Program-made: the position numbers and the translations under genes
In this document: positions 1-64,000 of the stretch, piece after piece
Position numbering within the stretch: the stretch's first letter is position 1
Layout: the number at the start of each line of letters is the position of its first letter
The notes under the pieces: model-generated
The model's input: the letters and a program-made list of their open reading frames with translations, nothing else
Told to the model about the DNA's origin: nothing
The model's database searches: none
Assembly: GCA_963762255.1 (NCBI GenBank)
Contig: CAVXKA010000001.1
Location: 640,001 to 704,000, forward strand
DNA length: 64,000 nucleotides
Source of the DNA: Candidatus Eiseniibacteriota bacterium
GTDB taxonomy: Bacteria; Eisenbacteria; RBG-16-71-46; JABDJR01
Direction of reading: 5' to 3'

Positions 1-1
1 G

Positions 2-427
2 CAGGAGGTCGTCTCGGTCGGTCTCCCCGCTTCCGACTTCAGCTCGTTGCTTCAGAACGTTCGGGTGGGATTTCCGGTGAGTTCCCGGGGACGCCTGGAG
101 CCCGCCTTCGGGTTCTCCGCGCTCGACGACGGCTACACGACGTACTGGCGCGTGGGTCTCGGAGTGGACTACTTGTTTCTGCTATGCCCCGAGCCCTGCC
201 GGGCCATGCCGTTCGTCCGCGTCGGGAACGTATTCAACGTCATGGGCTCCAGCAAGAAGTACAAGACGCAGATGGGGATCGCGGGTGGATCGGGGTTCGG
301 GCTGATGCTCGGTGACGCCTGGGGGATTCGTGTCGAGGGCGGAGTCGTCCGGATGTTTCCAAACGGAGACGCGTCGGGACGCTGGGATATGACCGGGAAC
401 GTGGGGTTATCCCTCTACCTGAACTAG
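2..427 (+). CDS. Outer-membrane beta-barrel protein, 5'-truncated by the window edge
   Basis: Frame open from base 2; alternating beta-strand pattern and C-terminal VGLSLYLN typical of OMP barrels. Confidence 0.6.
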   Translation, partial: QEVVSVGLPASDFSSLLQNVRVGFPVSSRGRLEPAFGFSALDDGYTTYWRVGLGVDYLFLLCPEPCRAMPFVRVGNVFNVMGSSKKYKTQMGIAGGSGFGLMLGDAWGIRVEGGVVRMFPNGDASGRWDMTGNVGLSLYLN

Positions 428-548
428 GAGACGCGCGCCGCGAGAACTCGCGTGCCGACGTGCCGGGCCGTGAGTCCGACCGAATCATAGGTTCGGACTC
501 TCCGGCCCGGCGTCATGGGCCTCTTACACCGCGCGTTCCTTCCGCCGA

Positions 549-2043
549 CTATTCGAAGACGTGAACGTCTCCGCTGGCGTTACCGGTGAAGCTGTTCTGG
601 CTTTCGAGCGTGGTCGGATTCGGGTATTCCCCACCGCCTAGCGAAATCCCCCAGCCGCCGCTGTAGTTGATCTCGCAGCTCGTGATCGAGGGCAGCGCGT
701 CCTCGATCGACGATACTCTCGACCGCACCAATGCCCCCACCGTACTCGATCACGCAGTGCGCGAAACGCACCTGAGCGTCGACCACCGCACCGCTGATAT
801 AGATGTGCCGCCAGTCCCCCGGTTGCGGGTTGGTCTGCGCGCTGGTGAAGGTAATCGGATTGGCGACCGTGCCTTCGGCAATAAGGCCGGCGGAGACCGT
901 GTACCCGACATGTAGGTACGCATCGTCACCGAACTGGATCACCGTTCCGGGCTCGATCGTCACCACGGCGGTCCCCGTCTGGCTGCCGATGCCCACACCG
1001 TGGCCATCCGGTATGCGATACGGCACGCCGTGATCGCGCCAGGTGCCGCTCGTCTCGACGCCGCCATAGAACACCGTGATGGCGTCCTTGCCGGCCGCGT
1101 TGCCGGTGAAGCTGTTGCCCGCACCCATCTCGCGTATGTATTCGGGGTTGACCTCGAAGGGGTAGTCCCTGCAACCGGTGATGGTGTTGTTCGTGAATGC
1201 CGCCATGTGGGAGACCTGCTGCCAGAAGGTGATCCCCTTGCCGGCGCTGTGGCGGATTGTCGAATGGTCCATCTTCACGACCGCGCCAAAGTCGAGGAGG
1301 AGCGCCTGCTCGCCCTCGCGACCGGCGTATTCGATCGTGCAGTAGCTGAAGCGCGTCGTGGGAAGCGTGCTGTCGTGGAACGTGAAGCCGAACCAATCGC
1401 CGGGCGCCGCCGGGGTCTCGTTCGAGGTGAAGAGGATCGTCGAATCGGGCTTGCCGATGGCGATCAGGGCGCCGTCGCCCGCGCCGCCCCAGCCGCACAC
1501 GAAGCCCTTGTCCGTCTCGAAGCGCACGATGCAGCCGGGTTGAATGGTGAGCGTGGCACCGTTCTCGATGCCGATTTGCTCGGTCACGATGTGCGGGTTG
1601 CAGCAGGCGTACCAGATCTCGTTGGCGTCGATGTTCTCGGCGTGGTAGGTCGGCCCCGCGGGGCAGGGGCAGATCGTCACGGTCACCGTGGCGTCGCGCT
1701 CGTTGCCCGACGTGTCGATCGCCAGTGCGCGAAGGATGTGAACGCTGCCGCTGGCCAGGCCCGCGGCGTTCCACGTGTACTCGTAGACGTTGGACGCACC
1801 GCTGGCGTCCTCGCCGAGCTTTGTACCGTCGACGTAGAACTCGACCTTGGCGATCTCCACGTCGTCCGTCGCCTGCGCGCGAACGAGCACGGCGCTGGCG
1901 GGGACGGTAGATCCGTGGGTCGGCTGGATGAAGCTTACGGAGGGATCGGTCGTATCGTTCGGGTCGGTCCCCCCGTCGTCACCGTCGCAGGAGACGATGC
2001 ACAAGGCGGCACACAGGGTGAGAGGAATGAGAGCCCTGAACAT
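549..2043 (-). CDS. Lipoprotein with Ig-like (Big) domain and repeated beta-helix-type modules; frameshift near 715
   Basis: Signal peptide with lipobox (CIVSC); VEFYVDG...YTWN Ig motif; repeated ITFTS..PGDW..F.YCTIEYG units; C-terminus continues in ORF 549..740. Confidence 0.65.
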
Positions 2044-2274
2044 GGATCGAGGTCCTTTCCTTGACATCGCGATTGCGGCGTTACGATCGCGGTTCACCAA
2101 TAGGAGTGGAGGCTCGGATTCGGTTTCCGATCGCCTTCGGACGCGCGCAGTCTAGGCCACGACAACTCCGGCGTATAGTATTAAACAGTAAGAAAATAGA
2201 CCGCAATTGTCATCAGACAATATTTATCAATTCAGAGGCATTTCTCGGGATCAGGCGTCGCCGCCAGCGTGCGA

Positions 2275-3285
2275 CTATCGAACCGGTGCGCTCCGCTGCG
2301 ATCGCCTGCGCAGGGAGCCGAGGAACGCGAAGCGCCTCCGTCTGCCGAAACCGCCGACCCGCTTCTCGATCAACCGGACAACCAGAATCCACGTCACAAA
2401 CCCGAAGAACACCATGCCGAGACTGAACAGCGCATAGGAGACCCGCCAGTCCAGGCGGTCCGTCATCATGCTCCACTCGGACATACCGCCGATACTCGCG
2501 ATCAGGTTGAGGGGCAGAAACACGATGTTGATCAGCGTGAGATTCTTCAGCAGCACGTTCATGTTGTTGTTGACGATCGTCCCGCGGGCATCCATGAGGC
2601 CGCTGAGAACCGAGCTGTAGATGTGCGCTTGCCGCGAGGACTGGCGATTCTCCAGCACGATGTCATCCAGCAATTCGGTTTGTGCCTCGCTCAGAGCCAG
2701 CCGGCCGGCCATGTGCCGAAGCCGGTCCAGAACGGCGCCGTTCGCTTCGATGGCGTCCACGTAGTAGATCAAGCTCTCGCTGAGGGCGAACATCTGGAGC
2801 AGATACCGATTTTCCATGGACGTGGTGATCTTCTGCTCGAGCTCGGTGCTCAATTGCTTGATGACTCTCAAATGGCCGACGTAGTGGCGCACGGTGTGAA
2901 GCAGGCTCCCCAACAAGACGTCGGCCGGAGCGTTGGCTCCACGGAACTCTCTTGCCGAGAAGGGAATTCGGCCTTCATTCATGATGATGGCGAGGCGGTT
3001 CTCCCCGATGACGAACCCGACCGAGGACACTCCCAGTTGCAGCTGCTCGCCGACCTCCGTCTTCCTCGGAGTCTTCCAGATCATGAATACGTGGTCGGCC
3101 GAAGCCTCGAGTCGCGCCACCTCTTCGGAGTCGAGCGCCGAATCCACGTCATAGGCGTCGAGATCGAGATGCTCCATGAGGAAGGTCTTCTCCCGGTCGT
3201 CGGGCGCTTCGAAGACCAGGAGGTTCGCCTCTCTCTCGGCAGACTCGCGGATTACACCATTCTCCACCAGGAACAGCGTTTGCAT
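2275..3285 (-). CDS. corA: CorA-family Mg2+/divalent cation transporter
   Basis: NNNMNVLLKNLT...IGGMSE (variant of the GMN motif) followed by two TM helices. Confidence 0.8.
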   Translation of the reverse strand: MQTLFLVENGVIRESAEREANLLVFEAPDDREKTFLMEHLDLDAYDVDSALDSEEVARLEASADHVFMIWKTPRKTEVGEQLQLGVSSVGFVIGENRLAIIMNEGRIPFSAREFRGANAPADVLLGSLLHTVRHYVGHLRVIKQLSTELEQKITTSMENRYLLQMFALSESLIYYVDAIEANGAVLDRLRHMAGRLALSEAQTELLDDIVLENRQSSRQAHIYSSVLSGLMDARGTIVNNNMNVLLKNLTLINIVFLPLNLIASIGGMSEWSMMTDRLDWRVSYALFSLGMVFFGFVTWILVVRLIEKRVGGFGRRRRFAFLGSLRRRSQRSAPVR

Positions 3286-3345
3286 CTTGGACCCCCGCCT
3301 CGTGTTTGTAGGAGGAAGGTGGCGCGCGCCGACGATGGCGATCCG

Positions 3346-4293
3346 CTACTCTCCCAGGATCCAGGTTCCCGTCTTCCCCGCCAGCGCTTCCTTGATCGTC
3401 TCCGGCTTGGTGACGAGTCCCTTCCCCTTCGGGTTGGCTTCCAGGAACGCGATGATGGCTTCGATCTTCGGGCCCATGCTCCCGGACAGGAAATGCCCCT
3501 CAGCGAGGTACTTCTTCGCCTCGCCGAGTGTCATCGAGTCCAGCCACTTCTGGTCGGGCTTGTTGAAATTGACCGCCACCTTCTCCACCGCGGTCGAGAT
3601 CAGGAACACATCGGCGTGCAACTCCGCGGCGAGGAGGCTGCTCGCCCGATCCTTGTCGATGACGGCGAAGGTCCCCTTGATGTGCCCCTTCGCGTCCTTC
3701 ACCACCGGAATGCCGCCTCCGCCCACCGCGATCACGATGAGGCCGGCCTGGATCAAGTTCTTGATCGCGTCCAACTCCACGATCTCCAGCGGGGCGGGTG
3801 ACGCGATCATCCGCCGCCAGCCGCGGCCGGCGTCTTCCTTCACGATCCAACCCTGCTTCTCGAAGACTTCGGCGTTCTCCTTTGTGGTGAACCCGCCGAT
3901 ACCCTTGGTGGGATTCTTGAAGCCGGGGTCGTTGCCGTCCACTACGACCTGCGTCACCATCGCCGCGACCTGTCTCTGGATCCCGCGCTGCTTGAATTCG
4001 TTGAAGAGCGCGAGGGAGATCATGTAGCCGATCGATCCCTGGGTGTCCGCCCCGATCACGTCGAGCGGGGTGAAGTGGACTTCCGGGGCGGCCAGCTCGT
4101 TCCGCCGGAGGATGAAGCCCACCTGGGGGCCGTTGCCGTGGGTGACCACGACGTTCCACCCCTGTTCGATCATGTCGGCCACGTGCTTGCAGGTCTCTTC
4201 GACCGCGTGCACCTGCGATCCGACGTCCTCGTGCTGCTTATCGCTGATAAGAGAGTTGCCGCCGATGGCGACGACCGCCAGTTTTCCGCTCAT
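3346..4293 (-). CDS. arcC: Carbamate kinase
   Basis: AIGGNSL, THGNGPQVG, GGGGIPV, VIDKD and GSMGPK motifs. Confidence 0.95.
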   Translation of the reverse strand: MSGKLAVVAIGGNSLISDKQHEDVGSQVHAVEETCKHVADMIEQGWNVVVTHGNGPQVGFILRRNELAAPEVHFTPLDVIGADTQGSIGYMISLALFNEFKQRGIQRQVAAMVTQVVVDGNDPGFKNPTKGIGGFTTKENAEVFEKQGWIVKEDAGRGWRRMIASPAPLEIVELDAIKNLIQAGLIVIAVGGGGIPVVKDAKGHIKGTFAVIDKDRASSLLAAELHADVFLISTAVEKVAVNFNKPDQKWLDSMTLGEAKKYLAEGHFLSGSMGPKIEAIIAFLEANPKGKGLVTKPETIKEALAGKTGTWILGE

Positions 4294-4344
4294 GATGTGC
4301 TCCTTGGTACCGGCGGGGCCGGATGGGGGCGTCCGCGCGCCGTC

Positions 4345-5322
4345 CTACATCGTCAACGCCATGACCGCCTTCTGGGCGTGCATGCGGTTCTCGGCCTCGT
4401 CGTACACCACCGACTGCGGACCGTCCATCACGCCGTCGGTCACCTCGATGTTGCGATCCGCGGGGAGCGGATGCATGTAGATCGCGTCCGGCTTGGCCAG
4501 CTTCATGCGCCGCTCGTCGGTGATCCAGCTCGAGTACTTCTTGATGATCTTCGCGCCTTCCTCGGCGTCCGGTGTGTGCACCATCGCGCCCCACGACTTC
4601 GCGTAGACGATGTCGGCGTCCTTGAACGCCTTGTCCATGTCGTCCACCACCTCGAAGCCGGCGCCGAACTGCTTCGCCTGCGCGCGGGCCGCCTCCATGA
4701 CCTCCGGCATCAGCTTGAACTCCGGCGGATGCGCGAGCACCACGTCCATGCCGAACCGCGGCATCTGCAGGATGAGCGACTGCGGCACCGACATCGGCTT
4801 CTGGTACGAAGCCGCGTACGCCCACGAGACCACCATCTTCTTCCGGCGCAGATCGCGCCCCTTCTTCTCGATGATGGTCATGAGGTCGGCCAGGCACTGG
4901 AACGGGTGGTAGATGTCGCACTGCATGTTGAGCACCGGCACCCGCGACGCCTTGGCCACCGCGTTCAGGTAGCCGTTGCCGATCCCCCAGTCCACGTGGC
5001 GGATCGCGATGCCGTCGTAGTAGCGGCCGAAGATCTCGCCGATCTCCTTGGGCGTGTCGCCGTGGGAGATCTGGGTCGACTTGCTCTCGATGAATGCGCC
5101 GTGCCCGCCGAGCTGGGCCATCCCCGCCTCGAACGAGCCGCGCGTGCGCGTGCTGGAGAAGAAGAACAGCATCGCCAGCACCTTGTCGCGCAGGTAGGCG
5201 TGCGGCTCGCCGAGCGCCCGCTTGCGCTTCAGGTCGAACGCCACGTCCATGACGGTCTCGACCTCTTCCTTCGTGAAATCCAGGTCGCCGATCAGGTCGC
5301 GACCGTGCAGATAGGTTTGCAT
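4345..5322 (-). CDS. YgeW-like transcarbamylase (ornithine/aspartate carbamoyltransferase superfamily)
   Basis: SSTRTR, HPFQ and HPLP motifs; SWAYAASYQKPMSVPQ and AFKDADIVYAKSW resemble E. coli YgeW. Confidence 0.85.
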   Translation of the reverse strand: MQTYLHGRDLIGDLDFTKEEVETVMDVAFDLKRKRALGEPHAYLRDKVLAMLFFFSSTRTRGSFEAGMAQLGGHGAFIESKSTQISHGDTPKEIGEIFGRYYDGIAIRHVDWGIGNGYLNAVAKASRVPVLNMQCDIYHPFQCLADLMTIIEKKGRDLRRKKMVVSWAYAASYQKPMSVPQSLILQMPRFGMDVVLAHPPEFKLMPEVMEAARAQAKQFGAGFEVVDDMDKAFKDADIVYAKSWGAMVHTPDAEEGAKIIKKYSSWITDERRMKLAKPDAIYMHPLPADRNIEVTDGVMDGPQSVVYDEAENRMHAQKAVMALTM

Positions 5323-5359
5323 TTCCGTCTCCTTGCCGTCGGGGGGTTCCCCGCCGAAG

Positions 5360-6316
5360 CTATTCGCGAGCCCCCAGCACCAGCGCCAGAAGCGACATGC
5401 GCATCACGACCCCGTAGAACGCCTCCTGCCAGTAGCGCGACCAGCGGGTGATGTCCACGTCGGCCGGGATCTCGTCCATGCGCGGCAGCGAGTGGAGCAG
5501 GATGGCGTCCGACTTGGCCTTTGTGGTGAGGAGTTCGCGGGTGATCTTGTAGTTGGCGGGGGTGAGGCCCACGTCCTTCCCGGCGCGCTCGTCGCGGGAC
5601 TTCGTGTAGTCGGGTTGCACCACCGGCTCCACCAGGATGACGTCGGCGTCCGCGATCGCCTGCTCGACGTGCTCCGCCTCTTTGAAGTTCAGGCTGTAGG
5701 GCTTGAGCTCTTCCTTGAACTCCTTGGTGAGCGCCATGTCGGGCGGAGCCACGAAGGTGATCGGGCAGTCGAACTGGGTGAGCGCGTGGGCCAGCGAGTG
5801 CATCGTGCGCATGCGCATGTCGCCCACCGCGAGCCACTTCAGCCCGTCGATGCGACCCTTCTCCTGAAGCACGGTGTAGAGGTCGGTCAGGATCTGCGTG
5901 GGGTGCTCGCCCCAGCCGTCGCCGCCGTTGATGATCGGAATCGAGGACCACTTGGCCGCCTCGTGGGGCGCGCCCTGCTGAAAGTGACGCATGACGATCA
6001 CGTCGCCGTAGAACTCCAGCATCTTCACGGTGTCCTTGATGGACTCCTGGTAGAAATCGCCGGCGCGGGTCATCTTGGCGTCGGAGAAGCCGGTCACGTG
6101 CCCGCCCAGGCGGTGCATGGCCGCCTCGTGGGCGAGCCGCGTGCGGGTGGACGGCTGGTAGAACGCCGTCACCATCGTCTTCTCGCAGAGCATGTCGCTG
6201 TTGCGACGGCTCTTGGCGATGGGCTCGAGCGCCTTCGCCGTCTCGAACACGTGGAAGAACTCGTTTCGCTCAAAATCCTTGAGCGAGAGAATGTCGCGAC
6301 CCATGAAACTCTTCAC
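5360..6316 (-). CDS. Aspartate-carbamoyltransferase-like protein with divergent substrate loops
   Basis: FYQPSTRT, NGGDGWGEHPTQ and HSLPR motifs; GAGGAGG RBS before GTG 6316. Confidence 0.85.
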   Translation of the reverse strand: MKSFMGRDILSLKDFERNEFFHVFETAKALEPIAKSRRNSDMLCEKTMVTAFYQPSTRTRLAHEAAMHRLGGHVTGFSDAKMTRAGDFYQESIKDTVKMLEFYGDVIVMRHFQQGAPHEAAKWSSIPIINGGDGWGEHPTQILTDLYTVLQEKGRIDGLKWLAVGDMRMRTMHSLAHALTQFDCPITFVAPPDMALTKEFKEELKPYSLNFKEAEHVEQAIADADVILVEPVVQPDYTKSRDERAGKDVGLTPANYKITRELLTTKAKSDAILLHSLPRMDEIPADVDITRWSRYWQEAFYGVVMRMSLLALVLGARE

Positions 6317-6406
6317 TGCCGTACCTCCTCGGATCTCGTTCTGATGTCGCCGCGCGCCAAGACATGGGTCGCGCGGTCTCGAAAAGACGTCGCCAGGCAC
6401 CGCCTG

Positions 6407-6452
6407 GCCCCGTTTGCGGGGCAGGAGATGCCCCGTTTGCGGGGCAGGAGAT
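6407..6452. repeat. Perfect 23-bp tandem repeat x2, each unit a hairpin
   Basis: GCCCCGTTTGCGGGGCAGGAGAT at 6407-6429 and 6430-6452. Confidence 0.9.
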
Positions 6453-6528
6453 TCTATCAGGCTCAGAACCCGATGCAACCGCGGGTTTTGAGCAGGGCGC
6501 GGCGGGGCGCGTGTGCTATTCTGGCGCG

Positions 6529-7944
6529 GTGCGGCGCTTAGTATTGCATCGGCTCATGCTGGCGTGGGCCATTCCATTCGCCTTTGCTGCGTGCGAGCGC
6601 GAGACGATCTCGAATCCGCCCCCTCCGGACCTTTCGGATCGCGTCCCCCCCGCTGTGATCGGAGATCTCGTCACGAGTAGCTCCGGCGCGAGCACGGTGA
6701 CCGTCACGTGGACCGCATCCGGTGACGATTCGCTGGAGGGAACAGCCGCGCGCTATGACATTCGATACGCGCCGGGCGGCGACGCGTCGTGGGCGGAGAT
6801 GACCCCGATCCCGGTGGAGCGGACGCCGCCGGCTGCGGGCGCGCGCGACTCCATCGTGGTAACCGAGCTCTCTCCCATGACCACCTATTGCTTTCGCATG
6901 GCGATCGCCGACGAGGCCTCGAATTGGTCTCCGCCATCGGAGGCGGCCGTCGCCCGCACCTCCGCGGGGTGGGACGCCCTTGGAAGCGCGCCGAACGGGC
7001 CCGTGTACGCGATGCTCGTGGTCGCGAACGAACTCGTCGCGGCCGGCGACTTCACCGCCGCGGGAGAAACTCCGGCGCGCAGCGTCGCGCGCTGGAACGG
7101 CATTGCATGGGCGCCGCTCGGGTCGGGCCTGGACGGAGTCGTTCACTGTCTCGCCGTCTACCGGGGCTATCTTGTGGCCGGCGGACGGTTCATCGTTGCA
7201 GGCGGGGCCGCGGTCCACCGGGTGGCTCGATGGACCGGCGCGGTGTGGGAGCCTCTCGGTTTCGACGTCGACGACGAGCCGGGTGTCGTCTACGCACTTG
7301 TCCAGTACGGAGACGCGCTCATCGCAGGCGGCACGTTCACGACCGCGAACGGCGCGCCCGGGGACTACATCGCCGGCTGGGACGGCACGGCGTGGGGGCC
7401 GCTCGGCCCGGGCCTGGATGCCACCGTTCATGCGCTCGCGGTGCATGGGGGAGCGTTGATCGTAGGAGGAACATTCCGAGGCGCCGGCGGCGCGGACGCC
7501 CGGTTCGTGGCCAGATGGGACGGAAGCGGATGGAGCCCGATGGGCGCGGGCATGAACGACTCCGTCTTCGCCCTGCGCAGCCACCTGGGCGAGATGTTCG
7601 CCGGCGGTCACTTCGACATCGCCGACGGCGCTCGCACCAGCGCGGTCACCTCCTGGGACGGGTGGGGCTGGCAACCGTTGGGGCGGATCTCGCCATCAAG
7701 CGCCCACTGCCTCACCGTGCATCGCGGCTCGCTCGTCGCCGGCGGCACGTTCGAGGGAGCAACCGGCTCCGCGGTAGTACACGCGGTGGGTTGGTGGTCG
7801 GGCAGCCGATGGGAGCTGGTCGGACCGGGGCTCGACGGGGCCGTGAGCGCGATCGCCAGTTTCGACGGCGATCTCGTCGTGAGCGGCGAGTTCACTTCGA
7901 CCGGAGAGGCGCGAATCGGCCGCGTAGCGCGCTGGCGCGAGTAA
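6529..7944 (+). CDS. Lipoprotein with FN3 domain and beta-propeller repeats
   Basis: Lipobox FAAC; WTASGDD...YDIRY FN3; about 7 repeats of LxAGGxF...ARWxGxxWxxLG. Confidence 0.75.
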   Translation: MRRLVLHRLMLAWAIPFAFAACERETISNPPPPDLSDRVPPAVIGDLVTSSSGASTVTVTWTASGDDSLEGTAARYDIRYAPGGDASWAEMTPIPVERTPPAAGARDSIVVTELSPMTTYCFRMAIADEASNWSPPSEAAVARTSAGWDALGSAPNGPVYAMLVVANELVAAGDFTAAGETPARSVARWNGIAWAPLGSGLDGVVHCLAVYRGYLVAGGRFIVAGGAAVHRVARWTGAVWEPLGFDVDDEPGVVYALVQYGDALIAGGTFTTANGAPGDYIAGWDGTAWGPLGPGLDATVHALAVHGGALIVGGTFRGAGGADARFVARWDGSGWSPMGAGMNDSVFALRSHLGEMFAGGHFDIADGARTSAVTSWDGWGWQPLGRISPSSAHCLTVHRGSLVAGGTFEGATGSAVVHAVGWWSGSRWELVGPGLDGAVSAIASFDGDLVVSGEFTSTGEARIGRVARWRE

Positions 7945-7998
7945 GCGGCGAGCTGAAACGTGCGCCGGGCCGCCTTGCGTCGAGGTCGACCGCCCCGG

Positions 7999-9807
7999 CT
8001 ACTCCCAGCCGATCTTCCGGCCCCGGTTCTGCTCCTCGAGCCAGCTCAATAGCGGCCGGTAATACTCGACCATGGCCCGAGTGGAGAGTTCTTCGCCGGT
8101 GGCCTCGCGCAGGATCGTCCGCCAGTCGCGCGTCGCCCCGTAGCGCTGCATGCTCACGAGGAACGCGCCGACCTCCTTGTTTCCCGCATAGGTGCACCTG
8201 CGCGGATCCTGCTTGAGGATCTCACGCGCGATGTGGTCGTGCAGTTGGTATTGGATCACCGTGGCCAGCGCGTACGAGAAGTAATACGCCGGCGCATCGC
8301 TGATGTGGGTTTTCGTGGCGGCGTCGCAGAACTCCTCGCCACGAGACGCCGGCGGCGCCACACCCTGGAACTGTTCGACGTACTGCCACCAGCGGGCGTT
8401 CCACTGATCCGGCGGCATCTCGTGCGCGTAGTAGTCGGCCTCCCAGTGGGTCATCGTGCCCGACGCGAAGAACATGAAGGGGATCGTGGCGAGCGCGTCG
8501 CGCAGGAGAGGGCCCACGGTGTCGACCGGGGCGCCCGCCGGCAGGAGCCCGAGCGACTCGAGATACGGCGTCTGCCGCGCCGCGACCTCGGCGACCCCGG
8601 CGAAAGCTTCGTGGAAAGCCGGGCTGGCGCCGTCCCGCAGGAGCGGCGGCACTTCGGGGCGGTTGTACGCAAGATCGTAGTACCCGTGGCCGAGTTCGTG
8701 GTGCGCCGTGCCGAACCACCACTCGTCGGGCTCCACGCTCATGAGGGAGCGGATATCGCGCTCGAGGTCGAGGTTCCAGCACGAGGCATGGGTGTTCTTC
8801 TTGCGGGTATCCGGCGGTTTCACCGGATAGAGGTCTGACAGCGTCCAGAAGGACTCGGGGAGCGGCTCACGCCCGATGCTCGTGTAGAAGCTCTCCGCCG
8901 TCTTCACGATCCACTCTGCGGAGTGGCCCTTGAACGCCGCGGCGAGTTCCGGCGTCGCCACCATCCCGTTCCACTCCTGTGCCCACCGGTTCGGAATCCA
9001 ATGCGCGGGAATGCGGTCCGGCACCGGCTGGCCGTACTTCTTCGCCAGCTCGTACTTGGCCCAGGTGTAGAGCTGAAGGTATAGGGGCCGCAGATCCTGC
9101 AGGAACGCTTCGTGGAGCGCGAGCATATCCGCGGTGTTCATGTCGTGAGACGCCGCCTGGAGCGTGAAGTAGTCGGTGTAGCCCAGCTCGCGGGCCACGC
9201 CGTTGCGAAGCCCTTGCAACTTCACGAGCCCGGGCTTGAGCGCGGGGCCGGACTCCTTGGAAGCCTCCCACACCGCAAGGCGGTCTTTGAGATCGACAAG
9301 CGCCACGAGCCGTTCGTCGATCTCGTTGGTGGTGATGGGGCGCCCCTTGAGCTTGAACTCGAACGCATTGAGCGTCGAGGCCTGCTGCGTCTCGGCATCG
9401 ATGCGCGCCGTGACCAGCTCCGGGTTGGTCATCGGGCCCTCGGCGGCGTTGAGGAGAGCGTGCTTGAGCTGGCGCACGGTGAGCGAGTCCAGTTCCGCCT
9501 CGTGGGTGAGGAGATCCTTGGCCTCGTTGATGAGCGCCGGGTTCCCGGTGAAAGCGGCCCGAGCCTTGTTGGCCGCCGCCGAGGCCGCGTCGTGCGCCGG
9601 AGTCACGTCGGTGGCCGCATCCCAATCGGCGCGCTGGGCGACGGTGTAGAGCGCCTGATAGCTCGCGTTGACCAGGACGAGGAAGCGATCCGCGCGTTCC
9701 TGGACCGCGGACTTGGCGGCCGACGGCGCGGGGCCCTTCTGCGCGGTGCACGCCGAGACGGCGAGGATCGGCACGGCAACGAGAGCGAATGCGATGCGGC
9801 GGTTCAT
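7999..9807 (-). CDS. M2-family (ACE-like) zinc peptidyl-dipeptidase lipoprotein
   Basis: Lipobox VSAC; HHELGH, FHEA, WNARWW and DAATKTHI motifs; GGAGG RBS before ATG 9807. Confidence 0.9.
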   Translation of the reverse strand: MNRRIAFALVAVPILAVSACTAQKGPAPSAAKSAVQERADRFLVLVNASYQALYTVAQRADWDAATDVTPAHDAASAAANKARAAFTGNPALINEAKDLLTHEAELDSLTVRQLKHALLNAAEGPMTNPELVTARIDAETQQASTLNAFEFKLKGRPITTNEIDERLVALVDLKDRLAVWEASKESGPALKPGLVKLQGLRNGVARELGYTDYFTLQAASHDMNTADMLALHEAFLQDLRPLYLQLYTWAKYELAKKYGQPVPDRIPAHWIPNRWAQEWNGMVATPELAAAFKGHSAEWIVKTAESFYTSIGREPLPESFWTLSDLYPVKPPDTRKKNTHASCWNLDLERDIRSLMSVEPDEWWFGTAHHELGHGYYDLAYNRPEVPPLLRDGASPAFHEAFAGVAEVAARQTPYLESLGLLPAGAPVDTVGPLLRDALATIPFMFFASGTMTHWEADYYAHEMPPDQWNARWWQYVEQFQGVAPPASRGEEFCDAATKTHISDAPAYYFSYALATVIQYQLHDHIAREILKQDPRRCTYAGNKEVGAFLVSMQRYGATRDWRTILREATGEELSTRAMVEYYRPLLSWLEEQNRGRKIGWE

Positions 9808-9884
9808 GGGGGCCTCCTTGATCGGCGTAGTATAGCCGGTTCGACGCCCAGATGGCGCCGCTCCGCCGCGTGGCGCGTTTGCGG

Positions 9885-11301
9885 CTACGGCCCCCGAAAA
9901 CGCACTTCCGCCTCGCGCTCGCGCCCGCTCGCCGAGTCCGTCACCGCGAACTCGACCGGGAACGGGACGCTGAACGTTCCGCGCGGGATCGTGGCGAAGA
10001 TCGGGATGTCGGCATTGCCCATCGCACCGACGAACACGCGCTTCTGGGGCACGATGAACTCGGGCTCGGGCGTGCCCTCCGGCGGTTCGTGCTTCGACAT
10101 CCAGAAAGAAGACGCGGTCCCGCGCCTCCTTGTTCTCGATGCGCAGCGTGTACAGGTTGCGGATCGTCGTCTCCTCCAGAACGTAGGGCATCCCCTTCGC
10201 GCGAAGTACCTTGACCTCGAAGGGGTCGCGTCTCGATGCGGCCCCCGCGAAAACGGTGAGCCCGATCAATGCCAGCACCGCGTACGCGACGGAGCGAGGG
10301 CGCACCAGCTTCCGCCGCCGGCCTTCCTCGAACCCCCGCTTGGAGTCGTAGCGGACGAGCCCGCGCGGCTTCCCGAGCTTGCCCATGATCTCGTCGCACG
10401 CGTCCACGCAGTTCGCGCAGCCGATGCATTCCATCTGCAGGCCGTTGCGGATATCGATTCCGGTCGGGCACACGACCACGCAGCGGTGGCAGTCCACGCA
10501 GTCGCCTCCCTCATCGCTCACTTTCGAGCGGGGCTCTCCCCGCTTGCCGTCGTAACCCACGATGATGGTGTCGCTGTCGATGAGCGCGGACTGGAGCCTC
10601 CCGTACGGGCAGATCACGAGACACGTCTGCTCGCGGAACCATGCATAGTTGAAGAACATCACCGCGGTCCAGAACATGGTCCAGAAGAACGCCGACGCGT
10701 GCTGGGCGGGGCTCGACGTGAGAGCGTGCTTGAGCTCGCGCACGGGGATGAAATAGGAGAGGAAGGTGTGCGCGATGGCCAGCGACAGGACCAGGAAGAT
10801 CGCGTGCTTCAGGATCTTCCGCCATGCCTTGTCCCGGGTCCAGGGACCCAGGTTCCGGCGGATGCGCGCGGTGCGCTGACCCTCGATGGCCCGCTCGATT
10901 CGCCGGTAGACGGCTTCCAGAAAGACCGTCTGCGGACACGCATAGCCGCACCAGGCGCGGCCGAAAAGCGACGCGAGGACGAACAGCCCGAAGCCCACGC
11001 CGGAGACGAGGAAGAACATCAGGTAGAAGTCCTGATTGCCGAAGCTCATGCCGAAGAGATACGCCGCCCGTCCGGGAAGATCGATGTGGACGGCGGGATG
11101 GCCGTTGACGGTGATCCAGGGAAGAAGCGCGTACACCGCGATGAGGACCGCGAACGCGATGTTCTTGCGGACCTGCCAGCGTCCCTTCACGTCGGCGGGA
11201 TGAAGGAAGTTCCGCGACCCGTCCGCATTGATCGTGTAGACGGTGTCGAGACCGGGCCAGCGAACCTCGGCGCGCTTGATCGGCGCCTTCGTTTCGGACA
11301 T
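9885..11301 (-). CDS. ccoG: cbb3 oxidase accessory ferredoxin CcoG/FixG, frameshift near 10090
   Basis: WCGYACPQ, CPYGRLQ, CVDCHRCVVVCP and CIGCANCVDAC motifs; C-terminus continues in ORF 9885..10100. Confidence 0.9.
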
Positions 11302-11314
11302 GCGAATCAGACCT

Positions 11315-11890
11315 CTACTCGGTCGGTTCCGGCTCCCCCTGCGGCGCCTTGCCGGGCAGGTTCTTCCCCTTGATGGTGAGCACGTAAGCCGTCACGTTCT
11401 GCACGCGTTGAGGGCCGAGCTGGTTCCCCCACGCCACCATCCCCTTGTCGGGAACCCCGTCGGTCACCGTCTTCAGGATGTCCAGCGGCTTGCCGCCGTG
11501 AATCCAATACGCGTCGGTGAGGTTGGGGCCCACGTTCCCCTCGCCGTTCTGACTGTGGCAGACGACACAGAATTGCTCGAAGACCTGCCGCCCCGCGGCC
11601 GCGCGATCGGGCACCTGGCTCATGAGGAGGAGCGCGTCGTCGGTCATCTCCTGACCGGATGCCCGCGCGAGTTGCGCCTCCGCCGCCCGCGTCACCTCCG
11701 CCTGGTAGCGCTCGTCCAGCGTCGGCGCCGCCCCGAACGTCTGATGATAGGCCCAGTAACCGAAGGCGAACACGATGCTTGCGAACAGAATCGTGAGCCA
11801 CCAGTTGGGGAGCCGGTTGTCGTACTCCTGGATTCCGTCGTAGTCGTGCTCGAAGACGCGGTCCTGCTGGTATTTGTCTTCGGTGCTCAC
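11315..11890 (-). CDS. ccoP: cbb3-type cytochrome c oxidase subunit III (monohaem)
   Basis: HDYDGIQEYDNRLPNWW; CVVCH; GPNLTD. Confidence 0.92.
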   Translation of the reverse strand: MSTEDKYQQDRVFEHDYDGIQEYDNRLPNWWLTILFASIVFAFGYWAYHQTFGAAPTLDERYQAEVTRAAEAQLARASGQEMTDDALLLMSQVPDRAAAGRQVFEQFCVVCHSQNGEGNVGPNLTDAYWIHGGKPLDILKTVTDGVPDKGMVAWGNQLGPQRVQNVTAYVLTIKGKNLPGKAPQGEPEPTE

Positions 11891-12081
11891 CGCGTGCCCC
11901 CTCCGTCGTGTTCCGGCGCGTCGTCCTCGAGCGGCAGCGCCGCCACGTGATCGAAGGACTTGCGCTTGATGATGCCCCGCGCGAGATAGATCAGCACCCC
12001 CGCGAAGAACGCCATGAAGAGGATGAAGGCGAGCAGGGGCCAGTGGAGATGTCGGCTCTCGGCCAGGAACTGCTGAAACAT
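11887..12081 (-). CDS. ccoQ: cbb3 oxidase subunit IV
   Basis: Single TM helix with AALPLED tail, located between ccoO and ccoP. Confidence 0.8.
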   Translation of the reverse strand: MFQQFLAESRHLHWPLLAFILFMAFFAGVLIYLARGIIKRKSFDHVAALPLEDDAPEHDGGGTR

Positions 12082-12083
12082 CG

Positions 12084-14465
12084 CTACTGCCCGGCCGCGG
12101 GAGTCGGAGCCCCCACCACCGGCGCCGGAGCTCCCGCCGCCGGCGTCGCCTGCACCGCCGCCGTCACCGGCTGCGGGCCGCGTCCGAGCCGCTGCAAGTA
12201 GGCGATGAGCGCGACGAGATCGCTATCCGCATCCACCTTCACGTCCTGCGTCGCCAGGTCGGCGCGGATCAACTCCCCTTGACTCGTCGCCGTGGCCGCC
12301 GCCGTCGCGATCTCCGCGTCGGCGTAGGGAACGCCCAGCGTCCTCATCACCTTGAGTTTCTTGGCCAGCCCCCCCAGATCCACCTTGCCGGTCTTCATGA
12401 ACGCATACGACGGCATGTTGGAGCCCGGCGAGGTCGAGCGCGGGTCCATGAGGTGCTGATAGTGCCAGAGGTTCGGGTACTTGCCCCCCTCCCGGTGCAG
12501 GTCGGGCCCGGTGCGCTTCGATCCGAACTGGAACGGGTGGTCGTAGATGAACTCCTCGAGGCGCGAGTAGGCGCCGTAGCGCAACGTCTCGGCGCGAAAC
12601 GGCCGGATCATCTGACTGTGGCAGTTGTAGCATCCCTCCCGCACGTAGATGTCGCGCCCGGCCAGCTCGAGCGGGCTGTAGGGCTGCTGGCGAAACGGCG
12701 AAGCGGCGAGGCTCGGCATCGGGTCCTTCTGGCGGATGACGAGGCTCGGAATCAGCTCGGCGATGCCACCGGCCAGGATCGCGAACAGCACGAGGAACGT
12801 GAAGGCGAGCGGCTTCCCTTCGAGGATGTGATGCCAGCTTCGCCCCTCCGGCTGCCGCCGACCTGCCATGAAGTACGCCACCACCACCAGGACCAGCAAG
12901 ACCGCGAACGCCAGCACCGCCTTCGTGATCGACGAGATCGCGAACAGCGCGGCGAACACCACGACAGCCACCGCCAGGAGCACGGGCGCGCCGCCGAGCA
13001 CCTGCCAACTCGTGGGCTGGATCGCGGCGGCCGGAACCACGACGTTCGCCTCGGCGTTGACGGCCTTGCCGGCGCGGATGGTGGCGAGGAGGTTCACCGT
13101 CATCATCACGAACCCGGCGAAGTACATGAGGCCGCCGATGAGGCGCATGTTCCACAGGAAGCGCGCGGAGCGGAGTCCCTCCACGAAGTCGGGGTACTTG
13201 AGGAACCCCTCGCCGTCGAGCGCCCGCCAGAAGAGGCCCTGGTTCACTCCGCTGATCCACATCGCCACCACGTATAGAAGAATCCCGAAGGTCCCGATCC
13301 AAAAGTGCGCGTCGGCCATGCGGGTGGAGAAGAGCTTCGTGCCCCAGAGCCGGGGCACCAGCCAGTAGAGCATCCCCGCGGCCATGAACCCGTTCCAGCC
13401 GAGCGCGCCGGCGTGCACGTGCCCGATGATCCAGTCGGTGTAGTGGGCGAGCGAGTTCACCGCCTTGATCGAGAGGAGCGGCCCCTCGAACGTGGACATC
13501 CCGTAGAAGGTGACGGCCACGATGAGGAACTTCACCACCGGATCGGTGCGGAGCTTGTCCCACGCGCCGCGCAGGGTGAGAAGTCCGTTCAGCATGCCGC
13601 CCCAGGACGGGGCCCAGAGCATGAGGCTGAAGACCATGCCGAGGCTCTGCGCCCAGACGGGGAGCGCGGTGTTCAGGAGGTGATGCGGCCCCGCCCAGAT
13701 GTAGAGGAAGACGAGCGACCAGAAGTGGACGATGGAGAGCCGATAGGAATAGACCGGGCGTCCCACCGCCTTGGGGATGAAGTAGTACATGATCCCCAGG
13801 ATCGGGGTGGTGAGGAAGAACCCCACCGCGTTGTGCCCGTACCACCACTGCACGAGCGCGTCCTGCACGCCCGCGTAGACCGGATAGCTGTGGACGAGGC
13901 TCGTCGGGATCTGGATGTTGTTGACGATGTGCAGCACCGCGATGGTGACGATGGTGGCGATGTAGAACCAGATCGCCACGTAGAGGTTCTTCTCGTTGCG
14001 GATCGCCAGGGTCCAGAAGAAGTTGATCCCGAAGATCACCCAGACCACGGCGATCAGGATGTCCACCGGCCAGATCAGCTCGGCGTACTCCTTCCCCTGC
14101 GTCAGGCCCAGCGGGATCGTGAGCGCGGCGCAGACGATGATGAGCTGCCAGCCCCAGAAGTTGACGCGGCTCAAGAGATCGGACGCCATCCGCGTCTTGA
14201 GGAGCCGCTGCGTCGAGTAGTAGATGCCGGCGAACATCATGTTGCCGACGAAAGCGAAGATGGCGGCATTGGTGTGAAGCGGGCGGAGCCTGCCGAAGGA
14301 GAGCCAGGGCACGCCGAAATTCACCTGCCAGAAGACGAGCTGGGTGGCGATCAGCACCCCGAGGAGCGTCGCCACCAGAGCCCAGACCATCGTGGCGAGG
14401 ACGAAGTTCCTGGTGATCCCGTCGTCATAGACGATGTGCCGGGTCTGGACGGTTCCGGTCTGCAT
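12084..14465 (-). CDS. ccoNO: Fused cbb3 oxidase subunits I and II
   Basis: GRLRPLHTN, WWYGHNAV, WAGPHH, IGHVH; then EGCYNCHSQMIRP and GSKRTGPDL. Confidence 0.95.
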   Translation of the reverse strand: MQTGTVQTRHIVYDDGITRNFVLATMVWALVATLLGVLIATQLVFWQVNFGVPWLSFGRLRPLHTNAAIFAFVGNMMFAGIYYSTQRLLKTRMASDLLSRVNFWGWQLIIVCAALTIPLGLTQGKEYAELIWPVDILIAVVWVIFGINFFWTLAIRNEKNLYVAIWFYIATIVTIAVLHIVNNIQIPTSLVHSYPVYAGVQDALVQWWYGHNAVGFFLTTPILGIMYYFIPKAVGRPVYSYRLSIVHFWSLVFLYIWAGPHHLLNTALPVWAQSLGMVFSLMLWAPSWGGMLNGLLTLRGAWDKLRTDPVVKFLIVAVTFYGMSTFEGPLLSIKAVNSLAHYTDWIIGHVHAGALGWNGFMAAGMLYWLVPRLWGTKLFSTRMADAHFWIGTFGILLYVVAMWISGVNQGLFWRALDGEGFLKYPDFVEGLRSARFLWNMRLIGGLMYFAGFVMMTVNLLATIRAGKAVNAEANVVVPAAAIQPTSWQVLGGAPVLLAVAVVVFAALFAISSITKAVLAFAVLLVLVVVAYFMAGRRQPEGRSWHHILEGKPLAFTFLVLFAILAGGIAELIPSLVIRQKDPMPSLAASPFRQQPYSPLELAGRDIYVREGCYNCHSQMIRPFRAETLRYGAYSRLEEFIYDHPFQFGSKRTGPDLHREGGKYPNLWHYQHLMDPRSTSPGSNMPSYAFMKTGKVDLGGLAKKLKVMRTLGVPYADAEIATAAATATSQGELIRADLATQDVKVDADSDLVALIAYLQRLGRGPQPVTAAVQATPAAGAPAPVVGAPTPAAGQ

Positions 14466-14479
14466 ACGTGAAGAGTCTC

Positions 14480-14650
14480 CTATGTCTTCTGGGAATCGGC
14501 CGGCGGAGATGGATCGTCCTCGTCGAGCGGCAGAAGCGACAACCGGTCGCCGTGCTCGAAATCTCCTTCGCGCACCCGCTTGAATAGGAAGATGAGCGCG
14601 GCCGCCACCAGGATGAGGCTCGCGAACACGGTGATCACTAGGACATCCAC
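14480..14650 (-). CDS. ccoS: cbb3 assembly protein CcoS/FixS
   Basis: 56 aa, one TM helix then GDFEH...LLPLDED; position between ccoI and ccoN. Confidence 0.8.
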   Translation of the reverse strand: MDVLVITVFASLILVAAALIFLFKRVREGDFEHGDRLSLLPLDEDDPSPPADSQKT

Positions 14651-17001
14651 GCGAGCCTCCGTCCGGAGAGCCGGAACGAGGTGAGGGTGACCACGGACAC
14701 CGAACTCACCGGCATCAGGATAGCCGCCACCACCGGGGTCACGAGACCGAGGTAGCACAGGACCAGAGCGAGGGCATTGTACGCGATGGCGAGGGTCAGA
14801 TTCCCCCAAACAACGCTTCGCAACCGGCGGGCGCCCAGAAGCGCACGGCGGACCGCGGCCACGCCCTCGCCCAGGAAGTAGAAATCGGCGCGGCTCGGCA
14901 GGGACGGATGGTCCACCGCGGGGGTGGCTGCGCACGTCGCGGCCTCCAGGCCGGGGCCGTCGTTGAGCCCGTCGCCCACCATCAGGGTGTCGCGGCGGTC
15001 CACCGAGCGGATCCACTCCGCCTTGGCCTCGGGGGTCATCCCGCCGTGTACGCGTTCGCGGGGCACACCGAGGCGCCCCGCCACCGCGAGCACCTTGCCC
15101 GGCGAGTCCCCGCTCAACACGTACACCTCGTAGCCCGCTTCTCCAAGCCGGCGCACCTCTTCCTCCGCGTCGGAGCGGACCTGCTCCTCGAACGTGAAGA
15201 CGGCCAGCGTCCGCCCGTCCGCCGTGAAGGCGGTCTCCGCGCGGTTGCGATGCTCGTCGAAGGCGGGCCGGCCGAGCCGATACTCGTGCCCGTCGACCGT
15301 CATCGCGAGCCCCTGCCCCGCGGTCTCCGTCACTTCGCGATCGGCCGCCACCGACACGAGCGGGTCCGCGACGCGGAGCGCCTCGGCGAGCGCCCGACTC
15401 ACCGGGTGGTTGCTGCGAGCGGTGAGATCGAAGAGCGCCGCGCGATCGCCTGCGGCGAGGTCGGCCAATGTCTCGGCCGATTCGGCGGAGAGTTCCAGCC
15501 GGCCGAGCGTCAAGGTGCCGGTCTTGTCGAAGATGACCTTGCGCACGCCGAGCGCTCGATCCATGAACCCACCGCCGCGCACGAACACTCCGCGCTTGCG
15601 CAGCGCCAGGTGCATGAGCTCGTGGGCGAGCGGCGTGGCGAGACCGAGCGCGCAGGGACAGGTCACCACCAGCACCGCCACCGTGACCTGCACCGCCTTG
15701 TCGAATCCCCGCCCCACCCAGAGCGCGAATCCGAGCGCGGCCAGCGCAAAGACCGCGGTCACGTAGATCGCGCTGACCCGCCGCCACCAGCGCTGGCCCT
15801 CGGCGCCCGACCCGTCCCGCGCCACCGACGGCGAACCCAGAAGATCGTTGAGGTTCGAGGTCGCGAAGTCCTCGCCCGCCGCCGCGCGCATGGTGGTGTG
15901 CCCCGCGTTGATCGCGCCTGCGGGGAGCATCTCTCCCGCGTCCACGCCGCGCACGTCGGACTCGCCGGTGATCCAGTCCAGCGCGACCTCGGCGGGGTGC
16001 TCGACGAGAATCGCGTCCACCGGCACGAAATCGCCGGGCACGATCCAGAGCTCGTCGCCGCGGCGGAGATCGGCGACCGGAATCGACTCGAGCGCGCCGT
16101 CGCGAAAGCGCCGCGCGTAGAGGTTGTCGATCCCGGTGTCGGCGAGAAGCGCGTTGCGGTTGCGCTCGAGCAGGAACTCCTGGAGCCAGCGCCCGATCAG
16201 CATGAGCGCGACGAAGATCGTGACGGTGTCGAAATAGGCGGCCTCGGGGCCGAACTTCAGATAGGAATAGGTCGATCCGGCGAACGCGAGGAGGATGCCG
16301 ACCGCGATGGGCAGGTCGAGGTGGGCGAGGCCTCGGCGAAGGCCCAGCGCGGCCGCCTTGAAGAACACCCATCCCCCGACGCTCACCGATACCAGCGCGA
16401 GCGTGAAGTTGAGCTTTCCGAAAAGCGCGTAGAGCGCGCCCTCGTCGGGGGCCAGGCCCAAGTAATACGAGAGGCTGAAGATCATCACGTTCATCGCCGC
16501 CGCGACGGAGATACCGAGCCGCACGAGGAGTTCGGCGGACTTGCGCGCGGCCGTCTTGCGGCTGGGGCCGAAGCGGTAGCCGAAGCGTTCCGCCTCGGCG
16601 AGCCACGCGCGCAGATCGCCCTTGGCGGGGATCCAGGCCAGGTCGGCCTTGCCGAGCGAGGGGTTGATGCGCAGGTCGAGCCCCCCGTCGTGGCGCCGGA
16701 AGAGTTCCTCGAGAATCCACACGCAGGCCGCGCAGTGGATGCCCTGCACGTCGAGGGTCAACCGGCGCGCCGCGTTGGGATCGCCGGCAGCGGGCATGAG
16801 CGCGTCGAGCCACGCGAACGAGCCGGCGCGCGGTCCGGAGGGCGGCGTGACCGAGCCCCGGCGCAGATCGTAGTAGCGCTCGAGCCCTTCCTCATGGATG
16901 AGCGCGTAGACGCGCTCGCATCCGCCGCAGCAAAAGGTCTCGTTGCGGCGGCGCTGCACCGCGGTCAGCGGGAGCCCGCAGTGAAGGCACGTCTCCCGCA
17001 T
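14638..17001 (-). CDS. ccoI: Cu-translocating P1B ATPase CcoI/FixI
   Basis: CxHC...CCxGC N-terminus, HCAAC, TGES, CPC, DKTGT and GDGLND motifs. Confidence 0.92.
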   Translation of the reverse strand: MRETCLHCGLPLTAVQRRRNETFCCGGCERVYALIHEEGLERYYDLRRGSVTPPSGPRAGSFAWLDALMPAAGDPNAARRLTLDVQGIHCAACVWILEELFRRHDGGLDLRINPSLGKADLAWIPAKGDLRAWLAEAERFGYRFGPSRKTAARKSAELLVRLGISVAAAMNVMIFSLSYYLGLAPDEGALYALFGKLNFTLALVSVSVGGWVFFKAAALGLRRGLAHLDLPIAVGILLAFAGSTYSYLKFGPEAAYFDTVTIFVALMLIGRWLQEFLLERNRNALLADTGIDNLYARRFRDGALESIPVADLRRGDELWIVPGDFVPVDAILVEHPAEVALDWITGESDVRGVDAGEMLPAGAINAGHTTMRAAAGEDFATSNLNDLLGSPSVARDGSGAEGQRWWRRVSAIYVTAVFALAALGFALWVGRGFDKAVQVTVAVLVVTCPCALGLATPLAHELMHLALRKRGVFVRGGGFMDRALGVRKVIFDKTGTLTLGRLELSAESAETLADLAAGDRAALFDLTARSNHPVSRALAEALRVADPLVSVAADREVTETAGQGLAMTVDGHEYRLGRPAFDEHRNRAETAFTADGRTLAVFTFEEQVRSDAEEEVRRLGEAGYEVYVLSGDSPGKVLAVAGRLGVPRERVHGGMTPEAKAEWIRSVDRRDTLMVGDGLNDGPGLEAATCAATPAVDHPSLPSRADFYFLGEGVAAVRRALLGARRLRSVVWGNLTLAIAYNALALVLCYLGLVTPVVAAILMPVSSVSVVTLTSFRLSGRRLAWMS

Positions 17002-17006
17002 TCGGT

Positions 17007-17759
17007 CTACCAGATGACGACGCGGCCGACTTCGAGGTGGCGGACCATGCCGAGCGCGGCGAATCCACGCAACGCGAGCTGCGCCGCTACCAGAAGCACG
17101 AGTACCGCGCCCAGCCGGTTGAGCCGCGCTCTCACCCGCGGACCGATCCGTCCTGAGGCCAGCCCCAACACGAGCAGCACCGGCAGCGTGCCCAGGCCGT
17201 AGATCCCCATGAGGAGCACGCCCACCAACGCGCTGGCCGCCGCCGCCGCGGTGAGCGCCACCGCGATGACCGGCCCGCAGGGCAGGAATCCGTTGGCCAC
17301 ACCGAGGCCGAACTGCTTCGCCCCGGTCTCGCCGGCGAGGAAGCCCTTGATGCGCCGCGTCACCGCGTTCCCCCAACTCGCAGGACCCGACCAATCGCCG
17401 AACGGGAGAACGCCCAGCATCCCCGCGGAGACGACGAGCATGAGCGCGGCGGCCACCAGGGAAAGCGTGCCCTGCACGGTCGTGGTCGAGCCGACCAGCC
17501 GCGTCGCCGAACCCAGAAGCCCCAGCGCGGCGCCGATCAGCGCGTAGCTCAGGATGCGCCCGAGGTGGTAGCGCAGGAGCGGCGCCACGAGCCGTTTCCC
17601 GGTTGCCCCTCGGCGATTCTGCCCCACGCAGAACGCGGCCTGGATCGGCCCGCACATCCCGACGCAGTGGCCGATGCTCATGGTGAGCCCGGTCAGGAAA
17701 ATGAGCGGGAGATCGATGGAGGCCGCACCCGCGGCGACCGGATGGCAGCAGGATTGCAT
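17007..17759 (-). CDS. DsbD_2/UreH-like membrane protein (cbb3 biogenesis, TauE-like)
   Basis: HCVGMCGP, GRILSY and GFLPCG motifs. Confidence 0.85.
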   Translation of the reverse strand: MQSCCHPVAAGAASIDLPLIFLTGLTMSIGHCVGMCGPIQAAFCVGQNRRGATGKRLVAPLLRYHLGRILSYALIGAALGLLGSATRLVGSTTTVQGTLSLVAAALMLVVSAGMLGVLPFGDWSGPASWGNAVTRRIKGFLAGETGAKQFGLGVANGFLPCGPVIAVALTAAAAASALVGVLLMGIYGLGTLPVLLVLGLASGRIGPRVRARLNRLGAVLVLLVAAQLALRGFAALGMVRHLEVGRVVIW

Positions 17760-17825
17760 GGCCCGGAATGGTATCCTCTTCCCCCCGCGAGCGCATCCCC
17801 CAGGCTCCGGGATGGGAGCCGTACC

Positions 17826-18278
17826 GTGGAATCGTCCGTGAATCAGCTCATCCCAAACCTTCAGGTGGCCATCGGACCGGTGATCTTCATCTCCGGGGTG
17901 GGACTCTTGCTCCTCACCATGACCAACCGGTTCGCCCGGATCATCGATCGGACGCGGTCGCTGGCAGCGGTGTTGCCCGAGGCGTCCGAGGACAATCGGG
18001 CGCGCACGGCGCACCAGATCGAGATTCTCTATCACCGGGTCCGGATCATGCGGCGCGCGATCACGTTCTCCGCGGCCTCGGTGTTCTTCGTGAGCGTGCT
18101 GATGCTCGTGCTCTTCGTGGGCGCGCTCATGCATCTCGACTGGGCCGTGCTGGTGACGGCGCTCTTCGCGGGGGCGCTTCTCAGCCTCACCGTCGGGCTC
18201 GCGCTCTTCATCTACGACTTCCGCTTGTCGCTGATCGCGTTGGATCTGGAACTCGGTCGGAAGCGCCCGGAGGCCTAG
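17826..18278 (+). CDS. DUF2721-family membrane protein
   Basis: AIGPVIFISGVGLLLLTMTNRFARIIDR signature. Confidence 0.75.
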   Translation: MESSVNQLIPNLQVAIGPVIFISGVGLLLLTMTNRFARIIDRTRSLAAVLPEASEDNRARTAHQIEILYHRVRIMRRAITFSAASVFFVSVLMLVLFVGALMHLDWAVLVTALFAGALLSLTVGLALFIYDFRLSLIALDLELGRKRPEA

Positions 18279-18279
18279 T

Positions 18280-18711
18280 TCACAGGTTCTTTTCGATGAG
18301 CGCGCGGAACGCGGGCGGAATCGACACGACGCGCCGCGAGGCGGGTTCGATGAAGACGATCCCGGTCTTGGCCAGCGCCACCGTCTCGCCGTTGCCGGCG
18401 TCGGTCACGCGGTAGAGAAGATCGCAGCCGCGCGTCGCGGCCTCGCCGATCGCCACTTCCACCCGCAGCGTCTGGCCGTAGAAGGCTTCGCGATGGTAGG
18501 TCACCGCGAGGTCCACGAGCAGGATCCCGCGGCCTTCGGTGTTGCGCTCCTCGAAGCCGAATGCGCGGAAGAAACGAACCCGCGCCTCGTGCAGGATCGA
18601 GACCAGCCGGTCGTGGGCGAGGTGGTTGCCGTAGTTGAGATCGGTGACGCGGATGGGAATGTCCGTGGTGTGAAGCGTGGGGGCGGTGTAGTCGAGTTTC
18701 AATCGCGCCAT
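18280..18711 (-). CDS. Hotdog-fold acyl-CoA thioesterase
   Basis: RVTDLNYGNHL...EAR motif. Confidence 0.85.
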   Translation of the reverse strand: MARLKLDYTAPTLHTTDIPIRVTDLNYGNHLAHDRLVSILHEARVRFFRAFGFEERNTEGRGILLVDLAVTYHREAFYGQTLRVEVAIGEAATRGCDLLYRVTDAGNGETVALAKTGIVFIEPASRRVVSIPPAFRALIEKNL

Positions 18712-18749
18712 GGTGGGATTGTCTCCCGATCGGACGATTTGCGCCAGTT

Positions 18750-19485
18750 CTACGACGGGGCTCCGAAGATGCCCCGGGCATGCTCCAGGTCCGCCGGCGT
18801 GTCGATCTCGAGACAGGCGAGGTCGCCCAGGTCCACCGGAAACACGGCCTCGCCGCCGCGAATCAGCTCCACGAACGCCGCTTCGTAGAACTCGTCGCGC
18901 CCCGCGCCGCTGCGGACGCGGCGCTCGATCGCCGCGAACAGCTTGGCGGTGAACGCGGGCGAGAACACCTCGATCCCCATCGATTCCCCCGCCGCCTCGG
19001 CGGGCGGGATCGTCTTGGCGATATCGATCACGCGGCCGTCGCGGTCAAGACGCACCTTCATCTCCTCGTCGCCGAGATCCCCCTGCGTGCGCAACGCGAG
19101 CCGGTTCGGGTGCGCGTCGTCGAGCACGCGATCCAGGACCTGCGGCGCGAACGCGATGTCGCCGTCCAGAAGCAGCATCGGGTTCGGGCTCGCCGGTGCG
19201 GGCCAGGAGCAGCGAGAACGCGTTGTTGGTGGTCTCCCATTCCTCGTTGCGCACGAACCGGAACCAGGCTTCGGGATAGCGCTCGCGAAGGGCGGCGCGA
19301 ATCATCTCGCCCCGGTAGCCGTCCACCACGGTGAAGCGGGTCAGGCCGCGCGCGGCGAGGAGATCGACCGTGCGCACGAGGAGCGGCGTGCCTCCCAGCT
19401 CCAGAAGACACTTCGGCCGCGCATCGGTGAGCGGGCGAAGCCGCGCGCCGCGGCCGGCAAGGAGCAGGACGACGCGGATGCTCAC
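18750..19485 (-). CDS. LicC-like phosphocholine/phosphoamine cytidylyltransferase, frameshift near 19181
   Basis: LAGRGARLRPLT..RPKCL and TNNAFSL; continues as LLLDGD...GESMGI...EIDTPADL in ORF 18750..19178. Confidence 0.85.
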
Positions 19486-20387
19486 ACCTCCGCGACCGGC
19501 TGAGCGAGGAGCCGGCGCCGGACCACGAATCGGGCGAGCAACACCCCCATCCCCCACGCGTTGCTCACCGTGACCGCGAACCAGAGCAACCATTCGGGGC
19601 GGTTGAGAGCAGCGGTGACGATGATGACGGTCAACTGCATCGTGGGGCCGGATGGCGACGGCCAGGCGGAGGAGGGGACGGTTGACCTCGGCCCACACCT
19701 CCACCGGGAGCGAGTCCTCGCGGCTCTCGGAGCGGTCCCGCGCGCAGCGTCCTTCCCAGAGGCGGACGTAGATGACGTAGGCGCCGACGAGAAGGCGCTC
19801 GAACCGGTGGTTCCCCTCGCGACGCCACTGCGCCGTCGCATCGACCAGGTCGGCCAGCTCCCCGGCTCGATCCTGCCGACGGCCGTAGATGCGCCGCATC
19901 CACTCGAGGCGCATCCCCTCCACGACCGAGCACCACCAGGTGAAAGAGAGGACCGCGGCCGCGGTGAGGCTCCACCACAACAGCGGCTGGGGATGCCGCA
20001 TCGCCACCGCGTGGCCGATCCCGACCGCCATCGCGAGCGTGCCGATGTAGTCGCCGAGCCCGTCCAGCACGTAGCCGAAGGGAGAACTCATGTTCTTCAC
20101 CCGGGCGAGCATCCCGTCCGCGCAGTCGAAAACGTTGAATGACCAGCACGACAGCCGCGCCCCAGAGGAGCGAAGTCGGCGTGCCGATCCAGAAGAGATA
20201 GCCCGCGACGAGCCCGATCCCGATGCTGGACAGGGTGACCTGGTTCGGGGTGATCGGTGTGCGCCGGACGGCTTGCACGAAGAGGTAGGCCAGCGGCCGG
20301 TACAACACGAGATCCAGGGTCTCTTCGACCTCGGGGGCCTTGAGGGTGGCCAGGTAGTCCGTCCGCAGGCGCCTGCAGCGCTTCCAT
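19482..20387 (-). CDS. CDP-alcohol phosphatidyltransferase, three apparent +1 frameshifts (about 20370, 20140, 19650)
   Basis: Reassembled reading gives EETLDLVLYRP...TPNQVT...DCADGMLAR...G..LDGLGD (D-x2-DG-x2-AR motif). Confidence 0.8.
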
Positions 20388-20398
20388 GACGCGGGTCC

Positions 20399-21457
20399 TC
20401 AAACCCTTGTCGCCAGCAACGCGGGGAGCGCGTCGATCATCGCTTCCAGCAGCCCCGCGTTCTCTTCCCGGGTGCCCAGCGTGATCCGGGCGCAATCCAG
20501 GAAGCCGGCTTCTTTGAAGAACTTGATGATGAAACCGCGCCGCCGCAGTTCGGCGTCGAGCAAGCCCACCACCTCTCGCGGGAAGCGCGCCAGAACGAAG
20601 TTGGCGGCGGAGTCATAGACCCGCACACCCTCCATGGCTCTCAGGCGCGCGCACAACTCGGTGCGGTCCGCCTCCATGCCCTGTCGCACGTGCGCGTAGT
20701 ACTCCGGGCTGTCGAGGGCCGCCAGCGCCAGGCTCTCGGAGACGCGGTTGTACCCGAGGTTGCGCGAGCAGAACTTCACGAAATCGTCGTGACCCTTGCC
20801 GGCCACCGCGTAGCCGATGCGAGCACCCGCCAGCGCGTAGAGCTTCGAGAAGGAGCGCAGCACGAGGACGTCCGGAAACTCGTCGGTGATGTCGCCGCAC
20901 GCGTCGAGTCCGTCCTCTTCGAAACCGAAGTACGCCTGGTCCAGGAGAACCGGCACGCCCCGATAGCGGTCGAGAACGGTGCGCAACGCCGCCGGGTCGA
21001 TCGCATTCCCGGTCGGGTTGTTGGGCGAGGCGATCAGGAGCATCCGCACCGCGATGCGGTCGCGCATCGCCAGCAGCGCATCCAGGTCGTAGCGATAGGT
21101 CGTGCGTTCCTCGACCAGCGGGTACTCGAAGGTCTCGCCGCGAACCTCGTCGGCGACGGCCCGGTAGTACCACCACGAGGCGCTCGGCACGAGGACGGCG
21201 TCCCCCGGGCTGACGAAGAAGTGCACGGCCTCCTTCAGGATGTCTTCACAGCCGTAGCCCAGAATGATGCGCTTCTCGTCGACACCGTGGATTCCGGCCA
21301 GCCGGCGGGAGAGGCGGCTGTAGCTGCCGAACTGGAAGTCGCGGGGGTAGTCGTGCAGCAGTTCCGGCGCGAGGTCCCGAAGCACGGCCATGCAAGCGGG
21401 GGCCGGGCCGTAGTGGTTCTCGTTGCGATCGAGCGTGACGGGCGTGCGGTCGCGCAT
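20399..21457 (-). CDS. HisC/CobD-like PLP aminotransferase or decarboxylase
   Basis: LDRNEN, SPNNPTG, DQAY and RSFSKLYALAGARIGY motifs. Confidence 0.85.
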   Translation of the reverse strand: MRDRTPVTLDRNENHYGPAPACMAVLRDLAPELLHDYPRDFQFGSYSRLSRRLAGIHGVDEKRIILGYGCEDILKEAVHFFVSPGDAVLVPSASWWYYRAVADEVRGETFEYPLVEERTTYRYDLDALLAMRDRIAVRMLLIASPNNPTGNAIDPAALRTVLDRYRGVPVLLDQAYFGFEEDGLDACGDITDEFPDVLVLRSFSKLYALAGARIGYAVAGKGHDDFVKFCSRNLGYNRVSESLALAALDSPEYYAHVRQGMEADRTELCARLRAMEGVRVYDSAANFVLARFPREVVGLLDAELRRRGFIIKFFKEAGFLDCARITLGTREENAGLLEAMIDALPALLATRV

Positions 21458-21474
21458 GGCGCCTTCCGGGGTGT

Positions 21475-22916
<1,442 letters not shown>

Positions 22917-22920
<4 letters not shown>

Positions 22921-24407
22921 GCGAGCCCCGTCCTGGCGTTGAACTCCTGGATCATGGCATCCCAGGCGGGAACGAGATCGCGAAGCTTGCGCCAGAAGGC
23001 CTGATCGCGGCGCACGGTGAAGTCGGGGATCTCGACCCCCTGCTGCTCCACCCAGGTGTAGTAACCGAGGTTGAACACCCGCTCCCGGTCGCGCAGCGAC
23101 AACTCCATCATGTGGTCGGTGGCGGTGGCGAGCATGTGGCGCCCGTAGGTCTCGGCGGCGTCCACCGCATCCAACCCCTTGGGGAAGAGAGCGGTCTGCG
23201 CCTTGTCCAGCTCGGTCGAGTACATGGCCGCGCTATCGGTGGCCACGGTCACGATCGCGTCGTCCGGGCCCAACCCCATGTACTTGGCCACCTTGATCGC
23301 GGCCAGCACGTTGCAGATGCTCGAGAAGCCCATGAAGCCGAGTTCGGCTGCCAGCGCCGAGGGCACGCCGCGGCGCTTCATCAGGTACTCGCGCCCGGGC
23401 TCGGTGTTGAACACAACGTTGAGCCCGTCGGTGGCGTGATCCGAGATGGCCACCGCGTAGTCCGTGTTCATCACGTTGTGGATGAACGGGACGTGCTTGT
23501 CGCCGATCCCCTGGATGTTGTGCTCACCGAAGCCGTTGTAGAGGAGCGTCGGGCACTCGAGCGCCTCCACCGCCGCGATGAGCGCGCCGTGGCGCTCCTT
23601 CAAGTAGTCGCCGGCTGCGATGGTCCCCGCCGAGCCGGTCGCGCTGATGAAGGCGCGCATGCGCAGCGCGGGCGACTTCTTGCGGACGGTCTCGAACACG
23701 TGCTCCAGCGCGCGCCCCGTACAAAGATAGTGGGCCAGATAGTTCCCGAATTCGCTGAACTGGTTGAAGATGACATTGTGCGGGTCGCGTGAGAGCTCCG
23801 CGCACTTGTCGTAGATCTCCTTCACGTTGCTCTCGGTGCCGGGGGTACGGATGATGTCGTCGGGGTGCGCCACCCAGTTCTCGAGCCACGCGAACCGCTC
23901 GCGGCTCATCCCCTCGGGGAGCACCGCAACGCCTCGGCAGGCCATGATCCGCGAGATCGCCACGCCGCCGCGGCAGTAGTTGCCGGTCGAGGGCCAGATC
24001 GCCTTGTGCGCGGTGGGGTCGAACTGCCCCGTGATGACGCGCGGGGCGAGGCAGCCGTAGGCGGCCAGCACTTTGTGCGCGTGGATCATCGGGAATCTGT
24101 CGCCGCGCGCGACGAGGATCCGCGCCTTGACCCCGGTGACCGACTCCGGCAGCTCCACGAAATCGGGAACGTCCTGGCGGGCGCGCCGGTCGGCGGTGTT
24201 GTTCCAGTGCACGCGGAAGAGGTTCAGGGCATCGGGCGCGTCGGGCTCCACGGCCCGCAACCGCTCCACGATCCCGGCGGGAATCGTCGAGGGCTCGGCG
24301 AGTCGAGCGAAGGTGGGGAGCAGGATCCCCCGCTCCTTGAAGCGCTTGACGCTATTGTTGTAGACCGACTGATCGACGACGTGGGTTTCGAGTCCTAATC
24401 CGCGCAC
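22917..24407 (-). CDS. Fold-type II PLP enzyme (cysteine synthase/ammonia-lyase-like)
   Basis: [22 protein letters not shown] and HNIQGIGD motifs. Confidence 0.8.
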
Positions 24408-24477
24408 CGTGTGTGTCCTTTCCGCAGTGATGAGGGCGGCTCGAAGAGCTCACCCGATTGATCCGAAGCGCACGAGT

Positions 24478-25023
24478 CTACCCCTCCCGGGGAGCCGCCT
24501 CCATGGGGAGCAGCAGATCCTCCAGGAAGAACGCCGCCAGCTCGGCTCGGCCCGCCAGGCCGGATTTCCGGTAGACCACGACCGAGTGCTGCCGCACCGT
24601 GCGCTCGCTCTTGTCCGTAAGATTCGCGATTTCCTTGTGGCTGTAGCCCTTGAGCAGGAAGAGCGCGGTCTCCCGCTCGGCCGCGGTCAGGTTCCACTCC
24701 CGGAGCTGCACGTCGATCACCTCTCCAAGGCCGGCGAGCAGCTTCTTCGACTGGTCCCGGAACTTGTCCCGCTCATCCTCACGCGCCGCCATGGCCGCCC
24801 GAACCCGATCGAGCTTGCCGCGCGCGCGCAACCATCCGGATCCAAGAAAGAACGCGGAAACCAGACATAAAAGAAGGAATGCGACTTCTAGGATGATATG
24901 CGTCGGGTTGCGTAGGCCGAGATCCAGGGACAGGTCCACGAGGCCCAACGTGAAGATCAGGATGAGCAACACGGCCACGACGGGCAGAAGATTGGGGTCA
25001 GGGTCGTCTTTCCAAGCCCACAT
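24478..25023 (-). CDS. Membrane-anchored LuxR-type HTH regulator
   Basis: Two TM helices then LTAAERE...GYSHKEIA...SERTVRQH. Confidence 0.85.
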   Translation of the reverse strand: MWAWKDDPDPNLLPVVAVLLILIFTLGLVDLSLDLGLRNPTHIILEVAFLLLCLVSAFFLGSGWLRARGKLDRVRAAMAAREDERDKFRDQSKKLLAGLGEVIDVQLREWNLTAAERETALFLLKGYSHKEIANLTDKSERTVRQHSVVVYRKSGLAGRAELAAFFLEDLLLPMEAAPREG

Positions 25024-25254
25024 CGTCCTACGTCATCCGCCGGATACCGAGTTTATTGCTCTTACAGCAACGAGTTAGAACATCTGCCGGATCGTATCCC
25101 CGCAGGTTCCTCTCTAGTCTTTATTGCGAGGCCGAGGATAGCACGGCAGGAGCCCCGTAAGCCGTCGCTATGCCTCTCGAAGTGCATCGCTGTCCCCGGC
25201 CTCGCCAACTTCTCGGAACGCTTCACGACATCCATCCCATCAAGGAGAGCCTTC

Positions 25255-25998
25255 ATGAAGACCTTTATCGCTGCCCTGATCCTCTTCGCCCTCGCCGCGC
25301 CGGCGACGGCCATGGCGTATCCCCTTCCGCCCCAGAACGGTTTCTACAACTCGCTCACTCAGGGGGGCACGGTCCTCGACGGCCGTTTCAGCGAATCCTG
25401 GATGGGGCCGGGGCAGGAGAGTGCCACAGGCAACACGCTCAACGTCCAGTCCTGGGATGGATCCTCGCTGGGGAGCGAGTGGCGGCTTTCGTGCGCATCG
25501 ATCGTCGGATCCCCGACGCTGGTGAGCGACACGCGCGTCGGGGGAACGGGTGAGGTCACGTACCGGACCAACTACGCGGGTGGCCAGCTCTGGCTCGCCA
25601 AGCAGGGTCCGTGGAGCATCGATCACCTCACGGATTTCACGGGGACGCTCTCTTCGCTGATCGTCACCTCGACCCACCAATACGTCGCGAACGTTCGCAT
25701 CGGCATCCGCAGCAACGTCACCGTGACCGGCATGCTGGACGCGCTCTACCCGAGCTGGTCGCCCACCTGCCTCGACTACATGATCGCCAACACTTCGGTC
25801 TTCGGCAGCACGGCGACCGGCTCGCTGCCTGCAGGCTATCCCTCGTTCCTGGATCCCGACTCGTGCCCCGCCGGCACCGGAACGCTCAGCGACGGAGCGT
25901 GGGGGTCGGTCACTCAACTCACGATGGTACTCACCGGTTGCGCGGTCCCCACCGAGACCGTGTCGTGGGGTTCGATCAAGTCGCGCTACGCGGAGTAG
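25255..25998 (+). CDS. Secreted protein with C-terminal SWGxIKxxY tail
   Basis: AAGGAG RBS; signal peptide; ends AVPTETVSWGSIKSRYAE. Confidence 0.8.
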   Translation: MKTFIAALILFALAAPATAMAYPLPPQNGFYNSLTQGGTVLDGRFSESWMGPGQESATGNTLNVQSWDGSSLGSEWRLSCASIVGSPTLVSDTRVGGTGEVTYRTNYAGGQLWLAKQGPWSIDHLTDFTGTLSSLIVTSTHQYVANVRIGIRSNVTVTGMLDALYPSWSPTCLDYMIANTSVFGSTATGSLPAGYPSFLDPDSCPAGTGTLSDGAWGSVTQLTMVLTGCAVPTETVSWGSIKSRYAE

Positions 25999-26088
25999 GC
26001 GCGAGTACGACGCGGGCGCTCCGGGGCGTCCGCGTGAGGCAGGGCCGGAGGGCGCCGTGGCCGACACCGCGGCGCCCTCATGGGCTTA

Positions 26089-27321
26089 CTACCCGGACAG
26101 TCTCCGCATCCGCTCCCAGAGCTTGACCGCTTCTTCGGCGGCCTCGGCGCGGATCGCGTCCAAGTCCGCCGACAGAAGGCGACCGTCGCGCACAACCAGT
26201 CGTCCGCCGGCGACGACGTGCCGCATGCCGCCGTGTTCCTCGAACACCGCGGCATCCGCGGGGTTCCCGGCGGCAAGCGGCGCGAAGGTCGCCGCGAAGA
26301 GTTCCCCGACCAGTGCGTGCGCGCCTTGCAGTCGGCGCTCGACCACGTCCTCACGCTCCGCGTGCTCCCGAGCCTCCTCGCGCAGCGCGGCCGCCTCCGC
26401 AGCCATGTCCGCCGGATAGCCGTCGGTGCCCAGCGCCACGCGGCGGCTCTCATCCAGAGCTTTCGGGTATCCGACGCGATTGCCGCGGTTGGAGCGTGGG
26501 TTCTGCACGAGCCACAGACCATGGTCCGCCGCCGTTCGCACCTGCTCGCGGGTGAGGTGCACGCCGTGGGCGAGGATCGATCCCGGCGGCGCCGCGTTCA
26601 GCTTCAACAACCGTTCGAGCGGGCCCTCGTATTCGCGCCGGCGCGCGTCCCACACATCGGCCATGTCCTCGGCCACGTGCACGTGCAGCGGCGCGCCCAG
26701 TTCGCGACAGAGGTCGCCGGCCTCGCGCACGGTCTCGTCGCTCACGGTGAACGAGGCGTGCAACGCCACCGCGCCGCGCACGAGCCCGCGCCGGTTCGAC
26801 GTCGCAAAGCGCCGGCATTCCGCGAGCCCACGCCGAGCTTCGTCGCGCCCGCCGTTGCGCTCGGTGGCGCCGTAGCAAAGGAGCGCGCGCGCACCCATTT
26901 CCTCGCACGCGTCGGCGAGCACGTCCAGCGAGCCCTCGATGAAGTTGGGGGACTCGTGGTGATCCACGAGACACGTGGTGCCCGCGAGCAACGACTCCGC
27001 CACGTAGAGCCGCGCCGCCGCGCGCAACGAGCGCTCCTCGAGTGCTCGGTCCAGCCGCCACCACACGCGCTCCAGGATCTGCACGAAGTTCTCGGGGGGC
27101 GGTTCCGGCGCGGGCATCCCCAGCGGCGCCAACCCGCTGTAGAGGTGCGTGTGCGCGTTCACCCGCCCCGGCCCGATCCACGCGTCACGGCAGTCGAGGT
27201 AGAACGCGTCGCGCTCGCAGATCGACGGCGCGGCCCCGAACGCGGCGATGCGATCGCCCTCGCAGACGAAGACGTTCCCGTCCTGGTCGGGACCCAGCTT
27301 CACCGCCTCGGCGGCGCTCAC
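26089..27321 (-). CDS. SsnA-like metal-dependent amidohydrolase
   Basis: [40 protein letters not shown]; GTGA overlap with the upstream xdh gene. Confidence 0.85.
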
Positions 27322-29960
27322 GACTCGGCGCCTTCCTTCGCCGCCGCACGCACGCGCCCCACCGACATCTTGCGCGCGGCGGGCGAGTCCTTCATCGGCA
27401 GCACGGTACGGCGGATGCCATCGAACGCTTCCAGCGCGCCGGCCACCGCCGCCGCGGTCGGCACGAGCCCGATCTCGCCGACGCCCTTCGCGCCGAACGG
27501 CCCTTCCGGTTCGTGATCCTCGACGAGGATCACCTCCACCTCCGGCATGTCGCGCGCGCGCAGCACACCGAGGTCGCGCAGCTTGAAGGTGGCGGGCATG
27601 CCGTCGGGGCAAGGGAGATCCTCGGTGAGCGCGTAGCCCAAGCCCATGTGAATGGCGCCTTCGATCTGGCCTTCGCACAGGGCCGGGTTCACCGCGCGAC
27701 CCACGTCGTGGGCGGCCACGAATTTCTCGACACGTCCCTCCGCGTCCAGAATGCAGACCTGCGTCGCGTAACCGAACGCGGTGTGAGTCTTGATCCTTCC
27801 GTCCTTTGTCTTTCCAGGCGCGGTGGTGTCGTCGATCACGATGTCGGCGGCGTACACGCTGCCGACCAGGTCGGCAAGTGTCTTGCCGAGATCCAGATCC
27901 GCCCGCAGTTTCTCCGCCGCGCTCTTCACAGCGCGCCCGCCGAAGAGCGTCGCGCGCGATCCGGTGGTCTGACCGCAGCCGAGCGCGAAGGTCGAGTCCA
28001 CCTTCGGCCGGAAGATCGACGCCGGAAGCCCGGTCACCTCGACCGCGAACTGAGTGAGCACGGTCAGAAGCCCCTGCCCCATCTCCGTGTAGCCGTTGTA
28101 GAGCGAGATCGTGCCGTCGGTTTCCACCACCAGCCGCGCCTTGCCCCATTCCTGCGCGCCGTTGCCGATCCCGCTGTTCTTGATGCCGCACGCGATGCCG
28201 ACCGCGCGCCCGGAGCGGAGCGCCTCGTAGTAGCGCCCCTTCACCGCCTCGAGCGTCTTCACGATGCCCACTGATTTCTCCAGCACCTGTCCGCTTGTGA
28301 ATGCATCGCCCACGCGAAGTGCGTTGCGATGGCGGATCTCCCACGCATCGAGGCCCGTCTTCTTCGCGAGCATGTCCATGCACGCTTCCATGGCGAAGTG
28401 GGCCTGGTTCGCCCCGAAGCCGCGCATCGCGCCGCAGGGCGGGTTGTTCGTGTAGGCGGCCTTCGATTCGACGTCCACTGCGGGAACGTGATAGGGCCCG
28501 CAGGCGTGGCCCGCCGCGCGCTCAAGGACATGCCCACCCACCGAGGCATACGCGCCTGAATCGCCCAGCATGCGCGCCTTCACAAAGGTGAGCTTCCCCG
28601 AGGCGTCGCAGCCCACCGTGTAGTCCATGGCGATGGGGTGCCGCTTGGGATGAAGCCGGATCGACTCCTCGCGGTTCAGCGTGATCTTGACCGGCCGCTT
28701 GGTCATCCAGGTCAGAAGCGCGGTCTGGGCCTGGACCGACATGTCCTCCTTGCCGCCGAACGCCCCGCCGTTGGGGACCAGTTCGACGTGGACTTGCTCC
28801 TCCGGGATGCCGAGGAACGACGCCACCTGCCGGCGATCGTCGAAGATGCCCTGCCCCTGGCTGAAGAGCGCGAGGCGCCCGTCGGGAAGAAGTTCGGCGA
28901 CCGCGCTCTCGGGCTCCAGGAACAAATGCTCGATCCGTTGGGTGTGCCAGGTGCCGCTCACCACGTGAGCGCTCGCGGCCTCGGCCCCGGCGGGATCCCC
29001 GCGGAGGATCGCCGTGCGCGCGAGCAGGTTGTCGTGCTTGGGATTCACCCGAGGCGCGCCGGGCGCAAGGGATGCGTGCGGATCGAGCACGGCAGGGAGC
29101 GGTTCGTACTCCACGTCCACCAGCTTCGCCGCCTCGCGCGCGGTGTACTCGTCCTGCGCAGCCACCGCCGCCAGCACGTCCCCCACGTAGCGGACCTCTT
29201 CCCCTTCGGCGACGAACCCGGGCCAGTCGGCATAGACGAGCCCATACCAGCGGTCCCCGGGCACGTCCTTGGCGGTGGCGACCGCGACCACACCTGGATG
29301 CGCGAGGGCGCGGCTCACGTCCACGCGCACGACACGAGCCCGCGCGTGCGGGGAGAGCACGAGCGCGCCGTGCAGCATGCCGGGGCGCCGGATGTCGTCC
29401 ACGTAGGGGCGATCGCCCAGAACTAACTGCATCCCCTTGTAGCGCGCGAGCCGCTGCCCCACGCGACCGTCCTCGATCAGCTCCGGCGCCGTCTCGCCGC
29501 GGCGCGCGCGGGCGAGAAGCTCGATCGCGTCGAGGATCTTTACGTAGCCGGTGCAACGGCAGAGGTGCACGTCGATGGCGCGGGCGATCTCCTCCCGCGA
29601 GGGATTCGGGTTGCGGTCCAGAAGCCACTTGCTGCGCAGCGCGAACCCCGGAATGCAGAAGCCGCACTGGAGCCCCGCAGCGGCGACGAAGCAGCGCGCC
29701 ACCAAGTCCCGCTCGTCGTGCGTGAGCCCCTCGAGCGTGAGCACGTCCTTCCCGTCCACCTTCTCCGCCGGCATGGCGCAGGTGACCTTGGCCTGGCCGT
29801 CGATGAGCGCGAGGCAGCAGCCGCATTGCCCCTGCGGCTGGCATCCGTCCTTGGTCGAGGTGATCCCGCAGCGTTCACGCAGCGTTTCCAGGAACGGCTC
29901 GCCGGGACGCACGGCGACCGTCGTCCTCTCGCCGTTCAGCGTGAACGTGATCTCTTTCAC
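27318..29960 (-). CDS. Xanthine-dehydrogenase-family Mo hydroxylase with fused 2Fe-2S domain (selenium-dependent Xdh/XdhD type)
   Basis: [41 protein letters not shown] and GAKGVGE motifs. Confidence 0.9.
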
Positions 29961-30805
29961 GCCCGCTCCATCGACTCGAGGATCATCCGCCGCACGACAC
30001 GACCGAGCGCGTGAAGTCGATACTCCGCGGTCGAGCGCACGTCGTCGATGGGGTGGACCTCTCCCATCGCGGTCTCCGCCGCGCGCTCGGCGAGCACCTT
30101 GCCGGGGGCCTCGCCTTCGCACAACTTCTCCGTGACGCACAGGCGAACAGGAGTGGCGGCCAGGCTCCCCACCCCGAAACGGACGCGGCGGAAGCGGTCT
30201 CCTTGCAGGTGCGCGGCCATCGCCACCGAGACCTTGCTGATCGACTGCGCTTCGCGCGTGCCCACCTTGCGGAAGAACTGGATCGAGTCCTTGGCGGGAT
30301 CGGGGATACGCACCCAGCCGATGATCTCGTCGGGGGCGAGCGCGGTCTTGCGATAGCCGACGTGGAATTGATCGTAGGGAATCGCCCGCGTGCCGAGCGG
30401 CCCCACCATCACCACGGTCGCCTCAAGCGCGAGCAGAACCGGCAGCGAATCCCCCGCCGGGCTCGCGTTGGCCATGTTGCCGCCCACCGTGGCGCGGTTC
30501 TGGATTTGCCAGCCGCCGATCCGCGACGCCGCGTCCGCCAGCGCGGGGAGCGCCTCGGCGAGACCCGGCGCCTGACGGATTTCCGTGAACGTAGCGGCGG
30601 CTCCGAGGTGCCATTCGCCGTCGCGATGCTCGACGCCCCGTAGCTCGGCCACGCGCGTGAGATCCATGATCGCGGCCGGGGTCAGTCGTCCCTCCCCCGC
30701 GCCCACCATGAGATCGGTGCACCCGGCGAGCGGCTTCACGCCGGGGTTCTCCGCGAGCACCCGTACCGCCTCGTCGATCGTGCGTGGAGTGAACGCGCGG
30801 GTCAT
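29957..30805 (-). CDS. Mo-hydroxylase FAD-binding subunit (XdhB/CoxM/YgfM-like)
   Basis: LAGCTDL, QIQNRATVGGN, ASPAGD and PIDDVRSTAEYR motifs. Confidence 0.9.
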   Translation of the reverse strand: MTRAFTPRTIDEAVRVLAENPGVKPLAGCTDLMVGAGEGRLTPAAIMDLTRVAELRGVEHRDGEWHLGAAATFTEIRQAPGLAEALPALADAASRIGGWQIQNRATVGGNMANASPAGDSLPVLLALEATVVMVGPLGTRAIPYDQFHVGYRKTALAPDEIIGWVRIPDPAKDSIQFFRKVGTREAQSISKVSVAMAAHLQGDRFRRVRFGVGSLAATPVRLCVTEKLCEGEAPGKVLAERAAETAMGEVHPIDDVRSTAEYRLHALGRVVRRMILESMERA

Positions 30806-30833
30806 CGCGGCGCCCTCCCCGAGTGTTCGCGCG

Positions 30834-31289
30834 TCATCGCGGCGCCTCCTCGTCGAGCGCGCGCAGGATCGCCTCGTAGCCGGTGCAGCGGCAGAGATTC
30901 CCGGCCAGCGCGGTGCGGATCGACTCGCGGTCCAGCTTCCCCCGGCCCTTTCTCAGCCGCCACGCCGTGACGACAATGCCGGGGGTGCACGCGCCGCACT
31001 GGGTGCCCCCTTCTTCGACGAAGCGATCGAGGATCGCCTTCGCTTCGGGGTCGGCGGTCACTCCCTCGACGGTCTCCACGCTGCGACCCGCGCATTGCAC
31101 GAGTGGGACGAGACAGGAGAGAACGGGTTCACCGTCCAGGAGCACCGTGCACGCACCGCACTCGCCTTCGCCGCAACCCTCTTTGGTGCCGGTGAGCCGC
31201 TGCCCTTCGCGCAGCACGTCGAGGAGGCGCTCCATCGGCTCCCCCTCCACCGTCACCGGCCGGCCGTTCAGCGTGAACTCCACCTTCAC
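30834..31289 (-). CDS. Mo-hydroxylase 2Fe-2S subunit (XdhC/CoxS-like)
   Basis: GCGEGECGAC, QCGAC and CRCTGY motifs. Confidence 0.92.
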   Translation of the reverse strand: MKVEFTLNGRPVTVEGEPMERLLDVLREGQRLTGTKEGCGEGECGACTVLLDGEPVLSCLVPLVQCAGRSVETVEGVTADPEAKAILDRFVEEGGTQCGACTPGIVVTAWRLRKGRGKLDRESIRTALAGNLCRCTGYEAILRALDEEAPR

Positions 31290-33607
31290 CGCGTCCCCTC
31301 CTTTCCCGCGCCGCGCCCGGACCTACCGGTATGCCGCGCCTCATGGGCGACCGCGGCAACCGTTTGCCCCTTCGCAAGCCAGTCCAGCAACCGCTCCGGG
31401 GTCGCGGGCAGGTCGGTGGGGAAGATTCCGGTCGCGTTCTCGATCGCCTGAAGCACCGCCGGCGCGCCGCCGTCCATGGGCAGTTCTCCCACTCCCTTCG
31501 CGCCGGAGGGGCCCCCCTCCCACGGTCGCTCGAGGAGTTCGACGTCCATGCGAGGCGCGTCCTTGATCGTCGGGATGATGTAGGTGGCAAGGCGATCGTT
31601 GAGATAGCGTCCGTCCCGGACCTTGATCTCCTCGAGATAGCCGTAGGCCAACGCTTGCAGCGTGCCCCCTTCGATCTGACCGCGGCAGAGCTTGGTGTGG
31701 ATCACGCGCCCCACCTCGCAGACCACGGTGGCGTGAAGCGGCTTCACCTCGAACGTGTCGGGGTCGAGTTCCACATCCACGACGTCCACTCCCCAACCGT
31801 AGGTCGCGTAGGCCGACCCCTGATAGGTCTTCTCGTCGAAGACCTGCCATGCCGGCGGCTCGTGACGCACGGTGATTTCTATCGCCCCCTTCTCGCCCCG
31901 GCATTGCGCGGCCAGGTCGCGGAACGCGCCGAGCGATCCGTGCGTGCCGAACACCTCGCCGTCGTCGACGCGAAGATCGGCGCCGTGCCGCTCCTGCGCC
32001 CAGCACAGCACACGATCGCGGAGCTGCGTCACCGCGCGGGCGATCGTGCCCCCGACGATCATCGTCGTGCGCGAGGCCACGGTGGGGCCGGAGTCGGGCA
32101 CCAGGGAAGTGTCCGCGGGCGCGAACACGACGTCGTCGAGGGTCACCCCCGCCGCCTCCGCGGCGATCATCGTAAGCGCAACCAGCGAGCCCTGGCCGAT
32201 GTCGGTCATGGCGGTGAGCACCTCGATGCGCCCGTCGGCGGTGAGCTGCACCGTGACCGGCGAACGCATCTTGTGCTCGCCCTGTCCGGTGAAGCCGGCG
32301 CCGTGAAAGTAGAGGCTCATTCCGACGCCGCGCAGCGGCTCGCCGTCCTTGCGCGTGGCGCGCGCCTTCTCGTACTCGAGCCACCGCGCGCGGAAGTTCG
32401 TCTTCTTCTCGGCGCGTTCCAGGCAGAGCCGCGCCGAGGCATCGTCCTTGAGCACCTGCCCGGTAGCAAGGCTGTCCCCCGGCCCCACCGCATTGGCCAG
32501 GCGCAGGGTCAGGGGATCGATGTCGAGCACCCGTCCGACGCGATCCATGTGCCGTTCGGCGGCGAACATCGTCTGCGGCACGCCGAAGCCGCGGAACGCC
32601 CCGTTGGGAGGCGTATGGGTGCGAAGCACGCGACCGCGGATCTTCACGTTCGCGCACCGGTAGGCCCCGGTGGCGTGGAGCACCCCGCGCGAGAGCACGA
32701 CCGGCGACAACGTGCGATACGCCCCGCCGTCCAGGTCCGCGTGGATCTCCATCGCGGTCAGCCGTCCGCCCGCGGTCACGCCGGTGCGAAGACGAACGCG
32801 CCCCGGGTGTCGCTTGGTGGTGGCCGTGATGTCCTCGTGCCGGTCGTAGACGATCTTGACCGGACGCCCCGACGCCCTCGCGAGAAGCCCGGCATGCGCA
32901 GCGAGGATGCTCGGATAGTCCTCCTTGCCGCCGAACCCTCCGCCGATGACGGACGGGCGCACGCGCACCTTGTTCTCGGGAAGGCCGAAGGCGTGCACCA
33001 TCGCGTGATGGATGTAGTAGGGACACTGCATCGAGCCCATCACTTCGAGGGTGCCGTCCGGCTCGAACCAGGCGAGCATCGCCTGGCACTCGATGTAGAT
33101 GTGCTCCTGGTGGCCGCAGAAGTAGACGCCCTCGATGATGTGGGCGGCCTCGGCGAAGCCCCGCGCGAGATTCCCGTGATCGAGGCTCAGCGTGTAGAGC
33201 GGCTCCTCACGCTCGGCGTCCTCCCACGTGAGGACCGGCGGCAGCGGCTCGTACTCGACATCGAAAGCTTCCAGGGAACGCCGCGCCGCATCGCGGGTGG
33301 GCGCCGCCACCAGAGCCACCGCGTCGCCCACATAGCGCACCACGCCCTCGGCGAGCACCGGCCAGGTGTCGTCGATGAGCTGCACGCCGTTGACGCCCGG
33401 GATGTCGCGCGCGGTGACCGCGACCGCGCCCTCGGGGGCGCGCGACGGATCGAAGCGGAGCGAGACGATCCGCGCGTGAGGATGTGGGCTGCGCAGCGTG
33501 GCCCCGAACATCATGCCGGGCAGCGTCAGGTCGTCGGCGTACTTGGCCCCACCTGTCACTTTGGCCCACCCGTCGGGCCGGGGAGGGCTATCTCCTATGC
33601 GAACCAT
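31286..33607 (-). CDS. Mo-hydroxylase molybdopterin-binding large subunit (XdhA-like)
   Basis: KVTGGAKY, GGGFGGKE, AFRGFG, DIGQG and GAKGVGE motifs; start at MVRIG. Confidence 0.92.
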   Translation of the reverse strand: MVRIGDSPPRPDGWAKVTGGAKYADDLTLPGMMFGATLRSPHPHARIVSLRFDPSRAPEGAVAVTARDIPGVNGVQLIDDTWPVLAEGVVRYVGDAVALVAAPTRDAARRSLEAFDVEYEPLPPVLTWEDAEREEPLYTLSLDHGNLARGFAEAAHIIEGVYFCGHQEHIYIECQAMLAWFEPDGTLEVMGSMQCPYYIHHAMVHAFGLPENKVRVRPSVIGGGFGGKEDYPSILAAHAGLLARASGRPVKIVYDRHEDITATTKRHPGRVRLRTGVTAGGRLTAMEIHADLDGGAYRTLSPVVLSRGVLHATGAYRCANVKIRGRVLRTHTPPNGAFRGFGVPQTMFAAERHMDRVGRVLDIDPLTLRLANAVGPGDSLATGQVLKDDASARLCLERAEKKTNFRARWLEYEKARATRKDGEPLRGVGMSLYFHGAGFTGQGEHKMRSPVTVQLTADGRIEVLTAMTDIGQGSLVALTMIAAEAAGVTLDDVVFAPADTSLVPDSGPTVASRTTMIVGGTIARAVTQLRDRVLCWAQERHGADLRVDDGEVFGTHGSLGAFRDLAAQCRGEKGAIEITVRHEPPAWQVFDEKTYQGSAYATYGWGVDVVDVELDPDTFEVKPLHATVVCEVGRVIHTKLCRGQIEGGTLQALAYGYLEEIKVRDGRYLNDRLATYIIPTIKDAPRMDVELLERPWEGGPSGAKGVGELPMDGGAPAVLQAIENATGIFPTDLPATPERLLDWLAKGQTVAAVAHEARHTGRSGRGAGKEGTR

Positions 33608-33754
33608 GGCCGACCTCCGTAAGAATGTGAGACGAAGCATACCGCATGAGCGGCGCAGGGGGATTCGACAACCGCCATGCGGGTGAGTAGGCTTCCGGTT
33701 GCCGGGCCGCACCGAGGCCCCGCGCTCGCGTCGACGCACCCTCAGGGAGGACCG

Positions 33755-35167
33755 ATGGGCGTTCTCATCAAGAACGGCACGATCGTCACCGCGCTGGATC
33801 GGTGGGTGGGAGACGTCCTCTGCCGCGACGGACGCATCGTTGCGCTGGGCTCCTCGCTCGAAGGCGCGGCCGATGATGAGCTCGTCGACGCTTCCGGCCA
33901 GTACGTCTTCCCCGGTGGCATCGACCCGCACGTGCACCTGTCCCTTCCGGTGATGGGCACGGTCTCCGCGGACGACTTCGAGAGCGGCACCATTGCCGCG
34001 CTCGCCGGCGGCACCACGACCGTTCTCGATTTCGTGCATCCCGAGCGCGATCAGGACTACTTCGAGGCGCTTCGCGCCCGCCGCGCCGAGGCCGCGCGCG
34101 CCGTCATCGACTACGGCTTCCACATGGGCGTGACGTGGTGGGGCGACGGCGTGGCCGAGGCGCTCGGCCGCTGCGTCCGGGATGAGGGCATCCCCTCGTT
34201 CAAGGTCTACATGGCCTACAAGGACACGGTGGGCCTGGACGACCGCGATCTCATTCGGGTGATGCGCGCGGTGGGCGATTTGGGCGGGCTTCTCATGGTC
34301 CACGCGGAGCACGGGGACATGGTGGAGGAGTTGCGCAACCGGTTCGCCGCGGAGGGAAAGACTGCGCCGCGCTACCATGCCCTCTCCCGCCCCCCGGCGC
34401 TGGAAGGCGAAGCGGTGGGGCGCGCGGCGATCCTCGCCGCGTTCAACGGGGTGACCCTCTACGTGGTCCACGTCACTTGCCGCGAGTCGCTTCACAACCT
34501 GGCCGAGGCCCGCGAAGGCGGTGCCCGCGTGCACGGCGAGACCTGCCCGCACTATCTGCTCCTCGACGACTCCGTCTACGACCAACCGTGGGATGCCGCC
34601 GCCCGTTATGTCCTCTCTCCCCCCATCCGCGCGAAGGGCCACCAGGAGGCGCTCTGGGAAGGACTCAAGGCGGGGATCCTCGAGGTCGTCTCCACCGACC
34701 ACTGTCCCTTCAATACGCGCGGGCAAAAAGACGCCGGGCGCGACGATTTTCGCAAGATCCCCAACGGCGCGGCCGGGATCGAGCACCGCATGGCGCTCCT
34801 CTACACGCATGGCGTGGGCACGGGGAAGATCGACCTCTTCCAGTTCGTGGATCTCACCTCCACACGAGCGGCGCGCCTCTTCGGGCTCTACCCGCGGAAG
34901 GGGTCGATCACCGTGGGAGCGGACGCGGATCTGGTCGTCTGGGATCCCGAGGCGACCGGCGTGATCTCGGCGGGGACCCACCACCATCGGTGCGACGCCA
35001 GCATCTACGAGGGGTTTCCCTTACGAGGCCTCCCCTCGACGGTCCTCTCCGGCGGACGTATCCGATTCCACCGCGGCGACTTACGGGCTGAACCCGGGTC
35101 CGGACGGTTCCTCGCTCGGCATGTCGGCACGCTGGAGCGCACAAGAAGGCCCGGGTCACCCTCGTAG
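33755..35167 (+). CDS. hydA: Dihydropyrimidinase/hydantoinase
   Basis: IDPHVH, SFKVYMAY, HAE, GETCPHY, STDHCPF and IPNG motifs; GGGAGG RBS. Confidence 0.93.
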   Translation: MGVLIKNGTIVTALDRWVGDVLCRDGRIVALGSSLEGAADDELVDASGQYVFPGGIDPHVHLSLPVMGTVSADDFESGTIAALAGGTTTVLDFVHPERDQDYFEALRARRAEAARAVIDYGFHMGVTWWGDGVAEALGRCVRDEGIPSFKVYMAYKDTVGLDDRDLIRVMRAVGDLGGLLMVHAEHGDMVEELRNRFAAEGKTAPRYHALSRPPALEGEAVGRAAILAAFNGVTLYVVHVTCRESLHNLAEAREGGARVHGETCPHYLLLDDSVYDQPWDAAARYVLSPPIRAKGHQEALWEGLKAGILEVVSTDHCPFNTRGQKDAGRDDFRKIPNGAAGIEHRMALLYTHGVGTGKIDLFQFVDLTSTRAARLFGLYPRKGSITVGADADLVVWDPEATGVISAGTHHHRCDASIYEGFPLRGLPSTVLSGGRIRFHRGDLRAEPGSGRFLARHVGTLERTRRPGSPS

Positions 35168-35310
35168 TCCCGGGGCCCGCACGTTGCCCCAATGCCGCAC
35201 GTACGTTCATTCGGAATCGTCTGCTTACGGTTGAGGATAGGGAGCCGGGGGGCCAACCTCGATAGCTTGACAGCGAGACGTTCTGTGTCACTACCTTGCA
35301 GGCTAGCTAT

Positions 35311-35916
35311 ATGTCTATCTCTCGAAACAATGTCCAAGTCAGCGCATTCAATCCTGCGCCCCCGCTCCCCTTCGAGTTGCGAGTGCGGGATTTCCAAATG
35401 GCGATGCAGGACGTGTATGACTTCTTCTATGATGTGAATTCTCACTTGACTAGCAGGGGTTTGCTGAGGCTGGACGACATGCTGCGTCCCGCAATCATGT
35501 CGGGCCTCCTATCCGACATGCTGACCGCCAGCCTTGCCAAGCACTCGAGAGTCCTGAGGGAGAATCAGTACTTCAACGGCCACCCCGATCTGATCGTACA
35601 AGGCGTCTATCCCGGCAATGCCGTCAAGGCGGGTTCGGATGGCGTTGAGATCAAGACGACTAGAAAGGCGGGCGGGGCCGTCGATACCCACGGGGCCCGC
35701 GAACAGTGGATGTGTGTCTTCGTGTATGGCGTAGACACGGAAACGGAACCTGCTCTCGATCGCCTCCCCATGACCTTCAGGGAGGTCTATCTCGGACACG
35801 TCGTCAGCGATGATTTCAGACGGAATCCACGCAGCGAGCTTGGCACGCGCACGGCCACCCTGCACAAGGACGGCATCCAGAAACTCCGCCAGAACTGGAT
35901 CTACCGTTTGGGGTGA
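35311..35916 (+). CDS. Putative type II restriction endonuclease (PD-(D/E)xK fold)
   Basis: HPDL...GVEIK motif; converges on and overlaps a methyltransferase gene; lower GC. Confidence 0.7.
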   Translation: MSISRNNVQVSAFNPAPPLPFELRVRDFQMAMQDVYDFFYDVNSHLTSRGLLRLDDMLRPAIMSGLLSDMLTASLAKHSRVLRENQYFNGHPDLIVQGVYPGNAVKAGSDGVEIKTTRKAGGAVDTHGAREQWMCVFVYGVDTETEPALDRLPMTFREVYLGHVVSDDFRRNPRSELGTRTATLHKDGIQKLRQNWIYRLG

Positions 35917-37058
35917 TTCCCATTCGGGGTGAAGCGGGTCAGTTTGGGGATCGCCTCGCAGGCCATCGTGAAGAAGTGCTCGTCCTTCTCCACTCCGACA
36001 CTCGCATATCCTACGGCCTCCGCAGCTGCCAGGGTCGATCCCGCCCCGGCGAACGGGTCGAGGACGACGCCCCTTCCCAAAGGCAGCGCTGCTCGCACGA
36101 GTTGTCGAAGGAACGACTGCGGCTTGAGGCTCGGGTGGGGAGCTAGGTTGCGCTCCGCCTTACGTGTCGGCAGCGAGCTGATGACATCCCCGAATGGCTT
36201 GTCCTGAGATGGCCGGCGGAATCCTCCGGTATGCCACTTCCTCAAATTGTCCTGCACTCGTCCTTCAATGGGCTTACGGTACACGATCCACGGCTCCCAC
36301 ATGGATCGAGGCATGACGCTGATTTCCGGAAACTCCTCGTGTGCTGCCTTGGGGCGGTCCCCCCCCCTCATGGTCATCGTCAACCGAACAACTTCCCCCC
36401 GACGTTCCAACCCGGCATCCGCGAGCGCGCCGGAAACCAGATAGGACAGAAGCGGATTGGACGCGATCACGACGTGAGCACCGGGAACGAGTTTCGGCAG
36501 CAGCAGTCGCGCCCAGACAAAGAAGTAGGTGCGCAGGTACTCTAGCTGCGCCGGGGCAAGAGTCGTGAATCTCGGGAGCGGGGAACGCACGTGACCGTCA
36601 AACGACGGGGGGATACGCCAGACCCCTCCCTTCCCATTGCGGAGCTTCGCCTGTTGTTCGGCCGTGTATTCGTGCAGACCGTAGGGAGGGTCCGTCACGA
36701 CGGCGTGGAAACTGTGGTCCGGCTGCTGTTCCAGCCAATCGAAACAGTCGGCATGATGCAATGTCGCTTTGCCGAACGTCGCCGGGGCGGCCCAGTCCTC
36801 TTCCAGCGACAATTCCCGTTGGATCCCCGCCCCCCCCACTGGTCGAACGGCGTAGGAGCCCCGGCCTTCCCGGACAAACATCCCCGGGGTATTCAATCGG
36901 AGATAGGACCGGATCGAGGACCCGGCAGTGGGGCCGATGACCTGGCTGACGCGTTCCTCAATCTCCTTGACGGAGAGTGCCTTGGAGGTAAGCGACATCA
37001 CTTGCAGGATGCCATCCCTCACGTGACCAGGAGAGTATCTGACTCGGTCATCCTTCAT
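35901..37058 (-). CDS. Beta-class N4/N6 DNA methyltransferase with N-terminal winged-helix-like extension
   Basis: DPPY precedes HPSLKP and DPFAGAG. Confidence 0.9.
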   Translation of the reverse strand: MKDDRVRYSPGHVRDGILQVMSLTSKALSVKEIEERVSQVIGPTAGSSIRSYLRLNTPGMFVREGRGSYAVRPVGGAGIQRELSLEEDWAAPATFGKATLHHADCFDWLEQQPDHSFHAVVTDPPYGLHEYTAEQQAKLRNGKGGVWRIPPSFDGHVRSPLPRFTTLAPAQLEYLRTYFFVWARLLLPKLVPGAHVVIASNPLLSYLVSGALADAGLERRGEVVRLTMTMRGGDRPKAAHEEFPEISVMPRSMWEPWIVYRKPIEGRVQDNLRKWHTGGFRRPSQDKPFGDVISSLPTRKAERNLAPHPSLKPQSFLRQLVRAALPLGRGVVLDPFAGAGSTLAAAEAVGYASVGVEKDEHFFTMACEAIPKLTRFTPNGNHPKR

Positions 37059-37230
37059 GACGCGGAATGCTAGACGTTTGGACGTCTTTTGTCAACATCG
37101 AAGACCGGGGCGGGTGCGGCCCTTACTGGCCACGCCGCACCCACGCACGGCGTCCCCCGCGGAAGGGTACCCATGGGCGACCCTTTCTCCAAGTCGCCTC
37201 GACTTTCCGTCCAGGTCCTGGCTCTCCCGG

Positions 37231-37261
37231 TTGACACAGTCTTGATTTAGATTTAGTCTAC
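37231..37261 (+). promoter_or_regulatory. sigma70-type promoter overlapped by a TTAGA-N5-TCTAC operator
   Basis: TTGACA 37231, 17-bp spacer, TAGTCT 37254; ATG starts 7 nt after the -10. Confidence 0.7.
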
Positions 37262-37266
37262 GTCAC

Positions 37267-37665
37267 ATGAAAGACGCGCTCGCGGTTCTCAAGGACCACG
37301 GCATCCAGCCAACCCCGCAGCGGATCGCGCTGGCGGAGTGCATTCTCGAGGAGACCTCCCACCCGACCGCGGATCAGGTCTGGGAGCGGGTGCGATCGAG
37401 CTGCCCCACGATCTCCCGGGCGACGGTCTACAACACGCTCAACTTGTTCGTGGAGAAGGGGATCCTCAAGGCGCAGGTGCTGCGTGAGGGGACCGTGGTC
37501 TTCGACCCGTTCACCGCCGCGCACCATCACTTTATCGACGAGGAGACCGGCCAGATCGTCGACATCCCCTGGGATGCGGTGAGGGTGGAGGGGAGCGCCT
37601 CGCTGGACGGCCTCGAAGTCCGCGAGTTCCAGGTCGTCATGCGTGGGCGTCGGAAGAAGCCCTGA
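37267..37665 (+). CDS. Fur-family peroxide regulator (PerR/CatR-like)
   Basis: TPQR, HPTAD, SRATVYNTL and HHH motifs; precedes catalase. Confidence 0.88.
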   Translation: MKDALAVLKDHGIQPTPQRIALAECILEETSHPTADQVWERVRSSCPTISRATVYNTLNLFVEKGILKAQVLREGTVVFDPFTAAHHHFIDEETGQIVDIPWDAVRVEGSASLDGLEVREFQVVMRGRRKKP

Positions 37666-37694
37666 CCGGCGGGCCCCCTTTTTTTGCACCCAAC

Positions 37695-37709
37695 TTAGAC
37701 GCTATCTAA
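37695..37709. promoter_or_regulatory. Palindromic Fur-family operator upstream of catalase
   Basis: TTAGA-CGCTA-TCTAA; same pattern as 37247-37261. Confidence 0.65.
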
Positions 37710-37755
37710 ATCAGGACACCATCCAACGAAGAACCAGAGACGGAGGCACAGAACC

Positions 37756-39189
37756 ATGAAGAAGAAGCAACTCACCACCGCCGCCGGCATCCCCGTCGGT
37801 GATAACCAGAACTCGCTAACCGCGGGACCGCGAGGCCCCATCCTCGTCCAGGACTGGCAGCTCTTCGAGAAGCACGCGCACTTCAACCGCGAGCGCATCC
37901 CGGAGCGGGTCGTGCACGCGAAGGGCTCGGCGGCGTACGGCGCCTTCACCGTCACCGGCGACATCACCCGCTTCACCAAGGCCGCGATCTTCTCGTCGGT
38001 CGGCAAGAAGACCGACCTGCTTCTGCGCTTCTCCACGGTGGCCGGCGAGCGCGGCGCGGCGGATGCCGAGCGCGACGTGCGCGGCTTCGCGCTCAAGTTC
38101 TACACGGATGAGGGAAACTGGGATCTGGTCGGCAACAACACCCCGGTCTTCTTCGTGCGCGATCCCTTCAAGTTCTCCGATTTCATCCGCACGCAGAAGC
38201 GCGATCCCAAGTCGAACCTACGCAACACGACCGCGATGTGGGACTTCTGGTCCCTCTCCCCCGAGAGCCTCCACCAAGTCACAATCCTCTTCTCCGACCG
38301 AGGGCTCCCGAAAAGCTACCGTCACATGCACGGCTTCGGCAGCCATACCTACAGCCTCTTCAACGCGAAGAACGAGCGGTTCTGGGTCAAGTTCCACTTC
38401 AAGACGATGCAGGGGATCCAGAACCTCACGGACGATGAGGCCGCACGCATCGTCGCCGGCGACCGCGAGAGCCATCAGCGCGATCTCTTCGACGCGATCG
38501 AGCGCGGCGAGTATCCCAAGTGGCGCGTCATGGTGCAGGTGATGCCGGAGAAGGACGCTGATAAGACCTCGTACAACCCCTTCGACCTCACCAAGGTCTG
38601 GCCGTACGCGGACTACCCGCTCATCGAGGTCGGCGTGATGGAGCTGAACCGGAACCCCGAGAACTACTTCGCGGAGGTGGAGCAGGCGGCCTTCTCGCCG
38701 GCCAACGTCGTCCCCGGCATCGGCCACAGCCCGGACAAGATGCTCCAGTTCCGAGTCGTCTCGTACGCGGACGCCCATCGCTATCGTCTCGGCGTCAACT
38801 ACGAGAGCCTTCCCGTGAATCGGCCGCGCTGCCCGGTGAACACCTATCACCGCGACGGAGCCATGCGCTTCGACGACAACGGCGGCGCCTCGGTGAACTA
38901 CGAGCCGAACAGTTTCGGGGGCCCCACCGAGGACCCTCGCTTCAAGGAGCCGCCGCTGCGCATCTCCGGCGATGCCGACCGCTACGACCATCGGGCCGGC
39001 AACGACGACTTCACGCAGGCGGGAAACCTCTATCGCCTCATGCCCAAGGACGAACGCGAACGGCTTCACGTTGCCATCGCGGGCGCGATGCGAGGAGTTC
39101 CTCAAGAGATCGTCGACCGCCAGCTCGCGCACTTCGAGAAGGCCGATGCCGCGTATGCGGCCGGCGTGCGCCGGGCGCTGAAGGGCTGA
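37756..39189 (+). CDS. katA: Monofunctional small-subunit haem catalase
   Basis: [29 protein letters not shown] and [11 protein letters not shown] motifs. Confidence 0.97.
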
Positions 39190-39231
39190 CAGGGGATCGA
39201 TTCGAGCGGCAACGCGCGAAGAGCGGAGAGC

Positions 39232-39263
39232 AAAACGAAACCCCCGGGCGGTATGCCCGGGGG
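39232..39263 (-). terminator. Intrinsic terminator; U-tract on the minus strand, possibly bidirectional
   Basis: CCCCCGGGC-GGTAT-GCCCGGGGG preceded by AAAACGAAA. Confidence 0.7.
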
Positions 39264-39270
39264 CTTCTCA

Positions 39271-39490
39271 GTAGCGACACCTGGGGGGGGTAGGTTCGCT
39301 ACGTCACCCTGAAAACCACCCTGCGGGTGAGATAGGGGGCAACGGCGCCTCACGGGGTGCCGCGCTGCCCTACGACCTTGCGGCCGCACCCCATGTATCG
39401 GATCGGCTCTCCCCGACTTGATCGCTTTCGCCGCCGCGGAACCGGAGCGCGAGTTTTCACCCAACCCGCCCGGGTCGGGCCGCCTAACTG
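39271..39490 (-). ncRNA. Candidate structured ncRNA A (unknown family)
   Basis: Several stems with GCAA/GAAA/GUGA loops and G-U pairs that work only on the minus strand; terminator follows. Confidence 0.5.
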
Positions 39491-39528
39491 GCTGGTAGAC
39501 TTCACGTCCCCACCACGAGGAGGCCCGC

Positions 39529-41127
39529 GTGATCCCCGATTCCGAACACAAGTTCTTCGAGGCCGTCGAGCGGCGCATCGAGCACCTGGCGCGCCATCGC
39601 ATGGAGAACGAGTCGGCCCTCTACGCCGGCATGCCGCTCCCCTGGGATCCCGCGGACCTCTGCGCGCGCCAGGCCGGTGTGGTTCAAGAGGGGGACTTCC
39701 CGGCCCGTCTCGAAGCGGCCTTCGGCATGGACCCGACACCGGAAGAGCACCGTCACCTCGATCGGCTGCATCGCTGGGTGATCGCCACGCTCTTCGAGAC
39801 CCATCCCGATATCGCGCCCCTCGTGCAGGAGCTTCGCGAACGGCAGATCGCGTTCCGCCCGTGCGTGGGCGATCGCGAGGTCTCGCGGGCCGAGATCCGC
39901 CGCATGCTCCTCTCGGAGCCGGACCGAGGGCTTCGCGAGATGGCGTGGAGGTCCACGGTTCCCCTCGGTGAAGCGATCGAGGAGGATGCGACGGAACTCC
40001 TTCGGCGCCGCGAGGCGCTTGCGCGAGCGGTCGCCGGCTCGGGTTTTCCGGAGATTGCGTTCCACGTCATTGATCAGGATCGCGCCGAGGCCGTGGGGCT
40101 TGTCGATGCCGTCGAGCGATTCACCCGCGGAACGTACCAGGAGGCGAAGCGCGAGATCCGCGCCGTGCTTGGCCTTCAGGATGTGGAACCATGGGACGTG
40201 GACTACGGCCTCATGCGCCTGAGCCCGCTTCCTCCGGACGCGTTCGAGGCCGTGCCCACGTTGGATGCCGCGCGCGCGCAGGCGCACCGATGGGGGTTCG
40301 ACCTCGACGGCGCAGGCGTGCGCTGGGAAGCGTGCGATCTCCCCTTCGACGCGTTGGTTCTCCCGGTGGAGTCCCCCGGCGAGATCCGCATCCTGCACGC
40401 ACCATTTGTGGGATACGACGGTTTCGGCGCCGCGTTCAACGCTGCGGGCCGCGCGCTCGGCGGGGTGCGCGCCCGCTCGCACAGTCCTCTCCTCGATCGC
40501 GAGTCACCGGTCATGATCGAGGCGGCGGGGGCACTGTTCGAAGAAGTGACGCGCCAACCGGCCCGGCTCGCCGAGATCACCGGCGCTCCCCCCCCCGCCG
40601 TGCGCACGCACCTGCGCGCCGCCCGCTTCGCCCGGGTGATCGCGCTTCGCCGTCACGCGGCCGCCACCGCCTTCGAGAACCTTGCCTACGCCGCGTCCAG
40701 CCTGAAGCCGCAGCGACTCCACGCGAACGTCACGGAGCAGATGCTGGAGGAGACGCGCCGTCCGGAAGTGCTCTGGCCGGGCGATCCGTTCTGGGTGAGC
40801 CGGCCGCTGCACGGCGCTTCGATGATTCTCGGCGTGCTGATCGCTGCGCAGACATGGGAGCGATTGCAGGCTGAGATTCCCGAGGCGTGGGCCCGTGAGG
40901 AAGCCGGCACGTGGCTGCGCGAGCACCTCTTCGGGCCCGGAGCAAGCGAGGACTGGAGAACCAGGGTGGCGCGTGCCACCGGGGCCCCGCTCGGGATTGA
41001 CGCGTTCGCGAGGGAGATGGATCTCAGCGTGAAGAGCGCGGCGCTCGCCGACGTGGAGGAATTGTCGGACGCGGCGGTGGCCGAGTACTTCAAGGACATC
41101 GACCTCAGCGACATCGACAGGGACTGA
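39529..41127 (+). CDS. M2/M3 gluzincin-like protein lacking HEXXH
   Basis: EPDRGLREMAW, RREALARAV, VEPWDVDY and LFGPGASEDW..V..ATG peptidase-like motifs; GAGGAGG RBS. Confidence 0.7.
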   Translation: MIPDSEHKFFEAVERRIEHLARHRMENESALYAGMPLPWDPADLCARQAGVVQEGDFPARLEAAFGMDPTPEEHRHLDRLHRWVIATLFETHPDIAPLVQELRERQIAFRPCVGDREVSRAEIRRMLLSEPDRGLREMAWRSTVPLGEAIEEDATELLRRREALARAVAGSGFPEIAFHVIDQDRAEAVGLVDAVERFTRGTYQEAKREIRAVLGLQDVEPWDVDYGLMRLSPLPPDAFEAVPTLDAARAQAHRWGFDLDGAGVRWEACDLPFDALVLPVESPGEIRILHAPFVGYDGFGAAFNAAGRALGGVRARSHSPLLDRESPVMIEAAGALFEEVTRQPARLAEITGAPPPAVRTHLRAARFARVIALRRHAAATAFENLAYAASSLKPQRLHANVTEQMLEETRRPEVLWPGDPFWVSRPLHGASMILGVLIAAQTWERLQAEIPEAWAREEAGTWLREHLFGPGASEDWRTRVARATGAPLGIDAFAREMDLSVKSAALADVEELSDAAVAEYFKDIDLSDIDRD

Positions 41128-41205
41128 GCGACCCCGCGGACCCGCTGATCGCTGACTCCGATGCTACAATGGGGGACCACACCGCTGAAGAGGAGGTAGC
41201 ACCCG

Positions 41206-42354
41206 ATTTACGAGGTCAAGGCGCTCGAAGACCGCAAGGAGCGGGCCGTGCTGGTCGGCCTGGTCCCGTCCCCGACCGAAGAAGACTCCCTCGATGAGCT
41301 TTCTCTCCTCGCCCAGACCGCCGGCGCCGAGGTCGTCGACCGGCTCCGCCAACGCCGGGATTCCATCCGCGCCGGCACGTTCCTGAGCCGGGGCAAACTG
41401 GAACGGCTCAAGGAACTCGCGCGCGAAGCCGAGATCGATCTCGTCATCTTCGACGACGATCTCTCCCCCGGCCAGGTGAAGAACCTGGAGACTCAGCTCG
41501 AGTGCAAGGTGGTCGACCGCAGCGAGCTGATCCTCGCCATCTTCGCCGAGCGCGCCCACACGCGCGAGTCCCGCCTCCAAGTCGAGTTGGCACAGCTCGA
41601 GTACCTCCTCCCGCGGCTCACCCGAATGTGGGTCCACCTTTCGCGTCAACAGGGTGGCATAGGCACCCGAGGCCCCGGCGAAACCCAGCTCGAAGTCGAC
41701 CGCCGCCGGGTGCGCGAGAAGATCGCGTTTCTCAAGAAACGGCTCGAGGAGGTGGACCGCGAGCGGGAAGTGCAGCGCTCGCGCCGCCATCGCGTGCACC
41801 GCTGCGCGCTGGTGGGGTACACGAACGCGGGCAAGTCCACGCTCATGAACGCGCTCACCGGGGCCGGTGTGCTCACCGAGGACAAGCTCTTCGCCACCCT
41901 GGACGCCACCACCCGGCGCTACCGGTTTCCCGAAGGACAGGTGACGCTCTTCACCGACACCGTGGGGTTCATCAGGAAGCTCCCGCATCACCTGGTCGCC
42001 TCGTTTCGCTCCACCCTGCGCGAAGTCATCGAAGCCGATCTCTTGCTCCACGTCGTGGATGCATCCAACCCGGCCGCTGAAGAGCAGATTGAGACCGTGT
42101 ATCAGGTACTCGAGCAGATCGGGGCGGCAGGCAGGCCGACGATTCTTGCGCTGAACAAGGCGGATGTGGCCGACGAAGCCACCCTCCTTGGGCTGCGAGC
42201 CCGACACGCCAGGTCGGTTGTCTGTTCGGCCGTGCGGCGTGCGGGGCTCGATGATCTGCGGGCCCGGGTCCTCGAGGAAGTGATCCGTTCGGATGGCCGG
42301 CCGGCCACCGGTGAAGGGGCCCACAGCGATGCTTCCACAGAATCTCCCATGTAA
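41206..42354 (+). CDS. hflX: Ribosome-splitting GTPase HflX, probable ATT start
   Basis: GIGTRGPGETQLE, GYTNAGKS, LFATLD, DTVGFI and NKAD motifs. Confidence 0.95.
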   Translation: MYEVKALEDRKERAVLVGLVPSPTEEDSLDELSLLAQTAGAEVVDRLRQRRDSIRAGTFLSRGKLERLKELAREAEIDLVIFDDDLSPGQVKNLETQLECKVVDRSELILAIFAERAHTRESRLQVELAQLEYLLPRLTRMWVHLSRQQGGIGTRGPGETQLEVDRRRVREKIAFLKKRLEEVDREREVQRSRRHRVHRCALVGYTNAGKSTLMNALTGAGVLTEDKLFATLDATTRRYRFPEGQVTLFTDTVGFIRKLPHHLVASFRSTLREVIEADLLLHVVDASNPAAEEQIETVYQVLEQIGAAGRPTILALNKADVADEATLLGLRARHARSVVCSAVRRAGLDDLRARVLEEVIRSDGRPATGEGAHSDASTESPM

Positions 42355-42505
42355 CCGCTTTCCCTATAGACGCGAATTGCATTATACTGTCGAACGTTGA
42401 TTCCCCCAGACTGCCCCGTCGGGCCGACAAGCACCGGCCGGGGCGAGACGCCTTTGGTTTCTGTCCCCGCTACGGTCTGGACGACAGATAAGGGGCACTA
42501 GGGGA

Positions 42506-44251
42506 ATGGTCGCCGCGCATTCATATTACGAATTCGGGCCGTTTCGAGTCGATCCGACGCATCGCATGCTGTGGCGCAACGGCTACGTCGTCGCGATCCC
42601 GCCCAAACCGCTCGGCCTGCTTCTGCTGCTCATCGAGCACCGCGGCGAGGCACTGTCCAAGGACCGGATCATCGAGCTGCTCTGGTCCGGCACCGTGGGC
42701 ACCGAAGCCAACCTGAGCGTCAACATCGCCACCCTGCGGAAGATTCTCGGCGAGAAGCCCCGAGACCATCGCTACATCGTCACCGTTCCACAGCAGGGCT
42801 ACTCGTTCGTGGCCGACGTGCGCGTCAGCGACGGCGACGACACGTCGCCCCTCCCGGGTGCCGTTGCGACCCCGGCCGGCCCCCGCACCCGCCAGATAGC
42901 CGTGTTGCCGTTCGACACCCAGCAGCTTTCGGCGGATGTCGGCTTCCTGGGCCTCGGTCTGGCCGACTCGATCGCGACCAACCTGGTCAAGGTGAAGCGC
43001 CTCTCCGTGCGCGAAACAAGCTCGACCCGGAGACACGCAGGCCGGTATCCGCACGGGGGGGCCGCCGGGCGGGAACTCGGAGTGGACACGGTCGTGGAGG
43101 GCGCGATTCGGGGCACGCGAGACGCGCTGCGCGTCACGGCCCGACTCGTCTGCGTTGCCGACGAGACCATTCTTTGGGCGGGTGAGTTCACCGGGTCGGA
43201 AGAGGGTATCCAGACGATCGCCCTCCAAGTCGTTGCCCCGGTTAGAGCGTGGTTTGACGGGTCTCACCCGCTAATCCTTCCGAAGCCTGTGACCGAGAGC
43301 GCCGAGGCGTTTCGGATCTACCTTCAGGGGCGCGAGTGCCAGACCTCTCTCGTACCCGCCTCGCTTCACAAGAGCCTGGAGCTGCTGGAGAAGGCCACCG
43401 TGCTGGATCCGGGATTCGCGCTCGCGCACGCCGCGCTGGCGGAGTCCTACTATCTGATGCGGTGGCTGGATCTGCTCCCGGGAAATACGGGGGTCGCCAA
43501 TCTGGAGGCGGCGGCGCGCCGGGCGCTGGAACTGGATCCCGAACTGGCGCCGGCCTACGTCTGGCTGGCCATGATCGAGTTGACGCATCGGTACCGGTTT
43601 GAAGAGGCCAGGATCCTCTTCGATCGCGCGAACAACCTCGCACCCAACACCCTCTGCGTTCAGCGCTTCTACTGCCAGTACTTCGTCGTCACGTTGCAGT
43701 TCGACGAGGCGCTTCGGCTCGCCCGCCTCGCCCAGGCTCTGGACCCGACTTCCCTGGAAATCAAAACCATCGTCGCCCAGATTCTCATGTTCAGGCGCGA
43801 CTACCCTCGGGCCATAGAACTCTTTCAAGCCCTGGCGCCGGTGGATGGCCGGCTCACCCGTGCGATGTTCCTGCTCGGGTGGTGCCACATCCTCAACAAG
43901 GACTATGAGGCCGCCCTGAAGATGTTCGGGCCGGAATCGGAGGCGACCCCGGCGTGGGTCCACGCGGTGCAATGCTACGCCCACACCCGAATGGGAAACA
44001 CGGCGGAATCCGAACGCCATTTCGCCGAGATGAGAAGGCACAGTCTGACCCCGGAGTCGCATCCGTTTCTTCTCGCATCCGTCTACATGGGACACGGCGA
44101 TCTGGACAAGGTGATGGCCTGTCTGGAGGAGGGCCACCGGCGGGGGGAGACCTTCATCGCCTATCTGGCCGCGACTCCGATGTGGGATCCGCTCCGCGAA
44201 ACTCCCCGCTTCCAGGCTCTGGTCAGGCGGGTGGCCGGTCCGCGCCCCTGA
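42506..44251 (+). CDS. OmpR-type winged-helix + TolB-like + TPR regulator
   Basis: FGPFRVD...LRKILGE...IVTVPQQGY, IAVLPF and TPR repeats. Confidence 0.85.
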   Translation: MVAAHSYYEFGPFRVDPTHRMLWRNGYVVAIPPKPLGLLLLLIEHRGEALSKDRIIELLWSGTVGTEANLSVNIATLRKILGEKPRDHRYIVTVPQQGYSFVADVRVSDGDDTSPLPGAVATPAGPRTRQIAVLPFDTQQLSADVGFLGLGLADSIATNLVKVKRLSVRETSSTRRHAGRYPHGGAAGRELGVDTVVEGAIRGTRDALRVTARLVCVADETILWAGEFTGSEEGIQTIALQVVAPVRAWFDGSHPLILPKPVTESAEAFRIYLQGRECQTSLVPASLHKSLELLEKATVLDPGFALAHAALAESYYLMRWLDLLPGNTGVANLEAAARRALELDPELAPAYVWLAMIELTHRYRFEEARILFDRANNLAPNTLCVQRFYCQYFVVTLQFDEALRLARLAQALDPTSLEIKTIVAQILMFRRDYPRAIELFQALAPVDGRLTRAMFLLGWCHILNKDYEAALKMFGPESEATPAWVHAVQCYAHTRMGNTAESERHFAEMRRHSLTPESHPFLLASVYMGHGDLDKVMACLEEGHRRGETFIAYLAATPMWDPLRETPRFQALVRRVAGPRP

Positions 44252-44264
44252 CCCTTGGATATAT

Positions 44265-44280
44265 TTGTAAAGATTTACAA
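44265..44280. promoter_or_regulatory. Perfect palindrome, candidate operator
   Basis: TTGTAAA-GA-TTTACAA. Confidence 0.5.
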
Positions 44281-44335
44281 CTCTTGCGTGTCCGTGATTC
44301 GAATCTGGGACTAGTCTGCTCTATCAGAAGACTCT

Positions 44336-44547
44336 CTCTGACCGGGTGCCGAACGATGGAGTCACGCGGGGCGGGGCGGAATCCTCCGCTTCACCCCAAG
44401 ACCTCCGGAGTTGCAGAGCGGCACGGTCCGGCCGGCGCGATAACTGGTCTTCGGGCGCGCGTTGGGCGCAGGAAACTGTTGCCTGGGGGAAACGGTGCCC
44501 GATCACCCTTCGATCCGCTTTTCCGGTCGACCGTGCCGCGTTTTCTT
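44336..44547 (+). ncRNA. Candidate structured ncRNA B (unknown family)
   Basis: 11-bp closing stem 44418-44428/44529-44539 followed by GTTTTCTT; inner stems including a UUCG loop. Confidence 0.5.
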
Positions 44548-44576
44548 GCCCGCACAGACGGAAGCGAACGGGACCC

Positions 44577-45251
44577 TTACCCCGGCTGCACCCCTCCGAG
44601 CACGCGAGCGTCCTCCTCACACCCTCCGCACCAGCGCACCATCTGCCGCGCCATGCGCCCCATCCCTTCCTCCATTTCGAGACGCGGGAAATCTCCGGGG
44701 GCGAAGATCACGGCGAGCGCTTCCGTGGTGCGCTCGCTCACGGAAGTGCGGGCGGAGTCGGAGGTGGGAGATCCGAAGGGGCCGTCATCATCGGCCACGG
44801 TGAGTCGCCCCGCCACGTGGACGGGCCCCTTGCGGATGCCCTCGTAGAACTCTCCGTCGCGCCCGACTCGCAGCACTACGTTGCCGCGCACCTGCGCGAG
44901 ATCGTAGAGCCCGATCGGCAGGAGCAGCGCGAGCGAGGACCAGTTGCAGGCGTCCACGAGCCGGTTGATGCGGTAGAGGGGTTCGCCCTTGAGCACGCGG
45001 CGGAGCAGCGCCTCCGACGACGGTCGCGCGCGGGTGGGGTCCACGCCGAAGGCTCGGTAGAGGCGCCGCGCGGGCTCGAGGCCGGGGATTTCGGAGGGAG
45101 CACGCCCCGCGAACGCGCGCCGGTACGTGACGCCAAGATCCTCGATCTCCGACCAGAACGAGTTCTCGTCGCCGACGCGAAGTCCGGACAGGCGCACGGC
45201 GCCGGCCAGGACACTCCGGGAAATCTCTTCATCGATCCGGAAGCTTGCCAT
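44577..45251 (-). CDS. Free-standing B3/4 (PheT editing-like) domain protein
   Basis: GVDPTRARPSSEALLRR, INRLVD and PIGLYD motifs. Confidence 0.88.
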   Translation of the reverse strand: MASFRIDEEISRSVLAGAVRLSGLRVGDENSFWSEIEDLGVTYRRAFAGRAPSEIPGLEPARRLYRAFGVDPTRARPSSEALLRRVLKGEPLYRINRLVDACNWSSLALLLPIGLYDLAQVRGNVVLRVGRDGEFYEGIRKGPVHVAGRLTVADDDGPFGSPTSDSARTSVSERTTEALAVIFAPGDFPRLEMEEGMGRMARQMVRWCGGCEEDARVLGGVQPG

Positions 45252-47317
45252 CACGGCTCTCCCACAGCGCGCGACGAAGGAAGGAAGCGGAACACGGTCG
45301 CCTCGGGGTTCCACCAGACGATCTCGAAGCGATCCGGCCGGCGGCCCATGAAGCTTGTGCCGGCGCGCGCGCTGCCGTGATCGCTGGTGCGCCACAACGC
45401 GTACAACGGCCCCACGTTTTCGGCGGCGAACGCATCGAGAGCGGCCAGTGTCGCCGTCGTGTCGACGGGGACGACGGGGGGGCGCGGATACCGCGAGTCC
45501 ACGTACACGCCCACGAGCGCGTCCCGCACGTCGCGACGGCGATTCATCTCCGCCGCCGGGTAGCCCCAGAAATGGGCGTAGGGCTCGCGTCCCCAGTACT
45601 GGCGGCGCGGCGCGAGCACGAGCACGTCGGCGCGCTCCTGCGAATCGATGAAGACCGCGTCGGGCGGCGTACGCTCGGCCATCCAGGCGTAGAGAGAACG
45701 CTCATCTAGGGAGATCGGGGCCGGAGCCTTCTGGAAGAGGTACACGGCGAGGTAGAGCGCCGACATGGGGACGCACATCGCAATGGGGATTGCCCACGCC
45801 CACATGCCATGGCCCCGGGCGCGGAGCGCTTTCCACCAACGCGCGAGCGTCCACCCCGCCGCGACGGCGGGGAAGAGGTAGAACACGAAGGGCATCTTGT
45901 CGGTGGTGTTGGTCGTGGGGAGCACGGTCCAGAGCGCCGCGATCATCATGCCCAAGGCCAGCCCCTGGAACACGCGGGCGCCCGGCCGCGCACCCAATCT
46001 CCAGAGCGCGGGACCGCCGAGGACGAGCGCCGCCGAGGATGCGATGAGGATTCCCGCCCACGCCGGCGACCACCCGATCGGGAAGGGGGCCCGGGTGCGG
46101 CCCACCGTGCTGAGGAAGATCGGCGCTGCCAACGCGCTGCCACACGCGAAAGCCATCGCGCCCATCACCACGAGACGCCGAGGCACCGCACCGGGACGAA
46201 CGAGCAGAAGGACCCCCGCAAGCAGCAACCCCAACCCACCGGCCCCGGCCAGTCCAGGATTCCATACCCACATGCCGAACGCAGCCAGAGCCACGCCCAC
46301 GAATCGGCGCGGGGACTCACCGGCGACTCGGGACGGCATCGACATGGACCGCGCCCAGCCCACGAGTCCCTCGCCGAGCCAGGCCAGAGACGTGACGGCG
46401 CCCCCGAACGCGGTCATCACCAGGTATTTGTTGAGAAAAGCAGGCGGGCTCCCGTAGAGAGACGTGAACGCCAGAACTTGATCAAAGGTGAACGGACGGA
46501 GCGAGAACAGACGGCGCAGTTCTCCCCAACCCGCGGTCTCCCCCACGAACGCGCGCGCAAGCTTCACACCGAATCCGAGGACGAAGAACGCATCGAGCCC
46601 GAGCGGCACGAAGAGAGCGGCGAAGAACGCCTCGCGGCCCGGCCGGCCCGCACCGCGCGAGAGCGCGTAGACCGCGCCGCCCAGCGAGACCAGCCAGAAC
46701 GTATTGAGGAGCCCGCCCAAGTCCCAGGCCGCCACACCCGCTGCCTCCGCCCACACCGCGAGCATCGCGTGATAGAACCAGACGTAGTTGAGAGAGAGCC
46801 CCGCGAAGTACGGATCGCCGGGAGGGACGCCGCGCGCTGCGATCTCGAAGACGACGGCGGTGTGGAACACCGCATCGCTGCGCATGCGTACCCAGGGACG
46901 AAGCGCATGCGGGAGGAGCGCGAGCGCAGCGAGAACGACGAGCCACACGATCAGCCGCCGCTCCCATCGCGGCATGGGGCCGCCGGGGCTGTGCCCGCGG
47001 AGCAGTGCTAGAAACCCGGCGGCATAGGCCGCGGCGAGACAGAGCTGCGCCGCGACGGAAACGGAGAGGCCTAGCGCGAGAAGCACGGTGGCGGCGGCCC
47101 CGGAAACGAGAGGACCGATGAAGAGCGCGCGTGCGATCACGAGCCAGCCGCGTGCGCCGCCGCCAAGCGCGCGGGAAACGGCGAATCCGGGAGCGAATCC
47201 GAGGCCCACCGCCGCGCCGAGCCAGCGCAACGGCACCGCGTCGAACGCAGCCCCGGCGATCCAGGCCGCCGCCCCGACCGCCAGAGGCGCGGCCCACGCC
47301 GTTCCGCGCCTCATCAC
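45251..47317 (-). CDS. Polytopic membrane protein, GT-C glycosyltransferase-like
   Basis: Many TM helices; DAVFH...PPGDPYFAG..LNYVWFYH; C-terminal W..ERTPPDAV. Confidence 0.6.
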   Translation of the reverse strand: MMRRGTAWAAPLAVGAAAWIAGAAFDAVPLRWLGAAVGLGFAPGFAVSRALGGGARGWLVIARALFIGPLVSGAAATVLLALGLSVSVAAQLCLAAAYAAGFLALLRGHSPGGPMPRWERRLIVWLVVLAALALLPHALRPWVRMRSDAVFHTAVVFEIAARGVPPGDPYFAGLSLNYVWFYHAMLAVWAEAAGVAAWDLGGLLNTFWLVSLGGAVYALSRGAGRPGREAFFAALFVPLGLDAFFVLGFGVKLARAFVGETAGWGELRRLFSLRPFTFDQVLAFTSLYGSPPAFLNKYLVMTAFGGAVTSLAWLGEGLVGWARSMSMPSRVAGESPRRFVGVALAAFGMWVWNPGLAGAGGLGLLLAGVLLLVRPGAVPRRLVVMGAMAFACGSALAAPIFLSTVGRTRAPFPIGWSPAWAGILIASSAALVLGGPALWRLGARPGARVFQGLALGMMIAALWTVLPTTNTTDKMPFVFYLFPAVAAGWTLARWWKALRARGHGMWAWAIPIAMCVPMSALYLAVYLFQKAPAPISLDERSLYAWMAERTPPDAVFIDSQERADVLVLAPRRQYWGREPYAHFWGYPAAEMNRRRDVRDALVGVYVDSRYPRPPVVPVDTTATLAALDAFAAENVGPLYALWRTSDHGSARAGTSFMGRRPDRFEIVWWNPEATVFRFLPSSRAVGEP

Positions 47318-47433
47318 GCCGCGTTCTTGGGGAGTACGCCGTTGACCTGCATAGGTGCCGCCAATACTATCGACTTGTCACGCGGCCTCCCAGGGCTTCT
47401 TTGCCCGGCCGGTCGCGGATGAGGGGACAATCC

Positions 47434-47901
47434 ATGGTTCGCGCAATCTCGGTCCTGCTCGCGGTTCTGGTACTGCTCGGAGTCGGCTGGTATCTCGGCC
47501 ATCGGCCGGTCGCGGCGATGAGAACCACGGCCACCGAACTCGAAGCGGCAACCGTTCGGCGCGCCCAGGACTTCGATGCGAAGGCGCGGGTCCTCGAGGA
47601 GCGCGTCGCCATCGCCGAGGCCAAGGGCCAGCTCTGGCGGGCGCGTGCCGATCTGCTCGTCGCCGCGGGAGACGTGGGGCAGAACAACTACGGCCTCGCC
47701 GCCGAGCGGGCATCGCGGGCCCGCGACCTCGTTACGGGCGCGCTCGCCGCACCGGGGTTCACGATGGACATAGGGGCCATACGCGACATGCTCGATTCGG
47801 CGATCGGCAAGATCGCCGCCCAGGACCGGGACGCCGGCGCCGTGCTCATCCGAGCCGCCACCGAGCTGGGTCGCTTGCTCGAACAGGCCGGCCAGGCCTG
47901 A
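47434..47901 (+). CDS. Membrane-anchored helical hypothetical protein
   Basis: GAGGGG RBS; N-terminal TM helix; coiled-coil character. Confidence 0.7.
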   Translation: MVRAISVLLAVLVLLGVGWYLGHRPVAAMRTTATELEAATVRRAQDFDAKARVLEERVAIAEAKGQLWRARADLLVAAGDVGQNNYGLAAERASRARDLVTGALAAPGFTMDIGAIRDMLDSAIGKIAAQDRDAGAVLIRAATELGRLLEQAGQA

Positions 47902-47945
47902 GCCTCACCCTTACCCCGCCGGGCGGACCGGCCTCGGGAGCTAGG

Positions 47946-48407
47946 TTGCGACTACTGGACTATCTGGATCCCGGCTGCATCGGAGTCGGCCTTCCCTCGG
48001 CGGGAAAACGCGAGACGCTCGCGCGGCTGGTCGATCTCGTGGTCGGGGGCGGGTTGGCGCAGGACAAGGCGCGGCTCCTGGAGGCCCTGGAACAGCGCGA
48101 GCAGGTGGTGTCCACGGGGGTCGGGAACGGCGTGGCGATCCCGCACGCGGATCTTCCGGAGATCGAGGCCCCGCGGCTCGCGCTGGGTCTGTTCCCGGAT
48201 GGCGTGGACTACGATTCGTTGGACGAGGAGCCGGTGTACATCGCGTTCGTGCTCTTGGGAACACCGCGCACACCCGGGCTCCACATGAAGATCCTCGCCC
48301 GCATCGCGCGGTTGAGCAAGGATCCGGACTTCTCGCCGGGGCTTCGCACTGCGAAGAGCCCCGCCGAGGTTTTGGCCGCCCTCGACGTGATCGAGTCGCG
48401 GCATTAG
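47946..48407 (+). CDS. PTS EIIA(Ntr/Fru)-like protein
   Basis: REQVVSTGVGNGVAIPHA and DYDSLDEEPV motifs. Confidence 0.88.
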   Translation: MRLLDYLDPGCIGVGLPSAGKRETLARLVDLVVGGGLAQDKARLLEALEQREQVVSTGVGNGVAIPHADLPEIEAPRLALGLFPDGVDYDSLDEEPVYIAFVLLGTPRTPGLHMKILARIARLSKDPDFSPGLRTAKSPAEVLAALDVIESRH

Positions 48408-48416
48408 GAGCGCGGG

Positions 48417-48758
48417 GTGAAACTATTCGTCTACGTGCTCAATCGACCGGAGAAACTCGAAGAGGTTCTCGCTGCGTTCGTGGAAATCGGCATCACCGGC
48501 GCGACCGTGGTGGACAGCGTGGGAATGGGCCGGATCATCGCGCAGGACGTGCCGATCTTCGCCAGCTTTCAATCGCTGTTGAGTGCGAGTCGTCCGTACA
48601 ACAAGACCATCCTCTCGGTCATCGACGACGAACCCAAACTCGAGCGCGCGCTGCGTCTGATCGAGGAGATCTGCGGGCCTTTCGGCTCGGCGGGGGCCGG
48701 CATCGCCCTGACGCTTCCCATCGAGCAGGCCTACGGCATCAAGCCCGAATTCAAGTGA
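48417..48758 (+). CDS. PII-like signalling protein
   Basis: GITGATVVDSVGMG...AGIALTLPIEQAYG. Confidence 0.8.
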   Translation: MKLFVYVLNRPEKLEEVLAAFVEIGITGATVVDSVGMGRIIAQDVPIFASFQSLLSASRPYNKTILSVIDDEPKLERALRLIEEICGPFGSAGAGIALTLPIEQAYGIKPEFK

Positions 48759-48764
48759 GGCACC

Positions 48765-49394
48765 ATGAACGACCGACATCACGACGCTCCTGAACACGGA
48801 CCTTCCTCCGGAGATGCCGCATCCAACCGCTTGAGCCGGTTCCTCGCTCTCGTGCTGCGCCATCGCGCCCATCAGTTCGATCTGGCTGTGGACGAGGAGG
48901 GCTTCGTCGCCTTGGATCCGCTCCTGGAAGTGATCCACTCGCAGTCCGGTCTCGATGGAGTCACCCGTGAGGACCTGGAACTTCTGACCCGCGAGGGAGA
49001 CCGCAAGCGCTACGAGATCCGGGGCGACTCCATGCGCGCCACCTACGGACACTCCTTCCGCCGCCCCATCCGCTATCCGGCGGTGGAGCCCCCCGAGCAC
49101 CTCTTCGTCGGCGTTGCCTCCGCACAGGTTCAGGAGGTTCGTCTGCACGGTCTTCGTCCGGAGGGGCGCCAGTACCTCCACCTCTCCGAGCGGGAGGATG
49201 AGGCTCGTGAGGTGGGAAGCCGGCGCAGCGGCGACGCCACCGTGGTTACGGTACTCGCCCTGGAAGCGTCCCAAAGTGGAATTCCATTCCACCGACCCAC
49301 TGACGGCCTCTATCTCGCTCTGCAACTCCCCGCGCGCTTCTTAGATTTGCAGGTGCAGTACGGCCGATCCCCGAAGAAAGGGCGCCGGCGCTAG
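48765..49394 (+). CDS. kptA: RNA 2'-phosphotransferase (Tpt1/KptA)
   Basis: LSRFL.LVLRH, RKRY, RATYGHS and YLHLS motifs. Confidence 0.88.
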   Translation: MNDRHHDAPEHGPSSGDAASNRLSRFLALVLRHRAHQFDLAVDEEGFVALDPLLEVIHSQSGLDGVTREDLELLTREGDRKRYEIRGDSMRATYGHSFRRPIRYPAVEPPEHLFVGVASAQVQEVRLHGLRPEGRQYLHLSEREDEAREVGSRRSGDATVVTVLALEASQSGIPFHRPTDGLYLALQLPARFLDLQVQYGRSPKKGRRR

Positions 49395-49539
49395 CCTCGC
49401 GTCCGCGGGCATGAACCTCGTTCCAGCCGGCGCCAGTCTCGCGTCCGCGGCCCTGGAATCGCCCCAATCGCTTTCTTGGATTTCCAGTTAACGTTTATTG
49501 AATTGGGACCGCGCGACCGCGATCGCCATACTCCCTGCG

Positions 49540-49840
49540 TTGTTGATGTGTGGGGTGGGGTGGGGTGAAACCCGGAGAGTAAACGTCTCCGGTCCCGGAC
49601 CTGACTCGCTGGGACGTACGCCAAATACGGTGGTAGCGGAAGCACTCGGCGTTCACGGAACGAACGGAGTGCGGTCCTCCGACTGGGGATGATGGGGGTT
49701 CGGCGCCCCGGCGAGGGTCCGGGTCTTTCGAAAGGAACGCTGGCCGCTTTCAGCAATCTCCCGAACAGCGCCCTCGGGTAGCCTCGGGAGGACCTTCGCC
49801 GGGCTTAGGCGAGGAAGCGCCGCGTTCCTTTCTGTTTTTT
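49540..49840 (+). ncRNA. Candidate structured ncRNA C with cloverleaf-like domain (unknown family)
   Basis: Hairpin 49574-49592; stem 49594-49610/49710-49723 enclosing four arms; 11-bp stem 49730-49740/49822-49832 followed by TGTTTTTT. Confidence 0.55.
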
Positions 49841-49984
49841 CAGCCCGATTCCCCTCCATCGCGCGGCCGGATGACTCATTGTCGATTTTGTAGTCTTTTG
49901 ATCAGCATTACGCCGCCGCTTCGTCTTGAACCAAATTATCTGAATATTGGAATTGAGTTAGCGGGATATTGGATTGGTGTGCCC

Positions 49985-50190
49985 CTGCCCGCCGGATCAT
50001 CATGCGGTCGGGTCGAGGAGAGACAGCCACGATCCCTGCGAGCCCTACGCCGGACTGACAGAGCGGACGCAGGAGTTCGGGACGCTCAGGAGCGAAGGCT
50101 CCTGAAAACGGGATGCATGGGGGTACCGTTCCGAACGGGATGCCGAGGAGATCTCGACGACCGGTCGGCCGCAAGGCCAAGGGCTCGCAA
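49985..50190 (+). ncRNA. Candidate structured ncRNA D (unknown family)
   Basis: 10-bp stem 50037-50046/50180-50189 enclosing GAAG and GCAA hairpins; own terminator. Confidence 0.5.
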
Positions 50191-50197
50191 AATCTTT

Positions 50198-50231
50198 GGG
50201 CTCCTCAGGAAACTGAGGAGCCCTTCTTTTT
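50198..50231 (+). terminator. Intrinsic terminator
   Basis: GGGCTCCTCAG-GAAA-CTGAGGAGCCC-TTCTTTTT. Confidence 0.9.
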
Positions 50232-50232
50232 G

Positions 50233-51177
50233 CTATGGATCGGCCGCGAGTTCCGGCGTGTGGCCTCGGCGGGACCCGGCCAGGACTTCCAGCGCCGCCG
50301 GCGCGAACTCCTGCTGCTGCGCCGAGCGAAGCGCCTGCTTGTATCCCTCGAGGATCTGATCCAACTGCGGGATCGCCCCCGGCAGGAGGATCGACGCCGA
50401 CTGCGCGAGCTTGGCCACGCCGCTGTCGTAGAAGCGCCAAGCCACGTGGCTCAGGTCGTTCATAAGTTCGTGAAAGGCGCGCGGAGCGCGGGTCAGACCG
50501 CGCATCTCGGCAAGCTGCGCGGCGGTGAGCCCGTGACGAGCGAGCAGATCTTCGGGGAAGCCCGCCGAGGCGCCGGCGGCATCGAGGTTGGAGAACACTT
50601 CGAGCATGCGGCGAACGATGAACGCGAACACCCCGGGATCGTGGGCGAGCTCCTCGATGTCGAGCTCGGCGGAGACGCGATAGCGACGCACTCCCGGTAC
50701 GGCGAGGATGATCCGCAGGAACACCCACGACTGCGAGACACCGATCACCCGGGCGCGCTCGATCAGACTTTGGAGGTCGGGGATCGGCTCCCCCCCCGCG
50801 ATTTCCATGAGCCCCTGCTGCATGCGCAGCCACGGTGTCATGGGAAGCCCGAATCGGGCCATGGCGTCGGCGAGGGCTACCTGATCGGGGTGAGCCGGAT
50901 CGGGGCGACCCTGGTGGCAGAGGCGAACCCCGTCGCTCCACGCGCGAATCTCGCGCAACGAACTCTCCAGCGATGCGGCGCGTCCGCGGGGGACGGGAAG
51001 GGTCTGGGGCCCGAGAACCCGCATGGAGACGTAGGCGGCATAGAAGGCGTTGCGGCGGCGGGGATCCTCGAGACGGCGCGCGGCGGCAAGGAATGGGGTC
51101 TGGATCGCCTCGAGCTGCCCTTCGCAGGTGCGATAGGCCTCGAGGATCTCCGGTGTGTACTCCAATCGAAGCGGCAC
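50233..51177 (-). CDS. Squalene/phytoene synthase-fold protein without DDxxD motifs
   Basis: EAYRTC...FLAAARRL...RRNAFYAAY, FPEDLLARHGLT and WRFYDSG resemble SQS/PSY. Confidence 0.6.
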   Translation of the reverse strand: MPLRLEYTPEILEAYRTCEGQLEAIQTPFLAAARRLEDPRRRNAFYAAYVSMRVLGPQTLPVPRGRAASLESSLREIRAWSDGVRLCHQGRPDPAHPDQVALADAMARFGLPMTPWLRMQQGLMEIAGGEPIPDLQSLIERARVIGVSQSWVFLRIILAVPGVRRYRVSAELDIEELAHDPGVFAFIVRRMLEVFSNLDAAGASAGFPEDLLARHGLTAAQLAEMRGLTRAPRAFHELMNDLSHVAWRFYDSGVAKLAQSASILLPGAIPQLDQILEGYKQALRSAQQQEFAPAALEVLAGSRRGHTPELAADP

Positions 51178-51302
51178 GGCGATCGCTCCTTGCCCAGATT
51201 CTTGGACCGCTCCACCTGATTATCGGTCAGGGAGCTGGGGGGCGCAATCGGAGGAAGGGAAAGGGGCCTACCGGGGCACGACTGGATGCAAGCGCCCCCG
51301 GG

Positions 51303-52640
51303 TTACCAGCGATCCAGCAGGTCGAGCACACCTTCCTGACGCAGCAGGGCCATCCCCAAGCGCTGCGTGGAGACGCCTTCGCGCAGAACGAAGTCGAACG
51401 CTGGATTCCCGCCGTCCATCCTGGCAGCGAAGTGAAGCAGGCGGACGCGCGAATCGCCTTCGATCTCGGGAGCCAGCTCCGCGATATGCGAGGCGACCAA
51501 GACCAACGCGTTCGGATGTGCAGCCAAGCGCTTGACCAGAGCGAGGCTTGCTTCAGTCGCATCGTGGACATTGGTTCCGCGGAAGGGCTCGTCGATCACC
51601 GCCACGACTGACTCCAAGCCACCGAGCAGCGTGGCCAGTGCCCTGATGCGGCGAACTTCAGCGAGGTAGAAACTCTCCCCCGCAGCGATGCTGTCCGAGA
51701 TCTGGACACTGGAGAAGAGAGATCGGACCGGTTGAAAGGTCATCGCTATGGCCGGCACCCCACACCCCAGGTGGGCGAGATACGTCGAGAGCGCGAAGGC
51801 CTTCAGGAACGTGGACTTCCCGGCCATGTTCGGCCCGGTCAGAAAGCAAACACGGGTTACTCGATCGAGCGTGATGTCATTGGGGATGCCTCGTTGCCCA
51901 AGGAACGGGTGGGCCAGGCCACGCACGGAGCAAGCACCAGTCGACACAATGGGATACGACCACCCGTGCTCGCGGGTCGCAGCCCCCAGGCTCCACATGG
52001 CCTCAAGCTCGGCGAGTTGCCTGAGAAGATGTTCGAGTAGCGGCTTTCCCGGCCCCCGCGCAACCTGATCAAAAGCCAGAATCGCTGACGCCGTTGACCG
52101 CTCCGGACCGGGGTTCCGCAGGCGCGCGAGGGTGGGAGATTCCGTCGTGGCACGGATCTCGCGTGCATTCGCTCGCACCAACTCGGATGGCGCAGCACCC
52201 AGGAGATCCACGAGCCGTGCCGCCGCGGTGAGCAGCGCGACAACCCGATCACGCCCCCGCTCGGCGTCCCGGAGGAATCGATTCTCGCGCATTCCCATCC
52301 AGACGGCCTCGGCGGCGCGCGCGACACGGGATCGCGACCTGGCAGGCTCCCAGCGGGATCCCAAATACGCACTGACGGCATCGAGTTCGGCGTCGTTCAA
52401 CGCGGCACGAACGGCGTCCGATTCCCCGGCAAGAGTCTGATGCGCAATCTGGAGTTCCACGATCCGTGCGGGGCCCGACACCGGGGTGGAGATGCGCCGA
52501 CGAAGCGACTCCTTGCCAATCCAACTGCGGGTGCGGTCAAGGAGGGCAAAGAGTGTCATCCCCTCGGCGTCGAAACTCGAGAAAACCTCCAGATCTCGCA
52601 ACGTGGAGCTGTCAACGGCCATCACTTCTGCGTTTGTCAC
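51303..52640 (-). CDS. Short MutS-family (domain V) ATPase
   Basis: LTGPNMAGKST, GESFYLAEV, DEPFRGTN and ASH motifs. Confidence 0.88.
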   Translation of the reverse strand: MTNAEVMAVDSSTLRDLEVFSSFDAEGMTLFALLDRTRSWIGKESLRRRISTPVSGPARIVELQIAHQTLAGESDAVRAALNDAELDAVSAYLGSRWEPARSRSRVARAAEAVWMGMRENRFLRDAERGRDRVVALLTAAARLVDLLGAAPSELVRANAREIRATTESPTLARLRNPGPERSTASAILAFDQVARGPGKPLLEHLLRQLAELEAMWSLGAATREHGWSYPIVSTGACSVRGLAHPFLGQRGIPNDITLDRVTRVCFLTGPNMAGKSTFLKAFALSTYLAHLGCGVPAIAMTFQPVRSLFSSVQISDSIAAGESFYLAEVRRIRALATLLGGLESVVAVIDEPFRGTNVHDATEASLALVKRLAAHPNALVLVASHIAELAPEIEGDSRVRLLHFAARMDGGNPAFDFVLREGVSTQRLGMALLRQEGVLDLLDRW

Positions 52641-52650
52641 ATCTTCCCTG

Positions 52651-53835
52651 TCAAGGCTCTTCAACCAGAACACCCCCCAGTGCCGCCAGAAACGCCTCGA
52701 TGTCCGCGCGGTCGATGGTGAGGGCCGGGTCGATCCGCAGCACACTCACGCCGGGGCGGCGACAGGTGATGAAGCCTCGGTGGACCAGCTCGCGGTGCAC
52801 GCGGGTCGTGAACTCGCAGTCGGGGTCATCCACGAGTTCAACCGCCAGCATGAGGCCGCGGGCGCGGATCTCTCGGATGCGCTTCGTGCGCGTCTGGATC
52901 TGCTGGAGTCCGGCCAGAAGGTCCGCTGCGATCTCCCGTCCGCGCTCGATGAGCCCCTCGTCGCGGATGACGGCCAGGACTTCGCGTGCGACCGCCGCGC
53001 CGAGTGGATCGTTCTGGTGTGACTGCCCGTACTTGACCGGCCGGTCTCCAAGCTTCTCCACGACACGCCGGCCAAAGGCGGCCGCGCTGACGGGGTAGCC
53101 GTTGCCGATGCCCTTCCCCGTCGCGACGACGTCCGGCGAGATGCCGTAGTGCTGGTAGCCGAACCAGGCGCCGGTACGCCCGACGCCGGTGGTGACCTCG
53201 TTGACGAGCACGAACCCGCCGTTCTGCTGCACGGTGCGTGCGAGGTTGCTCACCAACGGCTCGGGAGGAAACCGTACGAGACCGGAGGAGCTGCCGGGCT
53301 CGAACAGGAATCCGCCGATCCGATCGAAGGGGATCGCCGCCCAGCGCTCGCAGTGCTCGTCGCACCCGCGCAAGGGCGGGCAGTTCGGGCAGCCCATCCA
53401 GTCGAAGCAATACCACTCGTCCCCGCGCTTGGTGCTGGCCGAGCCATAGGCGCCGAAATAGGAGTCGGTCATGGTCAAGAGGAGCGGTCGCTCGGTCAGC
53501 AACTGCGCCACGCGGACGCCGTACTCGACCGCCTCGCTCCCCGAGCAGAGGAACACGCACTTGCCGCCGTCGAAGCCGAACAGGGAGAGGACCTCGCGCG
53601 CCGCTTCTTCGACGACTGCGCTCGTGTACCCGAACCCGGTGTGTGCGATGCGGGCCGGCTGCTCCGCGAGCACGCGGAGCATGCGAGGGTGCGCGTGGCC
53701 GATCGAGGTGCACCACACGCCGGACTCCAGGTCGACGTAGCGTTTGCCATTGGAGTCGAAGAGGCTGCAGTTCTCGGCCCGAACTATGTCCTCGAGGATC
53801 AGTTCGTGGCCGGGATACCAGAGGAGCCGACTCAC
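52651..53835 (-). CDS. Class III PLP aminotransferase
   Basis: SGSEAVE, EP, NEVTTGVGRTG (N in place of the usual D) and GKGIGNG motifs. Confidence 0.88.
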   Translation of the reverse strand: MSRLLWYPGHELILEDIVRAENCSLFDSNGKRYVDLESGVWCTSIGHAHPRMLRVLAEQPARIAHTGFGYTSAVVEEAAREVLSLFGFDGGKCVFLCSGSEAVEYGVRVAQLLTERPLLLTMTDSYFGAYGSASTKRGDEWYCFDWMGCPNCPPLRGCDEHCERWAAIPFDRIGGFLFEPGSSSGLVRFPPEPLVSNLARTVQQNGGFVLVNEVTTGVGRTGAWFGYQHYGISPDVVATGKGIGNGYPVSAAAFGRRVVEKLGDRPVKYGQSHQNDPLGAAVAREVLAVIRDEGLIERGREIAADLLAGLQQIQTRTKRIREIRARGLMLAVELVDDPDCEFTTRVHRELVHRGFITCRRPGVSVLRIDPALTIDRADIEAFLAALGGVLVEEP

Positions 53836-54392
53836 CGCGGCCAGAGCCAGCCGAAGACCCCCGCGGTCAGAAGTCCGTAGATGAGGCCGTCGATGTTGTT
53901 CTTGATCGTCGTGCTCCACGCGCGCCGGTACCAGATCGAATCCTGCCACTGGGCGATTGCGTAACCGATGAACGCGGTGGCGCCCGCGAAGCGGAAGACG
54001 GCGAGGTAGTCGCCGCCGCGCGCGACAGCGTGGCCGGCGATGTAGGCGGTGAGGATGCTGACGACGACGCAGAAGATGAACCACTGGACGAGGTTCTTCC
54101 CCATCGAGGGCGGACCGGGCTGCAAGAAGGTCATGAGGACAACGGGGCCCTTGGTCAGCTTCTCGACGAAGACGGGGTCCTTCATGCACTTGGGGTCCTG
54201 CGAACTGGGCAGCATGTAGTCCCCGGGCGGGACGTTGAGCTTGCCCAGCGCTTCCCTGGCGGCGTCCTCGTTGGGGATCTTTTTGAAGTCCTTGCGGTGA
54301 AAGGGCAGCACCATGTGGAGCACGAAGCTCGCGAAGAACACGATCACCGCGGACACGAGAATCGGGAGCCACAGGGAGAAGAGCGAAACCAT
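53832..54392 (-). CDS. Four-TM membrane protein
   Basis: AAGGAGG RBS; hydrophobic helices; GTGA overlap with the next gene. Confidence 0.75.
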   Translation of the reverse strand: MVSLFSLWLPILVSAVIVFFASFVLHMVLPFHRKDFKKIPNEDAAREALGKLNVPPGDYMLPSSQDPKCMKDPVFVEKLTKGPVVLMTFLQPGPPSMGKNLVQWFIFCVVVSILTAYIAGHAVARGGDYLAVFRFAGATAFIGYAIAQWQDSIWYRRAWSTTIKNNIDGLIYGLLTAGVFGWLWPR

Positions 54393-54469
54393 GGGCACCT
54401 CCTTGTCGGTGTACCGGTCAACGGGATGGGGTAGGGGTCATTGGCGGGGCAGTATACCGCGAAGAAGGA

Positions 54470-55408
54470 TCAGGGATTGGCCGGCCCGCGGGACTGCCAG
54501 GGGCCTCCGGGGGGCCAGGTTCCTGTGACTCCCCTGCCGGTCCGCAGATCTTCCAGGACTGGCAGGAGAAGAGGGCGAATCACTTCGAGCAGATCATTCT
54601 CGGGGCTGCTTCCCACGGAAAGGTGGGCGCGACGCGCGAAGGCGCGGAGCTGGGGCGCGCGCGAGGGGTTCCGCCAATAGTCCTCGGTGAGGCCGAACGG
54701 CGCTTGCTCGGGGATCGGTGTGGCTCGTCGTCCGAGAGTGCGGCGAATCGCCTCCACCAGCGTCACCCTGTCGAATGAGAAGTGGCCTGCCAGGTAGTGC
54801 AGGTCGAAGTAGTCCTTGATGCGGCTGTTGCGGTCCCCAAGAACGATCATTGCCTCGAGCTTCTCCGCGATCACGGCTTCGGGCGGATAGGCAAGCACAC
54901 TGGGGGCAGGAAAGCCCAGGAGGGTGGGATAGTCGCGTCGTTCCGGGGCGGGCCAAACGGCGTCGCCAACACCGATGTCGACCTGCATCGGAATCCGCGC
55001 TCTTTCGCAGGTAGCCACCATGATCACCCGGGTGCCCGCGAAATCTTCTTCCGGTCGAATGGGTTCCAGTCGAATCGTCCCGGTCTCGAATACCAATCCG
55101 TCGGGATCCACCGGCACCCTCAAGACAACCTCTAGTTCTCCACGGACCGCCTCGACCGAACTTGGGCCTTGCCTCAGGAGGTCAAGGTCTCTCGTCGCAC
55201 GGTAGGGGCGCTCCGCCCAGAGTCGCAGCAGCGTAGCCCCCTTCAGGACGAAGCGGTCGCGGGAAGGCGAGATCCCAAGCCGGTATAGAAACCGCTCCTG
55301 CGCGAACGCTGAGAGAAGCACCTGGTAGTCTTCTCCCGTCCGGCGGGATAGCTCTAGCAGGCGAGCCAGCACCGACGCCGCGAGATTGCGCTTGTCGGGC
55401 AGGCTCAC
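54470..55408 (-). CDS. abiEii: AbiEii nucleotidyltransferase toxin (type IV TA)
   Basis: FVLKGATLL...RATRDLD, EKLEA and NSRIKDYFD motifs. Confidence 0.9.
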   Translation of the reverse strand: MSLPDKRNLAASVLARLLELSRRTGEDYQVLLSAFAQERFLYRLGISPSRDRFVLKGATLLRLWAERPYRATRDLDLLRQGPSSVEAVRGELEVVLRVPVDPDGLVFETGTIRLEPIRPEEDFAGTRVIMVATCERARIPMQVDIGVGDAVWPAPERRDYPTLLGFPAPSVLAYPPEAVIAEKLEAMIVLGDRNSRIKDYFDLHYLAGHFSFDRVTLVEAIRRTLGRRATPIPEQAPFGLTEDYWRNPSRAPQLRAFARRAHLSVGSSPENDLLEVIRPLLLPVLEDLRTGRGVTGTWPPGGPWQSRGPANP

Positions 55409-56010
55409 GTTATCGCGTCCAGGTAGGGTTGCATGATCCTCCGCACGCGGCAGACTTGCGCGAAGTGTGCAAGGTCGCCGGCCTTTCCCCGATGGTCCCG
55501 CGTGAAGTCCTTGAGGGCTTCGATGGCAACATCCACGCCAACCTTGTTGCGGTGCTTGAAGCAGTCGGCAACCGTCTTGGCCGGGGAGTAGACCCGTACC
55601 GTCACCCCTTCGATGAGGTGCGTCTCGATGCCTTCGGTCAGAGCGGCGCCGGAGAAGCGGACGACTCGGAGCTGGGGATAATCGAGCTGGGGGCGCCGCG
55701 CCTTGTCCGGCAGGGCAATCCAGACCTGCCACGGCAGTTGCGTGGTGAGATCGTGAAACCGAAGCGCTGTGAGCAGGCAAATCACCGCGTCGGGCACTCG
55801 CTTGGCAACAAGCACCAGCCCATGGTTCTCGGTGAGCGGATGATCGGAAACCACGTAGAGTCCCCGTCCCTGCCGCTCCAGAAGGCCCTTGTCCGCCAGT
55901 CGATAGAGATGCGCCCGGGAGATCCCGTGGGTCTTCAGATCCCGGGGGCGGACGACGCCAAGTCGGCGGACGAGCGCGAGAAGTCGACGATCGAAGGGTG
56001 TGATGGCCAT
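55405..56010 (-). CDS. abiEi: AbiEi antitoxin/transcription regulator
   Basis: N-terminal wHTH (GRGLY), CLLTALRFH and KTVADCFK.RNKVG motifs. Confidence 0.9.
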   Translation of the reverse strand: MAITPFDRRLLALVRRLGVVRPRDLKTHGISRAHLYRLADKGLLERQGRGLYVVSDHPLTENHGLVLVAKRVPDAVICLLTALRFHDLTTQLPWQVWIALPDKARRPQLDYPQLRVVRFSGAALTEGIETHLIEGVTVRVYSPAKTVADCFKHRNKVGVDVAIEALKDFTRDHRGKAGDLAHFAQVCRVRRIMQPYLDAIT

Positions 56011-56022
56011 GGACCGGATGAT

Positions 56023-56043
56023 ACATAACGTAGGTGGTTATGT
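56023..56043. promoter_or_regulatory. Inverted repeat in the abiE promoter
   Basis: ACATAAC-N7-GTTATGT between minus-strand TTGCAC and TATCAT. Confidence 0.6.
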
Positions 56044-56110
56044 GCAACTACCAACGTTTTGATACATCAACACCCGGTTACGCTACCGCAAACCACTGTA
56101 AACAAATAAG

Positions 56111-57313
56111 TTAAGCGGTTGGCGCGGCCAACAAGAGAGTGCGTAATGCCGCCAGCAGCGCGTCCACGTCGCCGGCGGTGTTGTAGCCTTGGATGGAGAC
56201 GCGGATGTAGGGGCGGCCGTTCCATGTGAGGCACGGGATCTCGACGCGGTGCTCCTCGATCAGGCGCGATTGGAAGGCGGCGACATCGCCCACGGGGGGA
56301 AGCGGCGCCGCGGCCATCTGGTGGTAGAAGCGGGGCGCGTCCTGGTCGTCCGCTGATACGCCAGCGTCGGCCGGATAGATGGGCGGGAGGCCGGTGATCT
56401 CGGAGATACCCGCAACCGCTCGGCGCACGAGCGCGTGACAGCCTTGGCGCACCGCGTCCCAATCGTGCTCGCGCTGGAACGCGATGGCGGCAGGCACCGA
56501 GAGGTAGGCGGACTGATCGATGGTGCCCGGCCATTGCAGGTTGTCGAGGAACCGCGAGCCGCTGTCGAACGGGTTGTTGTCGCCGATGCCCCAGCTCACG
56601 ACCGAGGGCACGAGATCCGCTTGCAGGTCGCGCCGCGTATAGAGGAACCCCGCGCTCTTGGGTGCACAGAGCCACTTGTGGCAGTTGCCTGTGTAGTAGT
56701 CGGCCTGGAGTGCGGTCAGGTCGAGCGGGATCTGCCCGGGGCCGTGCGCGCCGTCGATCATGGTGAGAATGCCCGCCTCGCGGGCGCGCCGGCAGAGGGC
56801 CTCGACAGGAAGCCTCAAAGCGGTCGGCGACGTGATGTGGCTCGCGAAGATGAGCTTTGTGCTCGCCGTGACGCCGGACCAGATCGTTTCGAGCATCGCG
56901 TCCTGCGTCGTAGCCGGGAGCGGGATTACCTTGCGGACGACGGCCGCCTTCGCGCGGCACGCCACCAGGTTCAACACGTTGTCGCAAGCGCCGTATTCGT
57001 GATCGGTGGTGAGGATCTCGTCACCCGGTTGGAGCCGCATCGAGCGCGCCACGATGTTCACGGCGGCGGTGGCATTCGGAACGAACGCGAGATCATCGGC
57101 GGGGGCGTTGACGTATGCGCCCAGCGCCTCGCGCGCGATGCGAAGTTCGTTCATCAGTTCGCGCTGGAAGAACCGGACGGGCTGACGTTCGAGGCGACGC
57201 TGCCACTCCTGATAGACCTCGAAGACCGGTCGCGGGGTCGCGCCGAACGAGCCGTGGTTGAGGAAGACGACGTCGGGGTCGAGGAGGAAGAGATCTCGAA
57301 GGTTCTCGTGCAT
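56111..57313 (-). CDS. Class V PLP enzyme (isopenicillin N epimerase/C-S lyase-like)
   Basis: LNHGSFG, DGAH and GNCHKWLCAPK motifs. Confidence 0.88.
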   Translation of the reverse strand: MHENLRDLFLLDPDVVFLNHGSFGATPRPVFEVYQEWQRRLERQPVRFFQRELMNELRIAREALGAYVNAPADDLAFVPNATAAVNIVARSMRLQPGDEILTTDHEYGACDNVLNLVACRAKAAVVRKVIPLPATTQDAMLETIWSGVTASTKLIFASHITSPTALRLPVEALCRRAREAGILTMIDGAHGPGQIPLDLTALQADYYTGNCHKWLCAPKSAGFLYTRRDLQADLVPSVVSWGIGDNNPFDSGSRFLDNLQWPGTIDQSAYLSVPAAIAFQREHDWDAVRQGCHALVRRAVAGISEITGLPPIYPADAGVSADDQDAPRFYHQMAAAPLPPVGDVAAFQSRLIEEHRVEIPCLTWNGRPYIRVSIQGYNTAGDVDALLAALRTLLLAAPTA

Positions 57314-57320
57314 GCTCCCC

Positions 57321-58142
57321 TCAGTGCTCGTGGGGATTGGCCACCGGGGCCGGCACCGGCGCTCTTGAATAGACGAAAATGTACATGGCGGGCCGATCGG
57401 AGAGATTCCGGATCGCGTGCCGCATCGCGGGCGGGATGTGGGTCATCTCTCCGGGGCGCAGGTCCACCTGCCCGTAATCGGAGCGGATCACGGTCACGGT
57501 TCCCTCCAGACAGAAGATCAACTCGCGGGTCTTTCCCGTCGAATGGGTCTCCGTGCTGTCGCCCGGTGCCAGGATCTTGCGACCGGTGCCGAAGCCCTCG
57601 GCCTCGAACTCCACGTTGGCGAGATCGAGCCGGTCGGTCTGGGCTAGGGGAATATCGAGCGCCGGCGGCGGCGTTCCCTTCTCATCGGTGAGGCTGACCG
57701 CGCGGGCGGTGATACGTTGGATGAGCGAGAACTCAGGAACCGGCTTGCCGGCCCTGAATGAGTGGCCTTGCCAGTGGGCGAGGCGCGCGGCCGGGTACAC
57801 CTTGCGGTAGAACATTCCCTCGACGACGGCGTGCGCACCGGCGCAGTCCGTGGGAAAGAGGTGGATCAACTCGGGGAAGTTCACCACCACGCCTTCGCCG
57901 CCTTCCTCCGGGACAACCTCGATGAAGCACCCCTCGTTGGTGCACACCGAGGCCACGATCCCCTCGATCCGCACTTGCCGGTTGAAGTGGAGTTCTGGAT
58001 GCGCGATCAGATCGCCGATGGCAGTAGAGTCCGAGAGCGCGAACTCCTCACCAAGGTGTGTGTACGACGTGTCGGCCTGCGCGCCGTCGTGCAAGGCGGC
58101 GAGTGCCGCCGACACGAACACCACGAACCTCACGAGCCGCAT
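57321..58142 (-). CDS. Secreted DUF4920-like OB domain fused to a cupin domain
   Basis: Signal peptide; VRIEG.V.SVC...GCF; C-terminal LRPGE..HIPPAMRHAIRN. Confidence 0.65.
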   Translation of the reverse strand: MRLVRFVVFVSAALAALHDGAQADTSYTHLGEEFALSDSTAIGDLIAHPELHFNRQVRIEGIVASVCTNEGCFIEVVPEEGGEGVVVNFPELIHLFPTDCAGAHAVVEGMFYRKVYPAARLAHWQGHSFRAGKPVPEFSLIQRITARAVSLTDEKGTPPPALDIPLAQTDRLDLANVEFEAEGFGTGRKILAPGDSTETHSTGKTRELIFCLEGTVTVIRSDYGQVDLRPGEMTHIPPAMRHAIRNLSDRPAMYIFVYSRAPVPAPVANPHEH

Positions 58143-58228
58143 GTTGCCCCTCCATCTCCGGGCCTTCGCGAAATCCACCTCGGCATCGAAGGCAAAGAAG
58201 AGCGGCGCGCAGATGGACGGGATCCTGG

Positions 58229-59503
58229 TCAGGTGACTGAGGGCGGCGAGCCGGTCCTTGATGGACCCTCCCGCGGGCTTTCATCCACCAACTCCACCCC
58301 CCCCAACTCCCTCTTCACCCCCTCCACCGCCTTCAGCTCCTTGAGCTTCTCCCCCGCCGGTACAACGCGCTTTTCGAACGACCCCACCGCGCTGTTATAC
58401 GCGTCCACCGCCGTCCCCAGCCCGCGCCCCACCTTCCCCAGATGCTCCGCGAACACCGCGGTGCGTTCATACAACTCCCGCGCCGCGGACGCGATGTGCT
58501 CCGCGTTCTCCGCCAGCGCGCGCTGCTGCCAGTAGATGGCCACCGTTCGCAACAGCGCGACCAGCGTCGTGGGCGTAGCCAGCAACACCTTGGATCGCAG
58601 CGCCTCGACCTGTAGATCGGGCGAACGCGAGAAGGCAGCAGACAGGAACGGATCCCCGGGCAGGAACAGCACCACCAGGTCCACGTCTCCCTTGAGTTCG
58701 CGCGCGTACTCGCGCCCGGCCAGCGCCTTAACATGCGCCTTGAGCGCAGCGACGTGGCGGTCCAGCGCCGCACCGCGCGCCGCCTCGTCCGTTGCCTCCG
58801 CCGCTTCCAGGTATGCGCTCAAAGGCACCTTGGAGTCGACCGCGATGAACCGCCCGCCCGGCAGCCGCACCGTCATGTCAGGCCGCCCGCCGGAGGACAC
58901 CGTCTCCTGCTCCTCGAAGTCGCAGTGCTCGGTCATGCCGGCGAGCTCTGCGACATTCCTCAACGCGATCTCCCCCCATCGCCCACGCACCTGCGAGCCG
59001 CGTAGCGCCGTGGCCAAAGAAGTTGTCTGCGTCTGCAACGTTGACGTCAGCTCGGAGAGCCCTTTGACCTGCTGCATCAAGGTCGCGTAGGCACCCTCGC
59101 GCTTGGTCTCCAACTCCCCCGTCCGCGTCTCGAGCTTGCCCAGCGTCTCGCGCAAGGGCTTGAGCATCTCTTCGATCGCCGTCCGCCGCGCATCCAGATC
59201 CGCGGTCGCCTCGGAGCGCGCCTGCCCCAACCGCGTCGCCGCCAGTTCGAGGAACTGCTTCGTGGTCCCGTCCAGCGCCTGCGCCGCCAGCGCCTTGAAC
59301 GCATTCTCGAGATCGCGCCGCGATGCCTCGACGAATCCCTGTTGATCCGCCAACACCTTCTGCGCGTTCTCGAGCTGCGAGCGCGTCACCGCTTCGCGCG
59401 ACATCGCGGTGGCCTCGCGCGAGCGCGCCCAGAAGTACGTGATGAGAAAGGCCAGCAGGGCGCCGGCCGCAAAGACGGCGAAGAGGACGGGGAGTCCGTT
59501 CAT
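58229..59503 (-). CDS. rmuC: DNA recombination protein RmuC
   Basis: RGRWGE, RPD..V.LP...VDSK, FLPGD and TPTTL motifs. Confidence 0.92.
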   Translation of the reverse strand: MNGLPVLFAVFAAGALLAFLITYFWARSREATAMSREAVTRSQLENAQKVLADQQGFVEASRRDLENAFKALAAQALDGTTKQFLELAATRLGQARSEATADLDARRTAIEEMLKPLRETLGKLETRTGELETKREGAYATLMQQVKGLSELTSTLQTQTTSLATALRGSQVRGRWGEIALRNVAELAGMTEHCDFEEQETVSSGGRPDMTVRLPGGRFIAVDSKVPLSAYLEAAEATDEAARGAALDRHVAALKAHVKALAGREYARELKGDVDLVVLFLPGDPFLSAAFSRSPDLQVEALRSKVLLATPTTLVALLRTVAIYWQQRALAENAEHIASAARELYERTAVFAEHLGKVGRGLGTAVDAYNSAVGSFEKRVVPAGEKLKELKAVEGVKRELGGVELVDESPREGPSRTGSPPSVT

Positions 59504-59894
59504 GGTCTGGTTGCTGCCTTCTTTGGGGCTGAGGTCCGCGCAAGGCGGGGAGAGCGGCCGCCCGCCGCAGTTTACGCGTTTGCGCTCCCCCGACAATGGG
59601 CAATTGGCCGTCGGTTCCGGCGCCTTGTCCGGGCCGGTGCTGCCGGCCTGGCCGGCTCGAAACGCCCCCACCCGGCCTCTTCTGCGACCCGCGGCATTTT
59701 AACAAAAATTTCATTGACTCATGTGGAAAAACGAGGGAATGTGGCGCATGAACAGCAGTGGGCAATGGTTACGATTGGAATCGTAACCGTCTCAAAAATG
59801 AGACATTAGGGGCTAGACCCTGTTTGCGACAGTCGTACAGTGATATATTGCTGATAGCAAACGAAGCGACCCGGATTTGCCTATGCTGACGCTG

Positions 59895-60140
59895 AGGAGA
59901 CAAGAAACTCCAGGGAAGACCGAACCCGCGCCGGTGGAACCCGGGTTCCTCGGCGCGGCGCTCGGCGGGGGCCCGACCCGCGAAAGGGGTCGGGCGTCCG
60001 GCAAGGACTGAGTAGAGCGTAGACGAGTCAGTTGGGTAGGCCGCACCGGGGGGAGTGTGTCGGGATTGCAGGGTAGCCTGCAGTCCTGGGGGAACGCACC
60101 TCCCCCCGGTGACGGACTCCAGCGCGTCGCCGGGCGTGCC
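59895..60140 (+). ncRNA. Candidate structured ncRNA E (unknown family)
   Basis: Stems 59926-34/59950-58, 59959-67/60128-36, 59971-79/59987-95, 60044-55/60100-11 (12 bp) and 60062-72/60077-87; AT-rich promoter-like region upstream. Confidence 0.55.
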
Positions 60141-60167
60141 GCCGGATCGCAAGGCCTCGAACCGCGC

Positions 60168-60641
60168 TCACGGCCGGATCGAGAAATCCCCGATCTGCGG
60201 CCGCACCAGCTCCACATAGTCGTCGTGCTTGATGCGCACCACGTCCTCGTGGGTGCCCGCGTTGAACGTGATCCACCCCTGCGACGACATATCCTTGCAG
60301 AGATAAACCGGGATCCCATAGAGATTGCCGAACGGCGGCTCCGCGCCCACCGCGCAGTCGGGGCACATCTTGAGGATTTCGTCCTCCGTCGCGAGGCGGA
60401 TCTTCTCGCACCCGATGTACGCCCGCAGCTTCTCGATGCTCACCTTGTAGTGGGCGGGCAGCACCGCCATCACGAACCCGTCCTCGACCTTGAACAGCAC
60501 CGCCTTTGCGAACTGGCTCCCCGGAGTCGCGGTGTCGGCGGCGGTCTCCTGCGCCGTGTAGTCGCGGCGATGGTGGATGGTCTGATAGTGAATGTTGCGC
60601 TCGTCCAGGTAGTCGCGAAGCCTCGAGATCATGGTGGCCAT
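60168..60641 (-). CDS. YbaK/EbsC-family aminoacyl-tRNA deacylase
   Basis: FAKAVL, RLATE, GAEPPFG and FNAGTH motifs. Confidence 0.9.
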   Translation of the reverse strand: MATMISRLRDYLDERNIHYQTIHHRRDYTAQETAADTATPGSQFAKAVLFKVEDGFVMAVLPAHYKVSIEKLRAYIGCEKIRLATEDEILKMCPDCAVGAEPPFGNLYGIPVYLCKDMSSQGWITFNAGTHEDVVRIKHDDYVELVRPQIGDFSIRP

Positions 60642-60836
60642 GGCGCACTCACCTGCCTTTCGTCCGATGGACACAGGGGTGCCAGGAGGGGAGCCGGGCG
60701 AGTCGAGGATGCGGGGGGTGCCGTACCGAGACGTGCCTCTATTCATAGCAGCCTCGGCGCCGCGGCTCAAGCCGGCGTTGCGGTTCCCGGCCGTCCGGGC
60801 GGAGAATCCCACTGGTTCGCCTTGAAAGGAGCTTCC

Positions 60837-62357
60837 GTGCTGCGTCTGACTTGTGCGCTGGTCTTGTTGACTCTTCTGGTCGCCGATCGTCCTCTCGCGG
60901 TGGCCGAGTCCACCGCGGCTGAAACCGGGACCGCGGCGCCCCCCGCGATGAACTCTGCGGCGCTCATCGCCCTGGCCGACTCCGTTCAGAGCGAGGTCGA
61001 GATGCTCCGCGGCTGGACCTTCAAGCACCCGGTCGCCAAGGACGTGCGCTCGCCGGAGCAGCTCCACGCGTTTCTCAAGGAGAGCCTCGACCGCGAGTAT
61101 CCCGACGATCGCTTCGAGCACGTGCAGTCCTTCCTGCGCACCGTCGGCCTCTTGCCCGAGCCCGTCGGCCTGGAGAGCACGCTCGTCTCGATCCTCCTGA
61201 ACCAGGTCGCGGGCTTCTACGATCCGGCCACGCGCGGCTTCTACATGGTCAACCTGGACGGCATGCACATGCCGCCGGCCATGCTGCGCATCCTCATCGC
61301 GCACGAGCTCACGCACGCGCTCGACGATCAGTACGTGAGCCTCGATTCGCTCCTCTTCGCGGTGGAACCCACCGAGGACGCGCAGTTCGCGGTGGCGGCG
61401 GTGGCCGAGGGTTCGGCCATGGAACTCATGACCCGCTACCTGGCGCGCATGCAGATGACCGGCGCGCTCCCAGCCGAGGAACTTAGCGCGCTCATGCGCT
61501 CGGAGATGGAGCGGAGCCGGCCATTCCTGGAGTCGCCGCCCTACTTCGCGTCCATCGTCGGGCGCTACACATGTGGCATGTGGTTTCTGCTGCGTAACGA
61601 CATGACCGCGCTCATGAACGTGAACGGAGATTCGGGGGTGGGGAAGGTGCTGCCTCAGGTCTGGGCGCGGCTGCCGCGCTCTTCGGAGCAGATCCTGCAT
61701 CGGGAGAAGTACTGGGATGAGGCCTCGCGCGACGAGCCGGTGGTGGTGGATGACGAGTCGGTGCGGATCGTGTTGGCGGCGGCGGGAGCGCGCGTGCTGC
61801 ACACGAACACGGTAGGGGAGGCGCTCTGCGCGGTACTCACGCGAACAGCCGCCGACGGGTTCAGCGTGATGACGGCCGCATCCGCAAGCGCGTGGACGAA
61901 CACGGCGGCTTCGGGCTGGGGCGGGGATCGGTTCTATCTGCTGGGGGCGGCGGGGGCGGACGGTTCTTCGGCCGGCGCGACGCAGAGCGGGTTCGCCCGT
62001 CGACCGCAGTCCGACGGGCCGCGAAGCGGGGGACCCGTCGGCGAGGACGACGGGCGACACGCGATGCGACGCGCGCGCGGCATGTGGATCACCACGTGGG
62101 ACACGCCGACCGACCGCGACGAGTTCGTCGCCGCGTACACGCCGGTGGCCGAGGCTCGCGGGGCGGTGGCGGTGATCGTTGGGGAGCGCTCGGCGGTGTA
62201 CGTCTACGGTTTCGGCGGAGGTGCCGCAGGCTCTCGCGATGCGGGCGGCGTTGCCGGCTCTCGCGCCGCCGGTCGCGCCGCGGTGGACGCGATCATCGCC
62301 GACCTCAAGGCCGCGCCGTCGCCGCTCTCGCAGGCCGGTCAGCCCGTGGCGTGGTGA
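60837..62357 (+). CDS. Secreted HEXXH zinc-metallopeptidase-like protein
   Basis: AAAGGAG RBS; signal peptide; AGFYDP, AHELTHALDDQ, EGSA, SSEQILH and GWGGD motifs. Confidence 0.8.
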   Translation: MLRLTCALVLLTLLVADRPLAVAESTAAETGTAAPPAMNSAALIALADSVQSEVEMLRGWTFKHPVAKDVRSPEQLHAFLKESLDREYPDDRFEHVQSFLRTVGLLPEPVGLESTLVSILLNQVAGFYDPATRGFYMVNLDGMHMPPAMLRILIAHELTHALDDQYVSLDSLLFAVEPTEDAQFAVAAVAEGSAMELMTRYLARMQMTGALPAEELSALMRSEMERSRPFLESPPYFASIVGRYTCGMWFLLRNDMTALMNVNGDSGVGKVLPQVWARLPRSSEQILHREKYWDEASRDEPVVVDDESVRIVLAAAGARVLHTNTVGEALCAVLTRTAADGFSVMTAASASAWTNTAASGWGGDRFYLLGAAGADGSSAGATQSGFARRPQSDGPRSGGPVGEDDGRHAMRRARGMWITTWDTPTDRDEFVAAYTPVAEARGAVAVIVGERSAVYVYGFGGGAAGSRDAGGVAGSRAAGRAAVDAIIADLKAAPSPLSQAGQPVAW

Positions 62358-62409
62358 CCGCGCGGTGCCGCGCCAGCCAGATGATCACCCGGGTGAGTAC
62401 GCTGCGTCA

Positions 62410-62733
62410 CTATCCCGCCGCTCTCATCTTCTTGATCTTATCCAACTCCGGCGCCTCCGCTTTGAGGGCGTGGTAGAGATCCCAGCGCAGTTGCAGGTTC
62501 AGCCAGAACTCCGGGGAGTTACCGAAGAACTTCGAGAGCCGGAGCGCCGTGCTTGGCGTCACGCCCCGCCGACCGTTGATCAACTCGTTCACCCGCTGGT
62601 AGGGAACTCGTATCCCGTTGGCCAAGTCCCGCTGTGAAACCCGGAGGGGTTTCAAGAACTCCTCCAACAGCATGTCACCCGGGTGAACAGGTTCTCTCTG
62701 CGTTGGCACGCGCACGGTCGCCATCTGCGTCAT
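62410..62733 (-). CDS. higA: HigA antitoxin (XRE HTH)
   Basis: HPGDMLLEEFL...NGRRGVT..TALRL...FWLNLQ. Confidence 0.93.
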   Translation of the reverse strand: MTQMATVRVPTQREPVHPGDMLLEEFLKPLRVSQRDLANGIRVPYQRVNELINGRRGVTPSTALRLSKFFGNSPEFWLNLQLRWDLYHALKAEAPELDKIKKMRAAG

Positions 62734-63032
62734 CTCCCACGGTGATAGTCGACGATCTCCACGTTCTCCGGCCCCGACGGCGTCCACAGGAAACAAACCC
62801 GATACTGGTCGTTGATCCGAATGCTGTGCTGACCCAGGCGACTCCCCGCCAGCGCCTCCAGGCGATTGCCGGGTGGCACCCCGAGATCGCGCAGATCGCG
62901 GGACGAGTCGAGTTGCTCGAGTTTCCTTGCGGCAACACGCCACAGGCCGCGGGGACAGGCCGCGCGAGCACGACGGGTGTCCTTGCCGTCGAAGACATCT
63001 TCGGTCGCCTCATCCCTGAAGGACCGGATCAC
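62730..63032 (-). CDS. higB: HigB (RelE-family) toxin
   Basis: IRSF.D..T, PPGNRLEAL.G and SIRINDQYRVCF motifs. Confidence 0.93.
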   Translation of the reverse strand: MIRSFRDEATEDVFDGKDTRRARAACPRGLWRVAARKLEQLDSSRDLRDLGVPPGNRLEALAGSRLGQHSIRINDQYRVCFLWTPSGPENVEIVDYHRGR

Positions 63033-63402
63033 GATGCCATGATAGCACGGATAGCATGCTATCACCTCCCTGATGCGGACGGCGGGTGTGGGACGGGGAG
63101 AGAGATAGTCTAGCTGGCCAGTGCGGCACGTGTCGCGGGTGCCAGCCCGTGGCCTGGTGACCGCGCGGCGCGCGCGGCGTTCGCCGTGCGCGCGCAGCGG
63201 AGGGGCGCTTCAGCGGGACCCCGACGCGAGCACGCACGGCGACGCCGAGCGACGCTGCGCCGCCCGCGACCCGCATAGCGCCGCACGGATGATCACCCGG
63301 GTGATCATTCGCGTTAACCCTTAAAAAACAACCACTTCCACGAGTCCGGCCGGCTGGACTAGGCTCATCGAATCCTCCCGTCCGCTCGGAGGAACCCCAT
63401 GT

Positions 63403-63431
63403 TTGACCTACGGATGATTTATCGATATACT
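63403..63431 (+). promoter_or_regulatory. sigma70-type promoter of vapBC
   Basis: TTGACC, 17-bp spacer, TATACT. Confidence 0.7.
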
Positions 63432-63467
63432 AATCGTCATACCGACACATGATCGATGGGGGCCTCG

Positions 63468-63674
63468 ATGGAAGTCGTCACCGTTTCCCCAAAGTTCCAG
63501 GTCGTCATCCCCAAGGCGGTCCGCGAGGAACTCGCGCTGCGCCCTGGTACGAAAATGCTCGCGATCGTCAAGGAGGGCTGCGTCCAGCTCATACCGGTAC
63601 GCTCGGCCAGAGATCTGAGGGGCTTCCTCCGGGGAATCGACACGACCGTCCCCCGCGAGGAGGATCGGCGATGA
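63468..63674 (+). CDS. AbrB/MazE-type antitoxin
   Basis: VSPKFQVVIPKAVRE motif. Confidence 0.88.
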   Translation: MEVVTVSPKFQVVIPKAVREELALRPGTKMLAIVKEGCVQLIPVRSARDLRGFLRGIDTTVPREEDRR

Positions 63675-64000
63675 ACCTGGTCGATTCATCGGGATGGTTG
63701 GAGTACTTCGCCAAGGGGCCGAACGCGGGGTTCTTCGCGAAGGCGATCGAGCAACACGAGCAGCTGATCGTGCCGACCCTTGCCATCTACGAGGTCTTCA
63801 AGCGGGTGGCGACCCAGCGAGGCGAGCTTCCCGCCCTGCAGGCGATCACCGCGATGTCCGAGGGACGCATCGTGGACTTGACCGCCGAGCTCGCCATGAA
63901 CGCGGCGCGCGCCAGCGTGGCGCTGCGATTGCCGATGGCGGACAGCGTGATGCTCGCCACGGCCCGCGCGCATGGTGCGGTGTTCTGGACGCAGGACGCC
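63671..64000 (+). CDS. vapC: VapC PIN-domain toxin, 3'-truncated by the window edge
   Basis: MNLVDSSGWLEY...YEV...MADS...TQD; ATGA overlap with the antitoxin. Confidence 0.9.
   Translation, partial: MNLVDSSGWLEYFAKGPNAGFFAKAIEQHEQLIVPTLAIYEVFKRVATQRGELPALQAITAMSEGRIVDLTAELAMNAARASVALRLPMADSVMLATARAHGAVFWTQDA

Follow-up and report, generated by a model that had tools for sequence, protein, structure and literature searches.

Why should a single operon encode two different carbamoyltransferases beside one carbamate kinase? The question is raised by a locus in a 64,000-nucleotide stretch of a Candidatus Eiseniibacteriota genome (hereafter the window), which an earlier note had described as an operon of an aspartate carbamoyltransferase (ATCase)-like gene, a YgeW-like gene and arcC. 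Our preferred reading, to which we give a probability of roughly 0.55, is that the triad is a catabolic operon in which both ureido groups of a diureido acid would be cleaved with phosphate, at the closing, ATP-forming stage of the reductive (2,8-dioxopurine) urate pathway.

Operon layout and the two carbamoyltransferases

The operon and its leader comprise the following features:

5360..6316, minus strand: TC_A, "pseudo-ATCase" carbamoyltransferase of the ATCase lineage, 318 aa, GTG start (family profiles, motifs, tree)
4345..5322, minus strand: TC_B, compact YgeW-like carbamoyltransferase of the knotted group, 325 aa (alignment, tree)
3346..4293, minus strand: carbamate kinase of the arcC/yqeA type, 315 aa (family profiles)
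6392..6460, minus strand: operon leader with a 23-nt repeat in tandem, a small hairpin in each copy, followed by a terminator-like stem-loop and a T run (sequence inspection)

The proposed operon is borne out: the three ORFs run in the same direction with intergenic spacings of 37 and 51 nt, arcC beginning 51 nt downstream of TC_B, and their GC3 of 0.88–0.96 is a strong coding signal. A GAGGAGG box precedes the GTG of TC_A (6316) by 7 nt, and this start codon is in register with the ATG of the orthologue in another Eisenbacteria locus (L015); public orthologues are 317–318 aa long. The terminator-like site lies at 6408–6392, placing the T run ~75 nt ahead of the TC_A start codon. By sequence comparison the leader is absent from L015, an Rfam scan of window positions 2000–8000, leader included, returned no match, and a promoter scan at the operon found no sigma-70-like site.

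Profile searches assign OTCace_N and OTCace domains to TC_A with ATCase as the top-scoring family; the protein passes TIGR00670 (252 bits, cut-off 237) and falls below NF002032 (222, cut-off 263). Its nearest solved structure is the P. abyssi ATCase 1ML4 (230 bits), and in the tree TC_A forms a separate clade on the ATCase side (support 100/100). The residues for carbamoyl phosphate are complete (STRTR, RH, HPTQ and an Arg corresponding to E. coli R167), and they are invariant in the orthologue alignments of both TC_A and TC_B. The second-substrate side differs. HP[LG]P is a PyrB motif (Barba 2013 Table 1, PMC4016543), and in TC_A HPLP is replaced by HSLP, invariant in 80 of 80 orthologues. 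RxQxER of the 240s loop binds aspartate in ATCase (Shi 2015, PMC4581275 section 8), and the R..Q of this loop is missing from TC_A in both of our alignments. The canonical motif is thus gone, as had been claimed; the further claim that EPVVQPDY stands in its place depends on the alignment. K84 of E. coli ATCase pairs with Tyr. With HMMER against 1ML4, VEPVVQPDY occupies the xTRxQxERF position, and R229 and Q231 of the E. coli enzyme pair with Pro and Val, whereas MAFFT reads EPVVQPDY as an 8-residue insertion and pairs the following TKSRDER with TRVQKER. The latter pairing implies that the pocket may retain Lys/Arg and bind an anionic substrate. The structure model (mean pLDDT 70.6) could not decide the register, because pLDDT is below 50 at residues 80–91, 232–255 and 276–293, the specificity loops. 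The 80s and 240s loops are themselves invariant in 80/80 orthologues. The (T/S)RWQTTG and HDLP motifs that mark 2,3-diaminopropionate transcarbamylase (PMC4581275 section 8) were found in neither TC_A nor TC_B.

TC_B scores below all curated cut-offs, both for ornithine carbamoyltransferase (OTC; 263 against 306 and 260 against 281) and AOTC (250 against 288) and for YgeW (TIGR03316, 190 against 500; NF005538, 198 against 453). It is 36–38% identical to E. coli YgeW, with which it has in common QCDIxHPxQ, SWAYxxSYxKPxSVPQ, KSW and YMHxLPAD, and its proline-rich loop SWAYAASYQKPMSVPQS pairs with TWAYSPSYGKPLSVPQG of YgeW in the alignment. At 325 aa against 396 aa, TC_B lacks the N- and C-terminal extensions and the 120s and 240s insertions of YgeW; its 120s loop exceeds that of P. 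furiosus OTC by 4 residues and is shorter than that of YgeW. In the tree TC_B clusters with an AOTC-like protein and YgeW (support 97/94). Its model (pLDDT 90.6) has a generic transcarbamylase fold, and Foldseek gives TM-scores of 0.90 to unknotted OTC and 0.87 to knotted AOTC, values that are alike and do not discriminate the knot. The arcC product passes TIGR00746 (364, cut-off 358) and NF009007 (381, cut-off 266), is 50% identical to E. coli YqeA, and is the sole carbamate kinase copy found in the genome by tblastn.

Biosynthetic paralogues and purine genes in the genome

In a more ordinary reading, TC_A would be PyrB and TC_B a catabolic ornithine carbamoyltransferase, with arcC as the final member of an arginine deiminase pathway. 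TC_A does exceed the TIGR00670 cut-off, public sources label its family aspartate carbamoyltransferase (pyrB), and the genome (93.6% complete, three contigs) contains an arcA-like gene at C1:380942–382084 (306 bits, below the cut-off of 489). That gene lies ~260 kb from the triad, however, and our search also found a canonical pyrB (RVQKER, HPGP) at C3:597965–598918 (L003 6965–7918), followed by dihydroorotase, on a different contig from TC_A. The genome thus has a PyrB apart from the ATCase-like protein, and among the neighbours of TC_A we found neither pyrC nor pyrI, as the earlier note had said. An argF with the motifs DVWASMG and HCLP and an AOTC-like gene within the arg cluster are present elsewhere, so that neither TC is needed for biosynthesis. 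TC_A lacks RxQxER and HPLP, TC_B lacks the OTC motifs DxxxSMG and HCLP (YAKSWGAM and HPLP are present), and the conserved neighbourhood described below is one of purine catabolism. The motifs and paralogues already contradict the biosynthetic and arginine deiminase reading, which we consider very improbable, and on these sequence grounds we take TC_A not to be a pyrimidine-biosynthesis enzyme.

The window also contains genes of purine breakdown and candidate partners:

33677..35167, plus strand: D-hydantoinase (HyuA-like), probable source of the diureido substrate (TIGR02033, 568 against 393; 40% identity to E. coli HyuA)
27318..33600, minus strand: molybdenum hydroxylase block of four genes (profile matches)
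31286 to ~33600, minus strand: PucD-like Mo subunit, first transcribed of the block (partial match to PucD)
30834–31289, minus strand: XdhC 2Fe-2S subunit, second (partial match)
29957–30805, minus strand: XdhB FAD subunit, third (partial match)
27318 to ~29945, minus strand: fused enzyme matching the selenium-dependent XDH family, last (TIGR03311, 931 against 830)
26089..27324, minus strand: SsnA-like amidohydrolase (TIGR03314, 254 bits, below 455.5; 33% full-length identity to E. coli SsnA; Pfam Amidohydro_1)
21475..24407, minus strand: two overlapping fold-type II PLP genes, candidates for the missing YgeX role
22917–24407, minus strand: cysK-like PLP enzyme, 496 aa
21475–22920, minus strand: thrC/dehydratase-like PLP enzyme, 481 aa

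The triad sits 16–29 kb from these other purine genes, with cbb3 oxidase genes between, a separation that speaks against the preferred reading. Elsewhere in the genome we found XdhD (55% identity to E. coli XdhD) and YgfM, and together with the hydantoinase, SsnA-like and XDH-type genes of the window they strengthen the suggested tie to the 2,8-dioxopurine route. YgfK gave partial matches only, and the ORF at C1:599.6–602.2k holds a MobA-like domain only; judged by sequence matches, the dearomatising reductive step is thus not clearly assigned to a candidate gene. The absence of YgeY from the window also extends to the genome, where nothing exceeds the cut-off (best 52 bits against 321.5, 23% identity), and YgeX has no match in this 93.6% complete assembly. 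An unrelated hydrolase could fill the YgeY role.

Distribution and neighbourhood of the module

Relatives of TC_A occur in at least 541 stretches of the species-level genome collection. The order TC_A, TC_B, arcC is conserved and was found again in the majority of the 80 related loci. Where the sequence extends 5 kb or more downstream of TC_A (63 loci), an intact TC_B is present in 60/63 and arcC in 56/63; in one further locus (L009) TC_B is in two pieces. Sampling 301 genomes from a single Chloroflexota class gave 146 matches of the TC_B type (67–94% identity). We clustered neighbours over 81 sources (80 related loci, mostly Anaerolineae, and the window). The shared genes encode a GntR/UTRA regulator (66 sources), 8-oxoguanine deaminase (50), adenine deaminase (49), a Bmp/PnrA-type (nucleoside) ABC transporter (34–40), YgeY (28), a thrC-like PLP enzyme (22) and a cysK-like one (10). 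The cysK-like protein of the window is 50% identical to a 512-aa protein whose gene comes after arcC or TC_A in a number of the related loci. With genes for purine deaminases, a nucleoside transporter and YgeY around the triad, and a canonical YgeW adjoining TC_A in one locus, the relatives add to the purine tie, and by sequence context the assignment of the module to purine breakdown is well supported.

The earlier note expected this clade to anti-correlate with ygeY. Gene presence, counted with profile cut-offs in 50 module-bearing genomes, gave hydantoinase in 45, YgeY in 19 and YgeX in one. YgeY is accordingly absent from 31/50 genomes as well as from this one and does not always co-occur with the module; the anti-correlation is not clean, though, for in 28/81 sources YgeY lies immediately upstream of TC_A and is co-transcribed with it. 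YgeY, TC_A and TC_B would amount to three enzymes for two ureido groups, so that TC_A cannot be taken as a mere stand-in for YgeY. A split ygeY adjoins the module in two genomes (G007 and G041), and these, like the split TC_B, could reflect decay; G007 is a large-contig assembly (3.1 Mb contig), where indel errors could be common and would offer an alternative to gene decay.

The loci with YgeY lend weight to another reading, in which the operon is purine-linked and makes ATP, and the substrate of TC_A is a ureido compound other than the second group of diureidopropionate, the candidates being N-carbamoyl-beta-alanine, carbamoyl-aspartate, allantoate/ureidoglycine and a ring-opened intermediate from earlier in the route. 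In that case one ATP would be made per urate, with the second group removed by YgeY or another hydrolase. The family description of TIGR02033 includes pyrimidine breakdown, Shi et al. 2015 (PMC4581275 section 9) left open whether catabolic ATCase and beta-alanine transcarbamylases may exist, and a ureidoglycine carbamoyltransferase (UGTCase) role has been proposed for a related pseudo-ATCase (PMC4016543). Against this, no allantoinase exceeds the cut-off in the genome (the best family match is the hydantoinase, 239 bits against 358), TC_A has HSLP rather than the HPLA of the UGTCase group, and the genes conserved around the triad encode purine deaminases, SsnA, XDH and YgeW, with no pyrimidine genes among them. 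With YgeY also missing from the majority of module-bearing genomes, we regard a different substrate as unlikely.

Adjacency of the two transferase genes (60–61 of 63 loci) and their cross-phylum identity (73–94% for both, against ~61% for arcC) could also mean that TC_A and TC_B form one mixed oligomer, or that one is a non-catalytic partner, and that jointly they perform a single YgeW-like phosphorolysis. Both proteins, however, keep all carbamoyl-phosphate residues, and TC_A occurs without TC_B in two loci (L053 and L050) and beside a canonical YgeW in a Verrucomicrobia locus (L041). There TC_A lies between YgeW and a cysK-like PLP gene, with SsnA and XDH upstream and no TC_B; the YgeW is 67% identical to that of E. 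coli (TIGR03316, 622 against 500) and takes the place of TC_B, which makes TC_B and YgeW interchangeable partners and TC_A an additional enzyme. Moreover, in the accessible part of bioRxiv 10.1101/2025.04.24.650524, E. coli YgeW and YqeA made ATP from 2,3-diureidopropionate in vitro without a second carbamoyltransferase. Nor does the identity of TC_A across phyla call for special constraint: between two Eisenbacteria genomes, pN and pS are 0.065 and 0.42 for TC_A and 0.076 and 0.44 for PyrB. A joint single reaction thus appears improbable.

We had also considered extraordinary purifying selection on TC_A, whose cross-phylum identity is 88% against 37–38% for true PyrB, and rejected it, the within-Eisenbacteria rates being like those of PyrB. 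On sequence comparison, lateral spread with ordinary constraint probably explains this identity better. The spread would not be recent, since synonymous sites compared with Chloroflexota are near saturation (pS 0.57–0.72).

Related systems and a proposed route to ATP

The closest biochemical parallel is the YgeW (YTCase)-YqeA urate pathway of E. coli and Clostridium sporogenes. According to the available portions of bioRxiv 10.1101/2025.04.24.650524, PMC12507026 and PMC12990295, a carbamoyltransferase of the knotted group there adjoins carbamate kinase, XdhD, SsnA and HyuA are linked, and phosphate cleavage of a ureido group leads to ATP; TC_B has the Pro-rich loop, KSW and HxLPAD of YgeW. The differences are considerable: E. 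coli recovers one carbamoyl group with one carbamoyltransferase, whereas two transferases are present here; TC_B is without the YgeW terminal helices and the 120s/240s insertions (198 against the cut-off of 453); this genome has neither YgeY nor YgeX, and the module is accompanied by two other PLP enzymes; and its purine genes are scattered across ~30 kb. The segment is known to vary, as C. difficile uses a hydrolase in place of YgeW (PMC12507026, in the part available).

TC_A itself resembles the pseudo-ATCase of Nocardioides sp. JS614, which adjoins a ygeW homologue, xdhABC and hyuA (Barba, Dutoit, Legrain, Labedan 2013, PMC4016543). Both are ATCase-lineage paralogues that occur in addition to a true PyrB, with STRT, HPTQ, HSLP for HPLP and no RxQ, and both have a YgeW-type gene adjacent (here TC_B) together with purine genes (here the XDH genes and hydantoinase of the window). 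The VxP-for-RxQ exchange of that type, likened from published motifs, would correspond to V233-Q234-P235 of TC_A in an alignment-dependent register. PMC4016543 gives the group no function and no link to carbamate kinase; its text and Table 1 apparently number groups 2 and 3 differently, as inferred from motif degeneracy. The same study describes the ureidoglycine carbamoyltransferase Rxyl_2847 of Rubrobacter xylanophilus, which is likewise ATCase-derived and catabolic, lies beside carbamate kinase in purine degradation, and is proposed to cleave with phosphate one ureido group of the diureido acid allantoate. Rxyl_2847 belongs to the HPLA subgroup (group 1) and the oxidative uricase/allantoinase route, unlike TC_A with its HSLP in a genome with no allantoinase over cut-off. 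The arginine deiminase pathway offers the same energetic principle, an unfavourable ureido phosphorolysis pulled by carbamate kinase to ATP, with a different substrate; TC_B lacks the OTC motifs, and here two transferases serve one kinase. In the literature searched we found no description of a two-transferase variant, the 2013 pseudo-ATCases being closest; the supplementary trees and alignments of Barba et al. or the neighbourhood data of Li et al. might record it.

On the preferred reading of phosphate cleavage of both ureido groups, urate would be converted to 2,3-diureidopropionate by XdhD-YgfM, encoded elsewhere in the genome, and by the SsnA-like amidohydrolase and hydantoinase of the window. 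TC_B, a trimmed YgeW-type enzyme, would then split one ureido group with phosphate to give carbamoyl phosphate. TC_A, derived from aspartate carbamoyltransferase with a rebuilt second-substrate pocket, may split the remaining N-carbamoyl group likewise, most likely acting on the 2-ureido group of 3-amino-2-ureidopropionate, a compound analogous to carbamoyl-aspartate. Carbamate kinase would turn both carbamoyl phosphates into ATP, and the two PLP enzymes associated with the module may process the diaminopropionate that results, an assignment that follows from the absence of the YgeY hydrolase and the YgeX lyase. We infer from gene content and motifs what each transferase acts on, which cleavage comes first and that two ATP result, and double phosphorolysis with two ATP per urate is on this basis plausible. 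That the module represents a widespread environmental anaerobic purine fermentation, turning both carbamoyl groups of urate into two substrate-level ATP per purine, is a more tentative proposal. Within it, the module would have spread laterally to Eisenbacteria and Verrucomicrobia, two unstudied PLP enzymes would replace YgeX, and TC_A would be the first catabolic ATCase-lineage enzyme acting on N-carbamoyl-2,3-diaminopropionate.

This genome is a clean natural test case, being 93.6% complete in three contigs and having both transferases and neither YgeY nor YgeX. Two published studies are at odds over which ureido group YgeW removes (PMC12990295, in its accessible portion), and the module could bear on this point, since an N-alpha-carbamoyl acid is what an ATCase-derived partner would suit best. 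It was not until 2025 that the reductive urate pathway was worked out, in gut bacteria and with one ATP-yielding step. A second phosphorolysis, if true, would double the energy from purines, would matter for slow-growing soil and sediment fermenters, where the module is common, and would supply a role for a family now annotated as pyrB in curated models and public sources alike.

The carbamoyltransferase pair and its carbamate kinase

The window spans G000:C1:640001-704000 in a 4.14-Mb genome of three contigs (93.6% complete) and contains three consecutive minus-strand ORFs with strong coding signal (GC3 of 0.88-0.96), separated by intergenic gaps of 37 nt and 51 nt, in agreement with the earlier description of an ATCase-like gene (TC_A), a YgeW-like gene (TC_B) and arcC as an operon.

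6316-5360, minus: TC_A, ATCase-like carbamoyltransferase
5322-4345, minus: TC_B, compact YgeW-like carbamoyltransferase
4293-3346, minus: arcC, carbamate kinase

The GTG start of TC_A at 6316 is supported by a GAGGAGG box 7 nt upstream, by its alignment with the ATG start of the orthologue in L015, the other Eisenbacteria locus, and by the lengths of public orthologues (317-318 residues). The leader (6392-6460, minus) carries a tandem 23-nt unit in two copies (TCTCCTGCCCCGCAAACGGGGC plus one variable base), each with a small hairpin. After the repeats, about 75 nt from the start codon, comes a stem-loop that resembles a terminator and has a T run. This leader could be an attenuator; its repeats and stem-loop are not conserved in L015, and it has no Rfam match.

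The arcC product is a carbamate kinase (TIGR00746, 364 > 358 cut-off), the only copy in the genome. TC_A scores best as an ATCase, passing TIGR00670 (252 > 237) and failing NF002032 (222 < 263), and its nearest solved structure is the P. abyssi ATCase 1ML4. The protein retains S-T-R-T-R, R-H, H-P-T-Q and the Arg equivalent to E. coli R167, and has HSLP at the site of ATCase HP[LG]P. K84 and R229, residues of the E. coli aspartate site, are both replaced. The 80s loop reads TRAGDFYQES in TC_A versus SLGKKGET in E. coli, with Tyr in place of K84. HMMER places VEPVVQPDY at the RxQxER site (R229 to Pro, Q231 to Val), whereas MAFFT treats EPVVQPDY as an insertion and pairs TRVQKER with the seven residues that follow it, TKSRDER. 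The canonical RxQxER motif, which the earlier note had reported missing, is thus absent from the sequence under both alignments, and the identity of the pocket residues depends on the register. An AlphaFold model has its lowest confidence precisely in the 80s loop and the RxQxER-region loop.

TC_B falls under all curated cut-offs (OTC 263 < 306, AOTC 250 < 288, YgeW 198 < 453) and lacks the ornithine motifs. Its identity to E. coli YgeW is 36-38%, and the two have the Pro-rich loop SWAY..SY.KP.SVPQ, KSW and YMH.LPAD in common; TC_B is without the YgeW N- and C-terminal helices and the 120s and 240s insertions. In a maximum-likelihood tree of 15 sequences, TC_A orthologues form their own clade on the ATCase side (100/100), and TC_B orthologues, the genome's AOTC-like protein and YgeW form one group (97/94) without resolved inner order. 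All carbamoyl-phosphate residues of both proteins, and both specificity loops of TC_A, are invariant across orthologues; given this invariance, both enzymes should be catalytically active with defined substrates.

The genome encodes five transcarbamylases, and a search for a pyrB separate from TC_A returned the canonical gene among the other three.

Contig 3: canonical pyrB (RVQKER and HPGP), followed by dihydroorotase
Contig 2: argF (DVWASMG and HCLP)
Contig 1: AOTC-like gene, between argB and argD

Because of these three genes, TC_A and TC_B are surplus to arginine and pyrimidine synthesis, and we rejected a biosynthetic role for either. An arcA-like (arginine-deiminase-like) gene about 260 kb from the triad (G000:C1:380942-382084, in the window's genome) reaches 306 bits against a cut-off of 489, but TC_B is without ornithine motifs. 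Should the arcA-like gene be functional, arginine catabolism may be a second role of the genome's one carbamate kinase. The genome gave no agmatine deiminase, and no allantoinase scored over its cut-off.

Module conservation and spread

Scanning a single genome of each species gave 597 matching stretches; 541 of them encode a TC_A relative, and the best 80 were taken as loci. These come mostly from Anaerolineae and other Chloroflexota (Eisenbacteria n=1, Verrucomicrobiia n=2), with TC_A at 85-90% identity in all of them. Where at least 5 kb lies downstream of TC_A (63 loci), TC_B is intact in 60 and arcC is present in 56; one additional locus, L009, has TC_B in two pieces (L009 10972-11945). 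In two other genomes, the ygeY gene immediately preceding TC_A is broken into two frames (L011 8686-9874, that is G007:C2:87588-88776; and G041:C15:214179-215307). These split copies could reflect gene decay or assembly indel errors. The CorA-like gene 60 nt downstream of the window's triad clusters with no ORF of the 80 loci, and therefore lies outside the conserved module.

ORFs from 81 sources (the 80 loci and the window) were clustered and the cluster representatives annotated. The usual order in Chloroflexota is 8-oxoguanine deaminase (50/81 sources), adenine deaminase (49/81), a GntR/UTRA regulator (66/81), YgeY (28/81; representative TIGR03526, 476 > 321.5), TC_A, TC_B, arcC, a Bmp/PnrA-type ABC transporter (34-40 of 81) and a thrC-like PLP enzyme (22/81). 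A 512-aa cysK-like PLP enzyme, 50% identical to a 496-aa PLP protein of the window, occurs in 10 of the 81 sources, in several loci 3' of arcC or TC_A. A conserved ORF of about 758 aa (16/81; L006 13216-15492 in one related locus), lying between arcC and nucleoside transporter genes, has no Pfam or NCBIfam match. Both Eisenbacteria loci carry the triad without the other conserved neighbours. In the Verrucomicrobia locus L041, the order is SsnA, thrC-like PLP enzyme, XDH, canonical YgeW (67% identity to the E. coli protein; TIGR03316, 622 > 500), TC_A and cysK-like PLP enzyme. Since the partner of TC_A can be TC_B or, as here, a true YgeW, TC_B is the YgeW equivalent, and TC_A is a separate second enzyme in that pathway.

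A class-level sample of 301 genomes has, among the matches listed, 146 at 67-94% identity to TC_B, with a few genomes contributing two. A separate paralogue group at 54-55% identity to TC_B occurs in some Anaerolineae (e.g., G135:C9:5534-6511 and G092:C125:129-1106, in relatives' genomes), sometimes sharing a genome with a 90% orthologue.

Median identity to the window is 88% for TC_A, 82% for TC_B and 61% for arcC, with synonymous differences close to saturation (pS 0.57-0.65). True PyrB of this genome shares 89% identity with its counterpart in the other Eisenbacteria genome, 59% with that of the Verrucomicrobia genome and 37-38% with those of three Chloroflexota genomes. When the two Eisenbacteria genomes are compared, TC_A (pN 0.065, pS 0.42) evolves like PyrB (0.076, 0.44), so the high identity across phyla is better explained by a lateral spread of the module that is not recent than by unusual constraint.

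Purine genes in the window's genome

The window also contains some of the reductive urate pathway genes, 16-29 kb from the triad.

21475-24407: two overlapping fold-type II PLP enzyme genes
26089-27324: SsnA-like amidohydrolase (254 bits vs 455.5 cut-off; 33% identity to E. coli SsnA)
33677-35167, plus: hydantoinase (TIGR02033, 568 > 393; 40% identity to E. coli HyuA)
In the window: four XDH-type genes, one matching the selenium-dependent XDH family (931 > 830)

A 1233-codon ORF (31286-34987, minus) was rejected as a single gene: the match to XDH Mo subunits is confined to its C-terminal ~770 residues, and its N-terminal ~460 codons overlap the plus-strand hydantoinase, so that it is partly spurious, a typical long false ORF of high-GC DNA. 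XdhD (55% identity to the E. coli protein) and YgfM are encoded on contig 2. YgeX reaches 29 bits in the genome (cut-off 276) and YgfK gives partial matches only. Between the triad and the purine genes lies a cbb3-type cytochrome oxidase cluster (7999-17796; ccoG, ccoP, fused ccoNO, P-type ATPase), placing low-tension O2 respiration in the same organism as a purine pathway known from anaerobes.

YgeY and the proposed second phosphorolysis

According to the published accounts of the pathway, YgeW and YqeA derive ATP from 2,3-diureidopropionate, the ureido group left over is hydrolysed by YgeY, and YgeX deaminates the resulting diaminopropionate; the two groups behind these accounts differ as to which of the ureido groups is taken off by YgeW (bioRxiv 10.1101/2025.04.24.650524, PMC12507026, PMC12990295). 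A search of the main texts of full-text articles turned up no account of a variant with two transferases. The Chloroflexota clusters of Li et al. are described as differing in the reductase step, and their networks are coloured by PF00185 with paralogues not told apart; Shi et al. 2015 count catabolic ATCase-like enzymes among the open questions. Among the ATCase-lineage paralogues discussed by Barba et al. 2013 (PMC4016543), the pseudo-ATCase of Nocardioides sp. JS614 adjoins a ygeW homologue, xdhABC and hyuA, the same arrangement as TC_A beside a YgeW-type gene. The text there assigns the single Nocardioides protein to subgroup 2, whereas Table 1 gives degenerate motifs for 'pseudo-ATCase 2' (H[ST]LP, GX[SC]) and fixed ones for 'pseudo-ATCase 3' (HSLP, VXP). 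Table 1 may thus number subgroups 2 and 3 the opposite way round from the text. TC_A has HSLP and V-Q-P, the V-Q-P in a register that depends on the alignment, and any placing of it in a subgroup is tentative.

We propose that TC_B would perform the YgeW step and that TC_A would split off the remaining N-carbamoyl group with phosphate. AOTCase and SOTCase, which are related to YgeW, use N-alpha-acylated ornithine and act at its omega-amino group; by analogy, we infer that a YgeW-type enzyme would suit an N-alpha-carbamoyl acid at its 3-ureido group. For an ATCase derivative, a suitable substrate would in turn be an N-alpha-carbamoyl acid that no longer has a carboxylate as its beta substituent; in TC_A, as described above, K84 and R229 of the E. 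coli aspartate site are replaced.

The earlier note had this second transcarbamylase doing the work of YgeY, and named anti-correlation of the two as a check. The absence of YgeY that it reported for the window extends to the genome, where the best profile match is 52 bits against a cut-off of 321.5 and the best tblastn identity 23%. It does not extend to all the relatives: YgeY scores over cut-off in 19 of the 50 module-holding genomes searched (of 80, loci on longer contigs favoured; all metagenome-assembled, so that absence is soft evidence), compared with 45 for hydantoinase and one for YgeX. In 28 loci YgeY is co-transcribed with TC_A, which argues against a plain exchange of one for the other, and TC_A, TC_B and YgeY together make three enzymes for two ureido groups. 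Where both occur, YgeY may serve the other regio- or stereo-isomer or act under phosphate scarcity; alternatively, TC_A may have another substrate. If TC_A does act on the remaining carbamoyl group, the two carbamoyl phosphates released would yield two ATP.

Follow-up and report, generated by a model that had tools for sequence, protein, structure and literature searches.

Tandem or paired homologous small RNAs under one regulator are exemplified by GlmY/GlmZ, OmrA/OmrB and PrrF1/PrrF2. The raiA, OLE and ROOL RNAs (PMC10861870, PMC11109978) are orphan structured non-coding RNA (ncRNA) motifs that came from comparative genomics, and the 6C RNA (RF01066; 6C/B11 of Mycobacterium tuberculosis) is described in PMC6486639 as binding mRNA targets via C-rich loops. 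Here we describe four elements, A, B, C and D, from a Candidatus Eisenbacteria genome. These are probably four lineage-restricted ncRNA genes that do not constitute one family, and a fifth element, E, is probably no such gene.

RNA A resembles 6C in that both are short RNAs of high-GC hosts that would act independently of a chaperone and that carry a C-run loop ahead of the terminator hairpin. However, A is twice as long, has two extra 5′ hairpins and comes from Eisenbacteria rather than Actinobacteria. RNAs C and D are comparable to GlmY/GlmZ, OmrA/OmrB and PrrF1/PrrF2 as related adjacent RNA genes, each with its own copy of one putative promoter/operator and its own terminator, but they have no sequence or Rfam similarity to those pairs, are larger and multi-helical, and include a near-invariant core of ~110 nt in D. 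Like raiA, OLE and ROOL, C and D are intergenic and have several covarying helices, GNRA loops, strongly conserved junctions and no known function. In contrast to those motifs, their spread is narrow (D in 5/8 and C in 6/8 genomes of one family), and both are smaller than OLE or ROOL. D also recalls the CsrB/RsmZ and 6S sequestering RNAs in being stand-alone with several elements containing GGA/AGGAG, although unlike 6S it is not rod-shaped and two regular 6S RNAs are encoded elsewhere in the genome.

We know of no cultured member of Candidatus Eisenbacteria. Our literature search found no paper joining Eisenbacteria and ncRNA, and the combination of Eisenbacteria and sRNA yielded a single paper, which concerns CsrA. 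The A–D loci are the first concrete regulatory-RNA candidates for this phylum, comprising among them a family-wide C-loop sRNA and two complex RNAs arranged in tandem that share a promoter box of their own. Their practical value is modest given the narrow distribution and the uncultured host.

Non-coding gaps in the window

The window is the whole 64,000-nt stretch analysed, which belongs to a 4.1-Mb, 93.6%-complete genome (G000). The first-pass annotation had placed five highly structured RNA candidates in five gaps free of credible reading frames. These gaps were real, with C and D lying in one longer gap, so that four gaps are listed in Table 1. Codon-position GC bias was absent from all four (A, B, C+D and E), and a search of the 4.1-Mb genome returned only the self-match of each. 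As no gap had a second copy, a REP/MITE-type repeat was rejected for A–E.

Table 1. Gaps and predicted features, in window coordinates
Feature	Position	Strand	Description
Gap A	39190-39528		non-coding by ORF lists, codon-position GC and Pfam
RNA A	~39390 to 39232	minus	~155-165 nt; SL1, SL2, C-loop hairpin, terminator
A terminator	39237..39267	minus	intrinsic; 13-bp stem, U tract on minus strand only
A C-loop hairpin	39271..39302	minus	C-rich apical loop (7-8 C), proposed seed; invariant in six-genome alignment
A conserved boxes	39395..39421	minus	two boxes, fixed-length variable spacer between; invariant alignment columns
Gap B	44252-44576		non-coding by ORF lists, codon-position GC and Pfam
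RNA B	44418..44547	plus	~130 nt; 17-bp closing helix (44418-44428 with 44529-44539), U tract 44540-44547
Gap C+D	49395-50232		non-coding by ORF lists, codon-position GC and Pfam
C putative promoter	49477..49532	plus	upstream box and -35-like TTGG (49477-49506), -10-like hexamer 49527-49532
RNA C	~49540..49841	plus	~300 nt; seven-sequence fold
D putative promoter	49948..50003	plus	second box copy (49948-49977), -10-like hexamer 49998-50003
RNA D	~50008..50192, to 50232 with terminator	plus	~185-nt multi-helix RNA
D terminator	50198..50232	plus	separate intrinsic terminator, this genome; stem 50198-50223, 11 pairs
Gap E	59672-60167		non-coding by ORF lists, codon-position GC and Pfam
E variable segment	59967..60038	plus	strain-variable, with D-shared motif (60005-60025); not a conserved RNA element
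E hairpin	60047..60109	plus favoured by G-U pairs	conserved, 63 nt; no terminator tail

No match to Rfam was obtained at the gathering score in the whole window, as expected from the claim that the elements belong to no known family, and a search of the window for tRNA and tmRNA found none. In E-value mode the four gaps gave seven matches at E ≤10, the best being a sub-threshold match of 6C on A. RNase P, SRP, tmRNA and two 6S RNAs scored above the cut-offs at other sites of the genome and none did so in the window. Since these family models matched elsewhere and not at C or D, 6S, RNase P, SRP and tmRNA were rejected as identities for the two RNAs.

The structured character of the five elements was also confirmed by comparison with 150 dinucleotide shuffles, all z-scores falling between −2.1 and −6.2: −3.04 for A on the minus strand (versus −1.43 on the plus strand), and −4.28 for the B core, −2.11 for C, −2.93 for D and −6.16 for E on the plus strand. 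Coding background, represented by 26 random 180-nt windows, had a mean z of 0.00 (sd 0.88, minimum −2.01). Long-range-closed multibranch domains had been proposed throughout. We found long-range closing helices in B, C and D, whereas A consists of four hairpins in a row and has no such domain. The prediction that A–D end in a terminator or U tract held, with terminators for A (minus) and D (plus) and a closing helix followed by a U tract for B and C. The gene map showed no same-strand CDS downstream of A–E, as had been stated, and the downstream genes are convergent in G000. A riboswitch or cis-leader was thus rejected for all five, there being no regulated same-strand CDS downstream. A, C and D each combine a terminator on the RNA strand, no same-strand CDS downstream and compensatory changes, as is typical of stand-alone sRNAs. 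All relatives used were metagenome-assembled genomes of one family, and the covariation counts given below come from 5–7 kindred sequences in which the events are not independent.

RNA A

Model R2 identified A in 8/8 family genomes, and the U tract of its terminator was on the minus strand in all 8/8. In a six-genome alignment A was 71–86% identical, compared with 64–74% in the neighbouring CDS, and 8 of the 44 pairs of the consensus fold had changed on both sides. The C-loop hairpin and the terminator were retained in G002 and G003, the most distant family genomes. We found the exact hairpin pattern in only six records among 185,579 species genomes, four of which name Ca. Eisenbacteria in their titles. 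The two boxes upstream appear promoter-like on the minus strand and have no resemblance to the putative C/D promoter. An M3-like peptidase gene lies on the opposite strand 139–300 nt from A in 6/9 loci, down to 37% protein identity.

These features suggest that A is a minus-strand sRNA of ~160 nt that would be transcribed divergently from the M3-like peptidase gene. From 5′ to 3′ it would consist of a pair of hairpins, a single-stranded stretch that is conserved, the hairpin with 7–8 C residues in its loop and the intrinsic terminator. A search of the genome for Hfq was negative. By analogy with 6C, A is most likely a base-pairing regulator whose C-rich loop would act on G-rich, Shine-Dalgarno-like mRNA sites without Hfq. 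A was nevertheless rejected as a member of the 6C family: it scored 30.7 bits (E 0.13) against a gathering score of 47, the 6C model gave no match at E ≤1 on the A homologues L074, L075 and L080, and A has one C-rich loop, in its third hairpin, instead of two with at least six C residues, the terminator loop not being C-rich in the relatives.

RNA B

B contains GNRA- and UNCG-type loops. In a two-species fold of 39 pairs none was broken and five had changed on both sides, four of them in the closing helix. Neither blastn nor nhmmer detected a relative in the other genus, B being found in the same genus only, and its U tract is missing in the sister species. B is positioned 3′ of a Trans_reg_C/TPR regulator gene, which stays beside it in the sister species. 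B is a genus-level structured RNA that could be a 3′UTR element.

RNAs C and D

Model R3, built on C, detected this RNA in 6/8 family genomes and nothing convincing among the 143 other genomes of the class. The sister species has a copy of C with 86% identity. C directly follows Tpt1 in 5/6 genomes, and no terminator lies between the two genes. Its fold starts with the P1 hairpin (49572–49592), followed by the long-range helix P2 (49594–49601 with 49716–49723) and a 3′ domain closed by a helix (49730–49740 with 49822–49832) that leads into the U tract. Both sides had changed in 19 of its 56 pairs among the seven sequences.

D was present in 5/151 class genomes, all of one family, and its BLAST identity (79–83%) exceeded that of the flanking CDS (67–77%). 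The P1 hairpin starts at 50011, P2 is formed by 50038–50045 with 50181–50188, and a GNRA hairpin lies near 50166–50177. In the alignment 97% of cells were paired, and 9/62 pairs had changed on both sides, a result that 0/500 shuffles equalled, whereas slid controls gave at most one such pair. The covariation was located in P1–P3. The predicted inner helices did not vary among the sequences compared. In the other genus it is P2 that the U tract follows. The gene downstream of D is convergent in three g4 loci (G005–G007), and no ORF was called there in G004 and in two metagenome contigs.

Within the D core (50050–50160), 98/111 positions were identical in seven sequences from two genera, and this core was unchanged while indels shifted the reading frames between the genera. 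Such near-invariance across genera would be less expected of a simple antisense seed than of a trans-acting RNA whose binding partner is conserved, be it a protein or another macromolecule. As the genes of the two genera differ by ~25–30%, this degree of conservation makes D worth structure probing. Besides the GGA/AGGAG elements, D contains two copies of GGGAUGC. A CsrB/Rsm-type sponge was rejected as its identity, since CsrA (PF02599) was not found in the 93.6%-complete genome although the controls responded.

We found that C and D are related to each other. When applied to D, R3 reached its highest score in G006 (37.3 bits; whole-genome E 2.5e-6) and gave 20.4–25.2 bits in four other g4-type loci, 9.7 bits in G000 and 8.2 bits in G004. 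Because false matches of R3 in coding regions elsewhere reached 23–27 bits, the matches of 20–25 bits are not decisive alone. Conversely, the D model R1 scored 13.6–19 bits on C, which was its best non-D match in 4/4 loci. The strict promoter box occurred at exactly two sites in the 4.1-Mb genome, one ahead of C and one ahead of D, and 13/13 instances from C and D loci were in one register. A, B and E gave noise-level scores with R1 and R3 alike. From the sequence comparison we conclude that C and D are tandem paralogues, and they are the only related members of the proposed single family.

Each of the two RNAs would be driven by its own sigma-70-type promoter, consisting of the upstream box, a TTGG −35 element, an 18-nt spacer (counted from a 6-nt −35 hexamer) and an xATAxT −10 element. 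As the upstream box is found nowhere else in the genome, a single dedicated factor probably regulates C and D together. The two RNAs are predicted to form a 5′ hairpin with a GAGA(C/A)A loop, immediately followed by a long-range helix enclosing a multi-helix domain. A more far-reaching interpretation, which we regard as speculative and rather unlikely, is that C and D represent a new Eisenbacteria-specific class of co-regulated structured trans-acting RNAs, in which the D core would be a binding pocket or active site (of a ligand sensor, a ribozyme or an RNP scaffold) and not an antisense element, and the box would be the operator of a dedicated regulator.

Alternative explanations

The first-pass annotation had read the five elements as one undescribed repertoire or family, perhaps linked to RNA repair or translation quality control. 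Its neighbour genes were correctly named (Tpt1, a B3_4 domain protein and a YbaK/tRNA_edit domain protein), and the presence of four apparently real ncRNA genes inside 21 kb, the usual position of C right after Tpt1 and a 16-base gapped motif confined to D and E would all agree with it. However, the region is syntenic among close relatives, so that gene adjacency is expected by descent alone. The convergence of B on the B3_4 gene is lost in the sister species, the C/D tandem is intact in G004 but lies 10.4 kb from Tpt1, the conserved neighbour of A is the peptidase gene and no RNA-handling gene, and E is not conserved. Together with the noise-level scores of A, B and E and the chance-level, strain-variable likeness of D and E, these findings largely refute the proposal as to E and as to a single family, and we consider it very improbable as a whole. 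The tie to genes of RNA repair and of tRNA proofreading was tempting but unsupported and has been removed by the analysis.

It is also improbable, though less so, that the elements are cis parts of mRNAs. In this view A would belong to the peptidase gene as its leader or regulatory region, and B and C (the latter with D) would be 3′UTRs, of the regulator gene and the Tpt1 operon, respectively. The place of A beside the peptidase gene even at 37% protein identity, the constant company of B and the regulator gene, the lack of a clearly recognised promoter for B and the missing terminator between Tpt1 and C are what this explanation would predict. Against it, the terminator and the lower folding energy of A are on the strand opposite the peptidase gene, a conserved promoter-like unit precedes C as well as D, the two move away from Tpt1 as a pair in G004, and no element is followed by a same-strand CDS. 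Open frames do arise by chance in GC-rich genomes, and several are open across D, yet the least probable explanation of all is that the gaps hold DNA-level sites, small-protein genes or repeat or mobile-element remnants instead of RNAs. The gaps are single-copy and carry no codon-position GC signal, the frames shift between genera while the nucleotides are invariant, three strain contigs have a 1-nt insertion at 50051 in D, the helices contain compensatory changes, and a 162-aa ORF across D had no match in Pfam. We favour the reading of A–D as separate, previously undescribed RNA genes, none of them in an Rfam family. Conservation with covarying helices extends past the genus for A, C and D, and B is conserved inside the genus. 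Their strands, ends and predicted expression, including the likely start sites, were deduced from the terminators and conserved boxes.

Shared motifs and gap E

The GGCC-GCAA-GG hairpin said to be common to A and D exists, and its score was reached by 2/300 shuffles (uncorrected, with 10 pairs tested), but the loop is lost in the relatives of A. Similarly, the motif said to link D and E is present and occurs at only those two genome sites, but 151/300 shuffles reached the D–E alignment score, which is chance level. The segment of E that contains the motif is replaced in two strain contigs, by 6 other letters in one (run X2) and by 36 in the other (run X3), and is absent in the sister species. 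Model R1 scored 6.2 bits (E 1.3) on E, R3 gave no match at E ≤1, the promoter box is missing as well, and the region 59500–60400 yielded neither a terminator nor a promoter. The claim that E is an RNA gene like the others was not sustained. Instead, E is the variable stretch that separates the YbaK-fusion gene from rmuC, and it contains a single conserved hairpin. This hairpin, the sole conserved piece of E, has a z-score of −6.19 on the plus strand and −5.12 on the minus strand and is kept in the sister species with compensatory changes.

Genomic setting and folding of the gaps

The genome under study comprises 4.1 Mb in three contigs at 66% GC. We built a gene map of positions 37.7–62 kb on ORF lists, codon-position GC and Pfam/NCBIfam matches, into which the five candidate RNA elements, A to E, were placed. 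The first-pass annotation had described the five gaps containing these elements as structured, ORF-free and orphan, and this description held. Codon-position GC bias was absent from the gaps, and a search of the gaps for tRNA and tmRNA found none. Folding z-scores were obtained with 150 dinucleotide shuffles per candidate, and all five elements folded better than their shuffles (A minus strand, −3.04; A plus strand, −1.43; B core, −4.28; C, −2.11; D, −2.93; E, −6.16). The coding background, taken from 26 random 180-nt windows of the same region, gave a mean of 0.00 with a standard deviation of 0.88 and a minimum of −2.01. At the gathering score, Rfam gave no match to a known family in the whole window. 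In E-value mode, a search with four gaps and six homologous loci returned a sub-threshold 6C match and otherwise chance matches to miRNAs and sRNAs.

Genes and RNA elements of the mapped region, in order along the window
Feature	Position	Strand	Remarks
Catalase		+	precedes gap A
RNA A	~39390 to 39232	−	alignment, consensus fold, model R2
M3-like peptidase		+	after gap A; weak Pfam match
HflX		+	after M3-like peptidase
Trans_reg_C/TPR regulator		+	after HflX, before gap B
Element B	44418–44547	+	two-species fold
B3_4 protein		−	after gap B
688-aa ORF	45251–47317	−	after B3_4 protein; GC3 0.82, a strong coding signal; no Pfam/NCBIfam match
ORF without family match, then PtsN-like, P-II-like, Tpt1		+	before gap C/D
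Gap C/D			838 nt; after Tpt1
RNA C	~49540–49841	+	seven-sequence fold, model R3
RNA D	50008–50192, separate terminator to 50232	+	alignment, model-based alignment, covariation
SQS_PSY, MutS-like gene, aminotransferase, AbiE module, aminotransferase, cupin, RmuC		−	all between gap C/D and gap E
Gap E			496 nt; after RmuC
Element E	59900–60140	+	rejected as C/D-type RNA
630-aa protein with terminal YbaK/tRNA_edit domain	60168–62060	−	after gap E

RNA D is a conserved non-coding RNA

Another genus of the family, represented by four genomes (G004–G007), matches the interval 49997–50198 at 79–83% identity, compared with 67–77% for the flanking coding sequences. Alignment and model-based alignment gave a structure of ten helices in which 97% of cells are paired. 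Nine pairs changed on both sides, a number that none of 500 shuffles matched, and slid controls gave at most one. The covariation is located in P1, in the long-range helix P2 (50038–50045 with 50181–50188) and in P3; the inner helices remain predictions because they never vary. Seven sequences, six of them distinct, agree at 98 of the 111 core positions (50050–50160), and five of the 13 variable positions fall in one apical loop.

Indels flanking the core on both sides shift every reading frame between the genera and leave the core letters unchanged, three contigs of related strains carry a 1-nt insertion at 50051, and the 162-aa ORF spanning D has no Pfam match; D is therefore non-coding. In the other genus a U tract directly follows the 3′ strand of P2, whereas the genome under study has a separate 11-pair terminator instead. 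Downstream of D there is a convergent gene or no gene at all loci. The RNA is present in five of the 151 genomes of the class, all of the same family (the genome under study and all four of the other genus), and was not found in the sister species G001 (75% complete) or in the two most distant family genomes, G002 (88%) and G003 (100%). A metagenome pattern scan for D yielded two contigs only, both nearly identical to the type of the other genus.

RNA C lies in tandem with D and resembles it

In the sister species RNA C can be followed as far as the end of the contig, at 86% identity. BLAST missed it in the other genus, where aligning the spacers between Tpt1 and D uncovered it; it is present in all four genomes and in both metagenome contigs. 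The seven-sequence fold contains 56 pairs, of which 19 changed on both sides. It consists of hairpin P1, a long-range P2 of 9 bp in which four positions show compensatory changes, and a 3′ domain with a 12-bp closing helix followed by a U tract. The covariance model of the 5′ domain (R3) finds C in six of the eight family genomes. Four extra R3 matches of 23–27 bits (G005:C16, G007:C29, G084 and G098) lie inside coding regions with a strong GC3 signal and were rejected as false positives.

C and D share a 30-nt box upstream, and with a strict pattern these are its only two sites in the genome. Among the loci, 13 of 14 matches to the box pattern share one register (seven C and six D); the fourteenth, an internal match within a D promoter, was dropped. 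The end of the box provides a TTGG −35 element. A −10-like hexamer whose second and sixth bases are A and T, respectively, lies 20 nt past the box, and the spacer is 18 nt. The start sites implied by this arrangement lie at D's first helix and about 30 nt ahead of P1 in C. Both RNAs open with a hairpin bearing a GAGA(C/A)A loop, and the 5′ strand of P2 follows after one base. Model R3, built on C alone, matched D over its full length in G006 (37.3 bits; whole-genome E value 2.5e-6), with 20.4–25.2 bits in four more loci and only 9.7 and 8.2 bits in the genome under study and in G004, respectively. The best non-D match of the D model was C in four of four loci, at 13.6–19 bits. We conclude that C and D are related.

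The first-pass annotation had noted that C and D follow Tpt1 and had proposed a repertoire or family of RNAs perhaps linked to RNA repair or translation quality control. In G004 the pair is 10.4 kb from Tpt1 and the tandem order is kept, so the conserved unit is C–D and not Tpt1–C–D. Our reading is that C and D are regulated together and act in trans, most likely by binding a conserved macromolecule. Transcription, like mechanism, is something that we infer for A, C and D alike. The Tpt1–C–D locus was seen twice in G006, on contigs C1 and C6 (L061 and L064), with identical scores, which is probably an assembly duplication rather than two genomic copies.

RNA A carries an invariant C-rich loop

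A BLAST comparison with 30 relatives showed 71–86% identity for 39229–39435 in five family genomes, compared with 64–74% for the adjacent peptidase coding sequence. The consensus fold of A has four hairpins, with 44 pairs of which eight changed on both sides. Two 5′ hairpins with GNRA-type loops come first. An unpaired stretch that is conserved leads to the third hairpin, whose loop of 7–8 C residues is invariant; the fourth is the terminator, for which a simple terminator scan called 13 pairs. All genomes in the six-genome alignment have a minus-strand U tract 3′ of this last hairpin. The covariance model R2 recovers A in all eight family genomes, although what can still be recognised in G002 and G003 is limited to the C-loop hairpin and the terminator. 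R2 matches outside the family were mostly terminator matches and were left out of the count. The exact pattern of the C-loop hairpin occurs in six records among 185,579 species genomes, four titled Candidatus Eisenbacteria and two "uncultured bacterium".

The peptidase gene lies on the opposite strand, 139–300 nt from A, in six of nine loci, with protein identity down to 37%. The distance is 2.4 kb in G006, no peptidase gene was found within 1.5 kb of A in G003, and the contig in G005 is too short to judge. The catalase gene lying upstream in the genome under study is not a conserved neighbour.

A is, in our reading, an sRNA that base-pairs without a chaperone and whose C-rich loop would pair with its targets; Hfq was looked for in the genome and is absent. 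The 6C RNA of actinobacteria is reported to pair with mRNAs through C-rich loops in this way (PMC6486639). Among 2362 runs of at least six G residues, 37 sit 2–15 nt ahead of a plausible start codon, which provides a candidate list of possible targets and not evidence.

Known RNAs and other origins

A is not a member of the 6C family: its minus strand scored 30.7 bits with the 6C model, under the gathering score of 47, it has one C loop where 6C has two, and the A homologues tested against Rfam gave no 6C match. Divergent housekeeping RNAs were likewise rejected, since 6S, RNase P, SRP and tmRNA are all located elsewhere in the genome, 6S with two matches above the Rfam cut-off (G000:C2:243811–243989 and G000:C1:103435–103588; 87.3 and 49.6 bits). 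An origin from repeats or mobile elements does not fit single-copy gaps, each of which matches itself alone in the genome. A role for D as a CsrA sponge was discarded because CsrA, like Hfq, is absent from the genome; PMC13443453 reports that some Eisenbacteria carry CsrA homologues of low predicted function. A search of Rfam 15 and a library of papers found nothing on the RNAs described here. They represent new families, though of a type that is already well known.

Element B is conserved at the genus level and E is not a C/D paralogue

By BLAST, B was matched in the sister species only, at 73%. All 39 pairs of the two-species fold are intact, and five changed on both sides; the 17-bp closing helix contains four of these. 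The loops are of the GNRA and UNCG types in both species. Neither the 95 nt upstream of B (44320–44413) nor the U tract is conserved in the sister species. Searches with blastn and nhmmer covered five loci of the same family, three of other families and two of G001; they did not find B outside G001, and no relative was found at the syntenic position in the other genus. B is a real structured element at the genus level, and may be either a separate sRNA or a 3′ UTR. In the sister species B still adjoins the regulator gene. The convergence of B on B3_4, which had been offered as another link to RNA handling, is not seen in the sister species, where B3_4 is on a different contig and the 234 nt beyond its stop codon lack B. 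The C-terminal 242 residues of the 688-aa ORF are 70% identical in the sister species.

A motif shared by D and E had been proposed as a family link, but it did not survive comparison. The sister species lacks about 190 nt at E, the motif included, and contigs of related strains have 6 or 36 other letters in place of 59967–60038. The local alignment of D with E equals the shuffle mean (151 of 300 shuffles reach the score), E scored 6.2 bits under the D model and was not matched by the C model, and neither a promoter box nor a terminator was found. We therefore rejected E as a third C/D paralogue. The conserved part of E is a 63-nt hairpin (60047–60109; z-score −6.19) in which compensatory changes occur. 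Beside rmuC, on the side facing E, an AT-rich block that contains TTGACT (59698–59735) is conserved as well. The sister species has it in almost identical form, and it is probably a promoter region, on either strand. In the 630-aa protein next to E, the YbaK/tRNA_edit match is limited to the last ~130 residues (Pfam 501–617; NCBIfam far under cut-off), and the N-terminal ~480 residues have no family match.

Strain variation near the loci

Among 24 sequencing runs examined, none was listed as RNA, and 20 DNA runs contain parts of the region; strains were compared using DNA contigs from four runs. Right behind the Tpt1 stop codon, a 42-nt stretch (49392–49435), itself a single copy of a short direct repeat, is missing in contigs of runs X3 and X4. 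One X4 strain contig skips the 480-aa MutS-like gene (51240–52677), which has the domains MutS_III and MutS_V only, and 66 letters stand between the flanks there. Contigs of three related strains lack the AbiEii toxin-antitoxin module (54464–56178; Pfam AbiEii) and have 31 other letters in that place; the module looks like a strain-specific inserted island.

Follow-up and report, generated by a model that had tools for sequence, protein, structure and literature searches.

Tandem or paired paralogous small RNAs (sRNAs) that titrate a partner are well known in bacteria, as in CsrB/CsrC and RsmY/RsmZ, and CsrA is the classic target of such sponge RNAs. A further group, including the raiA motif, ROOL, GOLLD and OLE, comprises orphan large structured non-coding RNAs (ncRNAs) found by comparative genomics. 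YrlA RNAs are tRNA-like and carry the motif GNCGAAN0-1G in their Ro60-binding stem, as described in PMC4201824. We analyzed a locus within a 64,000-nucleotide stretch of a Candidatus Eisenbacteria genome (hereafter, the window). Our analysis establishes RNA1 (approximately 49539-49842, + strand) as an independently transcribed, structured, non-coding sRNA gene of approximately 300 nt. Its neighbor RNA2 is a paralog, and the two RNA genes stand in tandem; the pair is restricted to one Candidatus Eisenbacteria family, where it occurs in two genera. The features of the locus are as follows:

49472-49509, + strand: conserved upstream block, identical in the window and in G001 (same genus)
49477-49486, + strand: near-palindrome TGGATTTCCA in the upstream block, read from the sequence
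49503-49532, + strand: RNA1 promoter; -35-like TTGGGA (49503-49508), 18-nt spacer, -10-like CATACT (49527-49532)
49539-49571, + strand: G-rich 5' leader, its start placed from the -10 element
49572-49592, + strand: 5' hairpin H0, CCGGAGA (49572-78) / UCUCCGG (49586-92), from covariation
49594-49723, + strand: domain 1, with closing stem P1, extension P1b and inner hairpins 49619-32 and 49642-72
49695-49709, + strand: T-arm-like hairpin, GGGG (49695-98), UUCGGCG, CCCC (49706-09), from sequence only
49730-49832, + strand: domain 2, a three-way junction, from model R2 and covariation
49836-49841, + strand: U-tract (T6) after helix P5, read from the sequence
49966-50003, + strand: RNA2 promoter; ATTGGATTGG, -35-like TTGGTG (49974-79), 18-nt spacer, CATCAT (49998-50003)
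approximately 50010-50232, + strand: RNA2, the sister ncRNA, from alignment and covariation

The pair resembles CsrB/CsrC and RsmY/RsmZ in comprising two related sRNA genes, separately transcribed from similar promoters, with a short repeated motif of variable number, terminator-like 3' ends, and a quickly evolving interior on a stable scaffold. It departs from the CsrB/RsmZ type in its repeat, which is GUGGG/GGGUGG in RNA1 rather than GGA in hairpin loops, in the two large closed domains of RNA1, in the absence of an Rfam match, and in its genomic setting, where no CsrA gene was found (PF02599, 0 matches in a genome 93.6% complete). The raiA motif, ROOL, GOLLD and OLE are likewise intergenic, with their own promoters, covariation-supported multi-junction folds and neighboring genes that do not reveal function; RNA1, however, is far narrower in distribution (two genera), smaller, largely unconserved in its interior, and without a match to their Rfam models. 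Like YrlA (PMC4201824), RNA1 is non-coding and modular, measures a few hundred nucleotides and adjoins an RNA-metabolism gene, some copies bear a T-arm-like hairpin, and a related RNA2 lies alongside, as YrlB does beside YrlA. Unlike in YrlA (PMC4201824), its T-arm-like hairpin is not conserved; moreover, its carriers lack Ro60/TROVE (0/6) and no Rfam Y-RNA model matched. GNCGAAN0-1G is absent from the window and occurs once or twice in each of the seven other sequences, at sites non-equivalent between the genera (an inner hairpin in G001, the domain 2 junction in g4).

The sequence elements named in the first-pass annotation were all found at the positions given there. Homologs of RNA1 were identified at seven further loci, all in the same Candidatus Eisenbacteria family and covering two of its genera. 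The resulting set of eight comprises the window, G001 from the window's own genus, and six sequences of a second genus (g4); distinct sequences number only ~6, all from one family, and the covariation statistics are therefore modest. All eight retain the position and spacing of the RNA1 promoter, which supports the TTGGGA-18-CATACT element proposed in the first-pass annotation; in g4 its elements read TTGGGC or TTAGGC, then GATAAT. A consensus promoter scan was silent at RNA1, where the site has 8 matches and the threshold was 9/12. The upstream block also contains the AT-rich ATTGAATTGG element, and ATTGRATTRGG is kept in 8/8 homologous sequences. TTGRATTGG has three copies in the window where 0.33 are expected (0/100 shuffles reach three) and 18 sites genome-wide, with the extended context at the two RNA genes only. 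RNA2 is preceded by a promoter of the same design as that of RNA1, a design absent from the genome's tmRNA, RNase P and 6S genes. Models for 6S and RNase P RNA found no match in the window; elsewhere, the genome holds two 6S matches, one RNase P RNA, and its tmRNA on contig C3 (173 bits).

The 26 pairs of the 5' hairpin and the closing stems of domains 1 and 2 are paired in 98.6% of cells across the eight sequences, with eight both-sided changes versus 2.1 ± 1.0 in shuffles (0/500 reach eight). H0 lies where the first-pass annotation placed its CCGGAGA/UCUCCGG hairpin and is conserved in all eight, with six pairs (100% paired), one A-U to G-C compensatory change and a variable loop. Domain 1 is closed by CCCGGACC (49594-601) and GGUCCGGG (49716-23); P1 (49594-602/49715-723) comprises nine pairs, 100% paired, four of them changed on both sides, and P1b (CUCGCU 49605-10/GGCGAG 49710-15; pair probabilities 0.83-1.0) is predicted in every homolog with differing sequence. 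Within hairpin 49642-72, a U-A pair has changed to C-G in two relatives, and two others show the intermediate U.G. The domain 1 interior is otherwise almost wholly different in sequence between the genera and ranges from 123 to 160 nt. Domain 2 comprises P5 (GAAAGGAACGC 49730-40/GCGUUCCUUUC 49822-32), P6 (49742-51/49813-21), P7 (49758-90) and P8 (49796-812). Model R2 scores the window at 55.7 bits and the six g4 sequences at 84.7-114.8 bits, such that the three-way junction reported by the first-pass annotation is kept in seven sequences, 6/6 from g4 among them; its 35 pairs are paired in 90.1% of cells, with six two-sided changes versus 2.8 in shuffles, in an alignment that was fitted to the model. 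A domain 2 loop, GGGCAAAG or GGGCUUA, is conserved in RNA1. Domain 2 differs in G001, and 29 other letters substitute for it in the X17 relative. The U-tract is likewise present, and in the window it probably serves as an intrinsic terminator; a clean U-tract is not retained in g4. The arms described earlier were thus borne out by homologs as regards the closing stems, H0 and domain 2, whereas the T-arm-like arm was not.

Comparison with relatives, and not folding energy, is what lifts the RNA1 region above chance: on the + strand its folding energy gives z = -1.36, with 8/100 shuffles folding equally well, and on the - strand z = -3.56. The G-U pairs in RNA1, as well as the U-A to U.G to C-G series in hairpin 49642-72, are consistent with the + strand only, and model R2 scores ~30 bits on the - strand versus 85-115 bits on the + strand. 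The RNA is rich in G (37-43%) relative to C (22-27%). RNA1 carries the generic hallmarks of a bacterial sRNA gene, namely a promoter block, broken open reading frames (ORFs), covariation, and a stem followed by U6, with both ends predicted. From 5' to 3', it is laid out as a G-rich leader, a hairpin, a long-stemmed domain with a variable G-rich tip, and an accessory three-way-junction domain.

The leader features a (GUGGG) x 3.6 tandem repeat in the window (49550-49567) and a GGG..GGGUGG..AA core that is invariant in the eight-sequence alignment. GGGUGG is weakly enriched in the window (2 versus 0.35 expected, P 0.047) and in G006 (GGGTGG, P 0.089), and reaches 5-6 copies versus ~1.0 expected in G005, G007 and M55 (P ≤ 0.002); the RNA1 interior of G005 also contains a 15-nt period repeated 2.6 times. 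The predicted probability that the leader motif is unpaired is mixed, ranging from 0.01 to 0.88 over six homologs. Perfect leader-complementary sites of 11-14 nt number 31, none of them outstanding or evidently linked to gene starts. By eye, the leader holds three G-runs, and a G-quadruplex reading needs four.

No prior record of RNA1 or RNA2 was found: neither matches any of 4227 Rfam families, and a literature search on Eisenbacteria RNA found no paper naming Eisenbacteria. Rfam at gathering thresholds gave 0 matches over the whole window, and at E ≤ 10 over 49300-50350 only five chance-level matches, which were mir-9791, a trypanosomatid snoRNA, BjrC68 (on the RNA2 terminator), U7 and a lncRNA. 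At E ≤ 1, four g4 loci returned a single sub-threshold sraL match, on a terminator. Two exact-pattern scans of viral contigs each found 0 matches, and blastn against plasmids and phages matched nothing. Model R2 gave weak matches in G168 and G203 (E ~0.005) among 151 genomes, where ~0.8 such matches are expected by chance. The earlier proposal of a novel ncRNA therefore stands, for an RNA that is structured and non-coding, with what are predicted to be its own promoter and terminator.

Wherever the DNA extends past RNA1, RNA2 comes next. Its parts are a 5' hairpin, a closing stem formed over long range, a multi-branched core without change between the genera over ~100 nt, paired positions included, and a terminator at 50198-50232. 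Its 62 pairs are paired in 93.8% of cells, with eight two-sided changes versus 2.6 in shuffles (1/500). RNA2 also keeps a four-base loop, GCAA for most sequences but GAAA for G004, which we take to be of the GNRA class. When aligned to one another, the 5' modules of the two RNAs score 16-19 versus 7 ± 1.4 in shuffles (0/500 as high) in 3/5 genomes tested, and the module pattern occurs at these genes only, except for one extra site in G006. Model R3 detects RNA2 in the window and 4/4 g4 genomes only, among 151 genomes sampled. BLAST of RNA2 against 206 genomes of the class gave five strong matches and 22 weak ones (20-36 nt, E 7e-4 to 0.0097); the latter were dismissed as chance, with none confirmed by model R3 in the 151 genomes sampled. 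A resemblance of the RNA2 core to the tmRNA 5' end was also rejected, as BLAST against the genome's own tmRNA gave 7-8-nt words only.

Assembled RNA libraries contain a 220-nt contig wholly inside RNA1 (run X16, 49594-49813) and a 155-nt contig inside RNA2 (run X15, 50028-50173); such contigs prove neither transcription, ends nor strand, since DNA may be present in the libraries. The X15 and X16 contigs leave the promoter and the RNA1-RNA2 spacer uncovered, which carries no weight, and runs X18-X20 contain small shares of the stretch. Among DNA runs, 14 contain 0.37-0.58 of the sampled words.

Several other readings of the locus must be weighed. Four ORFs of 53-121 aa overlap the RNA1 region (49498-49692 on the + strand and three on the - strand), raising the question of whether the conserved feature is a small protein encoded by ORF 49498-49692 or by a minus-strand ORF. 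All four are split across frames in G001, a member of the same genus, their best match in g4 falls short of significance (E 0.009), the two scanned against Pfam (49498-49692, + strand; 49391-49756, - strand) have no family, and substitutions track base pairing. ORF 49498-49692 is accordingly not the conserved feature, and because the ORFs are frame-shifted the small-protein reading is refuted, with a virtually nil probability. The first-pass annotation had instead described a five-way junction with a T-arm-like arm, and hence a tRNA mimic; RNA1 might then resemble a Y RNA, or serve the adjacent Tpt1/KptA as client or decoy, recognized via the T-arm-like element. The GGGG-UUCGGCG-CCCC element is indeed present in the window. 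A canonical T-arm pairs a 5-bp stem with a 7-nt loop of canonical letters, and this pattern is found in domain 2 hairpin loops of 3/8 sequences (G005, G007 and M54), a different domain from that of the window's hairpin, and is absent from the window. Tpt1 lies directly upstream of RNA1 in 7/8 loci; the tRNA-like nature of YrlA (in the sections of PMC4201824 drawn on) and the removal by archaeal KptA of the 2'-phosphate from tRNA U47 (in those of PMC9095486) also favor such a role. However, the window's T-arm-like hairpin pairs with a probability of 0.003-0.004 and is not the favored fold; constraining the fold to include it carries a penalty of 2.7 kcal/mol for the window and 10.5 kcal/mol for G001, and the hairpin is confined to the window's own genus, with no counterpart in g4. 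ARAGORN detected 0 tRNA or tmRNA genes in the window, and cmscan with the Rfam models, YrlA, tmRNA and SRP included, revealed no likeness to tRNA, Y RNA, tmRNA or SRP (49300-50350 at E ≤ 10; four g4 loci at E ≤ 1). The 3' ends of RNA1 consist of a stem and a U-rich tail, lacking CCA, in agreement with the earlier statement that it is not a tRNA. Ro60, already reported absent from the window, is absent from all six carrier genomes searched (PF05731, 0 matches in the window's genome and five others, with positive controls in Deinococcus and Bacteroides). Together with loci where Tpt1 and the RNA are uncoupled, these data weigh against the tRNA-mimic reading, which is largely refuted by lack of conservation and which we consider highly improbable.

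The uncoupled loci bear equally on the remaining links to Tpt1. RNA1 shares the strand of Tpt1 (48765-49394) and lies ~145 nt past the stop codon of that gene, and the Tpt1-RNA1-RNA2 block is kept in 7/8 loci, beyond which the genes vary. In G004, the gene before RNA1 instead belongs to the OmpA family, and 10.4 kb separate Tpt1 from the RNA pair; G002 and G003, from two related genera, have Tpt1 and lack the RNA. The adjacency to Tpt1 is therefore local synteny. There is only a slender chance that RNA1 and RNA2 are natural clients of the adjacent bacterial Tpt1/KptA, bearing an internal 2'-phosphate or 5' ADP-ribose as a mark that the enzyme would take off or put on; if true, bacterial Tpt1 would have a dedicated, genetically linked substrate. 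Given the same position and strand, RNA1 could belong to the Tpt1 transcript and act in cis, as its structured 3' UTR, terminator or stabilizer, and not be a separate gene, and in X17 a single 978-nt RNA-library contig spans the upstream sequence and RNA1 and extends into RNA2. A contig over two genes does not show a single transcript, however, and a conserved promoter-like block separates RNA1 from the upstream gene in all eight loci; given also the arrangement in G004 and the Tpt1 genes of G002 and G003, which lack such an element, a cis element is improbable. A more substantial alternative counts both RNA1 and RNA2 among structural or catalytic RNAs or RNP components, for example ribozymes or scaffolds for a ligand or protein, in which the folded multi-branched core works and the repeats do not. 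Both RNAs have complex multi-helix folds with long-range closing stems, RNA1 keeps its domain 2 loop, and RNA2 keeps its GCAA/GAAA loop; the invariance of the RNA2 core suggests that a folded core, and not exposed repeats, could be the working part. The turnover of RNA1 domains between relatives, both in the domain 1 interior and in the swapped domain 2, is nonetheless unlike a catalytic core, and we regard this alternative as unlikely for RNA1.

Overall, the likeliest role for RNA1 is to act in trans by binding a partner. We tentatively favor, at a probability of about 0.45, an independent sRNA, paired with RNA2, whose G-rich repeats titrate that partner and which is no tRNA mimic. Under this proposal, RNA1 would act in trans as a regulatory RNA, its stable stems providing a nuclease-resistant scaffold. 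The exposed GUGGG/GGGUGG repeats of the leader and domain 1 tip would be the working parts, binding and titrating an RNA-binding protein or a C-rich RNA, and the common promoter design would allow RNA1 and RNA2 to be co-regulated. The family is narrow, at two genera, and the tRNA-mimic/Tpt1 idea fails in comparison with relatives. In evolutionary terms, the pair shows how a scaffold of a 5' hairpin and a long-range stem was duplicated and then diverged, one copy having an invariant core and the other being fast-evolving and repeat-rich, with a swappable 3' domain. These genes add a pair of previously undescribed structured RNAs from a candidate phylum without a cultured member.

The RNA1 region lies in an 840-nt gap, flanked by a Tpt1/KptA gene and by an oppositely oriented gene of the squalene/phytoene-synthase family. 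The first-pass annotation had placed a novel tRNA-mimic RNA here, and a direct reading of 48600–50400 found every sequence element that it described, including the nested stems CCCGGACC/GGUCCGGG and CUCGCU/GGCGAG; the others are given below with the two RNA genes of the locus.

Features of the locus
48765–49394, + strand: Tpt1/KptA gene (PF01885, E 3.8e-24)
49503–49508 and 49527–49532, + strand: promoter letters TTGGGA and CATACT, 18-nt spacer
~49539–49842, + strand: RNA1, ncRNA gene
49572–49592, + strand: 5' hairpin
49695–49709, + strand: hairpin letters GGGG-UUCGGCG-CCCC
49730–49740 with 49822–49832, + strand: stem GAAAGGAACGC/GCGUUCCUUUC
49836–49841, + strand: U-tract (T6)
~50010–50232, + strand: RNA2, sister ncRNA gene with the same promoter design as RNA1

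The promoter scan reported no promoter for the RNA1 region. Single-sequence statistics are unimpressive (+ strand folding energy, z = -1.36), and the case for RNA1 therefore rests on comparison with its relatives. Around the locus, a near-palindrome, TGGATTTCCA (49477–49486), precedes the -35 element by ~20 nt, with GTGGAATTCC-like sequences at the equivalent position in the second carrier genus, g4, and could be a regulator binding site. Tightly spaced co-directional genes at 47355–49394 (+) encode a PTS EIIA-2 domain protein, a P-II-like protein and Tpt1; in G006, a g4 genome, an Na+/H+ exchanger fragment is found upstream of Tpt1. A 688-aa ORF at 45251–47317 (-) matches no Pfam family at E <= 0.01. 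The window's own genome has two 6S RNA matches above the Rfam cut-off (C2:243811–243989 and C1:103435–103588, 87.3 and 49.6 bits).

BLAST with the 311-nt RNA1 region, run against 41 related genomes, matched two from a single genus (g1), namely the window's own genome and G001. Of ten genomes from the order, the first covariance model of RNA1 matched three, adding G006, where RNA2 was spotted as a second conserved RNA beside RNA1; with RNA2 as the search anchor, g4 was recovered in full (4/4 genomes). A 20-letter pattern from the RNA2 core found five loci in four MAGs, three of them titled Candidatus Eisenbacteria, as well as two metagenome contigs, and RNA1 lies directly upstream of RNA2 in every one. 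Among 151 genomes of the class, a model of RNA1 domain 2 gave strong matches in only five (the window and all four of g4) and two additional weak matches, while the RNA2 model matched 5/151 at class level and 5/151 at phylum level. Zero matches were obtained in two other genera of the same family, represented by G002 (88% complete) and G003 (100% complete), or in the viral contigs, plasmids and phages searched. Among the genomes searched, RNA1 is therefore confined to two genera, its homologues comprising about six distinct sequences from one family only. The RNA1–RNA2 locus occurs twice in G006, on two contigs with identical scores (C1:19247–19918 and C6:87715–88386; L005, L006), which may reflect true duplication or assembly redundancy.

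All homologues share one order of parts: an AT-rich ATTGRATTRGG element, -35-like and -10-like hexamers 18 nt apart, a G-rich leader, the 5' hairpin H0 and, directly 3' of it, a long-range stem (P1, with P1b as its extension) enclosing domain 1; past a short linker comes domain 2, a three-way junction with P5 as its closing stem. In a MAFFT alignment of eight sequences, the 26 pairs of H0, P1 and P5 are paired in 98.6% of cells, and eight pairs change on both sides, against 2.1 +/- 1.0 in shuffles (0/500 as high); shifting the 3' partner by one to three columns drops pairing to 28–65% of cells. Depending on the species, P1 reads CCCGGACC, CCCGGGCC, CCCGAGUCC or CCCGGACUC, with a matching partner each time, and P1b is predicted in every lineage with a different sequence in each. 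Domain 2 (35 pairs) is 90.1% paired, with both-side changes at six pairs against 2.8 in shuffles (9/500 as high), in a model-fitted alignment that leans toward structure. The interior of domain 1 is unconserved, 123 to 160 nt long and hardly alignable between g1 and g4 except for a central hairpin. Helix G-U pairs are compatible with the + strand only, as is the pair 49646/49668, which is U-A in the window, U.G in G001 and sequencing run X1, and C-G in runs X16 and X17. Each of the four ORFs over the region is broken across frames in G001 and lacks a significant match in g4, so the alternative that an ORF is the conserved feature fails. RNA1 represents a genuine ncRNA family, uncatalogued until now and narrow in range, with predicted transcript ends; of the alignments behind this verdict, one (domain 2) is fitted to its own model.

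The first-pass observation is largely borne out, and its reading as a novel ncRNA stands; the tRNA mimic does not. ARAGORN found nothing in the window, and Rfam gave zero matches there at curated thresholds. The proposed scan with Y RNA, tmRNA and SRP models revealed no likeness to these or to tRNA in the RNA1 region at E <= 10, or in the four g4 loci at E <= 1. The T-arm-like hairpin, which has no counterpart in g4, has a pair probability of 0.003–0.004 in the ensemble: P1b uses its CCCC, and its GGGG goes into an alternative hairpin. The five-way junction originally described is the fold obtained when this hairpin is forced, at a cost over the minimum free energy of 2.7 kcal/mol in the window and 10.5 kcal/mol in G001. 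A canonical-looking T-loop hairpin is present in three of eight sequences (G005, G007 and M54), within domain 2's variable arm, and is missing from G004, G006, M55 and the window. The suggested genome search detected Ro60/TROVE in 0/6 carrier genomes; an RtcB gene is present ~480 kb away. The ARAGORN and Rfam nulls, a disfavoured and unconserved T-arm, and the failure to find Ro60 in the six carrier genomes therefore lead us to reject tRNA-like and Y-RNA family membership.

Tpt1 lies directly upstream of RNA1 at 7/8 loci, the exception being G004: there RNA1 follows an OmpA-family gene, and Tpt1 is found at a distance of 10.4 kb. G002 and G003 possess Tpt1 without a downstream RNA, and the genes outside the Tpt1–RNA block vary between genera. 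This pattern fits inherited local synteny; a functional link between Tpt1 and RNA1 has a low probability. In archaea, KptA does act on a tRNA 2'-phosphate (PMC9095486).

The RNA2 locus, including its promoter (49966–50232), comprises a 5' hairpin, a long-range closing stem right after it, a five-branch core with ~100 nt identical between the two genera, and a terminator; a four-base hairpin loop is GCAA in the majority of sequences, with GAAA found in G004. RNA2 has no Rfam match, and RNA1 minus domain 2 has the same plan. The 5' modules of the two RNAs clearly resemble each other in g4: in G005, G006 and M55 they score 16–19 against 7 +/- 1.4 when shuffled (0/500 as high); shuffles scored as high in 7/500 cases for G004 and 151/500 for the window, so this likeness has eroded in g1. 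Within each genome the 5'-module pattern is restricted to RNA1 and RNA2, apart from one additional G006 site. Such likeness and exclusivity mark RNA1, on sequence comparison, as the fast-evolving member of a duplicated RNA pair. Its 3' end is modular: in a relative from run X17, 29 unrelated letters replace 49729–49866 (domain 2 and the terminator), and G001 has a different, shorter module (L002, minus strand, 1–60). Two metatranscriptome libraries from different studies yielded contigs entirely within these genes, a 220-nt contig inside RNA1 (X16, 49594–49813) and a 155-nt contig inside RNA2 (X15, 50028–50173). These are suggestive of expression but fall short of proof: contigs give neither ends nor strand, and libraries of this kind can contain DNA.

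The sole compositional feature surviving RNA1 sequence turnover is repetition of a G-rich pentamer. The window's leader contains (GUGGG) x 3.6, and the domain 1 tip of G005 (L020 1204–1242) carries a G-rich degenerate tandem array of 2.6 copies with a 15-nt period, which suggests growth by slippage. Compared with dinucleotide shuffles, GGGUGG is over-represented, the excess being strong in three g4 sequences and weak in the window, and G exceeds C by 10–20 points in RNA1. Partner-titrating RNAs typically present a variable number of short motifs on a stable scaffold, with co-regulated paralogues and rapid interior turnover. CsrA was not found in the window's own genome, and a simple search for sites complementary to the leader returned nothing informative. 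The main rival explanation holds that the folded cores, rather than the repeats, are the working parts of these RNAs. By analogy, the repeats on a scaffold, the two presumably co-regulated paralogues and the interior turnover point, with moderate-to-low confidence, to titration, whereby RNA1 would bind and sequester a partner via a repeated short motif on a stable scaffold.
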